Positions 1 through 64,000 of a DNA stretch of 64,000 bases are shown piece by piece (the stretch's first letter is position 1; every line of letters starts with the position of its first letter). The stretch covers positions 24,566 through 88,565 of the forward strand of contig JAITFE010000056.1 in the NCBI GenBank assembly GCA_031281585.1, in the 5' to 3' direction. The notes beneath the pieces are model-generated. The model worked only from the letters and a program-made list of their open reading frames with translations. It ran no database searches and was not told the origin of the DNA. Source of the DNA: Bifidobacteriaceae bacterium. Its GTDB lineage: Bacteria > Actinomycetota > Actinomycetes > Actinomycetales > WQXJ01. Both the position numbers and the translations under genes were made by a program.

Positions 1-1
1 C

Positions 2-289
2 AAGCGGGCGATGGCGGCAGCGACGGCCGCCGGCGAACTCGCGTCGCAAGCCGTGGGGCGCCGGCCAGCCGTTCCCGGCGGTCCCGAAGCTCGCGCGTTG
101 CGCCCGCATTTGACCGTCACCCGGGCGGCGGACCGCCCGGCCGTCAAGTCGGCCTTGAGCGCGCTCGCAATCTATCGGGGCCCGTCCTGGCTGGTCGAAG
201 AAGTCACGCTGATCTCCTCAGACCTGGGCCGGGGTCCCGGCGGCCACGCCCTCTACACCCTCCAATCGACTGTCCGCCTCCCCGTCTGA
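2..289 (+). CDS. 3' end of an unidentified protein-coding gene entering from upstream of the window (partial)
   Basis: The frame of track ORF 11..289 stays open to the window edge. Third codon positions are mostly G/C by eye, as in the confirmed genes here. No family recognised from the tail. Confidence 0.35.
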   Translation, partial: KRAMAAATAAGELASQAVGRRPAVPGGPEARALRPHLTVTRAADRPAVKSALSALAIYRGPSWLVEEVTLISSDLGRGPGGHALYTLQSTVRLPV

Positions 290-417
290 CCCGCCGACGC
301 GGGAATGTGTGTCCCCGTCGTTCGAAGAAAGGACCGTCCCCGGTTTGGCACGACGATGACCCGCCGACGCGGGCACATGTGTCCCCGTCGTTCGAAGAAA
401 GGACCGTCCCCGGTTTG
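289..417. repeat. two direct copies (289..347 and 359..417, 70-bp period) of a 59-bp unit between convergent gene ends
   Basis: The copies ACCCGCCGACGCGGGaAtaTGTGTCCCCGTCGTTCGAAGAAAGGACCGTCCCCGGTTTG differ at only two positions (lower case marks the region). Each starts with a small CCCGC..GCGGG hairpin and contains two GTCCCC boxes. Confidence 0.85.
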
Positions 418-453
418 AATGGTGGGGACAGTCGTTGGTGGCCGTTGGGGTGG

Positions 454-3400
454 TTACCGGGTCAGCTTCGCGACGCTCGCCGCCGCCACGTCCGTGGGCG
501 ACACGTCCACGGTCAGCGACAGAGCCAAGGTCTCGCGCTGGATGAGCTCCGCATGGGAGCGCACCGCCGCCGCCCAGGGGGCTGGCACCGACAGGGACAG
601 GGCGATCCGGTCCGCGACGTGCAGGCCGGAGGCCTTGCGCTCATCCTGGACCAGGCGGATCATGTCGCGGGCGTAGCCCTCGGCCAGCAGCGCGTCGTTG
701 ACCTTCAAGTCCAGCAGGGCGAAGCCGTTGCCGGACAAGACCGCGGCGCCCAGTTGGTCGCCCTCGCGGTCCTCGACCACGGTGCGGGCCGTGTACTCGC
801 CGTCCAGCAGCGGCACCTCGCCCTCCGGCGTAGTCGCCACGACCGCGCCGGAAGCGTCCCGCTCCCACGCGCCCGCCTTGACCGCCTTGATGACCGCCTG
901 CACGCCTCGGCCCAGCCGGGGCCCGGCCGCCCGCGCGTTGACCTCCAGACGGGTGTACACCCCGTGCCGGGCGGCCGCCTCCGCGGAATACTCGACGAAG
1001 GCCACATCCTTGACGTTGACCTCCGCCTTGACCAACTCCGCGAACGGCGCGAGCCGCTCCGCGTCCAAATCCGCCACCACCAGGGACGCCAACGGCTGGC
1101 GCACTTTCACGCCGTGCGCCTTGCGCATGGACAACGCCGCCGAGCAGACCTCCCGCACCCTTTCCATCACGGCGACCAGCGCGTCATCGGCCACCAAGGC
1201 GGCCGCGTCGGCGGAACCGGCGGCCAGCGACGGCCAGTCGCACAAATGCACCGACCGCCCCCCGGTCAGCCCGCGCCAGATCTCCTCGCTGATCATGGGC
1301 GCAAGCGGCGCCGTCACCCGCGTCAAGGTCTCCAGCACCGTCCACAGCACGTTGAACGCCGCCGGGTCCTCCGCCCAGAAGCGGTCGCGGGACTCGCGCA
1401 CGTACCAGTTGTTGAGCGCGTCCAGGAACTCGCGGACCGACTCGCACGCCTCCGGGATGAGGTATTGGTCCAGTTGCGCGGTCACGTCCTCGACCAGGGA
1501 CCGGGTCCGGGCCAGGATGTACCGGTCCAGTTCGCCCAGCCCCTCATGGTCTTGGGCGCCCACCCGCCGCCCCCGAACCCCGGCCCCGGCGTTCGCCGAG
1601 TTGGCGTAAAGCCCGAAGAACGACCAGGTGTTCCAAAGGGGCAGCAGCACTTGGCGCACCGCGTCCCGGATCGCCTCGTCCGTCACCACCAGGTTGCCGC
1701 CCCGCAGGATCGCCCCGGACATCAGGAACCACCGCATCGCGTCCGCCCCGTCCCGTTCGAACACCATCCGCACGTCCGGGAAGTTGCCTTTCGACTTCGA
1801 CATTTTCAGGCCGTCGTCCCCGAGCACAATGCCGTGTGTCAGGCAAGTCCGAAAGCTCGGCTTGTCGAACAAGGCCGTCGCCAGGACGTGCAACGTGTAG
1901 AACCAGCCGCGCGTCTGGCCGATGTACTCGACGATGAAATCGCCCGGATAGTGCGACTCGAACCATTCGCGGTTCTCAAACGGGTAGTGCACCTGCGCGA
2001 ACGGCATGGAGCCGGACTCGAACCAGCAGTCCAGCACCTCGCCCACCCGCCGCATGGTCGACTTCCCGGTCGGATCGGACGGATTCGGCCTGGTCAACTG
2101 GTCTATGGCGGGTCGGTGCAGGTCGTCCGGGCGCACCCCGAAGTCCCGTTCCAAGTCGTCCAGCGACCCGTACACGTCCACCCTGGGATAAGCCGGGTCG
2201 TCGGAGACCCAGACCGGGATGGGCGAACCCCAGTAGCGGTTCCGGGAGATGGACCAGTCCCTGGCGCCCTCCAGCCATTTGCCGAACTGCCCGTCGCGGA
2301 CATGCTCCGGGGACCACTCGATCTCCTGGTTGAGCTCCACCATCCGGTCCCGGAACTTGGTCACCGCCACAAACCAGGAGGAGACGGCGTATTGGATAAG
2401 CGGCGTGTCGCAGCGCCAGCAGTGCGGGTAGGGATGGTCGTAGGTTTCCTGGCGCAGCAACTGGCGCGACTCTTTCAGTGCCTGCGTGATCGGCTTGTTC
2501 GCCTCGAACACGCCCAGGCCCTGCCAGGTGGTCACCGGGGCGGTGAACCGGCCCGCCGAATCGACCGGGTTGACCAACTCGATCCCCGCCGAATCGGTCA
2601 CCGCCTTGTCCTCCTCGCCGTAGGCCGGCGCGATGTGCACCAGCCCGGTGCCGTCCTCCGTGGTGACGTAGTCCGCCGCGAGCACCCTGAAGGCGCCCTT
2701 GGCGGCCTGGTCCTGGAAGAAGTCGAACAGCGGCCGGTAGCGCAATCCCACCAACTCGCTCCCCTTGAAGCGCCCGATCACGTCCGGCTGTTCCCCCAAC
2801 TCCCGCGCGTAGGCGCGCAGCCGGGCCTCGGCCAGCAGCACGCGTTCCCCGGCCATGTTCTCCGGGGCGACCAGGACGTAGTCCACCTCCGGGTTGACCG
2901 CCAGCGCCAGGTTGGATGGCAGCGTCCACGGGGTGGTGGTCCAGGCCAGCGCCACGGCGCCCGCCAAACGCTGGTGGACGGCCCGCCGCGACTGGGCGGC
3001 CTGAGCGACCCCCGCGTCCTCCGGGGCGCCGGCTGAGGTGCCGGAACCGGGCCGGACGGCATCGTCGGCATTGCCCGTCTCGTCTGCGTAAAGCTCGAAG
3101 CCAACGGTGACGGCGGTGTCTTGGCGCTGGCGGTAGACCTCGTCCATGCGGGTCTCCGAGGCGGACAGGGGCGTGCCGCAGCGGAAGCAGTACCAGAGGA
3201 CCTGGTGGCCCTCGTAGATCAGGCCCTTGTCCCAAAGCGTCTTGAAGGCCCACATGACGGACTCCATGTAGGGCAGGTCCAACGTCTTGTAATCGTTGGC
3301 GAAGTCCACCCAGCGAGCCTGGCGGGAAACGTAGTCCTCCCACTGGTCCGTGTACCGCAGGACGGAGGCGCGGCAGGCGGCGTTGAACTCGGCCACCCCC

Positions 3401-3777
3401 ATGCGGTCGATCTCCGACTTGTTCTTGATGCCAAGTTCCCGCTCCGCCTCGATCTCCGCCGGCAACCCGTGGCAGTCCCAGCCGAACCGGCGCTCCACCC
3501 GCCGCCCGCGCATGGTCTGGTAGCGCGGCACCACGTCCTTGACGTAACCGGTCAGCAGGTGCCCGTAGTGGGGCAGGCCGTTGGCGAAGGGCGGGCCGTC
3601 GTAGAACACGAACTCGTTCGCCCCGGCCCGGCCGTCCTGGTCCGCCGCCCGCTGGTCGATCGACGCCTGAAAGGTCCGGTCCTCGCCCCAGTACGCCAGG
3701 ATCTCATGTTCAAGGGTGGGGAAGGCGGCCTTGGCCGGGACGTCTGTCAGGTCGGGACGGTGAAGTGGGTAAGCCAT
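454..3777 (-). CDS. ileS: isoleucyl-tRNA synthetase
   Basis: 1107 aa ORF with the class I motifs PHYGHLLTG (HIGH) and LKMSKSKGN (KMSKS), IleS-like overall length and organisation, and an Ile T-box leader immediately upstream. Confidence 0.95.
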
Positions 3778-4010
3778 GGCGCCGGTGGTCCTTTTCGCGG
3801 TATTTGTCGGTCGTGTTGTTCGCTTTCACCGCGAGGACGATGCCGTCCGTTGGGCCAGGCTTCACGCCTTCAGGCCCGCTGTGAGCACCGCGGTACCACC
3901 TCGCTTGCCCGCGTCCCTTGGGCCGCGAGCCGCTTCGTCGATCAGGGCATTGGCCGCGCCCTGGGGCGCCCGGTTCTAGTGAGACCACGCGCGCCTGGCC
4001 CGCCAGGCCG
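3778..4010 (-). promoter_or_regulatory. T-box leader (tRNA-Ile sensing) of ileS, probably the translational type
   Basis: The canonical T-box core GGTGGTACCGCG lies on the minus strand at 3900..3889. A candidate AUC specifier sits in CCCUGAUCGACG at 3942..3940. The segment AAGGACCACC (3793..3784), which contains the likely SD just upstream of the ATG at 3777, is complementary to the GGUGGU of the T-box. The outer boundaries are approximate. Confidence 0.75.
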
Positions 4011-4161
4011 CAAGGTCCGTTCTTCCGGGGAGCTCGCCGGTGATAGCCGGGTCGGTGCTCGCCAACCGCACAACTCTAGCCGATCCGGGCCTATTCCCGG
4101 CCGCATGGGCGCGTTCGCCCGCCTGGCCGGGTGGCCGCCCTTCCGACCGCCGGCAGGGCGG

Positions 4162-4620
4162 TCAAGCCCCGGGGCCGGACGGGGTTCGCTGGGCTTCGGC
4201 GGCCTCGAATAGCCGGGTCGTCAGGCCGTATAGCCGCTGGACGTTGTTTTCCAGGCCGTAGTAGTGCCCAATGTAGGCGGCCTCCAGGCCGAGGAGCATC
4301 AGGTTGAGAGCGATCAGGCCGGCCAAGGTGGGGCCGTCCGGGTCACCGGCGGCCAGGAACCAGGCCAGGGCGGCCAAGGCGGCGACGGCCAGTCCCCCGA
4401 AGAAGAACGTGACCAGCAGGTGGATCAGGCGCTCGTGTTGGAAGTTTTGGGTTTGGCGGTGATGGTAGTCGGCGAGTCGGCTGAGCCTCTCCCGGTCTCC
4501 GTCAATCCCGGCCAGCCGTTCCTCCACGGCCTCAATGTGCGCCCTGATCCGCGCGTTCACGCAAAAGAGCCTACTGCGGCGCCCCGGCGGCGCGCGTGCC
4601 AGACGCCCTCTGAGGCCCAA
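4162..4620 (-). CDS. hypothetical membrane protein (two predicted TM helices)
   Basis: The ORF has balanced composition and hydrophobic stretches (LLVTFFFGGLAVAALAALAWFLAA, LAGLIALNLMLLGLEAAYIG). The start is uncertain; a GTG near 4560 is an alternative. No family recognised. Confidence 0.5.
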   Translation of the reverse strand: MGLRGRLARAPPGRRSRLFCVNARIRAHIEAVEERLAGIDGDRERLSRLADYHHRQTQNFQHERLIHLLVTFFFGGLAVAALAALAWFLAAGDPDGPTLAGLIALNLMLLGLEAAYIGHYYGLENNVQRLYGLTTRLFEAAEAQRTPSGPGA

Positions 4621-4717
4621 TTCCCCGTCGCGGGCGAGTTCAAGGCCCCACGCCGCCCGGACGGCGCTCCCGCGCCGGATGTGTCTTCACCCGAAGCATC
4701 TGGGAGGATAGGACACC

Positions 4718-7414
4718 GTGAGCCAACACCGTCAGTTATCCCATCTGCACCCCGCCGTGCCCGAACGCCCCGCCCTGGACGGGTTGGAGGACAAATGGGA
4801 CAAGGCCTGGTCAGAGCAAGGCGTCTACACGTTCCAGCCCGGCACCCCGCGTGAGCAGGTCTTTTCCATTGACACGCCGCCGCCAACCGTCTCCGGGTCG
4901 CTGCATGTGGGCCACGTCTTCTCCTACACCCACACCGACGTTGTGGCGCGCTTCCAGCGCATGCGCGGCAAGGACGTCTTCTACCCCATGGGCTGGGACG
5001 ACAACGGGCTCCCGACCGAACGCCGGGTGCAGAACTACTACGGCGTGCGCTGCGAGCCGTCGCTCCCGTACGACCCGGATTTCACCCCGCCGCAAGAAGG
5101 CGGCGAGGGCAAGTCCACCAAGGCCGCCCACCAGGTGCCCATCTCGCGCCGGAACTTCGTCGAGCTGTGCGAGCGCCTCTCGTCCCAGGACGAGAAGCAG
5201 TTCGAGGCCCTCTGGCGCCACTTGGGGCTTTCCGTCGACTGGTCGCAGACGTACCAGACCATCGACCGCCACTCGCGCGCCACCTCGCAGTTGGCGTTTC
5301 TCCGCAACCTGGCCCGCGGCGAGGCCTACCAGCAGTTGGCCCCCACGCTTTGGGATGTGACCTTCCGCACGGCCGTCGCCCAGGCCGAGTTGCTCGACAA
5401 GGACCAGCCCGGTGCCTATCACCGGATCGGCTTTAGCCGCGCGGAAGGGCCTTCCGCGAACCCCGCCGATGCCGTCCGCCCGCCCGCCGCGGCCGCCCAG
5501 CCCGGTCAGCGGGTTTTCATTGAGACGACCCGACCCGAACTGCTTCCCGCCTGCGTCGCCTTGGTGGCGCACCCCGATGACGAGCGCTACCAGGACTTGT
5601 TCGGCGCCCATGTGGTGGTGCCGCTGTTCGGCACCGAGGTGCCGGTGGTGGCCCACCGGCTGGCCGAGCCGGACAAGGGCTCCGGGATCGCCATGGTCTG
5701 CACCTTCGGCGACGTCACGGACGTGATCTGGTGGCGCGAGCTTCACCTGCCGACCAGGGCGATCCTGGGCTGGGACGGCCGCGTCCTGCCGGAGCCGCCC
5801 ATGGGGATCGACTCGGAGGAGGGCTTGGCGAACTACGCCCAACTGGCCGGGCTGACGGTGTTCAGCGCCCGCCAGCGCGTGGTGGAGTTGCTCCGCGAGG
5901 CGGGCGACATGGAGGGCGAGCCCCAGCCGATCGAGCACAAGGTCAAGTTCTTCGAGAAGGGCGAGAAGCCGCTCGAGATCATCCCGACCCGCCAGTGGTA
6001 TTTGACGAACGGGGGCACCGGCGAGGAGTTGCGCGCCCAGTTGCTGGCCCGCGGCGACGAGTTGACCTGGTTCCCGGAGTTCATGCGCGTGCGCTACCAG
6101 AACTGGGTCGAGGGGCTGAACAGCGACTGGCTGATCTCCCGCCAGCGCTTCTTCGGCGTGCCGTTCCCGGTCTGGTATCCGGTGGACCAGTTCGGCCACC
6201 CGGTCTACGACCGGCCGATCCTCCCGCCGGAGGACGCGCTGCCGGTCGACCCGGCCTCGGACGCGCCCGCCGGCTACAAGCCCGAGCAGCGCGGCAAGCC
6301 CGGCGGCTTCATTGGCGACCCGGACGTGATGGACACCTGGGCCACGTCCTCGCTGACCCCGCAGATCGCCACCCACTGGCGCGACGACCAGGGCTTGTAC
6401 CAGTCGACTTTCCCAATGGACCTCCGCCCGCAGGCCCAGGACATCATCCGCACCTGGCTGTTCGCCACGGTGGTCCGGGCGGACCTGGAGCAACACTCCT
6501 TGCCCTTCTACAACGCCGCCATCAGCGGTTTCATCCTCGACCCGTTCCGCAAGAAAATGTCCAAGTCGGTGGGCAACGTGGTCACCCCGATGGGTTTGCT
6601 ACAGGAGCACGGGTCCGATGCCGTCCGTTACTGGGCCGCCTCCGCCCGCCTTGGCACCGACGCGGCTTTTGACCCCGGCCAGATGAAGGTCGGGCGGCGC
6701 CTCGCGATCAAGCTCCTGAACGCCTCGAAGTTCGCGCTCTCCTTCCTGGCCGAGGAAGAGGCGGCTGCTTCGGCGGCCGGGCCGAAGCTGGTCCTCGACC
6801 CGGCGTTGGTGACCGACCCGCTGGACTTGTCCATGTTGGCCGCCCTGCGGGAGGTCGTGGCGACCGCGACCGAGGCCCTTGCGGGTTACGACCACACGCG
6901 GGCGTTGGAGGTGACGGAGACCTTCTTCTGGACGTTCTGCGACGACTACATCGAATTGGTCAAGGCGCGCGCGCATGGGGCGGTTGGCCCCGAGGGCGCC
7001 GAGTCGGCCCGCACTGCCCTGGGCTTGGCCCTGTCGGTGCTGCTCCGGTTGTTCGCGCCGTTCCAGCCTTTCGCCACGGAGGAGGTCTGGTCCTGGTGGC
7101 ACCAGGCGGGTGACTCGATTCACCGCGAGCCGTGGCCCACCCCGGACGAACTGGGCGGAGACTGCTCCAAGCCAGGCGACCCGACCGTCTTGGCGGTGGC
7201 CGGCGGCGTGCTGGGCGCGCTCCGGCGGGCGAAGTCTGAGGCCAAGGTCTCAATGCGCACCGAGATCGAGTCCGCGACGGTGGCCGTCCCGGCCAACTTG
7301 ACCGCCGCGGCGGTGGCCGCCAAGTCCGACATCATGGCGGCGGGCCGAACGGCGGACCTGACGCTGGCGGCCTCCGACACGGAGACAATCACCCTGCTCC
7401 AATCCACCCTGTAA
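4718..7414 (+). CDS. valS: valyl-tRNA synthetase
   Basis: 898 aa with SGSLHVGHVFSY (HIGH-type) and RKKMSKSVGN (KMSKS), and editing and anticodon-binding regions of ValS-like length. GTG start preceded by GGGAGGA. Confidence 0.9.
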   Translation: MSQHRQLSHLHPAVPERPALDGLEDKWDKAWSEQGVYTFQPGTPREQVFSIDTPPPTVSGSLHVGHVFSYTHTDVVARFQRMRGKDVFYPMGWDDNGLPTERRVQNYYGVRCEPSLPYDPDFTPPQEGGEGKSTKAAHQVPISRRNFVELCERLSSQDEKQFEALWRHLGLSVDWSQTYQTIDRHSRATSQLAFLRNLARGEAYQQLAPTLWDVTFRTAVAQAELLDKDQPGAYHRIGFSRAEGPSANPADAVRPPAAAAQPGQRVFIETTRPELLPACVALVAHPDDERYQDLFGAHVVVPLFGTEVPVVAHRLAEPDKGSGIAMVCTFGDVTDVIWWRELHLPTRAILGWDGRVLPEPPMGIDSEEGLANYAQLAGLTVFSARQRVVELLREAGDMEGEPQPIEHKVKFFEKGEKPLEIIPTRQWYLTNGGTGEELRAQLLARGDELTWFPEFMRVRYQNWVEGLNSDWLISRQRFFGVPFPVWYPVDQFGHPVYDRPILPPEDALPVDPASDAPAGYKPEQRGKPGGFIGDPDVMDTWATSSLTPQIATHWRDDQGLYQSTFPMDLRPQAQDIIRTWLFATVVRADLEQHSLPFYNAAISGFILDPFRKKMSKSVGNVVTPMGLLQEHGSDAVRYWAASARLGTDAAFDPGQMKVGRRLAIKLLNASKFALSFLAEEEAAASAAGPKLVLDPALVTDPLDLSMLAALREVVATATEALAGYDHTRALEVTETFFWTFCDDYIELVKARAHGAVGPEGAESARTALGLALSVLLRLFAPFQPFATEEVWSWWHQAGDSIHREPWPTPDELGGDCSKPGDPTVLAVAGGVLGALRRAKSEAKVSMRTEIESATVAVPANLTAAAVAAKSDIMAAGRTADLTLAASDTETITLLQSTL

Positions 7415-7469
7415 AAACGGGGACGGTACCTATTTCCGGCGAGCCGGAAATAGGTACCGTCCCCGTTTT
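7414..7469. repeat. palindromic GGGGACGGTACC-core element, probable bidirectional terminator (valS > < permease)
   Basis: AAAACGGGGACGGTACCTATTTCCGGC-GA-GCCGGAAATAGGTACCGTCCCCGTTTT. The arms are perfect complements, with an A-run on one side and a T-run on the other. Confidence 0.85.
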
Positions 7470-7516
7470 CGGGTGGGCCCGGCGGAGGCCGGGAGCAGAC
7501 GCCGTCCCCGCTGCGG

Positions 7517-9556
7517 TCACTCGCGGCGCAGTAGTTCCGGGGTTAGGCGGATCCGGGTGAGCGGCACGGTGAACGCCGCGATCAGAGCCGCGCCGAAGAC
7601 CACCGCGCAAAGGGCGATGCCCAGTTGCGGCCAGGGAAAGTCCACGTAGTCGAGCCGGTAGTCGGGCAGCCAGTAGCAAAGGAGCGCCGCCGCCCCGCCC
7701 ACCGCGCCCAACACCACCGCGCCTCCCAAAGGCGCTGAGACCTGCAGCAACTGCGCCCGCCGCAGCACGCCGCCCGGAATCCCCAGCGCGAACTGGCGGG
7801 CCATGATGGCGCGCCGCTCCCTCGCCCGGTCCACTCCGGCGATCATCAGGTTGAGCAAGGCGACCGCGACCGCCAGGGCGATCAGCGCCCAGAACCCCGT
7901 CAGCAGCATCACCGCTTCGCGGTAGTACCGGAGGTCCTCGCCCGTGGCGACCAGCCCCAGCGGGCCGACCGCCTCCGCGAGGCGGTCTTGCGCCTCCAGG
8001 CCCGGCTGGTCCACCAGCACAAACAGTTCGTCCGGCTCTCCCAAGGCGGCGGCCAATTGACGCGGGATGAACCAGCCGCCGTAGTCCGGCCGCCAACGCG
8101 TGCCCTGGTCGCGGACCGGCACGGGCGGAAGATCCACAACCTCCTCAGACACGGGGAATCGGACCGGCGGCGCGTCCGGCCGGCGGTCCAGCGTCAATGT
8201 CAGCGCGTCGATGTCCGGCCGCACGGGCTCTTCTTGGGCGCCGTAGATGCTGTACTGGCTGGGGCCCGGCAGCATCCAGCGGACTTCCTGGTCGCTGCAA
8301 TTCGTCGCGCCCGGCATGATCACCGCCAGGTCGGCGCACGTCGCCACGATCACGGCCTCGCCGCAGTATTCGCGGTCGGGGTCGCATTCCCAGACTTCCG
8401 CCCCCGGTTCGGGGCCCCAAGCGAAGTCCCATTGGCCCGTCACCAAGCGGGCCTCGGGCAGCGCCGCCACCGCCGCCTCGACGGACGGCGCGATGGTCGG
8501 CGCTTGATCGCCGGCGAGCCAGATCGGCTCGCCATCGGCGGTGGTCACGTCGGGCGGCCTGGCTTCGCCAGCGTCTCCCGCCGGCTCCGGGCGCAGGGTC
8601 ACCGCTTGCGGCCCGTCCTTCAGCACCCGTTCGCCCCAGCGCATCCCGCCGTTGTTGTCCATCTTCCAAAGCTGACCCGCAGACGCGACCATCAAGAAGA
8701 CCACCGCGCCAAGCCCCAGCACCAGCCGCGCCCCCGAGGCCGGCTCCGCCAGGATTCCCCGCCCCGCCAACCGGACCGAAGGGCGTCGGCTTCGCGCGAG
8801 GCGCCTCCCCACGCGGTCCTGGATCAGCGGCACGCCCAGCGCCATCCCGACCACCACGCCCGCCACGCCCGCCAGGACCAAGCCGCCCCGCAGTTGGCCG
8901 GGGCGCAATCCGGGGACGGTGCTCAACCAAACCAGCAGGCCGGCGCCTGCGGCGAACGGCCCCAGCCGCCACCAGCCGGGCCGTCCGCGCCCGGTGCGCG
9001 CCCGCTGGCTCTGCGGCTCTGCCCGCAGGCGCCGCGCCGGCGCGGCGGCCAGCACGGCCGAGCCGAGCCCCAGGGCCAAAGGGATCCCGGCCAGCCAGCC
9101 CGGCCCCAATTCCAACGTCCCCGGCAACACCCGCTGCCCGTTTACCACCAACCCCGCCGATGCCGCCGGCCCCAGCAAAGCGAACAATCCCACTCCGACG
9201 CCGGCCCCGGTCAGCGCCAGCAAGCCGTTTTCGGCCATGGCGACAGCCCCGGTTCGTCCGGGGCTTACTCCCAGCAGGCGAAGGGTCGCCAACCGGCGGT
9301 CGCGGGTCGCGGACGAGAGGCGCCCGACCGTCGCCAACAGCATGAACACGGGAATGACCACGAACATCATCACCACGGCCACGGCCTGCCTGGCCGCCGG
9401 ATCGAGGGCGTCACCCTGGCCGGTCAGCGCCCCGGGCAGGGCGGCCAACCCCGCTATCAGGAGCGCGGCCACGGCGTTGCCGGTCATGATCCCCAGTTTG
9501 CGTCCCAGCGAATCAGCCCGGATGAAACGCCAAGCGACCCTCAGCGTGGCGCCCAT
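7517..9556 (-). CDS. ABC transporter permease, FtsX-like family
   Basis: 679 aa. There are hydrophobic modules at both ends with a large Cys-containing middle domain. It lies directly downstream of, and overlaps, an ABC ATPase ORF in a PadR-headed operon. Confidence 0.75.
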   Translation of the reverse strand: MGATLRVAWRFIRADSLGRKLGIMTGNAVAALLIAGLAALPGALTGQGDALDPAARQAVAVVMMFVVIPVFMLLATVGRLSSATRDRRLATLRLLGVSPGRTGAVAMAENGLLALTGAGVGVGLFALLGPAASAGLVVNGQRVLPGTLELGPGWLAGIPLALGLGSAVLAAAPARRLRAEPQSQRARTGRGRPGWWRLGPFAAGAGLLVWLSTVPGLRPGQLRGGLVLAGVAGVVVGMALGVPLIQDRVGRRLARSRRPSVRLAGRGILAEPASGARLVLGLGAVVFLMVASAGQLWKMDNNGGMRWGERVLKDGPQAVTLRPEPAGDAGEARPPDVTTADGEPIWLAGDQAPTIAPSVEAAVAALPEARLVTGQWDFAWGPEPGAEVWECDPDREYCGEAVIVATCADLAVIMPGATNCSDQEVRWMLPGPSQYSIYGAQEEPVRPDIDALTLTLDRRPDAPPVRFPVSEEVVDLPPVPVRDQGTRWRPDYGGWFIPRQLAAALGEPDELFVLVDQPGLEAQDRLAEAVGPLGLVATGEDLRYYREAVMLLTGFWALIALAVAVALLNLMIAGVDRARERRAIMARQFALGIPGGVLRRAQLLQVSAPLGGAVVLGAVGGAAALLCYWLPDYRLDYVDFPWPQLGIALCAVVFGAALIAAFTVPLTRIRLTPELLRRE

Positions 9557-10605
9557 GGCCCGTCCCCGCCAAGCGGCGAAGCGGCCGGCGGCAGCCCGCC
9601 GTCGCTCGCGGCCGAAGACCGCCCGGCAACTCCGTCGCTTGCCGACCCGCCAGCGGCAAGCGTTCGCGGCAGAGGCCCACCGAACCAGCCAGGCGGCCGG
9701 TCCTGCGCGCTTTCACCGCCCAGCGCGCCCCCCGCCGGCGTTTGCGGCGGCGGAGCGCCGAACCAACCGGACGGGACGCTCGGCACGCCGTCGCCTGCCG
9801 ACCCGGCAGCGGCCGACGTTCGCGGCAGCGGCGGAATGGGGCGGCCGAGCGGAGGCTGGGGGACGGCATCGGGCGTCGGGGCTTCTTCGCCCAAGACGTG
9901 GCCGTTCCATAGGAGGATCTCGCGGCCCGCCCACGCGGCCACGCGCGGTTCGTGGGTGACCAACAGGACGGCGGTGCCCTGGTCGCGGGCGGCGCTGACG
10001 AAGGCCTCCAAGACCAGTTCGCCGTTGACGGTGTCGAGAGAGCCGGTGGGCTCGTCGGCCAGGATGACCTTGGGGCCGTGGACCAGGGCGCGCGCCACCG
10101 CGGCCCGCTGCGCCTCGCCGCCGGAGACCTCTGAGACCAGTCGATCCGCCTAGTCGGCCACGTCCAGGCGGCCAAGGTAATCCCTGGCCCGGCGGCGGGC
10201 GGGGCCGGGCGCCAAACCGGTCAACGGGAGCGGCAATTCGACGTTTTCAGCCAGTGTCAACTCCGGAATCAGGTCGCCGAACTGGAAGACGAACCCGAAG
10301 TGCCTCAGCCTGAGCTCGCCGCGCCGCTTTTCCGACCATTGGTCGGTGCGCTCGCCCTCGAACCAGACGCTGCCCGAATCCGGCCTGAGCAGCCCCGCCA
10401 GCAGGTGGAGCGCCGTCGACTTGCCGGAGCCGGACGGCCCCATCAACGCCACGATCTCCCCGGGCGCGAGCGCCAGCGAAACCCCTGTCAGCACCTCGGT
10501 GGGGCCGAACGACCGCCGGAGGTCCACGCCCGCGAGAACTGCGCGCCGCGCCTGGTCCGGCGCCGACACCGCGTCAGGCGCCACGGCCACATGTCCGCCG
10601 CCCAT
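9541..10605 (-). pseudogene. ABC transporter ATP-binding protein interrupted by one in-frame TAG (10152..10150)
   Basis: Track ORFs 10150..10764 and 9541..10098 are in the same frame. The first carries Walker [10 protein letters not shown] and the Q-loop FVFQ. The signature VSGGEAQR lies just after the TAG. Walker B VILADEPT and the H-loop VTHE follow. The likely start is the ATG at 10605 (MGGGHVAV), two nt after the PadR stop. Confidence 0.7.
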
Positions 10606-10606
10606 G

Positions 10607-11266
10607 TCACTCGCCCCCCTCGCCTCGCCGCCCGCCGCGGCCTTCTGAACGACCCCCGGCGCGTGAGCCGCGTCCCGCGTCGGAGCCGCTTCGGCCGGCT
10701 GGACCCAAATGGCCGTCTGGGCTGGACGCAGTGGCCGGGCCGGCCTCCGGGCTCCGCCCCGCATCCGCCGCTGCGAGGCGTGCAGCCGCCAATTCGATCC
10801 ATTTCAAGTCGGCCTCCAGGTGGGCGATCTCAAAGTCGCCGGCCAGCCGGTCGATCGCATCGCCCTCATGCCGAGCCTTGGTCAACTCCCGCATCCGCGC
10901 CACGTAAACCCGCTGTTGGGCGGCCAAGATCTGGGCGGCGGGACGCCCCGACACCAGGGCGAGCACCACCTTGGTGAACAGTTCGGCGGGCCGCCCGGCG
11001 GGCAGGCGCGGCGTGGTGAGCCAGGAGTCGAAGTCCTCCACGCCCAGGTCCGTGATGGCGTAGACCCGCCGTTCGGCGCCGTCGCCGGGGGCGAAGCCCA
11101 CGTCTTGGACCAAGCCGTCCCGCTCCAGGCGGGCCAGAGTCGCGTAGACCTGGCCGAACTTTAGTTCCCGGCCCTGCCCCAGCAACTCGTCGTACCGCTG
11201 CTTGAGGGCCCATCCGTGCGAGGGACCGGCCCCCAAGATGCCCAACATTGCCATCGCCACGCTCAT
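10607..11266 (-). CDS. PadR family transcriptional regulator
   Basis: The N-terminal winged-helix pattern [44 protein letters not shown] is present. I prefer the ATG at 11266 over the GTG at 11281, because the GTG lies inside an AT-rich palindrome. Confidence 0.85.
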
Positions 11267-11272
11267 GCCGCC

Positions 11273-11292
11273 AATATACACTCAATGTATAT
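11273..11292 (-). promoter_or_regulatory. candidate PadR operator overlapping a -10 box; leaderless padR transcript
   Basis: The 7-5-7 inverted repeat ATATACA-CTCAA-TGTATAT (11274..11292) is an AT-rich island in GC-rich DNA. On the minus strand, TATATT (11278..11273) is followed by 6 nt and then the ATG at 11266. Confidence 0.45.
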
Positions 11293-11503
11293 CGAGGCAA
11301 ACGCCGCTTGAAGCGGGGCCTTGCCAGAGGCGGAGGTGGCAATGGCCGTACCCGTTCCGTTCCTTCCCCGTGCGCGGGGACCAAGGAAACTCTCCGGGGC
11401 CGCGGCCAAAGCGATGGGGCACCGGGTTGCCGGAGGCGCGGCGGACGGCACCGCGCCGAGGCTGGTTGGCCGCCGAGGACCGCGCTCTGTTCGGCCGACC
11501 CGT

Positions 11504-11925
11504 CAATTGGCGTTTCTGTGCTGTCGGCCCACGCCCAGTGGCGTCTTCCGTGCCGCAGACCCGCCCAGCGGCGTCTCCTGTGCCGCACGGGCCTGCCAAC
11601 CCCGCCGACCGGCGTTTCCTGTGCCGCCAGCTCGTCGAGTGGCGGATCGTGTGCCGCCGACGCCGCCCAGCGGCGTTTCCTGTGCCGCGCGGGCCCCCCA
11701 ACCCCGCCGACTGGCGGATTTTGTCCGCGCGGTTTTGCGTACGCGCTGGTCAGAGGGTTGGCCTTCGTCGAGTGGCGTACATTATCCACCGCTCGACGAG
11801 GTGGATGGCCAAGGACGGCACAAGAAACGCCACTGGGCGGCCCGGACGTTGCCGAATCCGCCGTTCGGCGCCGAGTGGCGGATCCTGTACCGGCGACACC
11901 GCCCAGCGGCGGATCACGGGTCCGC
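11504..11925. repeat. array of short degenerate repeats with a ~101-bp higher-order period in a 0.9 kb non-coding gap
   Basis: A core of roughly CAGCGGCGTTTCCTGTGCCGC starts at 11504, 11536, 11566, 11607, 11637, 11668 and 11709. Weaker copies start at 11770, 11873 and 11904, and one inverted copy lies at 11816..11840. Segment 11536..11636 closely resembles 11637..11738. Confidence 0.8.
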
Positions 11926-12211
11926 CAACCCATGACACAGCGGCACAAGACCCGTCCCTCGGCCTTCTCGGCCAACCCCCACCCACGGATCCAGGCGGAA
12001 GCGCCGGAAACGGCCTCAAAATGGGGACGGCGCCAGGACCCGGTCGGCCGGAAACGGCCTCCCAAACCCCATTGAGCCGCCTTCCCCAGGTCCCCCTCGG
12101 CGCGGCCGGACACGGAATGGTAATAGACGGCAAGGTATCTTTATGCGTGGCCGTGCTCCGACGTCGGGGCCGCGGAATGAACCAACCAACGCAAGCAAAG
12201 GACTAACACCC

Positions 12212-13054
12212 ATGACTATCCGTCCTAGTAGAGCCCTGCTCGGCCTTGGCCTGGCCATCAGCGCGACCCTCGCGCTGGGCGCCTGCGGCACCGGCGAAGT
12301 TGAAAGGGCCGGCGAGGCCAGCAAGAGCCCAAGCGCGGGGGCCGGCGCCGGGGCCAGCGAAGAGGCGCCAACGGTCAAGACCGTCACCGAAGGCAAGCTG
12401 AAGGTCTGCACCAACCCGCCTTACGCCCCGTTCGAGGCCACAGACGGAACCGAGGTCTTCGGCTTCGACATGGACTTGACCACCGAGGTCGCCAATGATC
12501 TAGGCCTGGAGATCGAGTTCGTGATCGCCGGCTTCGAGTCGATCGAATCTGCGGCCGCGATCGACACCGGCACCTGCGACATTGGCGCCAGCGCCCTGTC
12601 CATCACGGAAGACCGGCTCGCCAAGCTCGACTTCTCCGACTCCTATTACGAGACCACCATGGGCCTGCTGGTCAAAGCGGACTCCGGCATTGCCACCATC
12701 GCGGACCTGGTCGACAAGCCGGTCGGCGTCCAGCAGGGCACCACCGGCGAGGACTGGGCGAACGAGCAGCCCGAACTGACCAACATCAAACAGTACGAGG
12801 GCCTGGGCGACCAGGTGACGGCGCTCAAGGCGGGCGACGTGGTGGGCGTGTTCAACGACGTGCCGACCTTGACCCCGTACGAGGACGAGGGTTTCACCGT
12901 GGTGGACACCTTCGCCACCGGCGACAAGCTCGGCTTCGCAGTCCAGAAGGGCAACACGGCCCTGCTCGACCAGATCAACAAGACGCTGCAGCGGCTCCGC
13001 TCGGACGGCTCGTATGACGAATACGTCGCGAAGTGGTTCTCCGTCAAGGAGTGA
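12212..13054 (+). CDS. amino acid ABC transporter substrate-binding lipoprotein
   Basis: The ATG at 12212 is preceded by AAAGGA. It has a signal peptide with the lipobox LALGAC, and the mature part looks like a polar amino-acid binding protein (KVCTNPPYAPFE, GVQQGTTGE). Confidence 0.85.
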   Translation: MTIRPSRALLGLGLAISATLALGACGTGEVERAGEASKSPSAGAGAGASEEAPTVKTVTEGKLKVCTNPPYAPFEATDGTEVFGFDMDLTTEVANDLGLEIEFVIAGFESIESAAAIDTGTCDIGASALSITEDRLAKLDFSDSYYETTMGLLVKADSGIATIADLVDKPVGVQQGTTGEDWANEQPELTNIKQYEGLGDQVTALKAGDVVGVFNDVPTLTPYEDEGFTVVDTFATGDKLGFAVQKGNTALLDQINKTLQRLRSDGSYDEYVAKWFSVKE

Positions 13055-13094
13055 CCGCCCCGCCGAACCAGCCTGTTAGGAGGCGGCTGCCGCA

Positions 13095-14402
13095 ATGACG
13101 GTTGCTCAACTTGCGCTCATCTACGCCCCCTGGATCGCGGTGTCGCTCGCGGCCTTGGCCCTTGCTGTCCTGCCGGGAACCTACCGGCGCGGCTGGGTTC
13201 GCGGGTGGGTCGCGGGGGCGGCCGTCGCGCTGGTCGCCTACCCGGTGGGGGTCCTGGCGGCACCCGCCTGGCTGGTGGTCACGGTCTATTGGATTCCCGC
13301 CGGCGGCGCGGCCGCATCCGTCGCGCTGCTGGCGGCCGGTTTGGCAGGGCTCGCCGGTTCCCGTCGCCGCGCACGCCTTGAGCAAGCCGCCGATGCCGTC
13401 CGGTCGCCCGACGCCCCCATTCCGGCCGCCGGTTCGCCGACGTTGGCGGCGGCGCGGGGGTCCGCGCCCGAAGAAGGCCCTGTGGTCGCCGCGGCGAGCC
13501 GTGAAGAACCAGCCACGGCGACGCCGCCAAGCGACACGGCGGCGGCCGCTCCCCCCGCCGGAAAGGGCGGCGGCGCGCCAGCGGTCGCGGTCCTGGCCGA
13601 CGGCCGGCGGCGGGGGCTGCGCCCCAGCGACCGCGCCAGCCTGGTCCGGGGGCTCCAGTACGGCGTGCTGCTCGGAGCGGTCGTCATTTTGGCGCTGGTC
13701 ACCGACTGGGAGTTGATGTCGCAGCGGCTGTTCACGTTGGCGGGCCTGCGCCGAGTGGGCCCCAGGATCATCCCGGACTTCTTCAACACGGTCCGCTACA
13801 CTCTGGGGGCGTTCGCGGTCTCCCTGTCGCTGGGCACGGTCCTCGCCCTGATGAAGCTGTCCGCCGCGCGGCTCTACCGGGGGCTGGCCACCGCCTACAT
13901 CGAGTTCTTCCGGGGCATGCCCGCGCTGATTGTGGTCTTCGCGGTCGCGTATGGGATCCCGATGGCGCTGGGCGTGACCATCCCCACCATCTCCCTCAAG
14001 GCGGCGCTGGCGCTGGGCTGCGTCTCCGCCGCCTACATGGCCGAATCGATCCGCGCGGGCATCCAGGCGGTGCCGAAGGGGCAGGTCGAGGCGGCCCGCT
14101 CGCTCGGCATGTCGCACGGCAAGACGTTGCAGTCGGTGGTCATCCCCCAGGCGTTTCGGATAGTCCTGCCGCCGGTCACCAACGAGATCATCCTGCTCAC
14201 CAAGGACACGTCGCTGGTCTACGTGATGGGCTTGGCGACACGCGAATACGAGTTGACCAAACTGGCGCGCGAAAGCCTGTCGGAGCCGCACGGCGGCCTG
14301 ACCGCGCTGTTCGCGATAGGCGCCTGCTACCTGATCATCACCCTGCCGCTGGGCTTCCTGGTCCGGCGCATGGAACGCGGCTTTGGGAGGGCCAAGTCAT
14401 GA
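13095..14402 (+). CDS. amino acid ABC transporter permease with a ~190 aa N-terminal extension
   Basis: The C-terminal ~220 aa carry the EAA-type loop [33 protein letters not shown]. The N-terminal part has about 3 hydrophobic helices and an Ala/Pro-rich linker. The true start is unverified. Confidence 0.75.
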
Positions 14403-15316
14403 GCGCCACCGCCGGCGGGGCCGGCCAGGCCGGCCCCGTGATCGAGATTCGCGGGCTGCACAAGAGCTTCGGGGACACCCCCGTTCTGAAAGGCATAGAC
14501 CTGACCGTGGGCGCCGGGGACGTGGTCTGCGTGATCGGCCCCTCCGGCTCCGGCAAGTCCACCCTGCTGCGCTGCGTCAACCTGCTGGAGCAGCCCACGG
14601 CCGGTTCGATCAAGCTGCTCGGAGTCGAGGTGACGGACCCGGATGTGGACATCGACCGTGTCCGCACCCATGTCGGGATGGTGTTCCAGTCCTTCAACCT
14701 GTTCCCGCACAAGAACGTCCTGGACAACCTGACGCTGGCCCAGCGCAAGGTCCTGCGGCGCTCCAAGGAGGAGGCGGAGGCGGTGGCCCTGCGCAACCTT
14801 GAGCACGTCGGGCTGGCGGACCGGGTGGACGCCTACCCCGCCCAGTTGTCCGGCGGCCAGCAGCAGCGGGTGGCGATCGCGCGGGCGCTGTCCATGGACC
14901 CGGCCATGATGCTGTTCGACGAGCCGACCTCGGCGCTTGACCCGGAGTTGGTGGGCGACGTGCTGGCCGTCATGCGGGACCTGGCGCAAAGCGGCATGAC
15001 CATGATGGTGGTGACCCATGAGATGGCGTTCGCCCGCGAGGTCGGAGACCGGGTGGTCTTCATGGACGACGGCCAGGTGATGGAGGAGGGGCCAGCCGCC
15101 CAGGTGATCGGCGCCCCGCGGACCGAACGCGCGCGGGTGTTCCTGCACCGCGTCCTAAACCCGACCGGCATTGACGACTCAGAGCTGGGGCAAACCGAGC
15201 CCCCGCAGCCGGGCGACCCGGACTATGTGGCCCCCAAGGGGGGCCACGGAACGCATCCGCGAACCGGCGCGGGCGGCAACGAAGGCGAGGGCTACGTCCC
15301 GCTGACCGTGCGCTGA
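14399..15316 (+). CDS. amino acid ABC transporter ATP-binding protein
   Basis: [35 protein letters not shown] and VTHEM are all present. The ATG overlaps the permease stop (ATGA). There is a ~55 aa low-complexity C-terminal tail. Confidence 0.9.
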
Positions 15317-15406
15317 CTTGTGGGCCGGCCCGGACGGCATGGGCAACTGAACGAACGTGGTCCGGCCGGGCGAACCGGGCGGCATCGGCGGCTGGAAAGC
15401 CGGCGG

Positions 15407-15856
15407 CTACTTCTTCGAGCGGCCGCGGGCCGTCAAGCGGGTGCCCGCCCAGTCTTTGCCGACCGAGATCGAATTGGCGGTGTGCAGGCCCGCAATTCCG
15501 GCGGCCTCGTGGATGTCCGAGGCCTCGACGTAGCCGGGGCGGCCCGGTTTGGGCGTCAGCACCCAGACCACGCCGCCGTGCTCAAGGGGCGACAGCGCGT
15601 CGACAATCGTGTCGGTCAGGTCGCCGTCGCCTTCCCGCCACCAGATCAGGGCCGCGTCGGTGACGTCGTCCCAGTCCTCGTCGACCAGGTCCGCGTCGAT
15701 CGCTTCCTCAATGGCCTCTCTGAGGTCGAAGTCCACGTCGTCGTCATACCCGATCTCCTGCACAACCTGGCCGCCGGTCAGCCCGAGCGGCGCGTCCGGC
15801 GGCGCGCCCGCAGAAAAGGTCCCGTCTTTCGGGGTCAACGTACTCATCACCGCCAA
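15407..15856 (-). CDS. DUF3052 domain protein (conserved actinobacterial)
   Basis: 149 aa with an acidic middle and a conserved GVVWVLTPKPGRPGYV segment. It is typically found beside the fatty-acid synthase II regulator locus in Actinobacteria. Confidence 0.7.
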   Translation of the reverse strand: MAVMSTLTPKDGTFSAGAPPDAPLGLTGGQVVQEIGYDDDVDFDLREAIEEAIDADLVDEDWDDVTDAALIWWREGDGDLTDTIVDALSPLEHGGVVWVLTPKPGRPGYVEASDIHEAAGIAGLHTANSISVGKDWAGTRLTARGRSKK

Positions 15857-15960
15857 CGCTAGTCGAGGATTCGCCTGGGCGCACGCGGGGATTCGGCGAT
15901 TTGTGGCCTGTCCGGGGCGTCAATTGTTGGGTGACCACAAATCGGCCGTAACATGGCGGC

Positions 15961-17133
15961 ATGGCACGGAGCTCCCAAACTCATCCGGTTCCCTGCGCGA
16001 CCACTGTGGCGCGGCTGTCCTCACACCGGGACCGACTGGTCACGCAGGTCATGAAATCGATCGACTTGGAGCACACGTGGTACCGCGCGCTTTCCGCCGA
16101 GGACCGCTCTTGGGTCGGTCTGGTGGCCCAAGCCTCGGTGGACGCCTTCATCGCCTGGTGCCGGGACAAGGGCTCCTCCGCCGGTTCCTCGCAGGAGATC
16201 TTCGCGGTCGCGCCGGCCGAGTTGACCCGCACCGTCTCGCTTCACCAGACGCTGCTGCTGGTCAAGAGCGGTGTCGACGTGATCGAGGCGGAGGCGGAGG
16301 TCCTGTCCGCGCCGGGCAAGGCTTCCGAGTTGCATGACGCGATTCTCCGCTATTCCCGCGAGTTCGCCTTCGCGACGGCCGAGGTCTACGCCCGCGCGGC
16401 GGAGATGCGGGGATCCTGGGACGCCCGCCTGGAAGCCTTGGTGGTGGACTCGCTGATCAGAGGCGACGTCGGCCCGTCGGTGCGGTCCCGGATCGCGGCG
16501 CTCGGCTGGTCCTCCACCGGGCAGGCCATCTGCCTGGCGGCCGGAATCCCCGCGCCGCTGGGCGAGGGGCGGGTCCGCGAGGTGCGCTCGGCGCTGCGCG
16601 CCGCCGCCCCCGACTCGCTGGCCGGGTTCCAGTCCGACCGCGTTTTGCTCCTGTTCAGCGGCCTGGACGACTTCCAACCGGCGGTCACTTCGCTGCTGCC
16701 CGCCCTGGGCGACGGCCCCGTCGTGATAGGGCCGAAGGTGCCCTCGTTGGAAGACCTCCCCCGTTCGATCCGGGCGGCCAACGCGGGCCTGGACGCCTTC
16801 GCGGCGTGGCCCGGCGCGCCCCGCCCGGTCCTGGCCGACGACTTGCTGCCGGAACGCCTGCTGATAGGCGACCCGGAGGCGCGCGCCACCTTGCTCGACC
16901 GTGCCTACCGCCCTTTGGTCGAGGCCGGCAAGGACGTCGCTTTGACCTTGGCCACCTATTTGGAACTGGGGCGTTCCCTGGAGGGCGCGGCCCGCGTCTT
17001 GTTCGTCCATCCCAACACGGTGCGCTACCGGCTGGGCAAAATCACCGAGATCTGCGGCTGGGATCCCGGCGACCCGAGGGAGGCCTACGTCCTCCAGCAC
17101 GCCTTGGCGGTGGGACGGCTCGGGGCCAGGTAG
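15961..17133 (+). CDS. PucR-family transcriptional regulator, FasR/MabR-like
   Basis: The C-terminal PucR HTH LEGAARVLFVHPNTVRYRLGKITEICG is present, and the gene sits immediately upstream of fabD-fabH-acpP-fabF. An alternative start is the ATG at 16051 (MKSIDLEH). Confidence 0.8.
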   Translation: MARSSQTHPVPCATTVARLSSHRDRLVTQVMKSIDLEHTWYRALSAEDRSWVGLVAQASVDAFIAWCRDKGSSAGSSQEIFAVAPAELTRTVSLHQTLLLVKSGVDVIEAEAEVLSAPGKASELHDAILRYSREFAFATAEVYARAAEMRGSWDARLEALVVDSLIRGDVGPSVRSRIAALGWSSTGQAICLAAGIPAPLGEGRVREVRSALRAAAPDSLAGFQSDRVLLLFSGLDDFQPAVTSLLPALGDGPVVIGPKVPSLEDLPRSIRAANAGLDAFAAWPGAPRPVLADDLLPERLLIGDPEARATLLDRAYRPLVEAGKDVALTLATYLELGRSLEGAARVLFVHPNTVRYRLGKITEICGWDPGDPREAYVLQHALAVGRLGAR

Positions 17134-17263
17134 GGCGCCGCGCGGACGCGCGTCCGCCGGGCGGGTGACGCCGGACCTTTGGAGGGTTCCCACAAAAGCC
17201 CTGACGGGGTGCTGTGGCGGATTAGGGCGGCGCGACCGGGGCCGGGGACGGACACTGGAAGGC

Positions 17264-18139
17264 GTGCGCGCGTTGGTCGCGCCCGGTCAGGGCGCTCAGA
17301 AGCCGGGAATGCTGGTCCCTTGGTTGGGCGTGGACGGCGCCCGCGAACGGTTGGCGCGCTGGTCCGAATTGGCCGAGGTCGACCTGTTTGAGCACGGGGT
17401 GGACTCCGCGGCTGACCAGATCCGCGACACCGCCATTGCCCAGCCGCTGCTGACGGCGGCCGCACTGTTGTCTTATGAGGCCGTCGACCAGCCCTTCGAC
17501 CTGGTGGCGGGCCACTCTGTCGGCGAGTTCGGCGCCGCCGTCATTGCGGGCGTGCTGAGCGCGGATGACGCCATGGCGGCGGCCGGCGCGCGCGGGCGGG
17601 CCATGGCGGCCTGCGCCGCCGCCCAGCCCAGCGCCATGGCGGCCGTGGTGGGCGGGGCCCCGGACGCGGTCCTGGAGGCGATCGAGCGGTCTGGCGCTTG
17701 GGCCGCCAATTTCAACGGGCCCAGCCAAATCGTGGCCGGCGGCCGGGCCGAGGCGATCGACCGCCTGGTGGAGGCGGCCCCGGCGCGGACGCGGGTGATC
17801 CGCTTGGACGTGGCGGGCGCCTTCCACACGCCCCTGATGGCGGCGGCGGAGCACGCGCTGAGGGCGGCCTTGGCCGGAGTCCAGGTGGCGGACGCCCAGG
17901 TGCCGCTGGTGACGAACCACGCGGGCCTGGCTATGACCAATGGCCACCAGATCATGGAGTCGATCATCCGTCAGGTGACGCTGCCGGTCCGCTGGGACCT
18001 GGTGCTGGAGACGTTCGCGGCGCGGGGCGTGGGCGCCCAATTGGAACTCGCCCCGGCCGGAGTCCTGACCGGGATAGCCAAACGCGCCCTCAAGGGCGCC
18101 CAACTGGAAACGGTCAACACACCGGAGGCGTTCGCATGA
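17264..18139 (+). CDS. fabD: malonyl CoA-ACP transacylase
   Basis: It begins VRALVAPGQGAQ and has the active-site motif GHSVGEF. The start is placed at the GTG at 17264; the track ORF extends further upstream to 17165. Confidence 0.88.
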   Translation: MRALVAPGQGAQKPGMLVPWLGVDGARERLARWSELAEVDLFEHGVDSAADQIRDTAIAQPLLTAAALLSYEAVDQPFDLVAGHSVGEFGAAVIAGVLSADDAMAAAGARGRAMAACAAAQPSAMAAVVGGAPDAVLEAIERSGAWAANFNGPSQIVAGGRAEAIDRLVEAAPARTRVIRLDVAGAFHTPLMAAAEHALRAALAGVQVADAQVPLVTNHAGLAMTNGHQIMESIIRQVTLPVRWDLVLETFAARGVGAQLELAPAGVLTGIAKRALKGAQLETVNTPEAFA

Positions 18140-19239
18140 GCGCCGCAGGCGCCAAGCGCCCAGCCCCGATTCTCCGCGAGCCGGACCCCCGGTCCGGCTC
18201 GCGGATCGCGGCGGTGGGCGGGGCGCGCGGGGAGCGGTTGGTCACAAACGAGGAACTCGCCGGTCCGATCAACTCCTCGGACGAATGGATCAAGTCCCGG
18301 ACGGGGATAACCACCAGAGCGCGGGCCACGGCCGACCAGTCGATGCTGGACCTGGCCGAGGCGGCAGCCCGGCAGGCCATAGGCCGCGCCGGCTTGGCCC
18401 CAGCACAGGTGGACGCCGTGATCTTGGGATCCGTCACGCACTTCGTCCAGACCCCGGCGGCGGCGCCCCAGTTGGCGGCCAGGCTGGGCGCGGTCGGCGC
18501 GGCGGCGTTCGACGTCTCGGCGGCGTGCGCGGGCTACTGCTACGGCATCGGACTGGCCGACGGGCTGGTGCGCGCCGGAGCCGCCGCGAACGTCCTGGTG
18601 GTGGGGGCGGACAAACTGTCCGACATGGTGGACCCGACCGACCGGACCATCTCCTTCCTGCTGGGGGACGGCGCCGGGGCGGCCGTGGTCACCGCGTCAG
18701 ACCGCCCCCGGATAGGCCCCACGGTGTGGGGATCCGACGGCTCCAAAGCCGACCGGGTTGGCCAAAACCTGGACTTCCGCGAGGCGGTGGCCAGCGGAAT
18801 CTGGCCCACACTGCGCCAAGACGGGCCCGTGGTCTACAAATGGGCCGTGTTCGAAATGGCGAAGGTGGCACTGGCGGCGATCGCGGCGGCCGGCCTGGCC
18901 CCGGACGACATCGAAGTCTTCATTCCGCATCAGGCCAACCTCCGCATCATTGAGCAGCAGGTCAAACGGATCGGCTTCGGGCCGGACGTGGTGGTGGCCC
19001 GCGACATCGCGGAGACCGGCAACACGTCCGCGGCGTCCATTCCGCTGGCGACCGAACGCCTGGGCCGCGACGACCCGGCCGTGGGGGGGCGCCTGGCGCT
19101 CCAAATCGGCTTCGGGGCCGGGCTTGCCTACGCCGCCCAGGTGGTCGAATTGCCGCCGGCCGCAGGCCTTCAAGACATCCCGCAGGACAATCAAGAAGAC
19201 ACCAACGAAAGGAACGCCCGTGGCACTGGACAAGACTGA
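18136..19239 (+). CDS. fabH: 3-oxoacyl-ACP synthase III
   Basis: The ATG at 18136 overlaps the fabD stop (ATGA). Motifs: SAACAGYCYG (Cys), HQANLRI (His), GNTSAAS (Asn). Confidence 0.88.
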   Translation: MSAAGAKRPAPILREPDPRSGSRIAAVGGARGERLVTNEELAGPINSSDEWIKSRTGITTRARATADQSMLDLAEAAARQAIGRAGLAPAQVDAVILGSVTHFVQTPAAAPQLAARLGAVGAAAFDVSAACAGYCYGIGLADGLVRAGAAANVLVVGADKLSDMVDPTDRTISFLLGDGAGAAVVTASDRPRIGPTVWGSDGSKADRVGQNLDFREAVASGIWPTLRQDGPVVYKWAVFEMAKVALAAIAAAGLAPDDIEVFIPHQANLRIIEQQVKRIGFGPDVVVARDIAETGNTSAASIPLATERLGRDDPAVGGRLALQIGFGAGLAYAAQVVELPPAAGLQDIPQDNQEDTNERNARGTGQD

Positions 19240-19462
19240 GGTTCTAGACGGCCTGATCGAGATCATCGTGGATGAAACCGGCTTGGACTCGGCTGAGATC
19301 ACGCCCGAGAAGAACTTCGCCGACGACTTGGACATCGACTCGATGTCCATGATGACGATCATGACCCTGGCCGAGGACAAATTCGGCGTGGAAATCCCCG
19401 ACGACTCGGTGGGGACCCTCCACACCGTCGGGGACGCGGTCGACTTCATCGCGGGCGCCTGA
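19220..19462 (+). CDS. acpP: acyl carrier protein
   Basis: 80 aa from the GTG at 19220, preceded by GAAAGGAA. The phosphopantetheine attachment site is DLDIDSMSMM. Confidence 0.85.
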   Translation: MALDKTEVLDGLIEIIVDETGLDSAEITPEKNFADDLDIDSMSMMTIMTLAEDKFGVEIPDDSVGTLHTVGDAVDFIAGA

Positions 19463-19467
19463 GGACA

Positions 19468-20733
19468 ATGGCCGCTCCGCAGATCGTCGTCACCGGCCTG
19501 GGGGCGACCACCCCGTTGGGCGGAGACGTGGAGTCGACCTGGCGGGCGGTCCTGGCCGGCGAGCCGGGCGTCCACGCCCTGGACAACACGTGGGCCGAGG
19601 ATTTCGGGATAGTCTCCAACTTCGCCGCCACGCTGAAAGTGGCCGCCGATGCCGTCTTGTCACGCCAGGAGCAGCGCCGCAACGACCCGTCCGCCCAGTA
19701 CGCGCTGATCGCCGCGCGGCAGGCTTGGGCCGACGCGGGCGCTCCCCCGGTCGCGCCGGAACGCCTCGCGGTGGTCATGGCGACGGGCATTGGCGGCCTG
19801 CACACCATGTTGGGGGCTTGGGACACGGTCCGCGAGCGGGGGGCCCGGCGGCTCCTGCCTTTGACGGTGCCCATGCTGATGCCGAACTCGCCCGCCGCGG
19901 CCGTCGCGATCGACTTGTCCGCCCGCGCGGGGGCCCACGCCCCGGTTTCAGCTTGCGCCTCCGGCGCGGAGGCCGTGGTGACGGCCGCCCGCCTGATCGA
20001 ATTGGGCTTGGCGGACGTGGTGGTGGCCGGGGGCGCCGAGGCGGCGATCCACCCCTTGACGCTGGGTGCCTTCGGCAAGATGCAGGCGCTGTCCACCAGG
20101 TCGGATTCGCCGGAGACGGCCTCCCGGCCTTATTGCGCCACCCGCGACGGTTTCGTCATGGGCGAGGGCGCGGGCGTTCTGGTCCTGGAGTCGGCCGCCC
20201 ACGCCGAGGCGCGCGGGGCGAAGGCCCACGCCGTGCTGGCGGGTGTCGGCTCTTCGGCGGACGCCTATGACGTGGCGCCTCCCGACCCGACGGGCCAGGG
20301 CCAATTGCGGGCCATGCGGGCGGCCCTGGCGGCTGCGGGACCCGAGGCGCGGGCGAACCTGGCCCACGTCAACGCCCACGCCACCGCGACCCCGGCGGGG
20401 GACCCGGTTGAGGCCCGGGCCATTGCGGACGCGCTCGCGGAAGCCTTGGGCTCGCGGGAGGCCGCCCTGGCGGTGCCGGTCAGCGCCACCAAGTCCATGA
20501 CCGGCCACCTGTTGGGCGCCGCCGGCGCGGTCGAGTCGATTTTCGCCATCCTGGCGCTGCGGGACCGCCTCGCCCCGCCCACCATCAACATTCAGGAACT
20601 GGACCCGGAAGTCCCCTGCCGCGTGGTCCGGGACCGACCGGAGCCGCTGCCCGCCGAAGGCGGCCTGGCGGCTTTGAACAACGCGTTCGGCTTTGGCGGC
20701 CACAACATGGCGCTGGTCTTCGCCATCCCCTAA
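19468..20733 (+). CDS. fabF: 3-oxoacyl-ACP synthase II
   Basis: 421 aa with VSACASGAE (active Cys), NAHATATPAGD and TGHLLGAAG. Confidence 0.92.
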   Translation: MAAPQIVVTGLGATTPLGGDVESTWRAVLAGEPGVHALDNTWAEDFGIVSNFAATLKVAADAVLSRQEQRRNDPSAQYALIAARQAWADAGAPPVAPERLAVVMATGIGGLHTMLGAWDTVRERGARRLLPLTVPMLMPNSPAAAVAIDLSARAGAHAPVSACASGAEAVVTAARLIELGLADVVVAGGAEAAIHPLTLGAFGKMQALSTRSDSPETASRPYCATRDGFVMGEGAGVLVLESAAHAEARGAKAHAVLAGVGSSADAYDVAPPDPTGQGQLRAMRAALAAAGPEARANLAHVNAHATATPAGDPVEARAIADALAEALGSREAALAVPVSATKSMTGHLLGAAGAVESIFAILALRDRLAPPTINIQELDPEVPCRVVRDRPEPLPAEGGLAALNNAFGFGGHNMALVFAIP

Positions 20734-20736
20734 GAC

Positions 20737-20798
20737 CGAAAAACGGGGACGGTACCTATTTCCGGCCGGCCGGAAATAGGTACCGTCCCCGTTTTTCG
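20737..20798. repeat. palindromic GGGGACGGTACC-core element, probable bidirectional terminator (fabF > < DUF3145)
   Basis: CGAAAAACGGGGACGGTACCTATTTCCGGCC|GGCCGGAAATAGGTACCGTCCCCGTTTTTCG is a perfect 62-bp palindrome. A partial extra arm TCCCCGTTTTTGG follows at 20799..20811. Confidence 0.88.
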
Positions 20799-20813
20799 TC
20801 CCCGTTTTTGGCG

Positions 20814-21317
20814 TCAGCCCACCTGGTGCAGCCAGCGGACGGGGGCGCCGGCGCCCGCGTAGCGGAACGGCTCCAGTTCGTCGTCCCAGGCCTGGCCCAA
20901 CGCCAAGTCCAGCCCGCGGCGCAGCGCGATCAGGTCGCCCCGGCAGTCGAGGGCGGCGCGGATGCGGTCCTCCGGCACCATGGTGTTGCCGTGGACGTCT
21001 ACCACGGCGTGGAAGATCCCCAGGGACGGGGTGTGGGACCAGCGGCCGCCGTCCGCGCCGAACGAGGGCTCCTCGGTGACCTCGTAGCGCAGGTGCTCCC
21101 AGCCGCGCAAGGCTGAGGCGAGGCGCGCGCCGGTGCCCTGCGGGCCCTGCCAGGAGTATTCGGCGCGCAGAGTTCCAGGCGCGGCGGGTTGGTCCGTCCA
21201 GTCCATCGACACGTCCATGCCGAGCACATTGGTCGCGACCCATTCCACGTGCGGGCTGACCGCTCGTGGAGAAGAGTGCACAAAGAGCACGCCGCGCGTG
21301 ATCACATCAGACATCAT
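20814..21317 (-). CDS. DUF3145 domain protein (conserved actinobacterial)
   Basis: 167 aa starting MMSDVITRGVLFVHSSPRAVSPHVEWV, a pattern I recognise for this family. GGGAGG lies upstream of the ATG. Confidence 0.7.
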   Translation of the reverse strand: MMSDVITRGVLFVHSSPRAVSPHVEWVATNVLGMDVSMDWTDQPAAPGTLRAEYSWQGPQGTGARLASALRGWEHLRYEVTEEPSFGADGGRWSHTPSLGIFHAVVDVHGNTMVPEDRIRAALDCRGDLIALRRGLDLALGQAWDDELEPFRYAGAGAPVRWLHQVG

Positions 21318-21513
21318 CAGCCTCCCAGAATCTACTCGAGGTGCGTCTTCCCCTACGACCTCGGTATCACTTCTGTTCTAGCCAATGGAAACGGACACGG
21401 CCTCGCGCGGCGTGCCAACGTCTATTGTGCCCCATGTTGGGGCGGCGCCGCCACTCCGTTAGGCGGCCGTCAAAAGCCGACCTGCCGATTAAGAAATGCT
21501 AACCGCGCGGACC

Positions 21514-21996
21514 CTAGAGTTCGCGGACGGCCGCCATGGCTTTCTTGCGGGTCGCCCGGTCAAGGCGGTCCAGGTAAAGGTGGCCGTCCAGGTGGTCGAC
21601 CTCGTGTTGAAGGCAGCGCGCCATCAGACCCGTGCCCTCCACCATGACCTCGTTGCCGTCCAGGTCCTGGCCCACAACCCGGGCGTAGAACGCCCGCTTG
21701 GTGGGAAACCAAAGGCCGGGCACCGACAGGCAGCCCTCGTCCCCGTCCTGGCTCTGCTCCGACAGTTCCGCGATGACCGGGTTCAGCACGTAGCCGACCT
21801 CGTCGTCAATGTTGTATGAGAACGCCCTCAGCGAGACCCCGATTTGATTGGCGGCCAGACCGGCCCGGCCTTCGGTGTCGACTGTTTCCAACAGATCCGC
21901 CACCAACGACCGGACGCGGTCGTCAATCTTGGTGATCGGGTCGCACTGCGTGCGCAAGACCGGGTCGCCTATCACCCGGATGTCTCTCATCGCCAT
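21514..21996 (-). CDS. def: peptide deformylase
   Basis: [16 protein letters not shown] and QHEVDHLDG metal-binding motifs. Confidence 0.93.
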
Positions 21997-22003
21997 GGAT
22001 TAA

Positions 22004-22651
22004 TCATCCCATGGCGGTGGCCTGGCCTTTCGACTTCAGGCTGAAAGCCCCCACCACGTCGAAGATGCCGCCCACCACCAGCGCGGCGCCGGCCACGATC
22101 AACAGCGGCAGCAGCATCTCCGCCGGCCAGAGGATCAGGATCACCCCGGCCACCAGCGACACCACCGCGAAGGCGATCGCCCAGCCGCGGCCTTGGCGGC
22201 GCGGCGGCAGCAGCGCCAGGGTGGCGGCGCCCTCCATCATCCAGGCGAAGCCGATCAGCAGCACGGTCGCCAACAAGCCGAAGCCCGGAAAGCGAATCGC
22301 CACCGCTCCGATGGCCGCCAGCAGGACGCCCAGGATGACGTTGAGGATCCGCAGGCCGGCCGTGAAACTGGAGTCGACGGCACCCATGACGATCCGGATG
22401 ACGCCGGCCACGACGAAGAAGATCCCGACCACGAAGGCGAACGCCTCCAGCGACAGGCCCGGCAAGAACAGGATCAGCGCGCCCAGGACCAGGCCGGCCA
22501 GGCCCCGGACCACCAGCCAGGCTTTGAGCCGGCCGACCGACGCGGGGCTCAGGAAGAATGGGCGGCCGAACAGGCCGATCGCCTCAGCGCGGGCGGCGGC
22601 CTGCCGCTCCGCCTCGGCGGCGGGGTTTGTGAATTGTTGAGTTTGCGTCAT
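22004..22651 (-). CDS. HdeD/DUF308 family membrane protein
   Basis: 215 aa with six hydrophobic helices in the repeating pattern typical of DUF308. It lies 7 bp upstream of def, and its start overlaps the MFS stop (ATGA). Confidence 0.65.
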   Translation of the reverse strand: MTQTQQFTNPAAEAERQAAARAEAIGLFGRPFFLSPASVGRLKAWLVVRGLAGLVLGALILFLPGLSLEAFAFVVGIFFVVAGVIRIVMGAVDSSFTAGLRILNVILGVLLAAIGAVAIRFPGFGLLATVLLIGFAWMMEGAATLALLPPRRQGRGWAIAFAVVSLVAGVILILWPAEMLLPLLIVAGAALVVGGIFDVVGAFSLKSKGQATAMG

Positions 22652-24294
22652 GCGACTGTTCCTCGATTCTGCGTGTCAGCCACGGCGATGCCTCGATCTG
22701 TCCGCGGCATGTTTTCGGGTCGGACCAGGTGTCTGACCCGGGGATTGGGCGTGGCTAGCGCCAGGGCTTGGCGTTCAAGCTCCCGGTCGTATCCTGTGAT
22801 GCGCTCCTCGCGTTGGGCGATGTGCTCGCCCCAGGTCGGCAAGGTGTACTGCTCGACAAAGCTGCCCAGGTCCGCGACGTCTTGCCACAAGTCCCAGCTT
22901 GTGGCGCCAGTGCGCCGGCGGGAGGTCGCCAAGGCGCGGATCGCCCGTTCAAACCCCGCCACATGGTCCTTAGAAACCTCGTATTCGACTTGGATCAAGA
23001 CCGGTCCCGCGGCGGCCGGCACCGCGTCGTCCGGGGCGGTTTCCGGCATGGCGGCGATTTCCCTGTCCAGGGCGCCGGTCGAATGGTAGAGGGGCCAGAC
23101 GGCCATGGTGACCAGGCCGGCCAGGACCAGCGCCGCCCCCACGGCCAGGGTGGCGACCGGCCCGAGCGCGCTGGCCACCGCCCCCCACACGGCCGAGCCC
23201 ACGCCTTGTCCGCCCATGAAGACAATCGAGTAGACGGCCAGCGAGCGCGCCCTGACCCAGGCGGGCAGGGTCAGCATCATGGCGGTGTTGAGGACGGACA
23301 ACACGATCACCCAGCCGACCCCTGCGGCTAGCAGCAGCGTCAGGACCAGCGGCAGCGATCTGGCGAAGGCCACCGCCATCATGGCGAGGCCGTAAACGGC
23401 GGTGGCGCCCAGCAACAGGCCGTTGTTGTGCAGCCGGCCCCGCAGCCATGGCAAGATCAGCGCCCCGACGACCGCGCCCAGACCCAAGGCGCCCAGCATG
23501 ACCCCGTAGCCGGACGATTGCTGGCCCATCACGCCGTGGGCGACCACCGCCAGCAGCGCCCAAAGGGCGGACGCCGGGATCACGAACACGGCGGCGCGAA
23601 AGGTGATCCGCCGCACTCCGGGCGCGTTGCGCACGTAGCGCAGGCCGGAGGCGATAGCGGGTCCCATGCCGACCGCCCCGCGCGACCTCGGCGCGTCCCG
23701 CCAGAGCGCGAGCGCCACGATCACGCTGGCGAAGGAGACGGCGTTGACGCCGAAGACCAGCGCCGGCCCGGCCCAGGCCACCAGGGCGCCAGCCACGGCG
23801 GGGCCGACCGCGCGGGCGATGTTGATGTTGGCGCTGGTGATGGCGGAGGCGGAGGGGATCAGGTAGCGGGGCACCAGGTCGGGTTGGATGGCCTGCCAGG
23901 CCGGCGAGCCGAGCGCCGCGCCGCAGCCCAGCGCGAAGGTCAGCACCAGCACCACCGCGGGCCCCGCGTCGCCCGCCCAGGTCACCAGGGCCAGCACGCC
24001 GGCGGCGCAGGCCATGAAGCCGTTGGCGAAGATCAAAAGCCAGCGCCGGTCAAGGGAGTCAGCCAGGACCCCGGCCGGCAGCGACAGCAGCAGCACCGGC
24101 AACAGCGACGCGGCGGACACCAAGGCGGTCAGCAGGGCCGCGTGCTCGTCCCCGACCAGCATCCATTGGGCGCCCACCGACTGCATCCAACTGCCCACGT
24201 TGGAGGCCAGCTGGGCAAGCCACAGCCACCGAAAGACGCGGATGACCAACGGCGCCATCGGCCCGGTGTGAATAGTCGCTGTGGCCACTCCCAC
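22648..24294 (-). CDS. MFS transporter with a ~130 aa cytoplasmic C-terminal domain
   Basis: 548 aa with about 12 hydrophobic helices, the loop motif LADSLDRRWLL after TM2, and a soluble tail. Confidence 0.8.
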   Translation of the reverse strand: MGVATATIHTGPMAPLVIRVFRWLWLAQLASNVGSWMQSVGAQWMLVGDEHAALLTALVSAASLLPVLLLSLPAGVLADSLDRRWLLIFANGFMACAAGVLALVTWAGDAGPAVVLVLTFALGCGAALGSPAWQAIQPDLVPRYLIPSASAITSANINIARAVGPAVAGALVAWAGPALVFGVNAVSFASVIVALALWRDAPRSRGAVGMGPAIASGLRYVRNAPGVRRITFRAAVFVIPASALWALLAVVAHGVMGQQSSGYGVMLGALGLGAVVGALILPWLRGRLHNNGLLLGATAVYGLAMMAVAFARSLPLVLTLLLAAGVGWVIVLSVLNTAMMLTLPAWVRARSLAVYSIVFMGGQGVGSAVWGAVASALGPVATLAVGAALVLAGLVTMAVWPLYHSTGALDREIAAMPETAPDDAVPAAAGPVLIQVEYEVSKDHVAGFERAIRALATSRRRTGATSWDLWQDVADLGSFVEQYTLPTWGEHIAQREERITGYDRELERQALALATPNPRVRHLVRPENMPRTDRGIAVADTQNRGTVA

Positions 24295-24345
24295 AGGCTA
24301 GGCAGGGGCGCGTCCAAAGGCGCGCGGTGTGACGCAGGTCTCAGA

Positions 24346-24903
24346 CTACGAAACCCGACGGGCCCGCCGCCGGGCCGCCAGTTCGTCGATCGGAACGGCC
24401 GCCGATGCCGTCTCCGCCGACCGCTCCGAAGGCAGTTGCGCCAGGGTCCCCTCGACTTCCCGCCAGACCCTTGAGACGGCTATGCCGAAGACGCCTTGGC
24501 CTCCTTGGACTAGGTCGAAGACCTCGTCCGCGTTGGTGCATTCGTAGACCGAGGCGCCGTCTGACATCAATGTGACGGTGGCCAGGTCTTCCACGCCCCG
24601 TTCGCGCAGATGCTGGACAGCGGTCCGGATTTGGTGGAGCGAGACGCCCGTGTCGAGCAGGCGTTTGACGATCTTCAAGACCAAGATGTCGCGGAAGTTG
24701 TAGAGCCGTTGGGTGCCGGAGCCGGTGGCGGGCCGGACCGAGGGCTCGACCAGCCCGGTCCTGGCCCAATAGTCAAGCTGACGGTAGGTGATCCCGGCCG
24801 CCCGGCAGGCTGTCGGACCGCGAAAGCCGATCGACTCGTCGGTCACGCGACCGCCGAACAACAGACCTTGCTCGCCCGATTGGCCATAGTCGTTGAAGGC
24901 CAT
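24346..24903 (-). CDS. MerR family transcriptional regulator
   Basis: HTH GITYRQLDYWARTGLVEP...QRLYNFRDILVLKIV. Its position matches the distal MerR gene of the actinobacterial garA neighbourhood. Confidence 0.8.
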   Translation of the reverse strand: MAFNDYGQSGEQGLLFGGRVTDESIGFRGPTACRAAGITYRQLDYWARTGLVEPSVRPATGSGTQRLYNFRDILVLKIVKRLLDTGVSLHQIRTAVQHLRERGVEDLATVTLMSDGASVYECTNADEVFDLVQGGQGVFGIAVSRVWREVEGTLAQLPSERSAETASAAVPIDELAARRRARRVS

Positions 24904-25081
24904 TAGGAGTCACTTTCTCTAGTTCTTCGGCTTGACGTTGCTCCTGCTGCTTCGACGCTATGGCTCTGGACCGCGCGGGTCAATCCGCCACGCCGACGAG
25001 CTCGGCCATTGCCTAAACCTCAAGTTGAGCTTGAACCTGCTTCGGCCCGCTCCCCCGCCGCCCGGCGAAGCGCGCGGAGCG

Positions 25082-25729
25082 TCACAGGCCGGCGGCCTTC
25101 AGCCGGACCAGGGCGCTGGCCAGGCGCGCCATCGCCGCCGCGCATTCGGACGCCCGCCCCGGGGTTGAGCTGGTGGCCAAAGCGACCAGTTCGACTTGCC
25201 GCTGGGCGGCGTGGAACACGGGCTTCAGGTGCCGCAACTCCAAGCCGAAAGGGGCCAGCTCCGCCACGGCCTCGACAGCCTGAATGAGCGCGCCGTCCGC
25301 CGCCTTCGCATCGACTCCGGCCGCCTTCGCGACCGCTTCGACCGTGGTGTGCTCCTGGCCCGTGACCGTCGCCACATCCTCGGTCGCGACCGGCACCGGG
25401 CGCGGGCGGCGCACCCGCGCCAAACCGCCGGCCTCCCCGGCCGCGTCCATGGCGTCAAGCCGGGCTTTGATGACCTTGAGCGGCAGGAAATTGTCGCGTT
25501 GCTGCATCAGCACCCAGGCGACCCTTTCGACATCCGCCTCGGAATACCGCCGGTAGCCGGAGGCCGTCCGCTCCGGCGCGATCAACCCCTGGTCTTCGAG
25601 GTAGCGAAGCTTTGACACCGTCAGCCCGGGAAACTCGCCCTGCAGCGCGCCCAAAACCGCGGAGATGGACAGCGTGGCGCGGTGGCTGAGCCCCGGCGGC
25701 CAGGACTGAGCGCGGGCGGCGGCCCTCAC
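25082..25729 (-). CDS. MerR family regulator, FtsR-like
   Basis: LTVSKLRYLEDQGLIAPERTASGYRRYSEADV and FLPLKVIKARLDA are present. The GTG at 25729 overlaps the garA stop (GTGA). The longer track ORF would overlap garA. Confidence 0.75.
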   Translation of the reverse strand: MRAAARAQSWPPGLSHRATLSISAVLGALQGEFPGLTVSKLRYLEDQGLIAPERTASGYRRYSEADVERVAWVLMQQRDNFLPLKVIKARLDAMDAAGEAGGLARVRRPRPVPVATEDVATVTGQEHTTVEAVAKAAGVDAKAADGALIQAVEAVAELAPFGLELRHLKPVFHAAQRQVELVALATSSTPGRASECAAAMARLASALVRLKAAGL

Positions 25730-26208
25730 GACGGCCTGGATGGCGACGGGTGGAAGGTCAGGCGGTACTTGCCGATCTGGACTTCGTCCCCGGCCCTCAA
25801 AAGGGCCTCGTCGACCCGCTCGCGGTTGACATAGGTGCCGTTCAGAGAACCCAGATCGTGGACCCAAAAGTCCGCGTCCTGCCGGTCAAAAGTGGCGTGC
25901 CGCCGGGAGACCGTGACGTCGTCCAGGAAAATGTCCGACTTAGTGGAGCGTCCGGCGCTGGTCGAATCCGCGTCAAGCAAGAAGCGGGACCCCGCATTCG
26001 GGCCGCGCTGGACAACCAACAGCGCCGAAGTGGGCGGCAAAGCCTCAATGGCGGCCTGCGCTTGGGGACTAAGCCCCTCACCCAACGGCGCGTCCGGCTC
26101 GAATTCAGCCAGGCCGCCGATCGCCTGCGTCGAGTCGATGCCAAAAGCCGGTCCTGATTCGGGTTCCACCCTCATCACCCCTTCCGGTCCAGCGAAGTAG
26201 TGTCCCAT
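25726..26208 (-). CDS. garA: FHA-domain protein, GarA/OdhI-like
   Basis: The C-terminal FHA domain reads GRSTKSDIFLDDVTVSRRHATF...GSLNGTYVNRERV. Size (160 aa) and context match GarA. Confidence 0.8.
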   Translation of the reverse strand: MGHYFAGPEGVMRVEPESGPAFGIDSTQAIGGLAEFEPDAPLGEGLSPQAQAAIEALPPTSALLVVQRGPNAGSRFLLDADSTSAGRSTKSDIFLDDVTVSRRHATFDRQDADFWVHDLGSLNGTYVNRERVDEALLRAGDEVQIGKYRLTFHPSPSRPS

Positions 26209-26297
26209 GTCACTTTAGCTCACCCGCCGAAACCTCAAGTCCTCAGTTTCGCTCTGTGGGACGCGGGCGTCCGGGCCGGCCGTCAAACACGTCCTCC

Positions 26298-27281
26298 CTA
26301 ATCAGGCAGCGCAGTCGCGTAACGCGGCGGAGTCAGGCCCCGCACCGCCGTGATGCTGACTTTTTCCGGGACGGCAATAGTCGACGAGCCGCCCTGCGTC
26401 CGAACCGCCGCCAAAGCGCCGCCCGGAATGCCCAAAGCCGTCTCCAAAGTGGACGGATCGCCAATCGCCAGCCATTCATAGGGCGGCGCGATTTCCAATC
26501 CGTCCACCATGACGCAGCCGCTGGACGCGCAATCCTCGAAATAGGTGGCCGCCACCACTCTGATGGGCCCCAGCGCGATCGCCTCCGCGCCCGCGTTCCG
26601 CAACTCGTCCACCAGCATGTAGGCGGCCGCCGCCGTCAGCTTCCGGTCCGGGTCCCGCACGGTCAGCGCGATCCCCGGGCCTTCGGCCGGAATGGTGCCG
26701 GCCAGAATCCCCTGGACCAAAGCCCGCTGGCGGGCCGCCTCGGCCGCCGCCTGCTGGCTGGTCTGGTCCGACTCGAGGCGGTCGCGTTCGCGCTGCAAAG
26801 ACAGGTTCTCCGCCTCCAGGCGGTTGGCCTGGGCGTCGAGTTGGTCCAAGACCTCGACCAACTCGTCCTGCCGGAGTTTCGAGAAGTCCGCCTTGCCGAC
26901 TTGTTTGACCTGCGTCGCGGCGCCAAAACCGAGCACCAGGCACAGCAGGCCGGCGGTCAGGTGGGCCTTGGACACCTTCGGCCGAAGCGCCCTCAGGAGC
27001 CGCCACCAGGCGGCCGAGCCTTGCGCGGGGCGGGCGCGACTGGCCGTCCGGCCCTCCGCCGTGTCGGCGGCGTTTCCCCCGCCGGGTGCCGGGGCGTCCC
27101 CGGCCCGGCCGCCGCCGCGACTGGCCGCCGTACCCGTTCCGGAAGCGGGGCCGTCCCCGGCCCGGCCGCCGCCAAGGCCGGCCGCCGCGCCCGTTCCGGG
27201 GGCTGGGACGGAGCCGGAGTCGGGAGCTTGGGCGGACGGCATCGTGCGCCGGTTTTTCGCGGAACGACGGCCGGAAGTCAT
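26298..27281 (-). CDS. DUF881 domain protein
   Basis: It has a TM anchor, then a coiled segment (LDAQANRLEAENLSLQRERDRLES), then the conserved GPGIALTV...DELRNAGAEAI core. The N-terminal tail is low complexity and the start is uncertain. Confidence 0.75.
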   Translation of the reverse strand: MTSGRRSAKNRRTMPSAQAPDSGSVPAPGTGAAAGLGGGRAGDGPASGTGTAASRGGGRAGDAPAPGGGNAADTAEGRTASRARPAQGSAAWWRLLRALRPKVSKAHLTAGLLCLVLGFGAATQVKQVGKADFSKLRQDELVEVLDQLDAQANRLEAENLSLQRERDRLESDQTSQQAAAEAARQRALVQGILAGTIPAEGPGIALTVRDPDRKLTAAAAYMLVDELRNAGAEAIALGPIRVVAATYFEDCASSGCVMVDGLEIAPPYEWLAIGDPSTLETALGIPGGALAAVRTQGGSSTIAVPEKVSITAVRGLTPPRYATALPD

Positions 27282-27610
27282 GCGCTGAACAGCTTCCGCC
27301 TAATGGAGGCGGCGTTGGAGAAGATCCGGATGCCGAGCACCACCAGGACCGCCGTGGATAGCTGCGAGCCGACGCCCAACTGGTCGCCTATGAACACCAA
27401 CAGCGCCGCCACCAGCACGTTCGAGAAGAACGAGACCACGAACACGCGGTCGTCGAAGAGCCCGTCCAGCAACGCGCGGACCGCGCCCGCCAGCGCGTCA
27501 AGCGCCGCCACCACCGCGATCGGCAGATACGGCGCCAAGAACGCCGGCACGTCGGTCTGCGTGGCCATGCCCAGCACAACGCCGATTATCAACCCCAACA
27601 GAGCAATCAA
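27278..27610 (-). CDS. small basic membrane protein (DUF1290)
   Basis: 110 aa from the TTG at 27610, overlapping the upstream stop (TTGA). The sequence is LIALLGLIIGVVLG...IRIFSNAASIRRKLF. It sits between two DUF881 genes, as is usual. Confidence 0.65.
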   Translation of the reverse strand: MIALLGLIIGVVLGMATQTDVPAFLAPYLPIAVVAALDALAGAVRALLDGLFDDRVFVVSFFSNVLVAALLVFIGDQLGVGSQLSTAVLVVLGIRIFSNAASIRRKLFSA

Positions 27611-28434
27611 CGCCCGTCGCTCCCTTCGCCAACGGTTATGTAGTCCAAACCGGACACCTCGGCGCTGGCCGGCAACTCCAAACGGTCGACCCGCCGAATC
27701 CCGACCGTCGCCCCAAGATAGCCCTTCAGCAGGCTGATCCGGTCCGCCGCCGCGCCGGACACCAACCCCAACTCCATGTCCTCGGCCGGACCGATCGCCT
27801 GGATAACGTAAGGGGTGCCCAGCGACTCGAAGCCCACCTGGATCTGATCGCCCACGTCCCGCACGGCGGTGGTGGAGGCCAGGCGGACGCCGCCAACGGA
27901 AATCCCCTCCGCCCCCGACTGCCACAAAGCGCCCACAATGAGGCGCAGGTCGCCGGCCCGGATGCGGGCGTCGTTGGCGCCGGCGGCCACCGCCTCCACG
28001 TCCTCTTGGATGGAGATTTCCAGTCCCGGCCCGGTCACCGCGATCGCGCCGACGGCGATCGCCAGCGCCCGCGCCTCCACCGCGGCGGTCGGGTCCATCT
28101 GGGAGAGCGCCTGGTTCTCCAGCGCCTCGACCTCGCCGGCCAATTCGCTGGTCCGCTCCCGCAACGCGGTGACCCGTTCTTGCGCCTCCGCCGCCCCGCG
28201 TTCAAGGCCTTGCCGGGCGCGCTGCGCCTCCTCGCCGGGGCTCCGCAACTCCCGCACCCCCCAGGTCACCGCCAAACCGAGGACCAGCGCGATCGCCGCC
28301 ACCAGCGCCCAGCGGACGGGGCCCACAGGGCTTTGGCCGGCCGCCTTGCGTTGCGCGGCTTCGGCGTAGCCGCCGTCCAGCGGGCGCTCAAGGACCTCCG
28401 TCAGCAAGGTCATCGACTCGTCGGGACGCCTCAT
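27607..28434 (-). CDS. DUF881 domain protein
   Basis: 275 aa with a TM anchor, a coiled segment and the GPGLEISIQ...AGDLRLIVGALWQSGAEGISV core. Confidence 0.75.
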   Translation of the reverse strand: MRRPDESMTLLTEVLERPLDGGYAEAAQRKAAGQSPVGPVRWALVAAIALVLGLAVTWGVRELRSPGEEAQRARQGLERGAAEAQERVTALRERTSELAGEVEALENQALSQMDPTAAVEARALAIAVGAIAVTGPGLEISIQEDVEAVAAGANDARIRAGDLRLIVGALWQSGAEGISVGGVRLASTTAVRDVGDQIQVGFESLGTPYVIQAIGPAEDMELGLVSGAAADRISLLKGYLGATVGIRRVDRLELPASAEVSGLDYITVGEGSDGR

Positions 28435-28458
28435 GGCCTGGCGCCCGCCCCGGCCGCC

Positions 28459-29079
28459 TCAAGCCCGTGCGTCAGCATCATTGAGGTGCCTCAACGCCCG
28501 GTACGCCTCGATCAGGTAGGCGCCGCAGGCGACCCAGTAGAGGACCAGCCCCCAGATGGCGAACGCCCAGCCGAACACCCACGCCGTGTTGGCGACCATC
28601 CGGTTCGACACCTCCGCCAACAGCAGCAGCGGAAACGCGTACATCAGCGCGAAAGTCGCCGCTTTGCCGACAAAAACCACCGCCGGCGGGTCGATGTCCT
28701 TGGTTTTCAGGATCACCAGCGCCAGCCCCATGATGGCCTCGCGGGCCGCCAGCAGCGCCACCAGCCACCACGGCACTATTTCCCGCCAGCCGAGCAGGAA
28801 CACCGTCGACAGGATGAACAACCGGTCCGCCGCCGGGTCGAGCAGCCGCCCCAGGCTCGAGTACTGGTTGAATTTGCGCGCCGCCACCCCGTCCAGCCAG
28901 TCGGTGACCCCCGAAAACGCCAACACGGCAATCGCCCAAACGTCCGCGTGCCGGACCACCAAATAGACGAAAACCGGCACCAGGCAAAGCCGCAAGGCCG
29001 AAATGGCGTTGGGGATAGTGACAATCCGGTCCGTCCGGACGATCGGCTCACCAGTCAACGCGCATTTCTCCTTCCCCAA
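28459..29079 (-). CDS. CDP-alcohol phosphatidyltransferase (PgsA-type)
   Basis: Family motif DWLDGVAARKFNQYSSLGRLLDPAADRL, with multiple TM helices. Confidence 0.85.
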   Translation of the reverse strand: MGKEKCALTGEPIVRTDRIVTIPNAISALRLCLVPVFVYLVVRHADVWAIAVLAFSGVTDWLDGVAARKFNQYSSLGRLLDPAADRLFILSTVFLLGWREIVPWWLVALLAAREAIMGLALVILKTKDIDPPAVVFVGKAATFALMYAFPLLLLAEVSNRMVANTAWVFGWAFAIWGLVLYWVACGAYLIEAYRALRHLNDADARA

Positions 29080-29100
29080 TCAGCCTATAGGGTTCTTGCC

Positions 29101-29763
29101 ATGGGGCTGGGGTACCTGGCGGACGAGGTGACAACTGAGGAGATCGTCAAGAAGTCGCGCTTCATCACCCGCCTGTTCCCCGTCTTGGACCCGGTTTCCG
29201 CCAAGGAGCGCGTCGCCGCCGTCCGCCGCGGCGACCACGGCGCCCGCCACCACGCCTACGCGATGGTCATAGGGGACGATGCCGCCGTCCAACGTTCCAG
29301 CGACGACGGCGAACCAGCGGGGACCGCCGGGGCGCCCATGTTGGAGGTGCTGCGGCGCGAGCAGGTCACCGACATCCTGGCCGTCTGCACCCGCTACTTC
29401 GGCGGCGTCCTGCTTGGTCGCGGCGGGTTGATCAGGGCTTACGGCGGCGGCGTGGCCGCCGCCCTGGCCCAGGCCGAGTTGCGCCGCGAAGAGCCCCGCT
29501 GCCATTTGGCCCTGGCCGTGCCGGCCAGCGGGGCCGGACGGGCCGAGAACCTCTTGCGCAACCTGGCGGCGGCGAACCCGGCGGTCGGCATGGGGCAAGT
29601 CGCCTACGGCGAGATGACCACCCTGGAGATATCGCTGCCCCCGGACCTGCGCCCCCAGATTGAGGCCGCCCTGGCCGCCGCCGGCCTGAGCGTGGTCCGC
29701 GCCAGCGTCTCCAACCGCCGCGCCGGGCCGCCCGCCCGCGGCGACACTATGATGGCGGGGTGA
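29101..29763 (+). CDS. yigZ: YigZ / IMPACT family protein
   Basis: [12 protein letters not shown] near the N-terminus, then HHAYA and [14 protein letters not shown]. The real start is the ATG at 29101; the upstream part of track ORF 28006..29763 is antisense to other genes. Confidence 0.75.
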
Positions 29764-30560
29764 CCGCGCGACCGCCCTATGAGGCTTTGTTGGAGAAGGT
29801 CATGGAACGGGGGGCGGTCAAAGGGGACCGGACCGGGACGGGGACGCGGTCGCTGTTCGGGGAGCAGATGCGGTTCGACCTGGCGGACGGGTTTCCGCTG
29901 ATCACAACCAAGCGCGTACACGTCAAGTCGGTGATCGTGGAACTGCTTTGGTTCCTGGCCGGCGGGCACAACGTGCGCCCGCTGCAAGACCAAGGCGTGC
30001 GGATTTGGAACGAATGGGCCGGGCCGGACGGAGAGTTGGGGCCGGTCTACGGGGTCCAGTGGCGAAGCTGGCCGGCGCCCGACGGATCGACCATCGACCA
30101 GGTGGCGAACGTGCTGGACCTGATCGAACGGCAGCCGGACTCGCGCCGAATGATCGTCTCGGCCTGGAACGTGGGCTACCTGGACCAGATGGCGCTGCCG
30201 CCCTGCCACCTGCTCTTCCAGTTCTACGTCGCGGACGGGCGTTTGTCCTGCCAGTTGTACCAGCGCAGCGCGGACCTGTTCCTGGGGGTGCCGTTCAACA
30301 TCGCCTCCTATTCGCTGCTGACGCACATGATCGCCCAGCAGACCGGCCTTGACGTGGGCGAATTCGTCTGGACCGGCGGCGACTGCCACATTTACGCCAA
30401 CCACTTCGACCAGGTGCGCCTGCAGCTGAGCCGCGAACCCTATCCGGCCCCGCATTTGGAACTCCGCCGTGCGCCATCCCTTTTCAAGTACGAACTGTCC
30501 GATTTCGCCTTCCCCGACTACCGCCATCATCCGGCCATCACCGCCCCGGTGGCGGTGTGA
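29760..30560 (+). CDS. thyA: thymidylate synthase
   Basis: [17 protein letters not shown] (catalytic Cys), [13 protein letters not shown] and GDCHIY. Confidence 0.95.
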
Positions 30561-31108
30561 ACGCCGCCCAAAGTGGCCCGGCCGCCTCGGAAGTCGCCAT
30601 GATCTGGGCCCAAACCGTCGACGGCGTGATCGGGCGGGACGGGGCCATGCCCTGGCACCTGCCGGAGGACCTCAGGCGTTTCAAAGAGCTGACCTGGGGC
30701 CACGCGGTGATCATGGGCCGCGTCACATGGGAGGCCCTGCCGCAGCGGTTCAGGCCCCTGCCGGGACGGGCCAATCTGGTGCTGACCGGGCGGGGCGACT
30801 GGACGGCATCGGGCGCGGTCGCGGTTGGCAGCCCGGCCGAGGCCCTGGCGCGGGCCCATGCGAGCGGACTGCCCGGCCCCGTCTGGGTGATCGGCGGAGC
30901 GGCCGTCTACCGCGCCTTCGTGGGGCTGGCGGACCGAGCGGAGGTGACGGTGATCGACTCGGCGGCGGGCGGGGACGCCCACGCGCCGGAACTGGGCGCG
31001 GGCTGGCGACAAGTCCGGCGGGATCCGTCAGACGGTTGGCTGACCAGCCAGTCCTCGCTGCGGTATAGGTTTGAGACATGGCTGCCAGATCAATTGCCGT
31101 CGTCGTAG
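30557..31108 (+). CDS. folA: dihydrofolate reductase
   Basis: [32 protein letters not shown] and VIGGAAVY. The start is either the GTG at 30557 (overlapping the thyA stop) or the ATG at 30599. Confidence 0.9.
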
Positions 31109-31563
31109 ACACCGCGCTGGAGGGTTCGGACGTGGCCCAGATTGTTGGGCTGTACGGGGCGGGAACGAACGTCCAGGTCCTGGTGCCGACCGCCGATTCG
31201 GAACCCCGCCTGCGGTCCGTCATGGACCACCTGGTGCTGGGCGAGTTGTCCGGCGCCTGGGCCACCCTCAAAGGCCACGACCCGGACGCCCGCAGCCTTG
31301 AGCAGGCTTCGGCGATCCTGCGCGAGTCGCTGGCCGAACTCCGCCGCGCCGGGCTGGCCGCCGACGGCGAGGTGGTTCCCGGCGACCCGATCGCCGCCCT
31401 GGTCCAAACCATCGCCGCGACCAAGGCGGTCGCCGCCGTCTTTGTGACCCGGCCGCACCTGGTCGGGGACGCCCTCCACGAGGATTGGTCCGCCAAGGCC
31501 CGCCGCGCGCTCGGCGTGCCCGTCATCCACTTCTATTCCGGCACCACCAAGCTTTTGTCTTAG
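31078..31563 (+). CDS. hypothetical protein, universal-stress-protein-like
   Basis: 161 aa starting [14 protein letters not shown] and ending VPVIHFY, a USP-like strand pattern. It overlaps the folA end by 31 nt. The family assignment is tentative. Confidence 0.45.
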   Translation: MAARSIAVVVDTALEGSDVAQIVGLYGAGTNVQVLVPTADSEPRLRSVMDHLVLGELSGAWATLKGHDPDARSLEQASAILRESLAELRRAGLAADGEVVPGDPIAALVQTIAATKAVAAVFVTRPHLVGDALHEDWSAKARRALGVPVIHFYSGTTKLLS

Positions 31564-31718
31564 CTCCTGCCCGATGCCGTCGCCAGACCGCCGCTCCCGC
31601 CTGGGGTCCGCCGCCGGCCGGTGAGGCGGCGTCGGCGAGCGGGCCCCAAGGCGGTCGCTTGCGAGTTCAGCGGCGTGGGAACCACGCCTTTGGGGCGCGC
31701 GCGCGTAGCGTTCAAAGC

Positions 31719-32288
31719 GTGCAAAGGCCCTCAGACGATTCGCCGCCGGCGCGGTTTGTCGAAGCCCTGGAGTCGATCCGGCGCGCCGACCTGCCGTCGC
31801 AGGCGGTCCTGGAGGAGATCCCCGCGCCGGTGCGCGCGGCGCCTTTCGCGGTGGCGATCGAGGCCCGTCTGCCCGCCGCGGACGATTCGGATTGCTCGTC
31901 CGGATCCTTTGTGGTCCTCCATGAGCCGGACGGCCACACCGTGTGGGAGGGCGACTTCCGGATTGTGACGGTGGCGCGCGCGGAGCTTGAGCCGGAGATG
32001 GGGGCCGACCCTTTCCTGGCCGAGGTGGCGTGGAGCTACCTGGCGGAGTCCCTGGACATGGAATCGCTCGCCATGGGGCACCTGGCCGGCACGGTGACCA
32101 GGACCCTGTCGGAGTCGTTCGGCGACCTGAAGATGCGCGGCTCCTCCGTCGGGGTGGAGGTGCGGGCCTCTTGGACGCCGGGGGGCCCGGACGTTGGCGA
32201 CCAGTTGGTCGCCTGGATCGGCTTCCTCGCCAAGCTCGGCGGCGTCGAATTGCTGCCCGCCGGGGTCATTCCGCTGCGCCCCCGGTGA
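31719..32288 (+). CDS. DUF3000 domain protein
   Basis: Conserved EEIPAP.RAAPFAVA and TVTRT segments, with the usual position upstream of rnd. The start (GTG at 31719) is a guess. Confidence 0.6.
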   Translation: MQRPSDDSPPARFVEALESIRRADLPSQAVLEEIPAPVRAAPFAVAIEARLPAADDSDCSSGSFVVLHEPDGHTVWEGDFRIVTVARAELEPEMGADPFLAEVAWSYLAESLDMESLAMGHLAGTVTRTLSESFGDLKMRGSSVGVEVRASWTPGGPDVGDQLVAWIGFLAKLGGVELLPAGVIPLRPR

Positions 32289-32379
32289 GCGGGCGAAGCC
32301 GGGTGGGCGGCGGCTTGCGCCGCCCCTGTCAACACGGTGGGACGGCGGCCGCCCACCGGCGTCCTAGGCTTGATTCGAC

Positions 32380-33582
32380 ATGATTGACTCGATTGTCCCG
32401 CTTGACTCGCCTCCAACCGGCGTGCCGCCGCTGACTGACACTCCCGCCGCCCTTGAGCGCGCCATCGCCCTGCTGAAGCAGGGTCATGGACCGGTCGCGG
32501 CCGACTCGGAACGCGCCAGCGGTTTCCGTTACCACGTCCGGGCAGAACTGGTGCAATTGTTTCGGCGCGGCAGCGGAGTGGTGCTGATCGACGCGCGGGC
32601 GCTGCCGAACCTGAGTTCGCTGAGCGCGGCCCTTCAGGGCGTCGAGTGGGTCTTCCACGCCGCCTCCCAAGATCTCCCCTGTCTGCGCGAATGCGGCCTC
32701 GAGCCAAGCCTGATCTTCGACACGGAGCTGGCCTCACGGCTGCTGGGCGAACCCCGCGTGGGCCTGGCCGCGGTGGTGGCCAGGACGCTGGGACTGGGCT
32801 TGGCCAAGGAGCATTCCGCCCAGGACTGGTCCCGCCGGCCGCTGCCGGCGTCCTGGCTCAATTACGCGGCGCTTGACGTGGCGGTGCTGGTCGACGTGCG
32901 GGACGTGCTCGAACGGGAGCTGGAAGAGGCCGGGAAGCTGGGCATTGCACGGGCGGAGGCGGCCGCGGCGCTGGCGGCCCCGCCGCCCGCGCCCAGGGTC
33001 GAACCGTGGCGCCGCACAGCGGGCGCGGGCGCCCTGAAGAACCCCCGCCAGCTGGCCGTGCTCCGGTCGCTGTGGCAGGCGCGCGACCGGCTGGCGGCGA
33101 AGCGGGACATCTTCCCCGGCCGGGTCCTGCCGGACGCGGCCCTGGTGGCGGCTGCCGCCGCCCTCCCGCAGTCCCGTCAGGACCTGGTACGGATCCCGCC
33201 CTTCGACGGCCGGCGCCAGATCAGGCTGCTCACCTACTGGTGGACGGCGGTCGCGGCGGGTCTGGCGCTGCCGGCGGCGGACCTCCCGCCAATGCGCGGG
33301 CCGCGCCGCGACTCGGTTCCGCCGGTGCGTCAGTGGGGCCGGCGGCACCCGGCCGCCGCCGCGCGCATGGCCCAGGTCAAAGCGCAGTTGGCGGAGCTGT
33401 CCCAAGACGAGCAGATCCCGGTCGAGAACCTGATGCAACCCGACCTGGTGCGCTCCGTGGTGTTCGAGGCGCCGCGCAACGTGGCTGAGGCGATGGCCGC
33501 CCGCGGCGCCCGCGGCTGGCAAATCGAGGCCGTCGCGCCCCTGGTCGTCACGGCCATCGAGGACCACCCGGAACCGCGCTGA
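32380..33582 (+). CDS. rnd: ribonuclease D (3'-5' exonuclease plus HRDC domain)
   Basis: 400 aa with a DEDD-type exonuclease N-terminal half (VFHAASQDLPCL, YAALDV) and an HRDC-like segment (RQLAVLRSLWQARD). Confidence 0.82.
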   Translation: MIDSIVPLDSPPTGVPPLTDTPAALERAIALLKQGHGPVAADSERASGFRYHVRAELVQLFRRGSGVVLIDARALPNLSSLSAALQGVEWVFHAASQDLPCLRECGLEPSLIFDTELASRLLGEPRVGLAAVVARTLGLGLAKEHSAQDWSRRPLPASWLNYAALDVAVLVDVRDVLERELEEAGKLGIARAEAAAALAAPPPAPRVEPWRRTAGAGALKNPRQLAVLRSLWQARDRLAAKRDIFPGRVLPDAALVAAAAALPQSRQDLVRIPPFDGRRQIRLLTYWWTAVAAGLALPAADLPPMRGPRRDSVPPVRQWGRRHPAAAARMAQVKAQLAELSQDEQIPVENLMQPDLVRSVVFEAPRNVAEAMAARGARGWQIEAVAPLVVTAIEDHPEPR

Positions 33583-33642
33583 CCGTGACGGCTGTCGCCC
33601 GCCCCGGCGGCCTGCGGCCGGCCGAACCGACCGCCATCCGTG

Positions 33643-33701
33643 CTGTTTGGCTAATAGAAGTTCGGCTGTTTGGCTAATAGAAGTTCGGCTGTTGGTACAA
33701 T
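33643..33701 (+). promoter_or_regulatory. AT-rich 23-bp tandem repeat (2.3 copies) ending in a -10 box for a leaderless ATPase transcript
   Basis: CTGTTTGGCTAATAGAAGTTCGG occurs at 33643..33665 and 33666..33688, followed by CTGTTGG. TACAAT at 33696..33701 lies 6 nt before the GTG at 33708. Confidence 0.5.
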
Positions 33702-33707
33702 AGCGCG

Positions 33708-34985
33708 GTGGCGACGTATTTTCCGCGAGCTCTTGACGGGCTGTTGGCCGACGCGCTGACCGGCCTGTCAGCCATCGCAGTGGACGGTCCCAAAGGCGTG
33801 GGGAAGACCGCCACGGCCTCCCGACTGGCCAAGTCGATAATTGAACTGGATCGGGAAGACGAACGTCAGGCGTTGGCCGAAGATCCCACTCGGATCGAAC
33901 GGCTGGCCCGGCCCGCGCTGATCGACGAGTGGCAGCTCTACCCGTCGGTGTGGGACCAGGTGCGGCGGGCAGTCGATCATGATCCGAGCCCAGGGCGGTT
34001 CATCCTGACTGGTTCGGCCACTCCCGTGCAATCCCCCAAGCATTCGGGGGCCGGACGCATTGTCCACTTGCGGATGCGCCCTTTTTCACTTGCCGAGCGT
34101 CTGGCCACAGCCCAGATCTCGCTGGCGGAGTTGATGGGCGGCGCGCGCCCGCCGATCAGCGGAACTTGCGACCTGGCCGCCCCGGATTACGCCGAAGAAG
34201 TAGTCAAAGGCGGCTTCCCGGCGTTGCGGGCGGTTCCACCTCAGTTTCGGCAACTCGCCTGGTCCGGTTACTTGGACGAAGTCCTGAACCGAGAGTTGCC
34301 CGAACTTGGTCGCCCCGTCCGTCGGCGCGACACCTTGCGGGCCTGGCTGCGTTCATACGCTGGGGCCACCTGCACCACGGCAAGCTATACGGACATATTG
34401 GACAACGCCATGGCGGCGGACGCCGACAAGCCGACCAAGGCGACCACGCTGGCTTGGCGCGAGGCGCTGGGGGCCATGTGGCTGCTTGACCCTCTGCCGC
34501 CCTGGGATGACCCGTTGCGGCGGCTCGGGCGGCTTGGCCAGGTTCCCAAGCACCAACTCGCCGACCCCGCGCTCGCGGCACACTTGCTGGGCCTGAGCGC
34601 CACTACGCTGTTGTCAGGCCCAAAGCCCGGCGAGTTGGCGTTTCGACGCCCCGGCACCGCGTTCGGCGCCCTATTCGAATCTCTTGTCACGCTTTCAATC
34701 AGGGTCTACGCCCAGCTCTTGGGTGCCCGGACCAGCCACCTGCGGACCAGAAATGGCGATCACGAGGTGGATGTCATGGTCACCAAACAAGACGGCAGGG
34801 CCCTGGCCATAGAGATCAAGTCCGCCCCAACTGTGACCGCCGCCGATGTCAAGCATCTGCGCTGGCTGCAAGACAAACTGGGCGACAGTCTTTCGGATTC
34901 GCTGATAGTGAACACCGGGCAGGCCGCCTATCGGCGCTCCGCCGACGGGATTGCGGTCGTTCCCGCGGCGCTGCTGGGCCCCTGA
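33708..34985 (+). CDS. AAA-family ATPase with C-terminal DUF4143 domain
   Basis: Walker A GPKGVGKT and Walker B-like LIDEWQ. 425 aa, with the typical architecture of this widespread uncharacterised family. Confidence 0.8.
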   Translation: MATYFPRALDGLLADALTGLSAIAVDGPKGVGKTATASRLAKSIIELDREDERQALAEDPTRIERLARPALIDEWQLYPSVWDQVRRAVDHDPSPGRFILTGSATPVQSPKHSGAGRIVHLRMRPFSLAERLATAQISLAELMGGARPPISGTCDLAAPDYAEEVVKGGFPALRAVPPQFRQLAWSGYLDEVLNRELPELGRPVRRRDTLRAWLRSYAGATCTTASYTDILDNAMAADADKPTKATTLAWREALGAMWLLDPLPPWDDPLRRLGRLGQVPKHQLADPALAAHLLGLSATTLLSGPKPGELAFRRPGTAFGALFESLVTLSIRVYAQLLGARTSHLRTRNGDHEVDVMVTKQDGRALAIEIKSAPTVTAADVKHLRWLQDKLGDSLSDSLIVNTGQAAYRRSADGIAVVPAALLGP

Positions 34986-35047
34986 TCGGGCCCTGAGCCG
35001 GCCTCCCAGGGCGGCCGGGGGCGTCAGGCCGCTGCTTTGGGGCCCGG

Positions 35048-37324
35048 CTAGGAATCCGAGACGCGCAGCGTGGCTGTGCCGTTGGCGGCTTCGACTGTGC
35101 GGTCGCCGGCCGCGAGCCGCCACGCGACGGACTTAGGCCCGGTCGCGACAAGGCTTTGACCGTCCCTGCAGACTGTGAATTGGGCTGCGGGGCCGCCCGT
35201 CGCGCTGGGGATGGGCAGCTCGCGGCTTTCGCCGTCTGGCAGGTCAAACACCATCAGAGTCACTCCTTCGGCCCAGTCGTAGTCGGGACGTTGGCCGCCG
35301 CGCCCAAGGGGCAGCACGGTTCCCGGACGCACCAGGACCGGCAGCGAGTCGTGGGGATGGACTTGGCGGACCCAACGCGGACCGGTCACCTTCGAGCCGT
35401 CCAGCAGCGAGGTCCAGACCCCCTCCGGCACGTACACGTCGACCTGGCCGTCCCCGCGCATCACGGGCGCAACCAGCACACTGTCCCCCAACATGTACTG
35501 GGTCTCGACGTGGCGGGCCGTCAGGTCGTCGGGGAACTCCAACAGCAGGTGTCGCAGCACCGGCAGACCGTCCGTGTGCGCTTCCTCGGCGATCCGCGCC
35601 AAGTACGGCATCAGCTTGTGCTTGAGTTCGGCGTAGCGCCGGGTTATCCCGACCGCCTCCTCGTCGAATGCCCAGGGCACCCTCACCGACGTCGATCCAT
35701 GGAGTCTTGAATGCGAGGACAGGAGCCCGAACGGCAGCCAGCGTTTGAACAGCGTGGGATCCGGGGTGCCTTCGAAGCCGCCGATGTCGTGGCTCCAGAA
35801 CCCGAAGCCGCACAGCCCCAGCGACAGTCCGCCGCGCAGGGTTTCAGCCATGGATGGGTAGCTGGAGTCGTTGTCGCCGCTCCAGTGCACCGGGAATTGC
35901 TGGCCGCCGGCGGTGGCGGACCGGGCGAACACCACCGCCTCGGCTTTCCCACGCACTTCCTCCAGCACCTTGAAGACCGTCCGGTTGTAGATCAACGCGT
36001 AGTAGTTGTGCATGCGCTCGGGGTCAGAGCCGTCGTGGTAGCGGATCGCCTCGACAGGGATCCTTTCGCCGAAATCCGTCTTGAAACAGTCGACCCCTTG
36101 CGCCAGCAACTGGCGCAGGTGGGCCGCGTACCATTCGGCTGCGGCGGGATTGGTGAAGTCCACCACTGCCATTCCTGCCTGCCAGCTGTCGCATTGCCAG
36201 ACGCTCCCGTCCGCCCGGCGAAGGAAGTAACCGTTTGCGCGGCCCTCCTCGAACAGGCGGGACCGTTGCGCTATGTAGGGGTTTATCCACACGCATATCT
36301 GCAAACCGCGCGCTTTCAGGCGCGCCAGCATTTCGGTGGGCTCCGGGAATTGCTCCGGGTCCCATTCGAAATCCGTCCAATGGAATTCGCGCATCCAGAA
36401 GCAGTCAAAGTGGAATACCGAGAGCGGCAGCCCGCGATCCGCCATGCCGTCCACGAAAGAGCACACCGTCGCCTCGTCGTAGGAGGTCGAGAAGGACGTG
36501 GACAGCCACAAGCCGAACGACCACGCGGGAACCCTGGCGGGACGACCCGTCAAGCCCGTGTAGCGCCGCAGCACGTCCTTCGGCGTGGGGCCCGCTACCA
36601 CGCAGTATTCGAGGGCTTCGCCCGCGACCGAGAACTGGACTCGTTCCACCATCTCCGACGCCACCTCGAAAGAAACACGGCCCGGATCGTTTACCAGCAC
36701 GCCGTAGCCCTTTGACGTCAGGTAGAAGGGCACGTTCTTGTAGGCCTGCTCGGAGCAGGTGCCGCCGTCTTCGTTCCAGATGTCCACGCTTTGGCCGTTC
36801 TTGACGACCGGGCCAAAGCGTTCGCCCAGGCCGTAGACCGATTCGCCGACGTCCAATGTGAGCTGTTCGTGCACGTACACAGCCCCGTCGTCCGCCGTGG
36901 CCAAACCGACCGAGTTGCCGACCGATGAGGTCAGCATGCGGCCCTGGTCCCAAAACTCGATCCGCCAGCCGTCGCCTCGGTGGACGCGGGCCTCAAGGCC
37001 GCCCGCCCGCAGACACGCCGTCGCCTCGCCTATTTCAATCAGGGGACGGTAACCGGGGGAAGCCGCCAACTCGAATCCGAGCGGGCTCACGGCTTTGCCC
37101 TCGTGGTGGGAGACGCGGACGCTGATCACACCCGGCGCCGGCGAACCCAAGGTGACTGTGATGAGGGGCCGGTTGAGCGTGTCGCCGCGCGACCGGATCC
37201 GCGCCGTCGGCGCGTAAACGGTCAGGGTGCCAGCCTCCGGATCGGCGCGGATGTCACGCACTTCCCGCGGGTGCAGCACGGAGAAGCCTTCGCGAACTTT
37301 CCAGTATCCGTCTGAGAATCTCAT
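35048..37324 (-). CDS. glycoside hydrolase family 31, alpha-xylosidase (YicI-like)
   Basis: The N-terminus MRFSDGYWKVREGF parallels YicI. It has the catalytic-region motifs KTDFGERIP and WSGDNDSSY. 758 aa with no signal peptide. Confidence 0.82.
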   Translation of the reverse strand: MRFSDGYWKVREGFSVLHPREVRDIRADPEAGTLTVYAPTARIRSRGDTLNRPLITVTLGSPAPGVISVRVSHHEGKAVSPLGFELAASPGYRPLIEIGEATACLRAGGLEARVHRGDGWRIEFWDQGRMLTSSVGNSVGLATADDGAVYVHEQLTLDVGESVYGLGERFGPVVKNGQSVDIWNEDGGTCSEQAYKNVPFYLTSKGYGVLVNDPGRVSFEVASEMVERVQFSVAGEALEYCVVAGPTPKDVLRRYTGLTGRPARVPAWSFGLWLSTSFSTSYDEATVCSFVDGMADRGLPLSVFHFDCFWMREFHWTDFEWDPEQFPEPTEMLARLKARGLQICVWINPYIAQRSRLFEEGRANGYFLRRADGSVWQCDSWQAGMAVVDFTNPAAAEWYAAHLRQLLAQGVDCFKTDFGERIPVEAIRYHDGSDPERMHNYYALIYNRTVFKVLEEVRGKAEAVVFARSATAGGQQFPVHWSGDNDSSYPSMAETLRGGLSLGLCGFGFWSHDIGGFEGTPDPTLFKRWLPFGLLSSHSRLHGSTSVRVPWAFDEEAVGITRRYAELKHKLMPYLARIAEEAHTDGLPVLRHLLLEFPDDLTARHVETQYMLGDSVLVAPVMRGDGQVDVYVPEGVWTSLLDGSKVTGPRWVRQVHPHDSLPVLVRPGTVLPLGRGGQRPDYDWAEGVTLMVFDLPDGESRELPIPSATGGPAAQFTVCRDGQSLVATGPKSVAWRLAAGDRTVEAANGTATLRVSDS

Positions 37325-37354
37325 TGTTTCGTCCTTGGGGCGGCTAGTTAGCGG

Positions 37355-38236
37355 CTATTTAATGGATCCGGCGGTGACGCCCCGCGTCAAAGTCCGCTGG
37401 AAGATCAGGAAGAAGATTAGCGTGGGGATCAACGACACCAACGCGCCCGCATTGAGGGTGGGCACGTCAAGCATCCTGTCGCCTTGCAGCGAGGAGAGCG
37501 TGATCGGCACGGTCTGCGAGTCCGGCGACGTGAGCATCACCAGCGGGATGAAAAACTCGTTCCACGTCCAAATGAAGAAGAAAATCATGAGGACTGACAA
37601 CGTGGGACGCACAATGGGGAACACCACCCGCCAAAGCTGTTGCCAGGAATTGGCGCCGTCCAGGGCCGCCGCCTCAAGCAACGAAGCCGGGAAGGTTCCC
37701 AGCACGGACGCCACCAGGTAGGTGCCGAAAGCGGACTGGATGACGGTGAAGATGATCACGATTGACCAACCGGAGTTGTTCAGCCCCACCTCTTGGGCGA
37801 TGTCGTAGAGCGGGTACAGCAGCACTTCTTGCGGCAGCATGTTGGCCAGCAGGAAGACGCCGATGAGCCATGACCGCCCCCGCACTCTTCCCACCCCGAG
37901 CGCGTAGGCGGACAGCAACGACAACGTGGTTCCGAACAAGGCGACCGCCGCCGAGGTCCAGACCGAGTTCCAGAGCTTCCGGGGGAAGTTGACACGGGTC
38001 CAGAAGTCCACCAGGCCTTTGGTGTAGACCTCGCTCGGCAGGGCCAGCGGGCCGTTGGTGGAGTATTCCGACGGGGCCTTGAAGGCGTTGACCACCATCA
38101 AGGCGAACGGCGCCAGCATGGCCAGGGCGATCAAGATGGCGGCGGCGAGCACAAACCACCTCAAAACGCCCCGATGGTGGCGGTCACGCGGACGCTTGGC
38201 GGGCGCTTGCCGGGAGGCGGAAGCGATCGTGGTCAT
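37355..38236 (-). CDS. carbohydrate ABC transporter permease (MalG-type)
   Basis: The ATG at 38236 overlaps the upstream stop (ATGA). EAA loop LEAAALDGANSWQQLWRVVFPIVRP, with six hydrophobic helices. Confidence 0.88.
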   Translation of the reverse strand: MTTIASASRQAPAKRPRDRHHRGVLRWFVLAAAILIALAMLAPFALMVVNAFKAPSEYSTNGPLALPSEVYTKGLVDFWTRVNFPRKLWNSVWTSAAVALFGTTLSLLSAYALGVGRVRGRSWLIGVFLLANMLPQEVLLYPLYDIAQEVGLNNSGWSIVIIFTVIQSAFGTYLVASVLGTFPASLLEAAALDGANSWQQLWRVVFPIVRPTLSVLMIFFFIWTWNEFFIPLVMLTSPDSQTVPITLSSLQGDRMLDVPTLNAGALVSLIPTLIFFLIFQRTLTRGVTAGSIK

Positions 38237-39192
38237 GCTGGAACCTCCATGTTCTTCCGCTCCGACCTGTTCTGAAGAACTTGGATCAGCCCCGCCACCA
38301 GGATGATGACGACCGTCAGCACGGTCGCCACAGCGGCGCCGTAGCCGACTTTGGACGTGTCGAAGAAGTTCAGGTATGAGTAGTAAGAGGGCACCAAGGT
38401 GGACTTTTCCGGACCGCCGCGTGTGAGCACATAGATTGGCGCGAACACCTTCAGCGCGGCGACCGTGCAGGTCAGTGTGACCACGAAAGTCTCGGGCCGG
38501 ATTTGCGCCACGGTGATCGCCCGGAAGCGCCGGAACCATCCGGCGCCGTCCAGTTCCGCCGCCTCATAAAGCTCTGGATCCACTCGTTGGAGCGCCGACA
38601 TGAAGATGACGGTCGGGTAGCCGATTTGGATCCAGACCAGCACCACCATCACGGCCGGCAAGGCGGTCTTGGGTTCTCCCAGCCAGTTTGGCGGCTGGGT
38701 CACGCCAAACGCGCGCAGCACCTCGTTCAGGGCCCCGGTTTGGGCGTTCAGGATCCAGTTCCAGACTATGCCGGCCACGGCGATCGGCATGATCTGCGGC
38801 AGATAGTAGGTGGCGCGCAGGAAACCGGCCATTCGCTGCCCAACGTGGGTGGCCACATAGTCGAACAACATCGCCGCCAGGATCAGGCCGATCAGAGTTG
38901 GCACCAGCACCATCGAGACGACCATCCACACCGAATTCCTGAACGACCCCCAAAACGCCGAATCGCCCAACAGGTCGGCGTAGTTGCCCAGCCCATTCCA
39001 GTGCATCGGCGCGAGACCGCCCTTCCACCGGTGCAAGCTGAACCACACGTTCATCCCAAACGGAATGACTATGACCGTCAACAGGCCGACAGCGCCGGGA
39101 ATCAAATAAAGCCAATAGACCCGCCGGCGGCGGCGAATCGATTTCCTGCCCACGCTTTCCGCCATGTCCGCTCCCCTCGTTCGCTCCGACAC
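38233..39192 (-). CDS. carbohydrate ABC transporter permease (MalF-type)
   Basis: EAA loop YEAAELDGAGWFRRFRAITVAQIRP. An alternative start is at 39165. Confidence 0.88.
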   Translation of the reverse strand: MSERTRGADMAESVGRKSIRRRRRVYWLYLIPGAVGLLTVIVIPFGMNVWFSLHRWKGGLAPMHWNGLGNYADLLGDSAFWGSFRNSVWMVVSMVLVPTLIGLILAAMLFDYVATHVGQRMAGFLRATYYLPQIMPIAVAGIVWNWILNAQTGALNEVLRAFGVTQPPNWLGEPKTALPAVMVVLVWIQIGYPTVIFMSALQRVDPELYEAAELDGAGWFRRFRAITVAQIRPETFVVTLTCTVAALKVFAPIYVLTRGGPEKSTLVPSYYSYLNFFDTSKVGYGAAVATVLTVVIILVAGLIQVLQNRSERKNMEVPA

Positions 39193-39195
39193 AGG

Positions 39196-39281
39196 CTGAG
39201 GCCCGCCGTGCGGCGGGCCTCAGCGATTTGCTCTCGTTTGGTCCGTGCCCCGACGGGCGGCCAGGCCGCCCCTCGGGGCAC
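39196..39281 (-). other. two GC-rich hairpins between the binding-protein and permease genes
   Basis: CTGAGGCCCGCC-GTGC-GGCGGGCCTCAG (39196..39223) and GTGCCCCGACGGGCGGCC-AGG-CCGCCCCTCGGGGCAC (39245..39281). Neither is followed by a U-tract. Confidence 0.55.
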
Positions 39282-39319
39282 GGGTTGGCTGTCCAACTAA
39301 CCGTGCTAAACGCCGGGCG

Positions 39320-40660
39320 TCAGCCGCCCAGGAGGTCGGCTTTACCGGCGTTGTAGAAGTCGCCCAGTTCCGCCAGCGCGGCGGCGGGCGTCTTGGAACC
39401 GTTCACTATCGACTGCCCGAACGCCACGATCTGGTCGTAGAAGCCGGCCACCGGCCAGTCGGGATAGTAGGCCAGGCCGTCAGCGGCGACAATCGAATCC
39501 CAGTTCTCTTGGAGCACCTTGGTGTTCGCGTCCGTGATGACGGACGAGTCGCCGGCCACGGGCAGGCCGCCCAGTTCGGCCATAACGTTCTGGGCCTTCT
39601 CGCCCAGGGCCGTGTCGATGAACTTGGCCGCAAGGTCGGCGTTCTTGGCGTTCGACGGGATCACCAGCAGGTTGCCGCTTGATCCGGGGGAGAAACTGGA
39701 CCCCGGGAATGGCACTTGCCCAAGCGTGAACTGCACCTCGGTGTTGAGGCGGCCGAACCACCAGGAGCCGGAGAACATCATTGGATAGGTGCCGGCGATG
39801 AATGCCGTCCCCATGTCCTCTGCGGTCAGGCCGGTGCAATCCTTCGCGATAAAGCCCTTTTCGACCCACTCGGCCAATAGCTCGGAGCCTTCAAGCAGCG
39901 GTCCCGCAGTGAAGTCCGCGTCGCCCTGGAACAACTGGTAGGAGTCGATGAACGAGCGATCGCCCTTTGACAGCACCAGCTCGTACCACAATTGTCCCAA
40001 AGCGTATTCAGCGCCAGATTCCGCCAGAGGAATGATTCCCTTGGCCACGAACGCCTCCATCGCCGATTCAAGCTCTGCGAAACTGGTCGGCACCGCGACT
40101 CCGTTGGCCTCGAACATGTCCTGGTTGAAGAACAGCGTGACATACTCGCCGTAGGTCGGCACACCGTACCAATTGCCGGACCCCATGAGGCCGTTCTCGT
40201 CGTAGCGGGCCGTGGTCTGCAGCGACGGTGAGAGCTTTGAGTCCCACCCATATTGCGAGGCGTAGGCGCTCAAGTCGGTCAACAGACCCTGCGAGGCCAA
40301 CTGGCCCGCTGTTCCGTTGCCCTTGTTATACTCCATAATGTCCGGCACGTCGTTGCCCGTGAGCACAATCTTCGCGTTCTTTTGGAGCTGCTCGAACGTT
40401 TGACCTTCGACCTTGATTTTGACGCCCGGATTATTGGCTTCGAACTCCTCGATCGCGGCGTTCCAAGACTTGGTCATGGCCGCGTCTTCACCCTCGTAAT
40501 GCCAAAAGATCAGCGTGGTCTCGGTGCCGCCTGAGGCGCCGCCTCCGTTGCCGCCGTTGTTTTTGTCAGTGTCCTTCTCGTCGCCGCCGCAGGCGGTTAG
40601 GGCAAGCATACCGGCGGCGACCATTGCGACCGCCATTCTTGCGCGTGTTGATTGTCTCAT
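39320..40660 (-). CDS. sugar ABC transporter substrate-binding lipoprotein (family 1)
   Basis: Signal peptide with the lipobox LALTACGG, a Gly/Asn-rich linker, and a 446 aa solute-binding fold pattern. Confidence 0.88.
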   Translation of the reverse strand: MRQSTRARMAVAMVAAGMLALTACGGDEKDTDKNNGGNGGGASGGTETTLIFWHYEGEDAAMTKSWNAAIEEFEANNPGVKIKVEGQTFEQLQKNAKIVLTGNDVPDIMEYNKGNGTAGQLASQGLLTDLSAYASQYGWDSKLSPSLQTTARYDENGLMGSGNWYGVPTYGEYVTLFFNQDMFEANGVAVPTSFAELESAMEAFVAKGIIPLAESGAEYALGQLWYELVLSKGDRSFIDSYQLFQGDADFTAGPLLEGSELLAEWVEKGFIAKDCTGLTAEDMGTAFIAGTYPMMFSGSWWFGRLNTEVQFTLGQVPFPGSSFSPGSSGNLLVIPSNAKNADLAAKFIDTALGEKAQNVMAELGGLPVAGDSSVITDANTKVLQENWDSIVAADGLAYYPDWPVAGFYDQIVAFGQSIVNGSKTPAAALAELGDFYNAGKADLLGG

Positions 40661-40811
40661 TGCTTCCTTCTTTCCGCCGGGCCCAGCTTGGGCCCGGCTG
40701 GCCTTCTCTTATTTATCTACGGTGTTGACTATTGGCAATGTGTTGGCCAACTGGGCCCTTCTGGGTGGGGTCGCCGGGGCGGGGCCCCACCCAAAAGGGG
40801 CCGTCAGTCAA

Positions 40812-43800
40812 TCAGTCGACCTCACCAATCCGCTTCCGGCGGCGCGAGACGGCTGCGGCAAACCCTCCGACCAGGATCAGCAGGGCCGCCAGACCGGTGG
40901 TTGGCCAAATCGCGGTGCCGCCGGTGATTGGCAGGGTTTCCTCGCCGTCGGCTGACCCGCTGGGGCTGGGCGTTCTGGTTCCGGGAGGCCCGGCAGGCCC
41001 AGACGGACCAGCAGGTCCGGGGGGCCCAGGCGGGCCGGACGGGCCGGGTTCGCCGGGTTCTCCAGGCTGACCGGGTTCGCCGGGTTCTCCAGGCTGACCA
41101 GGTTCGCCGGGTTCCCCAGGCCCGCCCGGTTCACCGGGCTCGCCGGGTGAGCCGGGTTCTCCGGGCTCACCCGGTTCTCCAGGCTCACCCGGTTCGCCGG
41201 GTTCCCCGTGCTCGCCAGCTTCGATGGTCACGGTGAACACGCTGGTGCCGGTCTGGCCCAGGTCGTCGACCCATGTGACGGTGAACTGGTAGGTCCCGGG
41301 GGCGGCCGTTCCGGCCGCGAACTCGACGGTGCCGTCAAGGCCGACTGTGACCGTCGCGCCGGCCGGAACGCCTGAGGCCGTGCCGGCCACAATGCTCCCA
41401 GTCGTGGCGACATTGACTTGGAAAGCGTGTTCGCCGCCCTCTGACACGGTGGCGGAGCCCCCGCCCGCTGCGGGCGGAGCCTGCACCGCGACCACGTAGG
41501 TGACCGGGACCGACTGCCCAAGCTGGTCGGTGAACGTCACCACGAAGGTGTACGTGCCGGACGGCACGCCATCGGCGTCAAACGTCACAACGCCGCTCGG
41601 GTCAACGTTCACGGTTCCAGCCGCAGGCGGCGAGGTCACCGCGCCGGTCGCGGAGCCGACACCAGCCGGCGCCGGGAAGGCGTGCGTGCCGTCTTCGGCG
41701 ATCAGTGCTTGGCCGCCCTGCGCGGCGGGCATCGCCTGGACGGTGACGACGTGCGTCACCGCCACGGTCTTGCCCAGGTTGTCGTAGTAGGTGACCGGAA
41801 TCTCGTAGACGCCCGGCTCCGATGACGCGAACCGGACTCTGCCGTCAGACAACACCACGGCATCGGCCGCGCTGACGTCGCCATCAGCGGAGGTGATCGT
41901 GCCGATTTGAGTCGAGAGCAGGTCGATCGAGGCGGTGGAGATCGCCGGATCGGCCACCGGTTCGGCGTCCAACACCACGTACTTGAGCGTGCCGTTGCCG
42001 TCGGACTCGCCGATGGTGACCTGCTTCGCGGTCGCCACCGGATCGCCCTGCTGGATCCCGTGGATGGTGAACCAGTTGATCCCCAGGTCAAGCCAGCCGG
42101 CGACAGCCCCGTAGGTGCTGGAGATATCCGTGTCCGGGATGGCCGAGGACACCTCGAAGACGAAGTAGAGATCGTGCACGCCGGCCAGAGGCTGCAACTC
42201 GAACGTCACATCCTGCCAGTGGTAGACGGGGTTCTGGTAGTCGGCGGCGGACGCCAAATCCAAGGTGCCCGCAACCTCGACCTCGCCCAGCTTGGTCCCC
42301 GTCACCGGATCGTCCGCCATGACGGTGATCTTGGCCGGCTCGGTCGACACCTTCACGTACCGCAACGTCATTTCCGTCGCCTGCGGGTCGTTCATGTAGA
42401 CCCGGTTGTAGACGGCGTAGTCACCGTTGCGGATGCGGTTGAGCTGCAAGCCGACGTCATCACCGTGGACGTTGTCAGCGCGCAGGTTGGCCACGGTGAC
42501 GCCGTCCACGTTGCCTGCCGAGTCGAACAACTCGGCCTCGTAACGCAGCGGATACGCGGTGCGGATCCCCTGGCCCTGGATGACAATCCGAGAGGTGTAG
42601 GACAGGCCGTTGCTGGTGGTCGCAGTCACATACACCTCGCCGTCGCCGTTGCCCGTGGCGCGCAGCGTCGCGTTGTAGGCCCGGTTGTTGTTCCCGCTGG
42701 TCTGGCCCTCGACGAAGCCGGCCCCCTCGCTGCCCGGAACGATCTCAGCGAGGTTGGTCGGCTGGCCGTTCTTGTCGGCCACGGTGAAGGTGACCGGCCG
42801 CGGGGTCGAGGTGGTGACTAACGGGTAGGTGACCGCGCTCAGCAGCAACTCGCCCTTGTACTGGTGGATGGCCCCGAAGGTGTCGAACTGGTTCGGCCCC
42901 CAGGAGATGTCGCTGGGCCGGGAATCCCAACCACTGCGGATGATGACCGCTTCCGCATTGGTGCCCGCCGCGACGGTCTGGTTGCTCAGCGCCACGTCCA
43001 GCGAAGCCGACGCCTGGCCAGCGGTAGTCGGGTAGGTGACCACCGCCCGCACAAAGCCGTCGGCCGTGCCGGCCGCAGTCAGCTGTCCGTTCGCGTTGAT
43101 AGTGGCCAGAGTGGTCGGGTTGCCCGACAAATCCGTCACCGTCCACGTCGCCGCGCCGGTCACAACCCTGGGTGCCGCGATCTTGGCCTCAAGCACCAGG
43201 TTACCCGACCGTTGTTCGATCTTCGCCGGAACCTCGACGTGATACCGCGTCAGCGAGGTCGCAATGTTGGTGTTGTAGTGGTTGGGGGTGATCGACACGT
43301 CGGAGTTCTGTGCCGAGGCGAAGGACGCGCCAAGACGCAACCAGGCGACAGACACGCCGCTCGACGGGCTGACCAGGTAGAGGTCGGCCGTGCCGGACGG
43401 AGCCGCCGCCAGGGTGGCGCCCACGCTCACGAAGGTCTGAACGTGACCGGTGGGCGGGATGTTGATGGTGCCCATCGGAGTGCCGCCGGAGACGGCGTCC
43501 GGGCCGCCCCGCCAGACCTCCAAAGCCACCGGCGCGGCGTTCGAGTTGGAGGCCCGAACTGCGAAGGCCGTCTGGGATGCGAAGTTGACGTCCGCGTACT
43601 TGACCCAGCCGCCAGTCGCGGCGCGGTAGGTGATTCCGTAGGAGTCGGTCTCATGCACCGAACTCGGGATCACGTCCGCCTGCGTGCCGGTGCTCGTCAC
43701 CGATGTGAACGAGTAGTCGTCGAAGTTGAACGCGGACTTGGCGGTGCTGAGGTCTCGCGGTTGCAGCCCAGAGCCGGTCACCGTCAGGTTGGCGGAGGCC

Positions 43801-46502
43801 AGCTGGTCGGCTGTCGCCGAGGACCGGGCCGCCGCGATGGTGTAGGTGCCCGGCTCGAGGAAATACCGCTCGCCGGCCGCATCCCAGATCGCCATGTCGC
43901 GCAGGGACACGTTGATTGTGACCTGTTGGGTCTGGCCCGCGCCCACGTTGATCCGCTTGTAGCCGACCAGCGTCCGGTTGGGGTACTCGACCCGCGAACT
44001 CGCGGCGCCGTTGAACGATGAGTAGATCTGCACCACCTCGTCGCTGGCCCTGGTTCCCGTGTTGGACACGGTCACGGTGACGGGCACGGTGGCGTTGAGG
44101 TTGGTGTTTGCGACCGTCGCCGGGTTCAGCGTCACGCCCGAATAGGCGAAGGTCGTGTAGGTCAGGCCGTAACCGAACGCGTAGATCGGCGTGCCGTCGT
44201 AGTACTGGTAAGTGCGGTTGCCCTTGATGATGTCGTAATCGGTGATCGGCGGCAGATCGCCCAGGCCCGCATACCAGGTTTGGTTCAGCCGGCCGGCCGG
44301 GGCGTAGTCGCCGAACAGCACGTCCGCCACGGCGGTGCCGAGTTCTTGGCCCGCATGGCTGGTGTAGACAATGCCCTTGACGTTCGGGTTTGCCTGGACG
44401 GCGCTGACGTCGAACGGGTAGGAGCCCACAATCACGACCACAGTGTTCGGGTTGGCCGCCGCGACGGCGTCGATCAACTCGACTTGTTCGGGGGCCAACT
44501 GGATGTCGGGAGCGGTCGCCTGCCGGTCGTAGGTCTCGCGCGAGGTCAAGTGCGGCTGATCGCCAACCGCGACGACGGCGACTCCAGCGCCTGTGGCCTT
44601 CGCGACGGCATCGTCAACGCCGTCCTGGACCGTGATCAACTCGAACTGCCGGTTTGCGGAGGTGTTGTTGCCGTTGTGGAGCACGTTGTAGGGCGAATTC
44701 TGGTTCACGTAAACCGCAGGCTGCGCTGTGGTGGCCGTCACGCCCGTGCCCTTGGTGAAGCGCAGGGAGACAACGTTGCCGGACCGTTGCACAATGCCCA
44801 GGTTCTGGTCGGTGCTCCACTGCTGGCTGGCCCGGTTGGCTCCTTCGTAGCCTGGTGGGTCGGCGTTGGCGACCAGCGTGTTGCCAGAACCGCGGGCGGC
44901 CAGGTACCGGTCGGTGTCGACCGAACGGAGCAACATGTTGTTGTAGCCGTAGTCATACAGGTAGAACTGGGCCTTCGGGTCGGCCGATGACGTGCCGGTG
45001 CCGGTCAGCGGGTCGGCGCCCGTCGCCCCGGTCACCAGGAATTTGCCGGTCACGGCCGTGGTCGCGGAGGTGCCGGTGACCTGGAAGGCCACCGTGTCAA
45101 CGCCCCGGCTGAACGCGAGCGAGCCGGAGCCCGCCAGCTTCTGGGCCATCTGGTCCTTGATCAACGTGGTGTAGGGGTAAGTGCCCGCGTAGAAGTCCGT
45201 GGAGTTCTCATCTCCCAACGGGCCGACCAAGGCGACGTTGGCGGACTTGGACAAAGGCAGGATCCCACCCTCGTTCTTCAGCAAGACCACCTGTTCCTTC
45301 GCCGCCTGGGCGGCGACCGCCCGGTTCTCTGCGGTGTCCAGCGCGTTCAGCTTGTTGTAGGCCTTGTACGGGTTGCCCGCGTCCACATCCAGGTCGCCGG
45401 CGTGGAGGCGGACCAGCAAGATGCCGTAGATGGCCTCGTCGATGTCCGCCTCTGTGATCATGCCGCGGGCCAGCGCCTCGTAGAACCAGCGCCGGGTGGT
45501 AGGCGTGTCCGTGTCGGACGGCGTCATGACGGCGATGCCGTTCTTGAGCGAGTCGGCCATCGACGCGGCCTGCCCCAGGGTGCTGGCGGGGTAATAGAGG
45601 TTCGAGCCGGACAGGTTCCCGGGGGATCCAGCGTCGGTCACGGCGAAGAAGGACCCGCCGCCCGTGCCGTACCCGCCGTCAAGCCACTCGCCGTACAGTT
45701 CGCTCATGACTTCCGGCATCACCATGGTCGGCTTGCCGTTGACCAGGTTGTAGGCGGTCATGATGCCGTTGACGTTGCCGTCCGCAATGCCGCGACTGAA
45801 GGCCCGGAGGTAGTACTCGTAGAGGTTCCGGGGGCCGGCGTTGGCCGAATACCCGGTGCGGTTCGACTCCTGGCCGTAGGCGGCGAAGTGCTTCAAGGTC
45901 GGTATGGCCTGGTAGTAGCCGTCTTCGCCGCCTTGGATGCCCGCAGCCATTGAGGAGGACATGGTGCCGGTCAGATAGGCGTCCTCGCCCATCGATTCCG
46001 AAGCACGTCCGGCCCTTGGATCACGGGCAAGGTCGACCACTGGGGCCCAAATGTCGATCCCGTTGAAGCGCGCGTCCACGGAGTTGTAAGCCCTCGCCTC
46101 CGCGCCCACCACGTCGCCAATCTTCTCGGCCAGTTCGGGGTTCCAGGTCATCGCTATGCCGGTGTTCTGCGGGAAAACCGTCGCATAGCCCAACCAGGAC
46201 AGTCCGTGCAGGCCCTCCGTGCCGGTGCGGAACTGGGGCACGCCGAGGCGGATGATAGCTGTGCTGAACTGGTGGAGCAGACCCACCTTCTCGTCCAGGG
46301 TGAGGCGCGAGATCAAGTCCTTCACGCGTGCGTCGTCGCTGAGCGAGGTGTCTTGGAACGGGTATGCCACGCCGCTCGCGCTGGCGGGCGCGGCCATAGT
46401 CTGAACGTCCTGGGTGGTAACCAACCCAAAAGCAACCACCGCCGCAGCCACCGAAGCCGCGACAGTTCGTTTGGCGGCACTTAGCCGACCGGTTTGGTGC
46501 AT
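40812..46502 (-). CDS. cell-wall-anchored multidomain glycoside hydrolase family 3 with CBM-like and Ig-like modules, a collagen-like repeat and an LPXTG signal
   Basis: GH3 N-terminal motifs LTLDEKVGLL and KHFAAYG, a GH3 C-terminal domain and an FnIII-like domain (GLTYTTF...VVQIYS). There are two CBM6/35-like segments and three ~85 aa Ig-like repeats. These are followed by 26 G-X-Y triplets (40980..41216), then LPITG, a TM helix and RRRKR. The start is ambiguous: the ATG at 46502 abuts AAGGAG, and the ATG at 46547 is an alternative. Confidence 0.85.
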   Translation of the reverse strand: MHQTGRLSAAKRTVAASVAAAVVAFGLVTTQDVQTMAAPASASGVAYPFQDTSLSDDARVKDLISRLTLDEKVGLLHQFSTAIIRLGVPQFRTGTEGLHGLSWLGYATVFPQNTGIAMTWNPELAEKIGDVVGAEARAYNSVDARFNGIDIWAPVVDLARDPRAGRASESMGEDAYLTGTMSSSMAAGIQGGEDGYYQAIPTLKHFAAYGQESNRTGYSANAGPRNLYEYYLRAFSRGIADGNVNGIMTAYNLVNGKPTMVMPEVMSELYGEWLDGGYGTGGGSFFAVTDAGSPGNLSGSNLYYPASTLGQAASMADSLKNGIAVMTPSDTDTPTTRRWFYEALARGMITEADIDEAIYGILLVRLHAGDLDVDAGNPYKAYNKLNALDTAENRAVAAQAAKEQVVLLKNEGGILPLSKSANVALVGPLGDENSTDFYAGTYPYTTLIKDQMAQKLAGSGSLAFSRGVDTVAFQVTGTSATTAVTGKFLVTGATGADPLTGTGTSSADPKAQFYLYDYGYNNMLLRSVDTDRYLAARGSGNTLVANADPPGYEGANRASQQWSTDQNLGIVQRSGNVVSLRFTKGTGVTATTAQPAVYVNQNSPYNVLHNGNNTSANRQFELITVQDGVDDAVAKATGAGVAVVAVGDQPHLTSRETYDRQATAPDIQLAPEQVELIDAVAAANPNTVVVIVGSYPFDVSAVQANPNVKGIVYTSHAGQELGTAVADVLFGDYAPAGRLNQTWYAGLGDLPPITDYDIIKGNRTYQYYDGTPIYAFGYGLTYTTFAYSGVTLNPATVANTNLNATVPVTVTVSNTGTRASDEVVQIYSSFNGAASSRVEYPNRTLVGYKRINVGAGQTQQVTINVSLRDMAIWDAAGERYFLEPGTYTIAAARSSATADQLASANLTVTGSGLQPRDLSTAKSAFNFDDYSFTSVTSTGTQADVIPSSVHETDSYGITYRAATGGWVKYADVNFASQTAFAVRASNSNAAPVALEVWRGGPDAVSGGTPMGTINIPPTGHVQTFVSVGATLAAAPSGTADLYLVSPSSGVSVAWLRLGASFASAQNSDVSITPNHYNTNIATSLTRYHVEVPAKIEQRSGNLVLEAKIAAPRVVTGAATWTVTDLSGNPTTLATINANGQLTAAGTADGFVRAVVTYPTTAGQASASLDVALSNQTVAAGTNAEAVIIRSGWDSRPSDISWGPNQFDTFGAIHQYKGELLLSAVTYPLVTTSTPRPVTFTVADKNGQPTNLAEIVPGSEGAGFVEGQTSGNNNRAYNATLRATGNGDGEVYVTATTSNGLSYTSRIVIQGQGIRTAYPLRYEAELFDSAGNVDGVTVANLRADNVHGDDVGLQLNRIRNGDYAVYNRVYMNDPQATEMTLRYVKVSTEPAKITVMADDPVTGTKLGEVEVAGTLDLASAADYQNPVYHWQDVTFELQPLAGVHDLYFVFEVSSAIPDTDISSTYGAVAGWLDLGINWFTIHGIQQGDPVATAKQVTIGESDGNGTLKYVVLDAEPVADPAISTASIDLLSTQIGTITSADGDVSAADAVVLSDGRVRFASSEPGVYEIPVTYYDNLGKTVAVTHVVTVQAMPAAQGGQALIAEDGTHAFPAPAGVGSATGAVTSPPAAGTVNVDPSGVVTFDADGVPSGTYTFVVTFTDQLGQSVPVTYVVAVQAPPAAGGGSATVSEGGEHAFQVNVATTGSIVAGTASGVPAGATVTVGLDGTVEFAAGTAAPGTYQFTVTWVDDLGQTGTSVFTVTIEAGEHGEPGEPGEPGEPGEPGEPGSPGEPGEPGGPGEPGEPGQPGEPGEPGQPGEPGEPGPSGPPGPPGPAGPSGPAGPPGTRTPSPSGSADGEETLPITGGTAIWPTTGLAALLILVGGFAAAVSRRRKRIGEVD

Positions 46503-46592
46503 CTCCTTTGATTCCCTTCGGTAGCGGCAGCTTCGCCGTTGCGGCATCACTGCCGATGAATTTGAGCGAGCCAACATCCCCCGCTGTGAGAC

Positions 46593-46606
46593 TCGAAGCG
46601 CTTCGA
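46593..46606. promoter_or_regulatory. candidate LacI-family operator
   Basis: TCGAAGCGCTTCGA is a perfect 14-bp palindrome in the divergent GH3/lacI control region. It has the same length and central AGCGCT as the CebR-type box TGGGAGCGCTCCCA. Confidence 0.5.
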
Positions 46607-46795
46607 ATACTTGCACACGGGGTCTCGCGCGTCAATAGCTGAAGCCAAAATGTGACCCTGTCAAGCGCGGGCCACCTTGTTGATCAGGGGCTTCGGCACG
46701 GGCTCCATTCCGGTGGAGCGCCCCTCCGGGCCGCTCCTCGTTAGTTCGCCGACGCGCGGCGTAAGCTGCCTTCAGCCGAATCGAAAGGAAGGCCC

Positions 46796-47830
46796 GTGGC
46801 GAATCCCCGCATGATCGACGTCGCGCGAAGGGCAAGAGTCGCTCCCAGCACAGTTTCTTACGCTCTCAGCGGCCAGCGAACCATTTCGCCGTCCACCCGC
46901 CAGCGCGTGCTCCAGGCCATCGCGGAACTCGGGTACAAGCCCAACGAGCTGGCGCGCAGCCTGGCTAGTCGGCGGTCCCGGATTGTGGCGCTGCTGCTCC
47001 CCGCATCCCAGCGCGGAATCGGCTTCACCGAGATGGAGTTCGCGACCGGCGCGGCGCAGGCCGCCAGGGAACTGGACCACCAACTGGTCCTGTCGGTGAC
47101 AAACCAGAACACCGCGGATCAGGTGGCGGAGCTGAACGAGGGCGGGCTGATCGCGGGGGCCATCCTGATGGAGGTCCGCCTCAACGACGAGCGCATCGCC
47201 TTGCTCCGGGACGCGGGCATCCCGTTCTCAATGATCGGGCGGCCGCAGGACCCAGACGGGATCGACTGCGCCGACATCGACTTCGACCAGACCGCCCGAG
47301 ACGCGGTCAAGCACCTGGTCGAACTGGGGCACCGCAGAATCGCCTTTCTCAACCACTCGGCCTCGGACGTCTCGGCCTCCTACGGTCCGTCCGTGCGGGC
47401 GGCGGCTGGCTTCCGGCGAGCCGCCGCCGAATTCTCGGTCGGGTACCTGGAGCGGCCGTGCGGCGAGGACACCGAGTCCGGGGAGGCCGCGTTCCACGAG
47501 TTGATCGCGGCCGATCCGGAGTTGACCGGGATAGCCATCATGAACGACCGGGCGACCGCCGGCGTTCTCAGCGCCATAGAGCAAATCGGCGCGAACGTGC
47601 CCCGTGACTTCTCAGTCGTGTCGATCGCCTCCTCGACCCGCGTCACGGAGATGTTCCGGCCCCGGTTGACAACCCTTGAACCCCAGGCGATCGAACTGGG
47701 CCGCATGGGCGCCCGCCTGCTGATCGCGGCCCTTCAGGCGCCGCCGGGAGTGGAGCGCGAGCCGACGCTGGCCCTGCTGCCCTGCCGCCTTGTGATCGGG
47801 GGCAGTTCGGGTCCGGCGCCCGTCAACTGA
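46796..47830 (+). CDS. LacI family transcriptional regulator
   Basis: N-terminal HTH MIDVARRARVAPSTVSYALSG, a periplasmic-binding-protein-like effector domain, and a GTG start preceded by GAAAGGAAGG. Confidence 0.9.
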   Translation: MANPRMIDVARRARVAPSTVSYALSGQRTISPSTRQRVLQAIAELGYKPNELARSLASRRSRIVALLLPASQRGIGFTEMEFATGAAQAARELDHQLVLSVTNQNTADQVAELNEGGLIAGAILMEVRLNDERIALLRDAGIPFSMIGRPQDPDGIDCADIDFDQTARDAVKHLVELGHRRIAFLNHSASDVSASYGPSVRAAAGFRRAAAEFSVGYLERPCGEDTESGEAAFHELIAADPELTGIAIMNDRATAGVLSAIEQIGANVPRDFSVVSIASSTRVTEMFRPRLTTLEPQAIELGRMGARLLIAALQAPPGVEREPTLALLPCRLVIGGSSGPAPVN

Positions 47831-47833
47831 ACG

Positions 47834-47867
47834 CGAAAAACGGGGACGGTACCGTCCCCGTTTTTCG
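47834..47867. terminator. minimal GGGGACGGTACC-core palindrome, bidirectional intrinsic terminator (lacI > < dxs)
   Basis: CGAAAAACGGGGACGGTACCGTCCCCGTTTTTCG is a perfect palindrome with an A5 run on one side and a T5 run on the other. Confidence 0.8.
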
Positions 47868-47873
47868 GACCCG

Positions 47874-49745
47874 TCAGAGGACCGCCGGGAGAGTCGCCAG
47901 GGCACGGGCGGCGACCGCCTGGGCCGTCAGGCCCTGGCCTGCGGCGATGTCCTCGCGGTCGCCGTGGGCGAAGAACTGCTTCGCCAGGCCGCAGTTGACA
48001 ACCGGGAGGGTCAGGCCCTCGGCGGCGACCGCGCGGGCGATCGCCTCGCCCGCGCCCCCGGAGACCATGCCGTCCTCGACCGTCACCACCAGTTCGTGGG
48101 CGGCGGCCAACCTCGGCAGTCCCTCCGCCACTGGGTAGACCCAGCCCGGGTCCACCACGGTTGCGGCCACGCCGCGCTCCCCCAGCAGTTCGGCTGCGGC
48201 CAACGCCGTGCCGGTCTCATTGCCTATCCCGACCAGCAAGACCACCGAGTTGGGGCCCGTCCGCAAAAGCAAGTCCAAACCGTCCTGGCGGCTAAGCGCG
48301 GGCAGGTCGCGCGGCATCGGACCCTTGGGGTAGCGGATGACGGTGGGGGCGTCCGCCACGGCGACGGCTTCGCGCAAGAGCCGGCGCAGAGTGGCGGCGT
48401 CACGGGGCGCGGCCAGGCGCAGGCCCGGGACCAGGCGGAACAGGGCCAAGTCCCATTGGCCGTTGTGGCTGGGGCCGTCGTGGCCGGTGACGCCGGCGCG
48501 GTCCAACACGAAGGTGACGCCCGCGCGGTGCAGGGCGCAGTCCATCAAGACCTGGTCGAAGGCGCGGTTGAGGAAGCTGGCGTAGACGGCCACCACCGGG
48601 TGCGCGCCGGCGAAGGCCAACCCGGCGGCCAGCGCCGCGGCGTGCTGTTCGGCGATCCCCACGTCGAAGACCCGGTCCGGGAACTCCGCCGCGAAAGGCA
48701 CCAATCCGACCGGCTCCAACATGGCGGCGGTGATCGCCACCACCGACGAATCCTTCCGCCCTATCCGCACCACCTCGTCGGAGAACACCGAGGACCAGCC
48801 GAAACGCGAGGGCTCCAGCGGCAGGCCCGTCTCCGGGTGGATGCGGCCCACGGAGTGGAAACGGTCCGGCCCGTGGCCCTCGGCGGGGACGTAGCCCCGC
48901 CCCTTCTCGGTGATGACGTGGACCAAGACCGGGCCGCCGAAGGCCTTCGCCTGCTGCAACGCCCGTTCCACGGCCGCCTCGTCGTGCCCGTCCACGGCGC
49001 CGATGTATTTCAGGCCCAGATCCTCGAACATGGCCTGCGGGGCCACCACGTCCTTGACGCCTTTCTTCAGACCGTGCAAGGCGCCGTAAACGAAGCGCCC
49101 AAAACGGCCGCCGTGGGACCGCAGTTGGCGTTTGCCCCAGCCGAGCAGCCGCTCGTAATAGGGCGTGGTGCGCAGCCCGGACAGGTGATGCGCCAGCCCG
49201 CCAATGGTGGGCGCGTAGGAGCGGCCGTTGTCGTTGACGACTATGATCAGCCGCCCCTCGTCTGATTCGGCGATGTTGTTCAACGCCTCCCAGCTCATGC
49301 CCCCGGTCAGGGCGCCGTCCCCGACCACCACCACGGTGAAGCGGTCGGTTTGCCCGGCCAGACGCCGGCCGGCCGCTATCCCAGCCGCCCAGGACAGCCC
49401 CGCGGAGGCGTGGGTGTTCTCCAGCACGTCGTGGACCGATTCGGCCCGCGACGGGTAGCCGGACAGGCCGCCCTCCTGCCGCAAACGGTCGAAGTCCTGG
49501 CGGCCGGTCAGGATCTTGTGGACGTAGGCGATGTGGCCCGTGTCGAACACGATGGTGTCTCGCGGCGAGTCGAACACCCGGTGCAGAGCTATGGTCAACT
49601 CCACCACCCCGAGGTTCGGCCCCAGATGGCCGCCGGCTTTGGACACCTTGTCCACCAGGAAATCGCGGATGTCCGCCGCCAAATCCCCGATCAGCTCCGG
49701 CGGCAGCTTCTTCAGCAGCCTTGGGTTGGACACCTGGGACAACAC
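47874..49745 (-). CDS. dxs: 1-deoxy-D-xylulose-5-phosphate synthase
   Basis: GHLGPNLGVVELTIALH and the TPP motif GDGALTGGMSWEALN. The start is placed at the GTG at 49745 (VLSQVSNPRLLKKL); the track ORF begins at a TTG at 49847. Confidence 0.9.
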   Translation of the reverse strand: MLSQVSNPRLLKKLPPELIGDLAADIRDFLVDKVSKAGGHLGPNLGVVELTIALHRVFDSPRDTIVFDTGHIAYVHKILTGRQDFDRLRQEGGLSGYPSRAESVHDVLENTHASAGLSWAAGIAAGRRLAGQTDRFTVVVVGDGALTGGMSWEALNNIAESDEGRLIIVVNDNGRSYAPTIGGLAHHLSGLRTTPYYERLLGWGKRQLRSHGGRFGRFVYGALHGLKKGVKDVVAPQAMFEDLGLKYIGAVDGHDEAAVERALQQAKAFGGPVLVHVITEKGRGYVPAEGHGPDRFHSVGRIHPETGLPLEPSRFGWSSVFSDEVVRIGRKDSSVVAITAAMLEPVGLVPFAAEFPDRVFDVGIAEQHAAALAAGLAFAGAHPVVAVYASFLNRAFDQVLMDCALHRAGVTFVLDRAGVTGHDGPSHNGQWDLALFRLVPGLRLAAPRDAATLRRLLREAVAVADAPTVIRYPKGPMPRDLPALSRQDGLDLLLRTGPNSVVLLVGIGNETGTALAAAELLGERGVAATVVDPGWVYPVAEGLPRLAAAHELVVTVEDGMVSGGAGEAIARAVAAEGLTLPVVNCGLAKQFFAHGDREDIAAGQGLTAQAVAARALATLPAVL

Positions 49746-49853
49746 CGTCCCGGGCGGGCGGGTCCGGCCTCGGCCGAGATCCCTGCGCGCGGCATTCAAC
49801 AGCGCAGCACCTTTCTGTTGTTGTGCCTCAACGTTGCTGGTCCTCAATAATAC

Positions 49854-49887
49854 GGCGGGGCGCCCGGAAGAACCGGAACGCCCCGCC
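49854..49887 (-). terminator. intrinsic terminator downstream of acnA
   Basis: GGCGGGGCG...CGCCCCGCC is a stem of 9 G:C-rich pairs. On the minus strand it is followed by GTATTATT. Confidence 0.55.
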
Positions 49888-49943
49888 TCAGACGCTGGGC
49901 CGACAGAGTTTTGAAAGCCCCTTCACCCCACTGCGGCCAGCGT

Positions 49944-52688
49944 TCAAGCGGTCAGTTGACGCAATACAAATTGCAAAATGCCGCCGTTCCGATAGTAGTC
50001 GGCTTCGCCGGGCGTGTCGATACGGACCACGGCATCGAACACCACGGCCGTGCCGTCCGCCCTGGTGGCCGTGACCCTGACGGTCTTGGGGGTGACGCCG
50101 TTGTTCAACTCTTGAACGCCCTGGATGTCGAACACCTCCGTGCCGTCGAGCCCCAGCGAATCGGCCGACTGGCCAGCCGGGAATTGCAGCGGGAGGACGC
50201 CCATGCCGATCAGGTTGGAACGGTGGATGCGCTCGAACGACTCGGTGATGACGGCCTTGACCCCCAAAAGCAGCGTGCCCTTGGCAGCCCAGTCGCGGGA
50301 CGACCCGGTGCCGTATTCCTTGCCGCCCAGCACCACCAGCGGGACGCCGGCGGCCTTGTATGCCTCGGCGGCTTCGAAGATGGTGGTCTGGACGCCGCCG
50401 TCCAAGAAGTTGACGGTGTAGCCGCCGGCCACGTCCACCAATTGGTTGCGCAGCCGGATGTTGGCGAACGTGCCCCGCATCATGACCTCGTGGTTGCCCC
50501 GGCGCGAGCCGTAGGAGTTGAAGTCCTTCACCGCCACGCCGTGGTCCGCCAGGTAGCGGCCGGCCGGCGAGTCGGCCTTGATGTTGCCGGCCGGGGAGAT
50601 GTGGTCCGTGGTGACCGAGTCGCCCAGCTTGGCCAGCACCCGGGCGCCGGCGATGTCCGCCACCGGCTCCGGCGCGGCCCCCATGCCCTCGAAGTAGGGG
50701 GGTTTGCGCACGTACGTGGAGGCGTCGTCCCATTCGAAGACCGCGCCCTCGGGGGTGGGCAGCGAGCGCCAGCGCTCGTCGCCCGCGAAGACGTCCGCGT
50801 AGGACGCCTCGTACATGCCCCGCGAGATCGTGGCGTCGATGGTCGCCTGGACCTCCTCCGGCGTGGGCCAGACGTCTTTCAGGAAAACCGGCCGCCCGTC
50901 CTGGTCAAAGCCCAGCGGGTCCGTCTCGAAGTCGAAGTCGAGCGTCCCCGCCAGCGCGTACGCCACCACCAACGGCGGGCTGGCCAGGTAGTTCATGGCG
51001 ATGTCCGGCCCGATCCGGCCCTCGAAGTTGCGGTTGCCGGACAGGACAGCGGTCACGGCCAGGCCGTTCTCCCCGATCGCCTGCGAGATTTCCGGCGCCA
51101 GCGGCCCCGAGTTGCCAATGCAGGTGGTGCAGCCGTAGCCCACCACGTTGAAGCCCAGCGCGTCCAGCGCCGGCCACAGGCCCGCCTTGTCGTAGTAGGC
51201 GGTCACGGCCTTGGAGCCGGGCGCCATGGACGTTTTCACCCAGGGCTTCGACTTGAGCCCCTTGTCAGCGGCCTTTTGCGCCAGCAGGCCGGCCGCCAAC
51301 ATCACGGACGGGTTCGACGTGTTGGTGCAGGACGTGATCGACGCGATGCAGACGTCGCCGTGGTTGAGCGTGAACTCGCCCTTGCCGGGCACGCTCACGG
51401 GGACCGCCTTGGCTTTGACGGGGTCCGATGCCGCCGGGTCGGACGCCGGGAAGGATTCGGCTTCCGATTCGTCCCCGGCCGCCGCCGCCACATCCGCCGC
51501 GTAGTTCGGCAAGTCCCGCCGGAAGGCCTGTTTGGCCTGGGCGAGTTCGATCCGGTCCTGCGGCCGCTTCGGCCCGGCGATGGACGGCACCACCGTGGAC
51601 AGGTCCAGGTCCAGGTATTCGGAGAAGACCGGCTCCACGTAGTCGGGGCTGGCCGGGTCGAACCAGAGGCCTTGTTCCTTGCAGTAGGCCTCGATCAGGG
51701 CGACCTGCTCCTCGGAGCGGCCCGTCAGGCGGTAGTAGTCCAGGGTGACGCCGTCAACCGGGAAGATGCCGCAGGTGGAGCCGAACTCCGGGCTCATGTT
51801 GCCGATCGTGGCGCGGTTGGCCAGCGGCACCTGGGAGACGCCCTCGCCGTAGAACTCGACGAACTTGCCGACCACGCCGTGCTGGCGCAGCTTCTCGGTG
51901 ATGGTCAGCACCACGTCCGTGGCGGTCACGCCCTGCGGGATGGCGCCGTGCAGCTTGAACCCCACCACGCGCGGGATCAGCATTGAGACCGGCTGGCCCA
52001 GCATGGCGGCCTCCGCCTCGATCCCGCCCACGCCCCAGCCCAGGATTCCCAGGCCGTTGACCATGGTGGTGTGGGAGTCGGTGCCGACGCAGGAGTCCGG
52101 GTAGGCCTGGCCGCCGCGCTCCATGACGCCGCGCGCCAGGTACTCGATGTTGACTTGGTGGACAATGCCAGTGCCGGGGGGCACAACTTTGAACTCGCTG
52201 AAGGCGCCCTGGCCCCAGCGCAAGAACTGGTAGCGCTCGCGGTTGCGGTCGTATTCGATGGCCACGTTGAGGTCGAAGGCCTTGTCGGTGCCCGCGTACT
52301 CGATGATCACCGAGTGGTCGATCACCATCTCCGCGGGGGCGAGCGGGTTGATCTTGTTCGGGTCGCCGCCCAGTTCCGCCACCGCCTCGCGCATGGTGGC
52401 CAGATCCACCACACAGGGCACGCCGGTGAAGTCCTGCATCACCACGCGCGCTGGCGTGAACTGGATCTCGACCGACGGGTCGGCGGCCGGATCCCAGTTG
52501 GCGAGCGCCCTGACCTGGTCGGCCGTGATGGTGGCGCCGTCCTCGTTGCGCAGGATCGACTCCGCCAGAATCTTGAGCGAGAAGGGCAGCTTCTCCAGCC
52601 CTGCGACCGCGCTCAAGCGGAATATCTCGTAGTTGTTGCCGCCAACGCTCAACTGCGAGCGGGCGCCGAATGTATCAAGTGAGGCCAT
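49944..52688 (-). CDS. acnA: aconitate hydratase A
   Basis: 914 aa with Fe-S ligand regions SCTNTSNP and [12 protein letters not shown], and full-length similarity in layout to AcnA/IRP-type aconitases. Confidence 0.95.
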
Positions 52689-52903
52689 GAGTGTGGAAAA
52701 TCCCTTTCTGGGCTTCCCGTCGCGGGGGTGCCCGGTGCATGTATCTCGACGTCGAGGTAAATGCTACTCTACTACCTTTCCATCCAATTATCTCTCGCCT
52801 TTGGTGGGCTCTTGACCATTTCGGGGCACGGCCGCGCTGGCCGCCATGTGAGATGGATCACAATCGGCTGAACCAGACGCGCCACCCGGTCTAGCTTGAC
52901 CCC

Positions 52904-53158
52904 ATGGCAGGCGTGATGGCGCCCGATCTCCGGGCTGACGCGGGCAAACGCCCGGGCCCCGCCATGCCGATAATCGGGGTGGCGCTCATCGTGATCAGCC
53001 CCGCAGTCGACTTCGGCCTGGGGCTCTTGGGCATGATGGGCGCCGGCCTCAACTCCGCCCACTGGGAGATCGCAGGCAGCGTGGTCGGCGCCACGGTCTT
53101 CCTGATCGGCCTGAACCTACTGGTCCTGGGCCTGATCCGCCGCTCCCGCCATCCCTAA
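52904..53158 (+). CDS. small hypothetical membrane protein (two TM helices)
   Basis: 84 aa with strong G/C bias at third codon positions by eye and two hydrophobic helices. The start may be the internal Met (MPIIGVAL). Confidence 0.45.
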   Translation: MAGVMAPDLRADAGKRPGPAMPIIGVALIVISPAVDFGLGLLGMMGAGLNSAHWEIAGSVVGATVFLIGLNLLVLGLIRRSRHP

Positions 53159-53159
53159 C

Positions 53160-53182
53160 AAAATGGGGACGGTACCGTTTTT
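53160..53182. repeat. half copy of the GGGGACGGTACC-core element
   Basis: AAAATGGGGACGGTACCGTTTTT. Only ACGGTACCGT is self-complementary. It lies between convergent gene ends. Confidence 0.7.
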
Positions 53183-53238
53183 CTTGTGGTCCCGTAACCG
53201 CTCCTGTCCCCGCCGGCGGCGGGCAAGGCGCGGGATTG

Positions 53239-53676
53239 TCAGGCGGCCGCATTGGCTTGGCCCCCAAGGAACGGGTTGACAACGGTGATGCCCCCATACT
53301 CTTGGCCATGGCCCAGGTCCTCGGACAAGACGACGCGGCAGCCGAGGGTCCGCGCCGACTCGATAATCGCGGCGTCCCAATATGACAGCCCGTAGCGCTC
53401 GCGGGTCCGCATGGCGTTGCGTACAACGGGCAGGGTCAGATCCTGAACGGGAAAGCGCGTGAACGATTCGACCAAGTCCGCGGCCTGCTCGTGGCTCACC
53501 GGATTGGCCCGGGTGGCGCGGGTCGCCTGGACGTAGAACTCCTGTAGCACTTGGACCGACAGCGCCAGATCGGCGCCGTCAAGGATGTCGCGGGCCACCG
53601 CCGCCTTGTCCGCCTCCCCGGGGTCGGTGGAGATCGCGTACAGCAGCACGTTCGTGTCAACGAAGCGCACGGTCAT
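53239..53676 (-). CDS. vapC: PIN-domain toxin VapC
   Basis: MTVRFVDTNVLLYA (first Asp), LQEF (Glu), YWDAAI (Asp) and LSED. 145 aa. Confidence 0.85.
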   Translation of the reverse strand: MTVRFVDTNVLLYAISTDPGEADKAAVARDILDGADLALSVQVLQEFYVQATRATRANPVSHEQAADLVESFTRFPVQDLTLPVVRNAMRTRERYGLSYWDAAIIESARTLGCRVVLSEDLGHGQEYGGITVVNPFLGGQANAAA

Positions 53677-53902
53677 GCGCCGATTCGCGGTCGAGTCGGT
53701 CGCGGGCGGAGAAGCCGCCGATGGAGGCCATGGTCCGCCGCTGCAATTCGGCCAGCCGCTCGAACTCCCCGTCCGGCCCGCCCAGCGACCGCAGATATGC
53801 CGCCACCAGCGCGCTGACCGAAGTGCCCGCCTCCGCGGCGCGAATACGGGCCGACCGGTACACGTCCTCTGGCACGCTCAACGTCACATTCTTCACAGTC
53901 AC
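53657..53902 (-). CDS. vapB: ribbon-helix-helix antitoxin VapB
   Basis: 81 aa. VKNVTLSVPEDVYRSARIRAAEAGTSVSALVAAYL is a typical RHH N-terminus. It lies immediately upstream of vapC and overlaps it. Confidence 0.75.
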   Translation of the reverse strand: MTVKNVTLSVPEDVYRSARIRAAEAGTSVSALVAAYLRSLGGPDGEFERLAELQRRTMASIGGFSARDRLDRESAHDRALR

Positions 53903-53922
53903 ACAGTATCACAGCTACACAG

Positions 53923-54873
53923 TCATGCCCCGAGCGCGCGGGGGTGCGCGGACGCGTAGACCTCGCGCAGGTGCTCCGGGGTGACCTTGGTGTAAATCTG
54001 AGTCGTCGTGACCGAGGAGTGGCCCAGCAACTCCTGGACCACGCGAATGTCGGCGCCGCCTTGCAGCAGGTGGGTGGCGAAAGAGTGGCGGAGCGTGTGC
54101 GGCGTGGCCTGCGGCTGGCCGATCGCCACGCCCGCAGCTCTGACCAGCTCAAACGCCGCCTGTCGGGACAACCGGCGGCCGCGCGGGCCGACCAGCAGGG
54201 CGGGGGTGCCCCGGCCCCGCGCCACACGGGCCGGCCGCTCCCGCACCACGTAGTGCTCAACCGCGACGCGGGCGCACACGCCCATCGGTATGACCCGCTC
54301 TTTGCCGCCTTTGCCGAGCACGCGCACCCATGACTGTTCGGCGGGCATCGGATCGGAAATGGGGACGGTACCTGTTTCTGGCTTGCCAGAAACAGGTACC
54401 GTCCCCATTTCCGGGAGGTCGTCCAGATCCAGCTGAAGCGCCTCGGAGACGCGCGCGCCCGTGCCGTAGAGCAACTCGACCAAGGCGCGCGCCGTCAAGT
54501 CCTCCCCGCACGCGGCGATCAAAGACTCGACCTGCTCCACGGTCAGCGCCTTCGGCAGCCGCAAACCCGCCTTGGGCGGCTTCACCTCCGCCGCCGGGTT
54601 GTCCGGCGTCCAGCCCTCCATGAACGCGAATTTGTGCAGGCCGCGCACGGCGGACAAGGCGCGCGCCACCGAGGAGGCGGCCAACCCGGAGGCGACCAGC
54701 CCGGACCGGAACCCCTCGATCACCGCCGGCCCGACCGCCGCCAACTCCACCTGGCCCACATAAGCGCAATACCGCTCCAGGTCGCGCTCGTAGGCCTCGA
54801 TAGTGGCGGCGCTGACCGCCCGCTCGACCCGCAAGTGGGCCAAGAACCGCTTCCGAGCCGCCGTGATCAGCAC
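53923..54873 (-). CDS. xerD: tyrosine recombinase XerD (XerC/D family) carrying an in-frame repeat-derived insertion
   Basis: N-terminal SAM-like AYERDLERY, then ARVSE (Arg), [19 protein letters not shown] and [14 protein letters not shown] (Tyr). GTG start at 54873. The choice of XerD over XerC rests on the N-terminal pattern only. Confidence 0.85.
54355..54412. repeat. perfect 58-bp GGGGACGGTACC-core palindrome inside the xerD coding sequence
   Basis: GGAAATGGGGACGGTACCTGTTTCTGG-CTTG-CCAGAAACAGGTACCGTCCCCATTTCC, read in the xerD frame as [19 protein letters not shown]. Confidence 0.9.
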
Positions 54874-54935
54874 ATCTCAATACTGGCGCACCGGGTGGAT
54901 CGGCCCAGTCCGGCGCGCAGGCCGCCCCTAGGATT

Positions 54936-57029
54936 GTGGTCATGTCGCAATCGTTCCACTGGACCAACCTTGACAATGAGGCCGTCGCCGCCGCCAAAGC
55001 CCTCGCCGCAGATTCGGTCGAGAAGGCTGGCTCCGGCCATCCCGGCACCGCCATCTCGCTGGCCGGCGCCGCCTACTTGCTCTTCCAGCGCCTCATGACC
55101 CATGATCCGGCCGATCCGGCGTGGCCGGGCCGGGACCGCTTCATCCTCAGCGCCGGGCACACGTCGGTCATGCTCTACACCCAGTTGTACCTGGCCGGCT
55201 ACGACGTCTCCCTAGACGACCTCAAGGCGTTGCGCACCGCGGGCTCCATCACCCCCGGCCACCCCGAGGTGGGCATGACCCCCGGCGTGGAGATGTCGAC
55301 CGGCCCGCTGGGCCAGGGTCTGGCCAGCGCGGTCGGCATGGCCATGGCCGCCCGCCGCGAGCGCTTCCTCTTCGATCCGGCCCCCCAGGCCGACGATGCC
55401 GCCGGGCCGACCACCAGCCCCGACAGCGTCTTCGACCACACCATTTGGGTGATCGCCGGCGAAGGCGACCTGGAGGAGGGCATCACCTCCGAGGCGTCCT
55501 CCCTGGCGGGCACGCAGAAGCTGGGCAACCTGGTGGTGTTGTTCGACCAGAACCAGATCTCGATCGAGGGCGACACGAACGTGGCCTTCACGGAGAACGT
55601 GGTCGAACGCTACGAGGCGTACGGCTGGCACACCCAGACGGTCGATTGGACCAGCGGCGGCCGCTACCACGAAGACTACGAGGCGCTCTACCAGGCGCTC
55701 CAGGCCGCCAAGGCGGAAACGGGCAGGCCGTCCCTGGTCAGGCTGCGCTCGATCATCGGCTGGCCCGCCCCGACCAAGCAGAACACGGGCGGCATCCACG
55801 GCTCCAAGCTGGGCGCGCCGGAGGTGGCGGGGCTCAAGCGCGCGCTTGGCCTGGACCCGGACGCGACGTTCAACGTGCCGGAGGAGGTCCTGTCGGTCAC
55901 CCGCCAGGCCCGCGAGCGCGGCGCGAAGGCCCACGTGGCCTGGCGGGCCCGCTTCGACCAGTGGCGCGCTGTCAACCCGGCGGGGGCGGAACTCTGGGAC
56001 CGGCTGAGCCAAAAGGCGCTCCCGGCGGACATAGAAGACGCGCTGCCCTTGTTCGCGGCGGGGTCTTCGATGGCGACCCGGGCGGCATCGGGCAAGGTGC
56101 TGTCCGCGCTGGGACCGGTCCTGCCGGAACTGTGGGGAGGCTCGGCGGACTTGGCGGGCTCCAACAACACGACCATCGCGGGGGCGACGTCCTTCCTGCC
56201 GGACAACCCGGGCGGGCGCACCATCCACTTTGGGGTGCGGGAGCACGCGATGGGGGCCATCCTGAACGGGATCGCACTACACGGCCCGACCCTCCCCTAC
56301 GGCGGCACCTTCCTGGTTTTCTCCGACTACATGCGGGGCGCGGTCCGGCTGACGGCCCTGATGAACCTGCCGGTCACGTTCGTTTGGACGCATGACTCGA
56401 TCGGGGTGGGCGAGGACGGCCCGACCCATCAGCCCGTCGAGCAACTCGCCTCGCTCAGGGCCATCCCGGGCTTGGACGTGATCCGGCCCGCGGACGCCAA
56501 CGAGGTCGCTTGGGCCTGGCGCCATGTGCTGGCGCGGCGCCGTCCGGCCGCTTTGATCCTGAGCCGGCAAAACCTTCCGGTCTTCGACCGGCTGGGGGAA
56601 GGGCTGGGCCAAGCGGTCGACCTGTGCGGCGGGGCCTATGTCCTGGCGGATTCGGAACTGCCGAGGATCGACGTCGTCTTGTTGGCCACCGGCTCGGAGG
56701 TGCAACTCGCGTTGAGCGCCCGCGCGCTGCTGGCCAAGGAGGGGATCGGGGCCCGTGTCGTGTCCGCGACCTGCCTGGAGTGGTTCGCGGAGCAGACGCC
56801 CGAATACCGCGAGGACGTGCTGCCGGCGGCGGTCAAGGCCAGGGTCTCGGTCGAGGCCGGGATCGCCATGCCGTGGCGCCAGTGGGTGGGCGATGCCGGT
56901 CGGTGCGTCTCGGTCGAAGCCTACGGGGAGTCGGCGGCGGCCGGGGAGCTGTTCGAACGGAACGGCTTCACCGCCGAACACGTGGCCGAGGCGGCCCGGC
57001 AGTCGATCGCGGCCGCGCGGACTCCATGA
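54936..57029 (+). CDS. tkt: transketolase
   Basis: GSGHPGTA, the TPP motif AGEGDLEEGITSEA, and HDSIGVGEDGPTHQP. Confidence 0.95.
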   Translation: MVMSQSFHWTNLDNEAVAAAKALAADSVEKAGSGHPGTAISLAGAAYLLFQRLMTHDPADPAWPGRDRFILSAGHTSVMLYTQLYLAGYDVSLDDLKALRTAGSITPGHPEVGMTPGVEMSTGPLGQGLASAVGMAMAARRERFLFDPAPQADDAAGPTTSPDSVFDHTIWVIAGEGDLEEGITSEASSLAGTQKLGNLVVLFDQNQISIEGDTNVAFTENVVERYEAYGWHTQTVDWTSGGRYHEDYEALYQALQAAKAETGRPSLVRLRSIIGWPAPTKQNTGGIHGSKLGAPEVAGLKRALGLDPDATFNVPEEVLSVTRQARERGAKAHVAWRARFDQWRAVNPAGAELWDRLSQKALPADIEDALPLFAAGSSMATRAASGKVLSALGPVLPELWGGSADLAGSNNTTIAGATSFLPDNPGGRTIHFGVREHAMGAILNGIALHGPTLPYGGTFLVFSDYMRGAVRLTALMNLPVTFVWTHDSIGVGEDGPTHQPVEQLASLRAIPGLDVIRPADANEVAWAWRHVLARRRPAALILSRQNLPVFDRLGEGLGQAVDLCGGAYVLADSELPRIDVVLLATGSEVQLALSARALLAKEGIGARVVSATCLEWFAEQTPEYREDVLPAAVKARVSVEAGIAMPWRQWVGDAGRCVSVEAYGESAAAGELFERNGFTAEHVAEAARQSIAAARTP

Positions 57030-58543
57030 CGGTCAACCCGTTGGTCGATCCGCTGGACCAACGCGTCCCCCGGATCCCGGCGCCGTGCGCGCTGACGATC
57101 TTCGGCGTGACCGGCGACTTGGCCCGCCGCAAGGTGCTGCCCGCCATCTACGACTTGGCGAACCGGGGGCTGTTGCCCGCCGGGTTCTCCTTGACCGGGG
57201 TGGCCCGCTCCGACTGGTCCACGGCCCAGTTTGTGGGCCAAGCCCACGCGGCGGTGGCCTCGGGCGCCCGGACGCCTTTCCGCCAGCGGGTGTGGGAGCA
57301 GTTGACCGCGTCGATGGCCTACGTCAGCGGCGACATCCAGGACGCGGACACGTATGCCCGCCTGGGCGAGGTGCTGGACAATTCGGACCGCGGCTTCGGC
57401 ACCGGCGGGCGCCGCGTCTTTTACCTGTCCATGCCGCCCGCCACCTTCGACGCCATCTGCGGCCACCTGGCCACCTCCGGCCTGGCGGGCCAGGGCAAGG
57501 ACGCCAAGGTGGTGATAGAGAAGCCGTTCGGCCATGACCTCGCCTCGGCGAGGGCGCTCGATTCGACGCTCAGCCAGGTCTTCGAGGCGTCCAGCGTCTT
57601 TCGGATTGACCACTACCTTGGCAAAGAGACGGTGCGGGGCATGTTGGCGACCCGGTTCGCGAACCAGGTCTTCGAGCCGTTGTGGTGCCGCGACCACGTG
57701 GACCACGTCCAAATCACCATGGCGGAGGAGTTGGGGGTCGGCTCGCGGGCCGGCTATTACGACGGGATTGGCGCCACGCGGGACGTGATGCAGAACCACC
57801 TTCTCCAACTGCTGGCGATCACCGCGATGGAGGAGCCGGCCTCCTTCGGCCCGGCCGACCTCAGGGCGGCCAAAGAGGCCGCCCTGGCGGCGGTCCGCAT
57901 TCCCGGCCCGGTGGCCGAATGCGCGGCGCGGGGCCAGTACACGGCCGGCTGGCAAGGCAACATCCCCGTGCCGGGCTACCTGGACGAGCCGCGGATCCCG
58001 GACGACTCGAGGACGGACACCTACGGGGCGCTCAAGTTGGAGGTCCAAACCGACCGCTGGCGGGGCACGCCGTTCTACCTGCGCACCGGCAAACGCCTGG
58101 GACGGCGCGTGACCGAGGTGGCGATCACCTTCCGGCGCACCGCCGACCAGCTCCGAGCCGCCGCGCAGGGGCCGCCGCCCGGAGCCAACGCGCTGGTCAT
58201 CCGAATCCAGCCGGACGAGGGCATCACCCTGCGAATTGGCGCCAAAGTGCCCCAAACCAACATGGAGGTGCGGGACGTGACCATGGACTTCTCCTACGGC
58301 CACGCCTTCACCGAGTCGCTGCCGGACGCCTACGAGCCGCTGATTCTGGACGTGCTGTTGGGCCAAGACCCCCTCTTCCCCCGGTCGCGCGAGGTGGACG
58401 AATCCTGGCGGGTGATCGACCAGGTGGAGGATTACTGGGCCTCGTTGGACACCCGGCCCGAACCGTATGAGGCCGGCACTTGGGGGCCGGCGGGAGCGGA
58501 CGCCCTGCTCAGGCGGGACGGCCGGGAATGGAGGCGGCCGTGA
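57026..58543 (+). CDS. zwf: glucose-6-phosphate dehydrogenase
   Basis: The ATG at 57026 overlaps the tkt stop (ATGA). Motifs: IFGVTGDLARRK (NADP), RIDHYLGKE, EKPFGHD. Confidence 0.93.
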   Translation: MTVNPLVDPLDQRVPRIPAPCALTIFGVTGDLARRKVLPAIYDLANRGLLPAGFSLTGVARSDWSTAQFVGQAHAAVASGARTPFRQRVWEQLTASMAYVSGDIQDADTYARLGEVLDNSDRGFGTGGRRVFYLSMPPATFDAICGHLATSGLAGQGKDAKVVIEKPFGHDLASARALDSTLSQVFEASSVFRIDHYLGKETVRGMLATRFANQVFEPLWCRDHVDHVQITMAEELGVGSRAGYYDGIGATRDVMQNHLLQLLAITAMEEPASFGPADLRAAKEAALAAVRIPGPVAECAARGQYTAGWQGNIPVPGYLDEPRIPDDSRTDTYGALKLEVQTDRWRGTPFYLRTGKRLGRRVTEVAITFRRTADQLRAAAQGPPPGANALVIRIQPDEGITLRIGAKVPQTNMEVRDVTMDFSYGHAFTESLPDAYEPLILDVLLGQDPLFPRSREVDESWRVIDQVEDYWASLDTRPEPYEAGTWGPAGADALLRRDGREWRRP

Positions 58544-59577
58544 TCATTCCGCTGTACGCGACTTCCACCGCGCAGGTCGCCACCAAGCTGGTCGAACTGC
58601 GGGAAGACGGCGGGGTGGCGGCCCTGGGGCGGGTGCTGACGTTGATCATCCAGTGCGAGGCCGGGGACATCGAGACGTCTATCCAAGCCGCGAACCTGGC
58701 CTCCATGGAACACCCCTGCCGGGTGATCGTGCTGACCGCCGAGGACCTGGACGGACCCGCGTCGATGGACGCGCAGATCAGGGTCGGATCGGACGCCGGC
58801 GCCTCAGAAGTGATCGTCCTCAGGCTCCGCGGCGAGCCGGGGAGGCACCTCGACGCGGTCGCCACGCCGCTCCTGCTGCCGGACACGCCCGTCGTGGCGT
58901 GGTGGCCGGACCAGCGTCCCGCCGTGCCGGCTGAGGACCGGTTGGGAGCGTTGGCCTCGCGCCGGATCACCGACGCGACCACCTCGGAACGCCACTTGGC
59001 CGGCGATGCCGACGCGGCGCCCCTGCTCTCGGCGTTGACCTCGGGCTACCGGCCGGGCGACACGGATCTGACTTGGACCAGGCTCACGCCCTGGCGGGCG
59101 GGGCTGGCGGCGGCTTTGGAGATCCCGCCAACCGAACCCGTCACATCGGCGACTGTGAGGGGGCCTTGCTCGACGGCATCGTACTTGATGGCGGCGTGGT
59201 TGACCGACCGTTTGCGGGTGCCGACGCGGCACCAGGCGAACGACTCGCCGTTCCTGACGGCCGTCGAGTTCCACTTGTCCGGCGGCCGGCGGATCCTGCT
59301 GGACAAGGAACTGGAGGAGTCGCAAGCCGTGCTGCGCATCACCGGGCAGGTGGACCGCGTGATCACGCTCAGCCGCCGCAGCCGGGCCGAGGCGCTGGCG
59401 GAGGAGCTTCGGCGGCTCGAACCGGACGCCGCCTACGGCCATCTGGTCTTGGATGCCGTGCCCGCGTTCGTGGAGGCGATGGGTGCCGGCGCCGCCGGGG
59501 AGCAGGACCCGCCGCCGCTCTTGGGCGCGGCGGGAAGCGCGGCGACGGGAAGCGCGGCGACGGGCGGCGCCTCATGA
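58540..59577 (+). CDS. opcA: glucose-6-phosphate dehydrogenase assembly protein OpcA
   Basis: It follows zwf with a GTGA overlap; the ATG at 58528 is the alternative start. VIIPLYATSTAQV...RVLTLII is the typical OpcA N-terminus. Confidence 0.8.
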   Translation: MIIPLYATSTAQVATKLVELREDGGVAALGRVLTLIIQCEAGDIETSIQAANLASMEHPCRVIVLTAEDLDGPASMDAQIRVGSDAGASEVIVLRLRGEPGRHLDAVATPLLLPDTPVVAWWPDQRPAVPAEDRLGALASRRITDATTSERHLAGDADAAPLLSALTSGYRPGDTDLTWTRLTPWRAGLAAALEIPPTEPVTSATVRGPCSTASYLMAAWLTDRLRVPTRHQANDSPFLTAVEFHLSGGRRILLDKELEESQAVLRITGQVDRVITLSRRSRAEALAEELRRLEPDAAYGHLVLDAVPAFVEAMGAGAAGEQDPPPLLGAAGSAATGSAATGGAS

Positions 59578-60335
59578 GGGACGTGATCGTTCTGCCGGAC
59601 CCCATGGCGGTGGCGGAGGCCGCCGCGCAGCGCCTGGCAGGGTTCTTGCTTGAGTCCCAGTCCCTGGCCTCGGCCACCCATGTGGCGCTGACCGGCGGCG
59701 GGACCGGGATCGCGGTGCTGGACCGTCTGCGCGCCAACCCGCTGTTGGGCGCGATTTCCTGGCCGGACGTGCACTTTTGGTGGGGCGATGAGCGCTTCGT
59801 GGCCGCCGGGTCGCCCGAGCGCAACGATTCCCAAGCCCGCCGGGCGCTGCTGGATCATTTGCCTGAGGCGCCGGGCGGGACGCATCCCGTCTCCGCCGCC
59901 AATGAGGGGTTGTCGCTTGAGGAGGCCGCCACACGCTACACCGCTGACCTGCGCCGCCACCAGGTGCGGTTCGACCTGGTGCTGTTGGGCGTGGGGCCGG
60001 ACGGGCATGTCGCGTCGATCTTCCCTGGCGCTGGCGACGGCACGGGCCTGGCGGCGCCCGGCGCGTTCGCCGTGCCCAACTCGCCCAAGCCGCCCCCGGC
60101 ACGGGTGTCGCTGACTCTGGACACCATCAACGCCGCACGCCAGGTCTGGCTGGTGGCGGCCGGTTCGGCCAAACGGGACGCGGTGGCCGCGGCGCTCGGC
60201 TTGGCGGCGCGCCCGGCCCCGCAACAAGAATCCGCCGGCCCGGCCGACGCGGCCCGCGCTCCCGTCCCGGCCGCGCGGGTGGCGGGCCGCGAACGCACTC
60301 TGTGGCTGGTCGACGCGGCGGCGGCTGCGGCCTGA
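59574..60335 (+). CDS. pgl: 6-phosphogluconolactonase
   Basis: The ATG at 59574 overlaps the opcA stop (ATGA). Motifs: LTGGGTG, WWGDERFV, LLGVGPDGHVAS. Confidence 0.88.
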   Translation: MRDVIVLPDPMAVAEAAAQRLAGFLLESQSLASATHVALTGGGTGIAVLDRLRANPLLGAISWPDVHFWWGDERFVAAGSPERNDSQARRALLDHLPEAPGGTHPVSAANEGLSLEEAATRYTADLRRHQVRFDLVLLGVGPDGHVASIFPGAGDGTGLAAPGAFAVPNSPKPPPARVSLTLDTINAARQVWLVAAGSAKRDAVAAALGLAARPAPQQESAGPADAARAPVPAARVAGRERTLWLVDAAAAAA

Positions 60336-60339
60336 CGCC

Positions 60340-60437
60340 GGAAATGGGGACGGTACCTTTTTCGGCCCAAGCCGAAAAAGGTACCGTCCCCATTTCTTAG
60401 CTGGGAGTTAGCTGGAAACGGTACCGTCCCCGTTTTT
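60340..60437. repeat. full GGGGACGGTACC-core palindrome (60340..60396) plus a partial copy (60414..60437) between pgl and the DUF11 gene
   Basis: The full copy is GGAAATGGGGACGGTACCTTTTTCGGC-CCAA-GCCGAAAAAGGTACCGTCCCCATTTC. The partial copy GAAACGGTACCGTCCCCGTTTTT lies inside the last codons of the minus-strand gene. Confidence 0.88.
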
Positions 60438-63400
60438 GGTCTTGGTCTTGCGGCGGATTATTAGGAGGACCACGCCCGCGATCAGCGCCAGGCCCGCCAG
60501 CGCCGCCAGCGTCAACAGGCCGTTCGCGCCCGTGAACGGGAGGCGGCCGGGCACCTCGACGGTGACGCTCGAACAGGACTTGACGCACTCGGCGGGCGGG
60601 ATTTGGGTGGCGGTCGAGGATGTCGACTCCGGCGCCCAAGCGGTGTTGCGGGCCAGGCCGTCGCCGCTGCCCGCCACCTTGACCGAATAGGTGATGGTGA
60701 CGCTCTGCCCCGCGCCCAACGGGCCCGACCAGCGCAGCCGCTGCGCCGCATAGACCACGGCGCCCAGGCTGGCCCGGGCGTCGCCCTGGTAGACCGCGTC
60801 GTCCAACACGTCAGACAGGTCGTCGACCAGCTCGGCCGGGCGTTCCGCCGTGAAGTCGACCGGACTGGTGTTGGTCGCGACGATCGAATAGCGGAGCACG
60901 CTGCCGATCCCCACCGGGCTGGGCGCCGCGACAGACTTGGCCACCTCGATCACCGGGGTTGTCACGTCGGAGGAGGCGCACGCCTCGCCCGTGATCGGGT
61001 CAACACCGGTGTTCTCCGGGTCGTCGCAGCCTGGCGGCGGCGGATTGGGGACCGCCGGGTCGCGCGGCACCCAGGCGACGTTCTTGAGCTGCCTGTCCCC
61101 GCCCTCTTTCAGCGTCACCGAATAGGTCAGCGTCGCAGTGGCGCCGGGCGCCAACGGCCCGCGCCATTCCAGCACCGACTGTTCGTAGGTGAAGGTTCCG
61201 CCGGCCCCGCCGTCGGAGGCGCTGGCCAGATCGAACGGCTCCGAATCGTCCAGCAAGTCCGCCAGCGAGTCCGCCACCACCGCCGGATTGGCGGCCGTGA
61301 ACGCCGCCGGCCCGGCGTTGCGCACCTCAACCCGGTAAGTCAGCGGCTCGCCCGGCCGGACGTCCACCACGCCGTCCACTTCTCCGTCCACCCGTTTCGC
61401 GGTCACCTGCAGGATTGGGCGCTCTTGGTCCACCGCCGAGCAGGGCTCGCCGGTCGCCGGATCCGGTTCGCCGGCCGGCGCGGTGCAGCCCGGCTCCGGC
61501 GGCGACATCAGCGACGGGTCGTTCGGCGACCAGGCCAGGTTCCGCAACCGGCCGTCGCCGTTCAGAGTCAACTCCACCGCGTAGGCGAGTTCGACTTGCT
61601 CCCCGGCGGGCAGCGGCCCGGACCACGCGACCACCGGGCTCTCCCAGGTCGCCGAACCGGCTGCCGGCTGGTTCTCCCAACCGGCCCACACCGCATCGTC
61701 CAACACGTCGGACAGATCGTCGCGCACCACCGCCGGGTCCTCGGCGGTGAAATCGCCCGCCCCGGTGTTGGCCAACGTCAACGTGTAGACCAGGCGGGCG
61801 CCCGCAGGCCAGCCGGCTCCGTCCGAACTCTCCGCCACCGTCTTGGCGATGCTCAACCAAGGCATCTTGACCTGGTCGTTCGCGCACCAGTCCTGGCCCG
61901 GATTGTCGCAGGCCGGCGGTTCTCCCGGATCATCCGGGTCGGCCGGGGCCCAAACGGCGTTCTTGACGTCCCCGTCCCCACCGTGCCTCAACGTCAGCGA
62001 ATAGGTGACGTCCACATGCTGGCCGACCGCCAAAGGCCCGGACCACTTCAGCAACGGCTCCTCGTAGCCGAGCTGCCCGCCCGCGCCGTTGTCAGACGCC
62101 GTGGCCAGGTCGAACGGCAATGCGTCGTCCAGCGCGCCGGCCAGCGAGTCGACCACGACCGCCGGATGGTCCGGCGTGTAATCGCCTTGGCCGGTGTTCT
62201 CAACCCGGAAGGTGTATTCGATCCGGTCGCCCGGCCGGGCGTGCGCGGGTTCGTCGCTTTGGCCATCCCTGACCAGCCGCGACGTTTTCGCGATCGCCAG
62301 CACCGGCTGCCGCAGGTCGCACACCGCGCAGCTCTCGCCGGTCGTCTGGTCCACCCGGCCCGTCCCGGCCCGCGTGAAGCCGGCGCCCGACTGGGTGGTG
62401 GACTGCTCCACGCAAGCGGGAGCCAAAGGCTCGCTGGGATTGGCGGGCACCCAGGTGACGTTGTCGATCCGGTGGTCGCCGCCCTCACCCAGTTGGACCC
62501 GGTAGGTGAGCACCACTTCGGCCCCCGCCGCCAGCGGCCCGCGCCATTCCAGCAACGGCTCCGCGTAGGCGAACTGGCCGCCCGCGCCGCCGTCTGAGGC
62601 TGTGGCCAGGTCGAACGGCCGGGAATCGTCCAAAACGGCGGCGAGCGAGTCCTCGATCACCGCCGGCCGCGCCGCCGTGAACGCCGCCGGTCCCACGTTG
62701 GCGGCCACCACGGTGTACGTCAGCCAGTCGCCCGGCCGGGCGTAGGCCCCGCCGTCCACGCTCTTGGAGACGATCTCAAGGATGGGCCGCGACTGGTCGA
62801 TCAGCGAGCACGGCTCGCCAGTGGCCGGATCCAAGCCGTCCACCGGGGCCTCGCAGTCCGGAGGCGGCGGCGGGACGGCCGGATTGTTGGGGAACCAGGC
62901 CAGGTTGCGCAGGTCGCCGTCGCCGCCGCCCGTCAGCTTGACCGCGTACTCCAACACTGCGGACTCGCCCGAGGCCAGCGGCCCCGACCACGTCAAGACC
63001 GGGTCCGCCCAAACAGTCGACCCGGCGCCGGGCCCGGAAACCACGCCGACCCAAACGGAATCGTCCAAAACCCCGCTCAAGTCGTCGCGAACAACCGCCG
63101 GTACGGCCTGCGTGAAGTCGCCCGGTCCGGTGTTTTCCAACGTCAACGTGTAGACCAGGCGCACGCCCGCCTGCCAGTTCCCGTCGGGCGGGTCTTGGCG
63201 CACCGTCTTCTTGATCGACAACTCCGGCATGGGGAACTCGTCGCTGGCGCACCACGGCCCGGAATGCTGCTCGCAGGACGGCGGCGGCCCCGGATCGAGC
63301 GGGTCGTCCGGCACCCAGACCACGTTCGACAGCCGTCCGTCCCCGCCGGGCTTCAACGTCACCGAGTAGGTCACCACGACGGTTTCCAGCGGATCCAGTT

Positions 63401-64000
63401 GGCCGGTCCAGCTGAGCCGGTCGGCCGACTCGACCCAGTCGAGTTGGCCGCCGCCGCTGACGATCACGGCCTGGTCGTCCCAGGTCGCGTCGTCCAGCAC
63501 GTCGGTCAGAGTGTCGACAACCACCGCCGGATGGGCGGCCGTGTAGGCGCCCGAACCCCGGTTCGTGATGGTCAGCGTGTATTTGACCTGGTCGCCGGGC
63601 CGCGCGTAGGGCGGCGGGGTCGCCTCGCCGGGCCGTTCCACCACGGAGGTCTTGGCGATGTCGAGGACCGGCGGAGTCAGTTGGACCTTCGCGCAGGCCT
63701 CTCCGGTCACGGGGTCCGATCCGGCGCCCATGCCGTCCGGCAGGTCGCAAGCGGGCGTGACCGGGTCAAACGGGTCGCGCGGAGTCCAGGCGACGTTGGC
63801 GGTTCTGGTCGCCGACATGGTGTCGCCGAGGCGCACCTGGTAGGTGATGACCACCGACTCGTCTTGCCCCAACGGGCCGTACCACAAGAGCATCCCCGCC
63901 GTGTCCAGCGGACTTAGGTCGATTTGGCCCACGTTTGGGCTCACCGCAACCGACGAGGCGACAAAGGCGCCGAACTCCAACACACCCGACAGGTCGTCGA
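60408..64000 (-). CDS. LPXTG-anchored surface protein made of DUF11-type repeat domains (5' end beyond the window)
   Basis: At least 8 domains of ~150-180 aa share a recurring pattern: ARPGD..YT....N.G, then VVD.L..VLDD, then W.GPL..G......Y.V.L..GGDG.L.N. The C-terminus is LPFTG, then a TM helix, then RRKTK. The frame stays open to position 64000, and the upstream codons read DDLSGV, matching the repeat. Confidence 0.85.
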   Translation of the reverse strand, partial: DDLSGVLEFGAFVASSVAVSPNVGQIDLSPLDTAGMLLWYGPLGQDESVVITYQVRLGDTMSATRTANVAWTPRDPFDPVTPACDLPDGMGAGSDPVTGEACAKVQLTPPVLDIAKTSVVERPGEATPPPYARPGDQVKYTLTITNRGSGAYTAAHPAVVVDTLTDVLDDATWDDQAVIVSGGGQLDWVESADRLSWTGQLDPLETVVVTYSVTLKPGGDGRLSNVVWVPDDPLDPGPPPSCEQHSGPWCASDEFPMPELSIKKTVRQDPPDGNWQAGVRLVYTLTLENTGPGDFTQAVPAVVRDDLSGVLDDSVWVGVVSGPGAGSTVWADPVLTWSGPLASGESAVLEYAVKLTGGGDGDLRNLAWFPNNPAVPPPPPDCEAPVDGLDPATGEPCSLIDQSRPILEIVSKSVDGGAYARPGDWLTYTVVAANVGPAAFTAARPAVIEDSLAAVLDDSRPFDLATASDGGAGGQFAYAEPLLEWRGPLAAGAEVVLTYRVQLGEGGDHRIDNVTWVPANPSEPLAPACVEQSTTQSGAGFTRAGTGRVDQTTGESCAVCDLRQPVLAIAKTSRLVRDGQSDEPAHARPGDRIEYTFRVENTGQGDYTPDHPAVVVDSLAGALDDALPFDLATASDNGAGGQLGYEEPLLKWSGPLAVGQHVDVTYSLTLRHGGDGDVKNAVWAPADPDDPGEPPACDNPGQDWCANDQVKMPWLSIAKTVAESSDGAGWPAGARLVYTLTLANTGAGDFTAEDPAVVRDDLSDVLDDAVWAGWENQPAAGSATWESPVVAWSGPLPAGEQVELAYAVELTLNGDGRLRNLAWSPNDPSLMSPPEPGCTAPAGEPDPATGEPCSAVDQERPILQVTAKRVDGEVDGVVDVRPGEPLTYRVEVRNAGPAAFTAANPAVVADSLADLLDDSEPFDLASASDGGAGGTFTYEQSVLEWRGPLAPGATATLTYSVTLKEGGDRQLKNVAWVPRDPAVPNPPPPGCDDPENTGVDPITGEACASSDVTTPVIEVAKSVAAPSPVGIGSVLRYSIVATNTSPVDFTAERPAELVDDLSDVLDDAVYQGDARASLGAVVYAAQRLRWSGPLGAGQSVTITYSVKVAGSGDGLARNTAWAPESTSSTATQIPPAECVKSCSSVTVEVPGRLPFTGANGLLTLAALAGLALIAGVVLLIIRRKTKTKNGDGTVSS

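Follow-up and report, generated by a model that had tools for sequence, protein, structure and literature searches.

A REPIN-like palindrome family confined to one uncultured actinobacterial species and most likely amplified by a single-copy RAYT

What are the palindromes that recur between genes in this Bifidobacteriaceae genome? The stretch of DNA analysed here (64,000 nucleotides, referred to as the window) contains several copies of a palindrome built on the 12-mer core GGGGACGGTACC. The first-pass annotation read them as an element dispersed through the genome, present at nearly every convergent gene junction and doubling as terminator. How common is the repeat, and where does it lie? Is it mobile DNA, and which enzyme could move it? 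Is termination its origin or a by-product? All the copies listed in that annotation are indeed present in the window, which holds the following features:

309..411, plus strand: a second, related repeat, GTGTCCCCGTCGTTCGAAGAAAGGACCGTCCCC, in two direct copies (309-341 and 379-411), at the convergent junction 289|454
7413..7470, no strand: full inverted doublet (REPIN) between valS (plus strand, stop 7414) and an FtsX-type permease gene (minus strand)
12019..12031, plus strand: head-only match AAAATGGGGACGG, no tail, between direct repeats GCCGGAAACGGCCT
20739..20796, no strand: full inverted doublet between fabF (plus strand) and the DUF3145 gene (minus strand)
20797..20810, minus strand: head-only truncated remnant AAAAACGGGGAC, abutting the fabF/DUF3145 doublet
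47836..47865, no strand: minimal form GAAAAACGGGGACGGTACCGTCCCCGTTTTTC between a LacI-type regulator gene (plus strand) and dxs (minus strand)
53159..53182, plus strand: single unit AAAATGGGGACGGTACCGTTTTT, core at 53165, between a small ORF (plus strand) and a PIN-domain gene (minus strand)
53923..54873, minus strand: intact xerC/D-type tyrosine recombinase gene (316 aa; Phage_integrase and SAM-like domains), host of an in-frame doublet
54355..54412, no strand: full inverted doublet, in frame, in that recombinase gene; cores at 54361 and 54395
60340..60397, no strand: full inverted doublet after the pgl stop (60335); cores 60346-60357 and 60380-60391
60414..60437, minus strand: single unit, core at 60420, overlapping the last codons of a giant minus-strand gene (stop 60408-60410)

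The doublets differ in loop and flanks. The one after valS has its cores at 7419-7430 and 7453-7464, a CGAG loop and the flank subtype AAAAAC/GTTTTC; that after fabF (cores 20745-20756 and 20779-20790) has a CCGG loop, and that after pgl a CCAA loop with the subtype GGAAAT/ATTTCT. In the minimal form the two cores (47842 and 47848) overlap on a GGTACC centre to give a perfect 22-bp palindrome. At the relic suspected at 12018..12030 only the head AAAATGGGGACGG is present, with no tail; the match is possibly a decayed copy. A core match with one mismatch at 37042 has no AAA/TTT flanks and is probably due to chance.

Exact cores number 12 in the window against 0.57 expected, a count that none of 100 shuffles matched. 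Across the 3.98-Mb draft genome there are 183 against about 2 expected, grouped at 101 loci, so the element is dispersed genome-wide as first proposed; these counts are lower bounds because the assembly is a draft of 169 contigs. With six loci the window has about four times the genome mean of ~1.6 loci per 64 kb. The GGGGACGGTACC repeats are the commonest non-coding k-mer family of the genome, and they are not CRISPR repeats, the CRISPR repeat of this genome being a different 36-mer.

The consensus of the unit is RRAAAY-GGGGACGGTACC-TNTTTCC(GG), about 26-28 bp long with a sharp outer boundary and a nearly invariant 12-mer core next to positions that vary. The AAA flank is found in 174-182 of the 182 units; the A- and T-runs therefore belong to the unit, and cannot be taken, as they had been, for an independent terminator geometry. 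Single, tandem and inverted arrangements of units coexist. Inverted doublets occur at 58 loci, in most of them with 46 bp from core to core, and fold into a hairpin of ~26 bp (MFE ~-50 kcal/mol). The inner arms are perfectly complementary in 48 of 54 doublets, and symmetry is kept at the variable positions in 52-53 of 54. Two positions vary independently, all six combinations occur, and each is symmetric. At one locus, compared between two contig ends that are 96.7% identical, the loop is flipped. Neither single units nor doublet loops had a preferred orientation relative to local GC skew or gene strand (p 1.0 and 0.58), in a comparison of low power on a draft assembly. A short palindrome in many copies, mostly extragenic and frequently paired in inverted orientation into a hairpin: the GGGGACGGTACC family belongs to the known REP/REPIN kind. 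GTAG is found nowhere in its unit; the reverse core GGTACCGTCCCC (GGTAC-CGTC-CCC) includes CGTC, which is base-paired within doublets.

Where do the copies lie relative to genes? Contexts rely on the calls of a home-made gene finder, which gave 2947 genes and 83% coding sequence. Genome-wide, repeats occupy 34 of 383 convergent junctions (8.9%), whereas tandem and divergent junctions are occupied in 1.8% of cases each, a 5-fold convergent enrichment. The bias towards gene 3' ends proposed at the outset is thus borne out, but the claim that nearly every convergent junction is marked is wrong, because only 8.9% of them are occupied; in the window the family is found at five of eight, and the related GTGTCCCCGTCGTTCGAAGAAAGGACCGTCCCC family at a sixth. 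By locus, 83 of the 101 are intergenic or at a contig edge and 18 overlap ORFs. Copies adjoin stop codons, a few bases away, and in tandem contexts doublets lie 0-30 nt downstream of the upstream gene's stop codon. Insertion just downstream of a stop codon would do the least harm, which may be why surviving copies are found mainly there.

This placement bears on whether the 12-mer could be a binding site instead, that is, an operator for some DNA-binding protein of the host, for example a dimeric regulator or a nucleoid-associated factor, with the copies forming a regulon or a set of structuring sites and not mobile DNA. An almost invariant core amid variable neighbours would suit such a role, as would the perfect palindrome of the minimal form, which resembles the operators of dimeric proteins. 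Yet promoters are avoided, with only 7 loci in divergent regions, and the sites follow stop codons or fall inside genes, in single, tandem and inverted arrangements alike. The sole consistently associated gene encodes a Y1 transposase, and the repeat is absent from all congeners although these keep the same genes. On its placement and its absence from congeners we rejected the operator reading as highly improbable.

Some copies lie within genes. About a dozen are in frame in intact genes, including xerD, smc, nadE and rseP, and full doublets occur in xerD and in genes for an rseP-like protein, an Fe-S protein and an ABC ATPase, all intact, where they must be transcribed through. The doublet in the xerC/D-type gene of the window reads as 20 residues, in a loop of variable length among the genus orthologues. 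Because of this variation its exact insertion boundaries are unreadable, and a clean empty site in xerD was rejected. An exact-protein look-up found no identical XerD protein on record.

Could the palindromes then have been selected primarily as bidirectional intrinsic terminators, or as stabilisers of RNA 3' ends, with this function explaining their spread and conservation? A canonical intrinsic terminator is a G+C-rich hairpin followed by a U-tract (~5 or more U in 7-8). The repeats supply strong G+C-rich hairpins 0-10 nt past stop codons, enriched at convergent junctions as described above, and the window copies at 7413, 20739 and 47836 end in GTTTT(T) whichever strand is read. Few gene 3' ends of this genome (149 of 2852, ~5%) have a canonical-looking terminator, and in 24 of these 149 (16%) it is built from the repeat; a relaxed criterion is passed by 24 of 92 repeat-bearing 3' ends (26%) compared with 4.5% of the others. 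Against this, the A/T runs come with the unit as fixed components, T-runs behind the stem have a mean length of 3.4, and four or more T are found on only a third of sides. Among the elements in 40600-60500 a consensus scan flagged just one doublet, on only one of its strands, along with the single unit next to it (60411-60440). Full doublets sit in intact genes, 91% of convergent junctions have no repeat, and in relatives the same junctions do without it, with stops as little as ~10 nt apart. Nor is the T-rich subtype scarcer inside genes or at divergent junctions (p 0.42 at the level of units). An apparent depletion among doublets (0 of 8 genic and divergent against 18 of 46 elsewhere, hand-computed p ~0.03) was rejected as evidence of selection against this subtype because the effect vanished at unit level. 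A primary origin as terminators is thus unlikely. The minority of copies with GTTTT(T) tails may also stop transcription or stabilise RNA 3' ends; such action would be a by-product of the element and not its origin.

How widespread is the family? Among 40 relatives, 10 of them of the same genus, each genome has 0-2 exact cores, and the family is absent. The 22-nt unit pattern had no match in 185,579 species genomes and none in JGI metagenomes, and an exact search of the literature for the 12-mer core gave no match. The palindromes are thus a real repeat family limited to one uncultured actinobacterial species. The presence/absence difference at orthologous junctions raised by the first-pass annotation exists as well: relatives lack the element, and four of the same genus have an empty fabF/DUF3145 junction with as little as ~10 nt between the stops.

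Which enzyme could mobilise the repeat? A RAYT of the sort that the first-pass annotation suggested looking for is encoded elsewhere in the genome, flanked by the same repeat:

Genome C71:25010-25612: RAYT1, with repeats on both sides (doublet 24816-24861, reverse unit 25612-25623)

The doublet lies 148 nt upstream of the gene, and the reverse unit overlaps its stop codon. The 16-mers flanking RAYT1 occur 97 and 87 times in the genome, and of 2718 called genes just 4 have the repeat on both sides. The genome has just two Y1-transposase (Y1_Tnp) genes, which are 41% identical to each other, so RAYT1 is single-copy, with no near-identical duplicates. REP_Tyr_transpos is the sole NCBIfam match of RAYT1 (E 3e-19) and of RAYT2 (E 2e-18), at scores (69.3 and 66.9 bits) that stay below the 80-bit equivalog cut-off of NF047646; against Pfam PF01797 RAYT1 reaches 43.3 bits (cut-off 23). 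It has the HUH motif as well as the catalytic tyrosine, H60, H62 and Y119 being invariant in a 29-sequence alignment. A sequence search of RAYT1 against the PDB gave no match, and a fold search was therefore needed. The AlphaFold model (pLDDT 91.9) has as its top PDB match 4ER8_A, a RAYT with its REP hairpin (E 7.8e-9, target-normalised TM 0.70), ahead of the IS608 and ISDra2 TnpA (E ~4e-5); the predicted fold thus appears nearer to TnpA-REP than to the TnpA of IS200/IS605.

RAYT2, on contig C160, has 2+2 inverted copies of the related GTGTCCCCGTCGTTCGAAGAAAGGACCGTCCCC repeat of the window on its flanks. Among the relatives, RAYT homologues are confined to five genomes of the same genus, at six loci. 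At the five loci with enough DNA the homologue is flanked by inverted repeats of its own; the sixth is cut by a contig end. At three of these five loci the flanking repeats share a GGGGAC motif with the GGGGACGGTACC family. The RAYT1 orthologue of one congener (G006) is 62% identical and lies at the same glgB/ybbN-like junction. The repeat family is thus lineage-restricted while the RAYT persists vertically.

These pairs also bear on the idea of a MITE derived from a conventional DDE insertion sequence and mobilised in trans, the RAYT association being coincidental. The short palindromic units, their terminal inverted symmetry and the high copy number do resemble Correia or Nezha elements. However, two distinct RAYT paralogues each have their own repeat type, a pattern that recurs in congeners, and the unit of ~26 bp is far below typical MITE length. 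By inspection, which was not exhaustive, no target-site duplication was visible at the boundaries of the listed copies, and BLAST of a doublet-bearing 1-kb stretch against its own genome gave only short repeat matches and no parent IS. A DDE-type MITE was rejected on these grounds, and we consider it exceedingly improbable.

The palindromes are best read as REP elements, mostly REPINs, forming a lineage-specific non-autonomous family amplified in one species, most likely by a single-copy RAYT (probability roughly 0.82). RAYT1 on contig C71 is likely the mobilising enzyme; its co-location with the repeat is circumstantial evidence of mobilisation. By analogy with E. coli TnpA-REP and the TnpA of IS200/IS605, it would bind the folded single-stranded repeat, cut it and join it. 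The near-perfect symmetry of the arms may be kept by selection for the hairpin or by hairpin-templated correction; the six symmetric position combinations and the flipped loop fit such correction. A bolder version, in which the repeat has been co-opted as a main source of strong 3' hairpins, whether these terminate from both sides or protect RNA ends, possibly with active hairpin-templated correction, strikes us as quite unlikely. If true, a REPIN-RAYT system of an actinobacterium, non-GTAG and CGTC-containing, would have a function at host level, and CGTC-type repeats would gain a dedicated transposase.

How does this system compare with known ones? The REPIN-RAYT systems of Pseudomonas and Enterobacteria (Bertels & Rainey 2011, PMC3116915; Bertels et al. 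2017, PMC5581495) likewise have short palindromic units, mostly in inverted hairpin doublets, in hundreds of lineage-restricted copies, and a Y1 transposase, single-copy and syntenic between species, with the repeats on either side of it; a genome may have more than one RAYT, each with its own repeat type. RAYT-flanking 16-mers are among the most abundant of the genome there, with group averages of 57 and 140 (PMC5581495; 97 and 87 here). The present host, in contrast, is a high-G+C actinobacterium and not a proteobacterium, the GTAG tag of classical RAYT-associated REPs is absent, and it is the outer portion of a long stem that contains the conserved 12-mer. Outside the genus even the best matches are only 37-45% identical to RAYT1, whose score is under the NCBIfam equivalog cut-off. 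E. coli TnpA-REP (YafM, PDB 4ER8) is the best structural match of the RAYT1 model over 156 aligned columns and shares the HUH histidines and catalytic tyrosine, but RAYT1 is ~20% identical to it, has a 60-residue C-terminal extension and would have another DNA target.

GTAG- and CGTC-tagged REPs, REPtrons and TIRtrons (Di Nocera et al. 2013, PMC3733652) also lie in gaps between convergent or unidirectional ORFs, near or overlapping stops; copies are found within housekeeping and DNA-maintenance ORFs, several families occur per genome, and inverted repeats flank RAYT-like genes. The reverse core includes a CGTC too, but in doublets it is paired, whereas the tag in the sense of PMC3733652 is an unpaired end. 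No dedicated transposase was found for CGTC REPs (PMC3733652), whereas the CGTC-containing repeat described here flanks a RAYT. Bidirectional intrinsic terminators have in common with the repeat a G+C-rich hairpin set between an A-run and a T-run, and a position at convergent junctions. The stem is far longer here (~26 bp), the short T-run is part of a mobile repeat, and most GGGGACGGTACC copies fail consensus criteria.

Rickettsia palindromic elements (RPEs), reportedly described by Ogata et al. in 2000, are said to be inserted in frame in protein-coding genes. As in the present genome, palindromic repeats lie in frame in intact genes, whose products gain a peptide segment in surface loops or linkers, but RPEs are ~100-150 bp long and the GGGGACGGTACC copies mostly intergenic. 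We know of no transposase for RPEs. They are mentioned only as REP-like, CGTC-tagged repeats in PMC3733652.

What does the finding mean? To our knowledge, REPIN-RAYT studies have dealt almost only with Proteobacteria. The main texts of PMC5581495 and PMC3733652 leave Actinobacteria unmentioned. The present case is a clean REPIN-RAYT example from an uncultured high-G+C actinobacterium, with a non-GTAG repeat and two RAYT/repeat pairs within one genome. In practice, such repeats break assemblies and mimic terminators in annotation. They also lengthen housekeeping proteins (xerD, smc, nadE, rseP) by peptide segments. The congeners, with diverged RAYTs, diverged flanking repeats and little or no amplification, offer a natural series on what triggers a REPIN burst.

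Family 1 is a palindromic REP-like repeat built on the 12-mer core GGGGACGGTACC, found as doublets of two inverted units or as single units. The window holds 12 exact matches to the core on both strands, where shuffled sequences lead one to expect 0.57. Reading every site bears out the copy coordinates of the first-pass annotation, and Pfam confirms its flanking-gene labels. A lone match with one mismatch, at 37042, has no flanks.

Family-1 copies in the window
7413-7470, full inverted doublet
20739-20796, full inverted doublet
54355-54412, full inverted doublet
60340-60397, full inverted doublet
47836-47865, minimal overlapping doublet
53159-53182, single unit
60414-60437, single unit
12019-12031, head-only stretch (relic AAAATGGGGACGG)

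The relic sits between direct copies of GCCGGAAACGGCCT (11999-12012 and 12047-12060), and the codon-usage gene caller makes no call in the surrounding 11281-12212.

How far does the family extend beyond the window? The genome-wide count proposed in the annotation reveals a strong enrichment: the 3.98-Mb draft (169 contigs, 68% G+C, 95% complete), in which the window is C94:24566-88565, contains 183 exact cores versus about 2 expected, spread over 65 contigs, and family 1 is its most abundant non-coding k-mer family. Paired, they make up 58 inverted doublets; 67 cores are single, part of these in same-orientation tandem arrays with a period of 25-108 nt. A grouping distance of 150 nt yields 101 loci. 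One-mismatch variants are scarce, GGCACC-type and GGTCCC-type cores being the commonest. Alignment of all 182 usable units gives the consensus RRAAAY-GGGGACGGTACC-T(A/G/T)TTTCC(GG), whose outer boundary falls abruptly at -6. The flanking A- and T-runs had been read as the geometry of a bidirectional terminator; however, AAA is found in 174-182 of the 182 units, so both runs are built into the repeat. Of 54 doublets, 48 have inner arms that pair perfectly, 53 are symmetric at the variable position 13 (TA 26, TG 15, TT 11, GG 1) and 52 at the outer Y; all six combinations of Y and position 13 are present in symmetric form. Variation in the 4-nt loop CNNG is unconstrained, and the RNA minimum free energy of the 54 doublets averages -50 kcal/mol. 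Two overlapping contig ends (C28:5842-6815 and C87:1-974; 96.7% identity, gap-free), either strain variants or a diverged duplication, carry an identical doublet site and arms with the 5-nt loop flipped, CAGAG versus CTCTG, which suggests loop inversion inside the palindrome. Separately, a 36-nt repeat, ATTGCGCCGCTCTTCAGCGGCGCCCTTCATTGAGGC, has about 50 copies in the genome and looks like a CRISPR repeat.

Across 40 relatives, 10 of them from the same genus, the core occurs 0-2 times per genome. Neither a set of 185,579 species genomes nor the JGI metagenome contigs contain a match to the 22-nt unit pattern. The head AAAYGGGGAC has 213 copies here, 20 in the congener G005 and 7 in G006, with other relatives at control level. 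Orthologous junctions, another check that had been proposed, can be compared between fabF and DUF3145: the junction measures 80 nt here, consisting of a doublet and a head remnant, and 10-50 nt in four relatives (G007, G004, G008 and G009), where it is element-free. Since family 1 is rare or absent in relatives and collections, and the syntenic junction of four relatives lacks the element, it is a recent amplification specific to one species and not a conserved signal.

Where do the copies lie relative to genes? Our own codon-usage gene caller gives a set of 2947 genes.

Placement of family-1 loci in the genome
Convergent junctions, 34 loci at 383 junctions, 8.9% occupied
Tandem junctions, 36 loci at 2004 junctions, 1.8% occupied
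Divergent junctions, 7 loci at 392 junctions, 1.8% occupied
Within ORFs, 18 loci
Contig edges, 6 loci

The claim that the palindromes mark nearly every convergent junction was too strong, as family 1 is present at 5 of 8 in the window (a sixth has family 2, a related repeat) and at fewer than one in ten genome-wide. The anticipated bias to gene 3' ends is real: convergent junctions are occupied more often than tandem or divergent ones, the element edge lies a median of 9 nt from the stop codon at convergent junctions, and in tandem contexts doublets fall 0-30 nt past the upstream stop, typically >100 nt before the next start. REPs in general favour 3' ends and overlap stop codons (Di Nocera et al., PMC3733652), and family 1 has both features in common with them. 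Are some copies real terminators or stabilisers? Strong family-1 hairpins do lie directly past stop codons, and the organism seems poor in canonical intrinsic terminators: a U-tract preceded by a hairpin at least as strong as -10 kcal/mol is found at 149 of 2852 gene 3' ends (5%), 24 of these 149 being built from family 1, and at 26% of repeat-bearing 3' ends versus 4.5% of others. Yet the mean T-run is 3.4, doublets inside essential genes must be transcribed through, the T-rich subtype has no context dependence at unit level and the same junction in relatives lacks any equivalent; a consensus scan of the elements in 40600-60500 flagged one doublet, on one strand, and the adjacent single unit. 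We regard such a role for a subset of copies as unlikely; it would have arisen secondarily and would not explain where the family came from.

The recently amplified repeat also reaches into genes. Several of the 18 loci overlapping ORFs provide a gene's last codons and its stop. About a dozen copies lie in frame within otherwise intact genes and resemble Rickettsia RPEs; depending on their orientation, they encode NGDGTYF or E(M/T/I)GTVP(I/V)S. Pfam-confirmed hosts are an xerC/D-type recombinase (in the window), an M50/PDZ site-2 protease, an ABC ATPase and a glutamine-dependent NAD synthetase with three 21-aa tandem units RNGDGTYFAPAARGGSGDRPAE in its inter-domain linker; by inspection, units are also present in an SMC-like protein and in the tail of an RND-type transporter. 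Those in housekeeping genes add the peptide segments NGDGTYF or ETGTVPIS.

Housekeeping genes with in-frame units
C169:793-3318, NAD synthetase
C3:2138-6106, SMC-like protein
C106:23818-25224, M50 site-2 protease
C159:51807-55427, RND-type transporter tail

The repeat-encoded segment is absent from XerD orthologues in six congeners, and the host loop (between LDLDDL and WVRVxGKG) varies in length among orthologues. The in-frame copies are also similar to REPs described inside genes (PMC3733652).

Which enzyme might mobilise the family? The annotation had suggested looking for a REP-associated tyrosine transposase (RAYT), and a Pfam Y1_Tnp search of the whole genome finds exactly two genes.

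Candidate mobilising enzymes
C71:25010-25612, RAYT1, 200 aa
C160:12522-13316, RAYT2, 264 aa

RAYT1 is flanked by family 1: a doublet (C71:24816-24861) lies 148 nt upstream and a reverse unit (25612-25623) provides its TAG stop codon, the top 16-mers of the two flanks having 97 and 87 copies genome-wide. Apart from RAYT1, cores ≤300 nt away on both sides are found for only 4 of 2718 called genes (C39:16687-17367, C103:2340-3212, C133:6994-8439 and C148:21586-22410). RAYT2, 41% identical to RAYT1, is flanked by 2+2 inverted copies (C160:12284-13621) of family 2, GGGGACGGTCCTTTCTTCGAACGAyGGGGACAC, which has roughly 15-20 genome copies, is often tandem (period ~70-110 nt) and occurs twice in the window (309-411), at the convergent junction 289/454. 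Besides Pfam Y1_Tnp, the only NCBIfam match of both proteins is REP_Tyr_transpos (69 bits for RAYT1 and 67 for RAYT2, both below the 80-bit equivalog cut-off). A 29-sequence alignment shows no variation at Y119 or at the HUH-motif residues H60 and H62. The AlphaFold2 model of RAYT1 (pLDDT 91.9) has as its closest PDB match 4ER8, the E. coli RAYT with a REP hairpin, over 156 aligned columns at E 7.8e-9; IS608 and ISDra2 TnpA rank below (E ~4e-5).

Of the 10 congeners, 5 carry RAYT1 homologues, at 6 loci; none of the 30 relatives outside the genus has one. Own inverted repeats flank the homologue at all 5 loci with sufficient flanking DNA; at the second G010 locus (L086), ended by a contig edge, none are seen.

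Repeats flanking RAYT homologues in congeners
G006, GAAATGGGGACGGTCCCATTTTC
G005, AAAATGGGGACAGGCCCCTTTC
G001, family-2-like repeat
G010, CGGGGACGTACTTGGTGGCTCATC arms
G003, unrelated 63-nt hairpin unit

The G003 repeat (L085 on G003:C16, 1193-1318 and 2213-2323) has the hairpin ACTAATTCC-CCGG-AGGAATTAGT and is quite different from the others; therefore, the repeat type can switch completely between related RAYTs. The G006 orthologue, 62% identical to RAYT1, occupies the same glgB/ybbN-like junction in opposite orientation, an arrangement that fits vertical inheritance with a putative inversion between the flanking inverted repeats.

Apart from the GTAG tag, which the repeat lacks, family 1 and RAYT1 share every tested defining feature with REPIN-RAYT systems (PMC3116915, PMC5581495). 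CGTC, the tetranucleotide that tags the second REP superfamily, stands in the reverse core of family 1, and the two may be homologous; for that superfamily no dedicated transposase was found by Di Nocera et al. (PMC3733652). We class family 1 and RAYT1 with the known REPIN-RAYT kind, in an unusual host phylum.

What the first reader, a model, noticed from the sequence alone, without database searches (positions are those of the whole stretch)
40812..46502. Giant wall-anchored GH3 enzyme carried on a bacterial collagen-like stalk
The ~1900 aa protein combines the following, in order:
- a signal peptide
- a GH3 catalytic pair with an inserted module, and an FnIII-like domain
- two CBM6/35-like segments
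- three ~85 aa Ig-like repeats, each ending ..LG(K/Q)..V..V..V(Q/E)A
- 26 uninterrupted G-X-Y triplets (40980..41216, mostly GEP with GPP/GPA/GPS at the end)
- the sorting signal LPITG, a TM helix and RRRKR
Collagen-like G-X-Y tracts in bacteria (Scl, BclA types) form trimeric stalks. Placed directly before the sortase signal, this one would project, and possibly trimerise, a large glycosidase from the wall. I do not know of a described GH3 with this architecture. The domain assignments beyond GH3, G-X-Y and LPXTG come from pattern recognition only.
Basis: partly seen in the sequence, partly recalled or inferred. Interest (0 to 1): 0.6.

Follow-up and report, generated by a model that had tools for sequence, protein, structure and literature searches.

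The report
Wall-anchored GH3 glycosidase with collagen-like spacer
A real, intact gene for a very large sugar-cleaving enzyme that an uncultured bifidobacterium-like bacterium pins to its cell wall through an unusual 27-triplet collagen-like (Gly-Glu-Pro) tract; the architecture is rare but looks like a variant of the ordinary proline-rich wall spacer, and whether it forms a true collagen triple helix is untested.

Summary
One open frame on the minus strand (40812..46502, 1896 aa) encodes, in order:
- a signal peptide
- GH3 N- and C-domains, with a 158-aa insertion that I model as a beta-trefoil
- an Fn3-like domain
- CBM6, two unassigned beta modules, and a second CBM6
- three Ig-like repeats
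- 27 uninterrupted G-X-Y triplets
- LPITG, a hydrophobic helix and RRRKR

A same-genus genome carries a syntenic orthologue (83% identical) with 34 triplets. A third congener has an ordinary Pro/Thr/Glu linker at the same position.

About 30 other sortase substrates in this genome, by my reading of a noisy scan, carry Pro-rich low-complexity linkers before the anchor, several with the same scrambled synonymous codons. (GEP)n tracts also occur as linkers in unrelated metagenomic surface proteins, including a GH10 xylanase with an LAVTG anchor.

I read the tract mainly as a stiff, polyanionic spacer of about 23 nm that crosses the wall. Trimerisation through a real triple helix is possible (about 0.3). 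In favour: Gly is never replaced in 61 triplets across the two orthologues, and both end in a GP-Y block. Against: net charge is -14, there is no prolyl hydroxylase, and no trimerisation domain is recognisable.

Verdict: a new variant of a known kind, of moderate interest.

The parts
46374..46502 (-). N-terminal signal peptide (aa 1-~43: basic n-region, hydrophobic AASVAAAVVAFGLV, A-x-A type sites). The start codon is uncertain (46502 or 46547).
   Evidence: By eye from the translation. AF2 pLDDT is below 50 for aa 1-43. The N-terminus and the ATG are conserved in the G005 orthologue.
45429..46247 (-). GH3 N-terminal (TIM-barrel) catalytic domain, aa 86-358. It contains invariant D157/R160/R166, K204-H205 and D290, the candidate nucleophile in the motif T-D-A-G.
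   Evidence: Pfam PF00933, E 8.5e-30. Invariant columns in the 23-sequence alignment. D290 aligns with SDAG of the GH3 structure 21ji. GH3 fold by AF2 and Foldseek.
44157..45290 (-). GH3 C-terminal alpha/beta-sandwich domain, aa 405-782, interrupted by the insertion. Invariant E656 (SRETYDR) is the candidate acid/base.
   Evidence: Pfam PF01915, E 2.4e-44, model positions 1-200 spread over 378 residues. E656 is invariant. Its role as acid/base is inference.
44625..45098 (-). Beta-trefoil module (aa 469-626) inserted in the GH3 C-domain. It has no Pfam model and is conserved across the whole homologue family.
   Evidence: No Pfam hit. AF2 of aa 460-632 gives pLDDT 89.4. Foldseek finds beta-trefoil lectins and CBMs (HA33, the trefoil module of 1,3Gal43A, CBM92, ThreeFoil, fascin) with TM-score about 0.8 on the target. 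Conserved in alignments A2 and A3.
43818..44039 (-). Fn3-like domain of GH3 enzymes, aa 822-895.
   Evidence: Pfam PF14310, E 4.6e-17.
43335..43646 (-). First CBM6 carbohydrate-binding module (best stretch aa 953-1056).
   Evidence: Pfam PF03422, E 1.1e-19, two stretches.
42573..43250 (-). About 225 aa of beta-rich modules without a significant family match (aa 1085-1310). Conserved in the homologues.
   Evidence: Only sub-threshold Pfam hits (Glyco_hydro2_C5 E 0.009, Big_1 E 0.58). No PDB sequence match. Conserved in the family consensus.
42147..42455 (-). Second CBM6 module (aa 1350-1452). The conserved family core ends at ...GWLDLGINWF (aa 1478).
   Evidence: Pfam PF03422, E 2.3e-8 on the fragment. 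The shortest homologues end here.
41217..42065 (-). Three Ig-like repeats (aa 1480-1590, 1591-1675, 1676-1762).
   Evidence: Big_13 (33.9 bits), Big_9 (30.6) and He_PIG (27.4) are all above their cut-offs. Repeats of the same type occur many times in giant LPXTG proteins of congeners.
41046..41216 (-). Acidic block of the collagen-like tract: 19 triplets (GEH, 14 x GEP, GSP, GGP, 2 x GQP), aa 1763-1819.
   Evidence: Codon table. Pfam Collagen, E 1.5e-13. Synonymous codons are scrambled (10 distinct 9-mers for 14 GEP units) and GC3 is 0.56 against 0.87 in the rest of the gene.
40974..41045 (-). Neutral block of the tract: GPS GPP GPP GPA GPS GPA GPP GTR, aa 1820-1843, in phase with the acidic block.
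   Evidence: The orthologue has GPI x3, GPT, GPA x4, GGA, GGT at the same place.
40935..40973 (-). 13-residue link TPSPSGSADGEET between the tract and the sorting motif.
   Evidence: Translation, coordinates.
40815..40934 (-). Sortase sorting signal: LPITG (40920..40934), a hydrophobic segment (aa 1862-1885) and the basic tail SRRRKRIGEVD. The stop codon is at 40812..40814.
   Evidence: The tripartite signal is visible in the sequence. Pfam Gram_pos_anchor gives 15.7 bits (below the cut-off of 20) and NCBIfam Microco_LAVTG 20.5 bits (cut-off 27). Two sortase genes are in the genome. My reading of a noisy regex scan finds about 30 proteins with similar tails.
46796..47830 (+). Divergent LacI-family regulator gene.
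   Evidence: Pfam LacI plus Peripla_BP_3. Same position in the G005 locus.
35048..40660 (-). Downstream co-directional genes: ABC solute-binding protein (39320..40660), two permeases (38233..39192 and 37355..38539) and a GH31 glycosidase without an evident signal peptide (35048..37324).
   Evidence: Pfam SBP_bac_1, BPD_transp_1 x2 and Glyco_hydro_31 (E 2.3e-95).

Best explanation
The gene encodes an intact secreted exo-glycosidase of about 188 kDa. It belongs to a conserved actinobacterial/clostridial GH3 family whose core is GH3 with a beta-trefoil insertion, Fn3-like, CBM6, two beta modules and a second CBM6.

Sortase attaches it covalently to peptidoglycan through LPITG. Between the enzyme and the anchor lie three Ig-like domains and an 81-residue G-X-Y tract.

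My reading is that the tract is this lineage's version of the proline-rich wall-spanning spacer found in most sortase substrates. It would be an extended (polyproline-II-like), polyanionic, protease-poor rod of about 23 nm. It threads the peptidoglycan and, with the roughly 12 nm of Ig domains, holds the catalytic and sugar-binding modules at or beyond the wall surface. Obligatory trimerisation is not required.

The enzyme would trim beta-linked xylose or glucose, or possibly isoprimeverose units, from hemicellulose oligosaccharides bound by the CBM6 and trefoil modules. The adjacent LacI-controlled ABC importer takes up the products, and the cytoplasmic GH31 finishes them.

Shown: gene integrity, domain order, conservation, the sorting signal and the genomic context. 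Inferred: substrate, spacer conformation, the position of the tract in the wall and the monomeric state.
For: Architecture.

Same position, different filler:
- The G007/P0002 orthologue (55-71% identical) has ...VDSPPTEEPTEAPTEEPTGAPSEEPSG...LPVTG where this protein has G-X-Y.
- Other family members end in SLH, dockerin or Big_2/FIVAR modules, or in nothing. The tail is therefore an exchangeable anchoring cassette.

Genome habit:
- About 30 LPXTG-type proteins of this genome, picked by eye from a noisy scan, carry low-complexity P/T/E/D/G linkers before the anchor (PTDQ, GGPT, GTDPP, PTESGS).
- Several of these (PTDQ, GGPT, TQPPT) show the same synonymous scrambling, 0.43-0.62 differences per codon, against 0.57 in the GEP units.

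Geometry: only 13 residues separate the tract from LPITG. At 0.29-0.31 nm per residue, 81 + 13 residues span 27-29 nm.

No helper for a triple helix:
- Net charge is -14 with no Lys and a single terminal Arg.
- No 2OG-Fe(II) prolyl-hydroxylase-type gene is in the 95%-complete genome.
- The flanking domain is an ordinary Ig-like fold.

(GEP)n is a generic linker elsewhere:
- 111 metagenomic stretches match the pattern. The tract lies between domains of a subtilase, FIVAR and Ig proteins.
- It also lies just before sortase anchors, for example in an SdrD_B/SpaA adhesin, in Ig-like proteins, and in a GH10 + CBM4_9 + CBM9 xylanase with LAVTG.
- 30 of 76 such tracts are flanked in phase by non-Gly xEP units.
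- HMMER also matches the tract-plus-anchor to phase-broken PGEP/PSTPGEP/NPGNPG pre-anchor linkers.

Operon context. It is syntenic in G005.
Against: - Gly is never replaced in 27 triplets here or in 34 in the orthologue, while X and Y vary.
- Both orthologues switch from GEP to a GP-Y block without losing phase. GPP, GPA and GPI are, from what I recall of host-guest peptide work, triple-helix-favouring triplets.
- The Pfam Collagen score is well above threshold.
- Scl1/Scl2 show that LPXTG-anchored triple helices exist.
- The PTE linker of G007 is only about half as long, so the tracts are not simply interchangeable in length.
- GC3 of the tract (0.56) is lower than that of the other linkers (0.67-1.00, mostly 0.70-0.82). 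I cannot explain this.
- No biophysical or multimer-modelling evidence was obtainable here.
Confidence: 0.55

Rival explanations
1. The G-X-Y tract folds into a true collagen triple helix. Three chains are zipped together and each is anchored by sortase. This gives a collectin- or C1q-like bouquet with three GH3 heads, six CBM6 and three trefoils on one rigid stalk, which raises avidity for insoluble hemicellulose.
For: - 27 and 34 uninterrupted triplets with invariant Gly in two species.
- A conserved terminal GP-Y block that keeps phase.
- Pfam Collagen at 50.7 bits.
- Local similarity to the Scl1/Scl2 models.
- Length variation between species, as in BclA and Scl (own knowledge).
- Scl proteins prove that the triple helix and the LPXTG anchor are compatible (PMC8968730).
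Against: - Net charge is -14 per chain with no basic partners. All-acidic collagen peptides are, as far as I recall, poor homotrimer formers at neutral pH.
- No hydroxylase was found.
- No recognisable trimerisation or nucleation domain next to the tract.
- A congener does without the tract.
- GEP tracts elsewhere tolerate non-Gly residues.
- The tract abuts the anchor, so it would have to fold inside the wall.
Confidence: 0.3
2. The tract has a role beyond spacing. Candidates are a polyanionic cation (Ca2+/Mg2+) binding or charge-repulsion brush that keeps the enzyme from collapsing onto the wall, or an adhesive collagen-mimic element.
For: 15 Glu in 57 residues and the conserved acidic character in the orthologue. 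The acidic context of many metagenomic GEP tracts.
Against: No specific evidence. This reading is compatible with, and hard to separate from, the spacer reading. The G007 orthologue's linker is also acidic but not G-X-Y.
Confidence: 0.1
3. Assembly or annotation artefact: the repeat is mis-assembled, or the long ORF is a fusion or pseudogene.
For: The genome is a 169-contig draft.
Against: - One uninterrupted frame.
- An 82.7%-identical full-length orthologue with the same order and synteny in an independent assembly.
- The longest exact DNA repeat in the tract is 29 nt, so it can be assembled with usual k-mers.
- Catalytic residues are invariant.
Confidence: 0.03

Closest known systems
Sortase- or membrane-anchored multidomain glycosidases of Gram-positive gut bacteria (Bifidobacterium bifidum AfcA, AfcB, BbgIII, AgnB; Lacticaseibacillus casei BnaG with LPXTG; PMC6109692)
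   Same: A very large secreted enzyme (1500-2000 aa) with a catalytic domain, CBMs and bacterial Ig-like domains, fixed to the cell surface at its C-terminus. Products are taken up by an adjacent transporter.
   Different: Those enzymes are not reported to carry a G-X-Y tract. Here 27 collagen-type triplets lie directly before LPITG, the catalytic family is GH3, and the GH3 domain holds a beta-trefoil insertion.
Streptococcal collagen-like proteins Scl1/Scl2 (NCBIfam NF038330/NF038329) and other bacterial collagen-like proteins (PclA, BclA, Lcl; review PMC8968730)
   Same: An uninterrupted G-X-Y region without hydroxyproline, followed by an LPXTG wall anchor. Tract length differs between lineages.
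   Different: - No N-terminal trimerising V domain.
- Scores are far below the Scl model cut-offs (34 bits against 325 and 400).
- The tract is almost purely acidic (GEP) rather than mixed-charge.
- The passenger is a 1760-aa enzyme, not an adhesin head.
- Triple-helix formation is untested.
Streptococcal phage hyaluronate lyase HylP with a (Gly-X-Y)10 motif (PMC4585773); Klebsiella pullulanase with collagen-like repeats (recalled from a 1988 report, not verified here)
   Same: Polysaccharide-degrading enzymes that carry a short collagen-like tract.
   Different: There the tract is N-terminal and short (about 10 triplets), sits in an intrinsically trimeric phage fibre protein or a lipoprotein, and is not next to a sortase signal.
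GH3 enzymes with a domain inserted in the C-terminal sandwich (Kluyveromyces marxianus BglI 3abz; Aspergillus oryzae isoprimeverose-producing IpeA 7eap/5yot), and the isoprimeverose-producing enzyme 21ji
   Same: The three-domain GH3 fold plus Fn3-like domain, with an extra module in the C-domain. The neighbouring GH31 gene fits a xyloglucan-oligosaccharide route.
   Different: - The inserted module here is a beta-trefoil, not the PA14 domain I recall for those enzymes.
- Sequence identity in the structural alignments is only about 23%.
- Beta-xylosidases score as well as these enzymes, so the specificity is open.
Metagenomic GH10 xylanase L115 (contig Ga0182735_1008136): CBM4_9 x2 + GH10 + CBM9 + G-X-Y x11 (mostly GEP) + about 100 aa + LAVTG
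   Same: A plant-polysaccharide hydrolase with CBMs, a GEP tract and a sortase-type anchor.
   Different: A different catalytic family. The tract is shorter (11 triplets) and is separated from the anchor by a further domain. The protein is unnamed and uncharacterised.

Membership tests
Glycoside hydrolase family 3 | GH3 N-terminal barrel and C-terminal sandwich domains | tested here: met
   PF00933 at 104.7 bits (cut-off 27) and PF01915 at 152.1 bits (cut-off 31). AF2 model with pTM 0.86 matches GH3 structures at Foldseek E about 1e-49.
Glycoside hydrolase family 3 | Conserved catalytic nucleophile Asp and substrate-binding K-H and Arg residues | tested here: met
   D290 (T-D-A-G) aligns with S-D-A-G of 21ji. 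D290, K204-H205, R160, R166 and E656 are invariant in 23 homologues. The roles are assigned by analogy.
Glycoside hydrolase family 3 | Exo-beta-glycosidase activity and its specificity | not testable with these tools
   NCBIfam equivalog models for xylosidase, glucosidase and arabinosidase all score far below their cut-offs (best 406.8 bits against 1250).
Bacterial collagen-like proteins (Pfam PF01391; Scl/BclA type) | Long uninterrupted Gly-X-Y repeat | tested here: met
   27 triplets, aa 1763-1843. PF01391 at 50.7 bits (cut-off 27.2).
Bacterial collagen-like proteins (Pfam PF01391; Scl/BclA type) | Formation of a trimeric triple helix | not testable with these tools
   Only monomer structure prediction was available, and there is no biophysics.
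Bacterial collagen-like proteins (Pfam PF01391; Scl/BclA type) | Adjacent trimerisation or nucleation domain (Scl V domain, BclA C1q-like domain) | tested here: not met
   The N-terminal neighbour is a Big_13/Big_9-type Ig-like repeat. On the C-terminal side only 13 residues precede LPITG. An unrecognised nucleator cannot be excluded.
Scl1/Scl2 adhesins (NCBIfam NF038330, NF038329) | Whole-protein score above the curated cut-off | tested here: not met
   34 bits against cut-offs of 400 and 325. The match covers only the G-X-Y and anchor part.
Sortase substrates (LPXTG proteins) | C-terminal LPXTG, hydrophobic segment and basic tail | tested here: met
   LPITG, 24 mostly hydrophobic residues and SRRRKR are visible in the sequence. 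The HMM scores are sub-threshold (PF00746 at 15.7 against 20; NF058582 at 20.5 against 27).
Sortase substrates (LPXTG proteins) | Sortase encoded in the genome, and an N-terminal signal peptide | tested here: met
   Two PF04203 hits in the genome (98.4 and 53.9 bits). The signal peptide was judged by eye only.
CBM6 | Pfam CBM_6 match above the cut-off | tested here: met
   71.4 bits for the whole protein, in two stretches. The second module alone scores 34.8 bits against a cut-off of 28.9. CBM6 versus CBM35 was not resolved.
Isoprimeverose-producing oligoxyloglucan hydrolases (GH3 subgroup) | Close similarity to characterised members, and a partner alpha-xylosidase | tested here: inconclusive
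   21ji is the best PDB sequence hit (E 4.4e-65), but beta-xylosidases follow at 1e-61 and structural-alignment identity is about 23%. A GH31 gene lies in the operon.

The most novel reading that the evidence does not exclude
The polyanionic (GEP)n-(GPY)n tract is a genuine hydroxyproline-free collagen triple helix, nucleated at or in the cell wall. It would assemble three 190-kDa GH3 chains into a collectin-like enzyme bouquet. GEP tracts in front of sortase anchors, seen here also on a GH10 xylanase and on adhesins, would then be an unrecognised general trimerising stalk for Gram-positive surface enzymes.
Probability: 0.25. Interest if true: 0.6.

Novelty: new variant of a known kind. Interest (0 to 1): 0.35.

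Why it matters
- It shows that the exchangeable anchoring tail of one conserved hemicellulase family can be a collagen-type tract. Other members of the family use SLH, dockerin or Big_2/FIVAR tails, or a Pro/Thr/Glu linker before LPXTG.
- It offers a natural pair for testing what such tracts do: the G000/G005 orthologues have the tract and the G007 orthologue does not.
- If (GEP)n forms a triple helix without hydroxyproline or basic residues, that would interest collagen-mimetic materials research and would explain how some Gram-positives cluster enzymes on their wall.
- If it does not, it warns that Pfam "Collagen" hits in sortase substrates are often only phase-regular Pro/Gly/acid spacers.
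- The family-wide beta-trefoil insertion in a GH3 domain has no Pfam model and is a small annotation gain.

Tried and rejected
- The genome search with the full 1896-aa protein failed twice. It worked with the 429-aa tail.
- A metagenome scan with peptide patterns from the tail found no relative.
- I first took codon scrambling and low GC3 in the tract as evidence for selection on a collagen helix. I dropped this after the control: other low-complexity LPXTG linkers of the same genome are scrambled too.
- The second Pfam Collagen hit in the genome (contig C140) is a low-complexity tail of an unrelated protein that shows no secretion or anchoring signal, not a surface collagen.
- Short GQP, GSP or GPT runs in relatives are mostly 8-14 triplets, often in off-frame or unrelated ORFs.
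- (GEP)8 as a DNA pattern is rare in the class, found in 1 of 401 genomes. The window's own tract has at most six perfect GEP units in a row and so does not match that pattern.
- Literature searches for GH plus collagen-like plus LPXTG, for pullulanase collagen-like repeats and for GEP repeats returned nothing relevant.
- The origin of the sister MAG name (Nc350_bin167) could not be traced.
- Trimer modelling was not possible because the structure tool predicts single chains only.
Full report
**1. Is it there?**

Yes. The minus strand carries one uninterrupted frame, 40812..46616. The ATG at 46502 is conserved in the orthologue and gives 1896 aa. The AGGAG box directly abuts that ATG, so the ATG 45 nt upstream is an alternative start. 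This does not affect the architecture.

Pfam gives the following:
- Glyco_hydro_3, aa 86-358
- Glyco_hydro_3_C, aa 405-782, with the complete 200-position model spread over 378 residues
- Fn3-like, aa 822-895
- CBM_6 twice
- Collagen, 50.7 bits against a cut-off of 27.2
- a weak Gram_pos_anchor match

NCBIfam places the N-terminal part nearest to Xyl3A-type xylosidases, far below the equivalog cut-off. It matches the tail only locally to Scl1/Scl2. The three ~85-aa repeats hit Big_13, Big_9 and He_PIG above threshold.

The G-X-Y run is 27 triplets (aa 1763-1843, window 41216..40974): GEH, 14 GEP, GSP, GGP, 2 GQP, then GPS GPP GPP GPA GPS GPA GPP GTR. Thirteen residues later come LPITG, a 24-residue hydrophobic segment and SRRRKR.

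**2. What the enzyme part is.**

An AF2 model of aa 1-950, built on a 23-sequence alignment, has pTM 0.86. It superposes on GH3 structures at Foldseek E about 1e-49, with only about 23% identity to any of them. In the sequence search, the isoprimeverose-producing enzyme 21ji, fungal beta-xylosidases and BglX-type glucosidases score almost equally. Specificity therefore cannot be called.

D290 (TDAG, aligned to SDAG of 21ji), K204-H205, R160/R166 and E656 are invariant in the family. The enzyme therefore looks active.

The insertion (aa 469-626) has no Pfam match. Modelled alone it gives pLDDT 89 and is a beta-trefoil, probably a third sugar-binding module. About 225 aa between the two CBM6 remain unassigned.

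**3. Context.**

Downstream on the same strand lie an ABC solute-binding protein, two permeases and a GH31 glycosidase. A LacI gene lies divergently upstream. The same order is found in the congener. This is a standard Gram-positive "outside trimming, import, inside finishing" locus. A xyloglucan-oligosaccharide or xylo-oligosaccharide substrate is plausible but inferred.

**4. Relatives.**

The roughly 1478-aa core, ending ...GWLDLGINWF, is 60-71% identical in proteins from Jiangella, Lentzea, Pseudonocardiales and many metagenomes. After the core, the homologues carry one of several tails:
- nothing
- Big_2/FIVAR modules
- SLH domains
- dockerins
- a TM/sortase-like tail
- a Pro/Thr/Glu linker followed by LPVTG, in the closest database hit P0002

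None of the 36 best hits has a G-X-Y run.

In the 30 relatives searched (10 of them same-genus), only two genomes hold the orthologue:
- G005 is a record titled "MAG: Bifidobacteriaceae bacterium". Its orthologue is 82.7% identical over the full length. It has three Ig repeats, then (GEP)23, GPI x3, GPT, GPA x4, GGA, GGT, GVS (34 triplets), then LPFTG.
- G007 (= P0002) has two Ig repeats and the PTE linker.

So the tract is conserved in kind, variable in length, and replaceable by an ordinary linker.

**5. Is the tract a collagen helix or a spacer?**

Points for a helix:
- No Gly substitution in 61 triplets across two species.
- Variation is confined to X and Y.
- A terminal GP-Y block is kept in phase in both orthologues.

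Points for a plain spacer:

(a) Position. The tract ends 13 residues before the residue that sortase links to peptidoglycan. At 0.29-0.31 nm per residue, 94 residues span about 27-29 nm, roughly a Gram-positive wall thickness (the wall thickness is from general knowledge).

(b) Genome habit. My own reading of a noisy regex scan (115 ORFs matched, most of them false) picks out about 30 LPXTG-type proteins in this genome. They carry P/T/E/D/G-rich periodic linkers before the anchor. Two sortases are present.

(c) The codon control. GEP units are encoded by many different 9-mers: 10 for 14 units here and 13 for 23 units in G005. GC3 is 0.56 in the tract against 0.87 in the rest of the gene. But the PTDQ, GGPT and TQPPT linkers of other proteins show the same scrambling, so scrambling says nothing specific about collagen.

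(d) Chemistry. Net charge is -14 and there are no basic partners. No prolyl-hydroxylase-type gene is present. No trimerisation domain is recognisable.

(e) The wider class.
- A DNA pattern for (GEP)8 finds 111 metagenomic stretches.
- The tract serves as an inter-domain linker in a subtilase and in FIVAR and Ig proteins.
- It serves as a pre-anchor segment in an SdrD_B/SpaA adhesin, in Ig-like proteins and in a GH10 + CBM4_9 + CBM9 xylanase with LAVTG.
- 30 of 76 such tracts continue in phase with non-Gly xEP units, and four resume after one.
- A full HMMER scan of 1.8 billion representatives with aa 1300-1896 matches the tract-plus-anchor to phase-broken PGEP, PSTPGEP or NPGNPG linkers before LPXTG-type motifs. 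It finds no further GH3 with an uninterrupted tract.
- (GEP)8 is rare in the class, in 1 of 401 genomes.

Together these make a monomeric, extended, acidic wall-spanning spacer the better-supported reading (0.55). A real triple helix remains a live alternative (0.3).

**6. Comparison with known systems.**

As a kind, this is a sortase-anchored multidomain glycosidase like those of Bifidobacterium bifidum and L. casei (PMC6109692). Its pre-anchor segment formally matches bacterial collagen-like proteins of the Scl type. The review PMC8968730 lists no enzyme-linked examples.

A collagen-like motif on a polysaccharide-degrading enzyme has a precedent in phage hyaluronate lyase HylP (PMC4585773). 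From memory, Klebsiella pullulanase is another. I could not verify that paper here.

The protein fails the Scl model cut-offs and lacks a nucleation domain, so I do not file it as an Scl-type adhesin.

Earlier unchecked notes of this scan report G-X-Y tracts between Ig-like domains and an anchor in giant GH3s of another genome. They also report collagen-like stalks on SGNH and GH12-like surface proteins. These notes suggest the design recurs, but they are leads only.

**7. Verdict.**

This is a new variant of a known kind, with interest about 0.35. The decisive experiments are CD and oligomer-state measurements of the Ig3-tract fragment, multimer modelling, and long-read confirmation of the repeat.

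Noticed in passing
window 44625-45098 (aa 469-626 of the GH3): The whole homologue family carries a beta-trefoil module inserted in the GH3 C-terminal domain. It has no Pfam model. It sits where, as I recall, some fungal GH3 enzymes carry a PA14 domain.
   Followed up: yes
window 46593-46606; L013 about 4630-4650: The 14-bp palindrome TCGAAGCGCTTCGA between lacI and the GH3 gene is conserved letter for letter upstream of the G005 orthologue. This fits a LacI-family operator.
   Followed up: partly
L003 (G000 contig C140:10928-11083): A large protein with no evident secretion or anchoring signal ends in a G-X-Y-phased low-complexity tail (DGVPGS repeats). It gives a weak Pfam Collagen hit. Its domains were not searched, and it is unrelated to surface collagens.
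   Followed up: partly
L115 (metagenome contig Ga0182735_1008136), 3-4310 (+): A GH10 xylanase with two CBM4_9 and a CBM9, followed by 11 G-X-Y triplets (mostly GEP), a further domain of about 100 aa and an LAVTG anchor. It is a second hydrolase family with a GEP tract near a sortase signal.
   Followed up: partly
window 42573-43250 (aa 1085-1310): Two conserved beta-rich modules between the CBM6 domains have no significant Pfam or PDB sequence match.
   Followed up: partly
genome G000, contigs C20, C76, C107, C159 and others: Low-complexity pre-anchor linkers of several LPXTG proteins (PTDQ, GGPT, TQPPT) keep identical peptide units while scrambling synonymous codons, with GC3 lowered to 0.70-0.82; the GTDPP linker on C76 does not (GC3 1.00, 0.08 differences per codon). 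This may reflect selection against slippage.
   Followed up: partly
window 46494-46502: The AGGAG box directly abuts the conserved ATG with zero spacing, so the true start of the GH3 gene is uncertain. In the window there is an ATG 45 nt upstream; the orthologue has TTG at that position.
   Followed up: partly
P0069, P0070 and L008-L011 (congeners G001, G002, G016): The Ig-like repeat type of the GH3 tail occurs in long arrays (up to 14 matched stretches) in giant LPXTG proteins with reading frames of about 1,200 to 5,200 aa in related genomes. It is therefore a shared stalk module of this lineage.
   Followed up: no

Follow-up and report, generated by a model that had tools for sequence, protein, structure and literature searches.

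A perfect 60-bp palindrome lies in frame within the xerD-like tyrosine recombinase gene of a Bifidobacteriaceae bacterium, and it is a copy of a hairpin repeat whose other copies are found between genes. The best explanation, which we think probable, is that a REP/REPIN-like element, terminator-like in its intergenic positions, entered xerD as a tolerated passenger once the lineage had diverged from its nearest sampled relative. In-frame palindrome insertion is a kind of event already documented in other bacterial groups. The sample was 64 kb from one metagenome assembly, the whole of which is called the window below; the record at NCBI represents this contig itself.

The xerD palindrome and its repeat family

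The xerD-like gene occupies positions 53923..54873 of the window on the minus strand and encodes an intact protein of 316 aa with all catalytic residues. A perfect palindrome in frame inside this gene had been predicted from the sequence alone, and it was found there with 100% complementary arms and the 316-aa ORF intact. The predicted bounds, 54355-54412 (58 bp), were short by 1 base on each side: the repeat finder placed the arms at 54354-54382 and 54385-54413, each of 29 nt with 2 nt between them. The element at 54354..54413 is an inverted doublet of the repeat unit and takes up nt 461-520 of the gene without breaking its frame. Its 60 bp make 20 codons, coding for 19 whole residues plus parts of both flanking codons, and none of the frames contains a stop codon. 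As RNA the palindrome forms a stem of 28 bp with a 4-nt loop; folded alone, the hairpin had a centroid energy of -57.4 kcal/mol (z = -8), and 0 of 200 shuffles folded equally well.

The family's invariant end is AAAYGGGGACGGTACC, and unit ends read AAAAY-GGGGACGGTACC. The 12-mer core had 12 exact copies in the 64 kb, where about 0.03 were expected, and one more with 1 mismatch; the family pattern as a whole gave 8 matches against 0.00 expected. The 12 cores were at 7 sites, of which xerD was the only intragenic one. The six others were intergenic, 0-7 nt past stop codons, as had been claimed for the other copies in the window. The intergenic copies lay between convergent genes (all palindromes are given here without strand). 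A perfect palindrome with 27-nt arms at 7414..7469 separated an aminoacyl-tRNA synthetase gene (+), whose stop overlaps the A-run, from an FtsX-like permease gene (-). A second, with 31-nt arms, at 20737..20798 lay between a beta-ketoacyl synthase gene (+) and a DUF3145 gene (-), and a third, with 26-nt arms, at 60341..60396 between the gene for 6-phosphogluconolactonase (+), with its stop 7 nt away, and a large surface-protein gene (-). The arms of these three long copies were 100% complementary, and the copies at 60341..60396 and in xerD are of one outer-flank subtype, GAAAT/ATTTC. A short perfect palindrome of 34 bp, CGAAAAAC-GGGGACGGTACCGTCCCC-GTTTTTCG, at 47834..47867 lay between a LacI-type regulator gene (+) and the DXP synthase gene (-). 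The remaining two sites held single units: AAAAT-GGGGACGGTACC-GTTTTTC at 53160..53183 (+), which directly follows a small ORF's stop and faces a PIN-domain toxin gene, and, 24 nt away from the 60341 palindrome, a unit at 60414..60439 whose core is on the minus strand.

A consensus terminator scan flagged the copies at 20737 (on both strands), 7414 and 60341 as terminator-like, and sequence and fold gave the copy at 47834 the features of a terminator as well. The xerD copy was not flagged in the scan, and no U-tract follows its hairpin 3' in the xerD sense. From their layout of A-run, stem and T-run, the intergenic copies are likely to act as bidirectional intrinsic terminators.

The 12-mer was strictly invariant and its flanks were variable. 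In the four long copies, 98.2% of stem cells were paired; of the 28 stem pairs, 21 were invariant, 7 varied on both sides, and 0 varied on one side only. Every mirrored change between copies preserved a strict Watson-Crick pair. The original prediction had read the still-perfect arms of the xerD copy as a mark of recent insertion. Insertion after the split from the nearest relative is upheld by the comparisons below, but perfect arms are not a sign of youth, because all four long copies are perfect and the differences between copies are always mirrored.

We propose that the palindrome is a lineage-specific, non-autonomous hairpin repeat of REP-doublet (REPIN) build. It would consist of two inverted units, each with the end AAAYGGGGACGGTACC, around a spacer that varies but is always self-complementary, and the family's usual habitat would be the 3' junction of convergent genes. 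The repeat would move through a single-stranded hairpin intermediate, with the enzyme presumably encoded elsewhere.

The host loop and the history of the insertion

As predicted, and as confirmed by sequence and by orthologue alignment, the palindrome is placed between ARVSE (Arg141) and GKGGKER (Lys188), and the count of 34 residues from LDLDD to GKGGK was also correct. The loop that hosts the insert is 6 to ~60 residues long among orthologues: 14-20 residues in the closest relatives, 6-7 in more distant ones, and a repeat of ~60 residues in orthologue P0004. The description of xerD as a normally conserved housekeeping gene does not extend to the insertion site, which is not conserved.

Alignment of orthologues had been suggested as a check on the insertion, and the palindrome block was absent from every XerD orthologue examined. 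This included the closest, P0002, which has 91% nucleotide identity to the window gene and differs from it at 15% of four-fold sites outside the loop. The P0002 loop consists of 20 residues of different sequence and is structurally unrelated to the window loop. Because P0002 lacks the palindrome and the GC3 of the insert is foreign to the gene (0.48 in the insert vs 0.91 in the rest of xerD), the insert appears to have been acquired after the split from P0002. These sequence comparisons, together with a structure model that places the insert in a low-confidence loop, support the view that one copy of an otherwise intergenic palindromic repeat was inserted in frame into xerD after the lineage had diverged from the nearest relative sampled. 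A clean empty site was not found in xerD, the loop of the nearest relative being already filled with 20 other residues, and no target-site duplications were found in the flanks of any copy; the event therefore involved replacement or further insertions and deletions. Given that the loop varies in length and that the nearest relative has 20 residues there, the element would have replaced or expanded a fast-evolving loop.

It is unlikely that the site is instead an old one or a hot spot, at which an ancestral copy in the xerD loop decayed in the relatives and the window copy was refreshed by conversion or re-inserted via microhomology. Such a history would account for the presence in the P0002 loop of GGAGACGG and CCGTCCCC, in the correct order and orientation, for GGGGACGG in the P0005 loop, and for the long loop common to the closest relatives. 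The P0002 loop has weak DNA similarity to the element (p ~0.04, a level reached by 2 of the 6 loops tested), and its peptide GLPETG..AVPAS resembles the element's second arm (p = 0.011, for P0002 only and uncorrected over seven tests). However, these p-values (0.04, 0.04 and 0.011) fail correction for 6-7 tests, and clear excess hairpin potential was seen in none of the five orthologue loops folded (P0002, P0003, P0005, P0009 and P0015; z from -1.9 to +1.6, with +0.2 for P0002). The relatives' contigs are nearly devoid of the family, and at 15% four-fold divergence an inherited element would be expected to be ~85-90% intact in P0002, which it is not. A decayed remnant in the orthologues was accordingly judged unsupported; the weak likeness of the P0002 loop to the element may reflect older history or microhomology at the site.

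Related syntenic contigs held 1 core in ~77 kb, and their orthologous intergenic sites were empty; the site orthologous to the 47834-47867 palindrome, for example, is a 4-nt gap in relative L002. Since these sites are empty, what was gained each time was an entire unit of 34-60 bp. Pfam scans of the 40 window proteins found no transposase, IS or RAYT, a point against the mobility of the repeat.

A different account, and in our view also an unlikely one, holds that the family is not mobile but is made up of terminators or of binding or uptake signals under selection on the 12-mer, with the xerD copy produced by local template switching or conversion. Uptake sequences of Neisseria and Pasteurellaceae have an invariant 10-12-mer with variable flanks and often occur as inverted pairs that form terminators, and their intragenic copies are biased to genome-maintenance genes. 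The window family is like them by pattern alone, with its invariant 12-mer between variable flanks and its inverted pairs at terminator positions. The one copy inside a gene is in xerD, which serves genome maintenance; the window encodes no transposase, and the strictly Watson-Crick mirrored changes fit a DNA-level process. In contrast to uptake sequences, the window family gains or loses the whole 34-60-bp unit, as the empty orthologous sites of the relatives indicate, and the copy in xerD is a complete 60-bp doublet rather than a lone 12-mer. Its density, ~1 core per 5 kb, is below that of classical uptake sequences, which is ~1 per kb. No competence or binding protein was found linked to the motif, and we know of no competence link in the window lineage.

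The family was sought more widely. In 596 Gb of genome contigs the 16-mer AAAYGGGGACGGTACC gave single chance matches in unrelated organisms, ~500 chance matches being expected. Three-frame translations of the element gave no match at E <= 10 in a database of 5.8 billion proteins, a search in which 20-residue matches cannot reach significance. There was no Rfam family match at any copy, no match in a scan of viral contigs (0) or in a plasmid BLAST, and a literature search for the core string returned unrelated primer sequences only. About 33 palindromes with this core were seen across the loci examined, and none besides the xerD copy was convincingly mid-gene. Contig L161, a candidate for a second in-gene copy, was rejected as a fold-back assembly artefact, a 45-nt inverted copy of coding sequence at the contig start.

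The string GGGGACGGTACC occurs in the 69%-GC bifidobacterial MAG and is found at 38-45% GC as well, where contigs carry it singly, as inverted doublets, or in tandem arrays that repeat every ~41 nt; several further GC classes also have it. Contigs Ga0183097/8 and Ga0268357-60 represent the low-GC organisms with the 12-mer. Across families, the flanks of units were more complementary than the null (mean 3.6 vs 1.25). A unit hairpin with a conserved apical loop across families was considered but not relied on; only the low-GC family showed it clearly, and L170 and L244 lacked it. A shared driver gene beside the repeats in other contigs was not found, the neighbors being a hybrid histidine kinase and housekeeping genes only. 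A speculative idea, to which we assign a low probability, is that GGGGACGGTACC serves as the recognition motif for a hairpin-repeat system, so far undescribed, that is present in very different bacteria. If it were true, a shared mobilizing or binding protein would be moving between phyla, and the xerD insertion would be a by-product of an active element.

XerD with the insert

Window XerD is 100% identical to NCBI MDR2565670.1 (MAG: Bifidobacteriaceae bacterium), which is annotated at NCBI as an intact XerD, and to homologue P0001. The two-domain architecture PF02899 + PF00589 was found in the XerD homologues, including P0001, and residues R141, K188, H259, R262, H285 and Y294 were invariant in an alignment of 85 sequences. 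The best structural matches were XerA and XerD. The NF001399 subfamily model was passed, with a score of 301.7 against a cutoff of 279. With TIGR02225, the XerD equivalog model, the score of 282.2 fell below the cutoff of 329.6, plausibly due to the insert and to divergence; the XerC model scored 268.7, and the assignment as XerD vs XerC is not firm.

That the insert would form a surface loop had been put forward for checking by structure modeling, and the model agrees. In the AlphaFold model of XerD (pLDDT 86.5 overall), residues 149-181 are a low-confidence coil (pLDDT 52-72) before the GKGGKER strand, and in a comparison with E. coli XerD (1A0P) query residues 154-178 stand opposite residues 159-160 only. 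The protein most likely still works, with the 20 added residues as a flexible surface loop. The insertion would have survived because 60 nt is 20 codons, because no frame contains a stop, and because the loop tolerates large changes in length in this clade. We regard it as neutral or mildly costly rather than adaptive. Costs would be expected in the mRNA, where the 28-bp duplex could attract RNase III or cause pausing, and in the DNA, where the stretch is prone to form hairpins.

We find it improbable that the insertion is functional, through a hairpin that throttles xerD expression or through co-option of the added peptide. The hairpin is very stable at ~-57 kcal/mol, the ORF and catalytic residues are retained, and REP inserts cluster in DNA-maintenance genes of other phyla (PMC3733652). 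However, the insertion is a single occurrence found in no orthologue, its peptide is modeled as low-confidence coil, the loop tolerates arbitrary inserts such as the P0004 repeat, and the hairpin lacks a U-tract in the xerD sense. We think it very improbable that xerD is functionally dead or dying, with chromosome dimers resolved by another Xer-type recombinase in the genome. The insert is within the catalytic domain and the TIGR02225 score is below cutoff, but the gene has an unbroken frame, a GC3 of 0.91 and all six catalytic residues; it retains 91% identity to the nearest orthologue without frameshift or stop, NF001399 is passed, and xerD-tkt synteny is conserved. An inactivation that happened very recently would not yet show in these features. 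Finally, we give hardly any credence to an assembly artefact or minority-population variant: the source is a metagenome assembly for which no independent assembly was found, and fold-backs do occur, as at the L161 start, but these are found at the ends of contigs and copy neighboring sequence, whereas the xerD palindrome does neither, being a distinct variant of a multi-copy family that lies in the interior of a 107-kb contig with unique xerD sequence on both sides in one frame.

Relation to known repeats and significance

On the passenger reading the element is REP/REPIN-like. In-frame REP dimers that add 20-30 residues are described from several phyla, and many of their hosts are DNA replication or repair genes (PMC3733652). 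The xerD copy is like these intragenic dimers, being an inverted dimer that forms one long hairpin and adds 20 residues to a DNA-maintenance gene. REPs tagged with GTAG or CGTC are often inverted dimers; most are <=20 bp from a gene's 3' end, the genes being convergent or co-directional, and a minority lie wholly inside ORFs; they carry an unpaired terminal tag followed by an 8-13-bp stem (PMC3733652). The window family has no such build: the GTAG tag is absent, CGTC is found only inside the paired core, and the perfect arms far exceed such a stem in length. Its host is actinobacterial, and Actinobacteria have 0 occurrences in the text of that paper (Di Nocera et al. 2013).

REPINs have invariant inverted ends and a less conserved, hairpin-forming spacer with compensatory changes (PMC3116915, Bertels & Rainey 2011). 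The window family shares the inverted invariant ends, the compensatory spacer, the extragenic habitat, and singlets that are likely remnants; like REPs and REPINs, it has a repeated palindromic unit near 3' ends and inverted doublets with compensatory changes. No RAYT (IS200/IS605-type Y1 transposase) was found among the 40 window proteins. The family differs from REPINs in its spacer of 0-4 nt beyond the self-complementary part, in the lack of GTAG, and in the length of its long copies, 56-62 bp vs the doublets of 71 and 110 bp in the simulation of that paper (PMC3116915). The features of MITEs were lacking, as there was no direct duplication in the flanks and no IS or transposase in the window.

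The Rickettsia palindromic elements (RPEs) had been named as the nearest known precedent. The likeness is valid, for the xerD copy too is an in-frame palindromic repeat within an otherwise intact ORF. RPE-1 is ~100-150 bp long. In PMC3733652 it is called just a longer palindromic insertion, whereas RPE-4 and RPE-6 are counted among the CGTC REPs, and R. conorii is the species with the highest number of intragenic CGTC repeats. The precedents extend beyond the RPEs to the in-frame REP dimers of several phyla (PMC3733652). The window family is unrelated to RPEs in sequence, is intragenic at 1 of 7 sites, and resides in a host without a reductive-genome context. It does not belong to an RPE family, the host being a Bifidobacteriaceae MAG, with no Rfam match and no literature match to the core.

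In B. breve, bidirectional terminators of polyA-stem-polyT form lie between convergent genes (PMC5746004), and the copies at 47834, 20737 and 7414 have the same layout. Ordinary terminators differ from the window family in having no shared 12-16-nt sequence and no 28-bp perfect stems and in not being inside ORFs, and the xerD copy differs from the Bifidobacterium terminators in having no T-run.

With the xerD insertion, the few known cases of palindromic repeats in frame in housekeeping genes gain one from Actinobacteria. The comparative evidence for it is unusually clean: a close relative does not have the insert, the orthologous intergenic sites are empty, and the codon composition is unadapted. 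The repeat family is previously undescribed; its copies are perfect palindromes whose variation is fully mirrored, which raises the question of which process maintains the symmetry of the arms. If the presence of the 12-mer in unrelated low-GC bacteria is not coincidence, there would be a trans-acting factor to find. Xer recombinases are permissive for insertions of 20 to ~60 residues in the turn that precedes their GKGGKER strand, a property that may be of use in protein engineering.

The palindrome and its host gene

An inverted-repeat search placed the palindrome at window 54354–54413, where two 29-nt arms, 100% complementary, are separated by 2 nt. The original prediction of a palindrome inside the xerD ORF was confirmed, and the palindrome extends one base further on each side than was given there. 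The host ORF (53923–54873, minus strand, 316 codons) carries the palindrome at gene positions 461–520 and is translated through it in the xerD frame, as a 21-residue reading; ORF translations contained no stop codon in the 60 bp in any of the three frames. By RNA folding, the xerD copy forms a 28-bp stem with a 4-nt loop, and the hairpin alone has a folding energy of -57.4 kcal/mol (z = -8). The ORF passed NF001399, the NCBIfam tyrosine-recombinase subfamily model (301.7 vs. a cutoff of 279), and did not reach the XerD equivalog TIGR02225 (282 vs. 329.6). Its product is 100% identical to NCBI MDR2565670.1, from the same 107-kb contig, a record titled 'MAG: site-specific tyrosine recombinase XerD [Bifidobacteriaceae bacterium]'. 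No second Xer gene was found within the 64-kb window. A VapBC-like toxin-antitoxin pair adjoins xerD (53239–53902, minus strand), made up of a PIN-domain protein (53239–53676) and a small upstream ORF overlapping the PIN gene (53657–53902), both on the minus strand; a PIN gene is also near xerD in a relative, contig L244.

An AlphaFold2 model, made with 85 sequences, had a mean pLDDT of 86.5. As to whether the insert might form a loop, which the original prediction had asked, the insert region was modelled as low-pLDDT coil: residues 149–181 (block pLDDT 72, 52 and 55) run between helix 142–146 and strand 182–186. The top structural matches were XerA (5HXY) and XerD (1A0P), and in the sequence alignment to 1A0P, query residues 154–178 lie opposite XerD 159–160 only, directly before VVRVIGKGNKER. 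Residues R141, K188, H259, R262, H285 and Y294 are invariant in the alignment. From established tyrosine-recombinase structures, we take the insert site to be the turn joining the first and second strands of the small sheet, presumably at the far end from the hairpin that bears the Lys and reaches the DNA.

XerD orthologues and the timing of the insertion

In a search of 5.8 billion proteins, the palindrome-encoded peptide was found, among the best 120 XerD homologues, only in this contig's own protein, as predicted for an inserted block absent from orthologues. The region from LDLDDL to WVRVxGKGGKER spans 6–7 residues in distant relatives and 13–20 in the closest. Because tkt is conserved beside xerD for homologues P0003, P0004, P0009 and P0015, whose contigs are long enough to show neighbours, these are positional orthologues. 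P0004 (L244:5294–6319) has GGAWAGG-type tandem repeats of about 60 residues in the same XerD loop, and so shows independently that large insertions are tolerated there.

P0002, the closest orthologue, has 91% nucleotide identity and differs at only 15% of four-fold sites outside the loop; its loop (GLPETGAQAEAVPAS) lacks the palindrome and any excess folding (z = +0.2). Since this loop can be aligned with the loop of P0009 (GLGDRGAGAQVPPS), a more distant orthologue, the palindrome-free state is ancestral. The insert is also foreign in composition, with GC 0.57 and GC3 0.48, where the remainder of the gene has 0.71 and 0.91. Together these observations place acquisition after the split from the P0002 lineage, and on its main point, that the palindrome is an insertion, the original prediction was correct. 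A P0002-like loop was not recovered on removing the 60 bp, which means that other indels or a replacement took part. A minor alternative, that an older copy was refreshed at the xerD loop or that microhomology guided the insertion, draws on the P0002 loop, which contains GGAGACGG ... CCGTCCCC (DNA similarity to the element, p about 0.04) and whose peptide resembles the second arm of the palindrome (p = 0.011), and on the loop of the homologue P0005, which contains GGGGACGG (p about 0.04), but none of these p-values holds after multiple-test correction, and folding the orthologue loops showed no residual hairpin.

The repeat family in the window and beyond

The gene map, from frame composition and Pfam scans, agreed with the prediction that the family otherwise lies only at intergenic gene ends: every copy except xerD's is at a convergent-gene junction, 0–7 nt past the stop codon. 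Long palindromes, each 100% self-complementary, lie between aaRS and FtsX-like genes (7414–7469), KAS and DUF3145 genes (20737–20798), and pgl and surface-protein genes (60341–60396). A short 34-bp palindrome, CGAAAAAC-GGGGACGGTACCGTCCCC-GTTTTTCG, lies between LacI and DXS genes (47834–47867) and folds at -27 kcal/mol on either strand; single units are at 53165, between a small ORF and the PIN toxin gene, and at 60420, near the pgl/surface-protein junction. AAAY-GGGGACGGTACC is common to every unit, and the 12-mer core has 12 exact and 1 one-mismatch occurrences in the window, vs. 0.03 expected. The intergenic copies have the A-run, GC-rich stem, T-run order of a bidirectional intrinsic terminator, a layout they share with the polyA-stem-polyT terminators mapped between convergent genes of Bifidobacterium breve (PMC5746004). 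A terminator consensus scan flagged 20737 (both strands), 7414 and 60341. The xerD copy, of flank subtype GAAAT/ATTTC, has no T-run and was not flagged.

Several features adjoin these sites. Directly past the 20737–20798 palindrome, TCCCCGTTTTT is repeated at 20799–20811 (…GTCCCCGTTTTTCG|TCCCCGTTTTTGG), so that the element end is partly duplicated. Two genes for class I aminoacyl-tRNA synthetases are divergent neighbours at 454–3825 (minus) and 4712–7414 (plus), with the stop codon of the latter inside the 7414 palindrome's A-run. One surface protein (60408–63998, minus, and L245:1–4034) is very large and has repeated DUF7927, DUF11 and pilin-like Ig domains; its gene adjoins a pentose-phosphate gene cluster, a position conserved in relatives. 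At 39243–39283, next to the gene for an ABC-transporter permease, there is a non-family inverted repeat with 20-nt arms 95% complementary (CCGTGCCCCGACGGGCGGCC / GGCCGCCCCTCGGGGCACGG) that probably serves as an ordinary terminator.

The original prediction took the still-perfect arms as a sign of recent insertion. This criterion of age was not borne out, for all four long copies have perfect arms. When these were aligned, 21 of 28 stem pairs were invariant and all seven variable pairs were altered on both sides, none on one side only, with strict Watson-Crick pairing throughout the internal stem. Such mirrored variation makes perfect arms a property of the family, not of the youth of a copy. 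The family as a whole, too, is young in this lineage, with a single core in about 77 kb of related contigs and empty orthologous sites for LacI/DXS in contig L002 and for pgl/surface protein in L002, L245 and L246.

Scanning metagenomes for the two-armed core gave 120 loci. Ninety-one (within L123–L242) represent a single orthologous locus, a 28-bp hairpin in a gut bacterium of about 60% GC, which may be a Bifidobacterium. This hairpin (e.g., L123:9512–9539, GGGGACGGTACC-ATGC-GGTACCGTCCCC, then TTTGTTTT), mostly from human-gut metagenomes, is terminator-like and shares its stem with the window family. There are several 12-mer sites in contigs of 38–45% GC, some of them inverted doublets and others direct tandem arrays that repeat about every 41 nt, in the form TTTACCAATT-GGGGACGGTACC-AACTGGTAAA; arrays at L149:1480–1575, L187:1420–1540 and L200:4625–4740, in contigs of 40–44% GC, lie just downstream of genes. 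The arrays come from unrelated low-GC organisms, which have the inverted doublets at other sites. Contigs of other GC classes (L132, L169, L170, L224) have extra unpaired cores beside the palindrome. Some isolated core matches are chance or artefact, and L161:1–100 was rejected as a family palindrome, being a contig-start 45-nt fold-back of genuine IleRS-type coding sequence, an assembly artefact. Evidence for a common unit hairpin across contigs was patchy, and no shared gene was found beside the repeats in other contigs. It is rather improbable that the 12-mer defines a cross-phylum hairpin-repeat system; its spread might be due to a common trans-acting factor or, in so large a database, to coincidence.

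Comparison with REP and REPIN elements

Pfam scans of the 40 window proteins found no RAYT or other transposase, and the family copies in the window had no target-site duplication, GTAG/CGTC end tag or match to a described RNA family. Family searches of viral contigs and of plasmids found nothing, and the core string is absent from the searchable literature. In REPINs the inverted ends are invariant and the spacer is less conserved, with compensatory changes that keep the hairpin (PMC3116915), and the window family presents the same picture. REPs, mostly in inverted dimers, lie no more than 20 bp from the 3' ends of convergent genes, and a minority are wholly within ORFs; dimers or groups that encode 20–30 residues make up more than half of this intragenic minority, and many of the hosts are DNA synthesis or repair genes (uvrA, uvrB, uvrD, recBCD, polA, dnaE, dnaE2) (Di Nocera et al. 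2013, PMC3733652). Rickettsia RPE-4 and RPE-6 belong to these REP families (PMC3733652). The xerD case fits this pattern closely, and so the phenomenon is already known in kind; the original interpretation was right in its main point, but the novelty is more modest than was claimed. The differences are that the described REPs carry tags, whereas the present family is untagged with long, perfect arms, and that the phylum is another, Actinobacteria not being mentioned in that paper. In sum, the xerD element belongs to a family of REP/REPIN-like palindromic repeats that normally occupies the terminator position of convergent genes, and a permissive XerD loop tolerates one copy of it.
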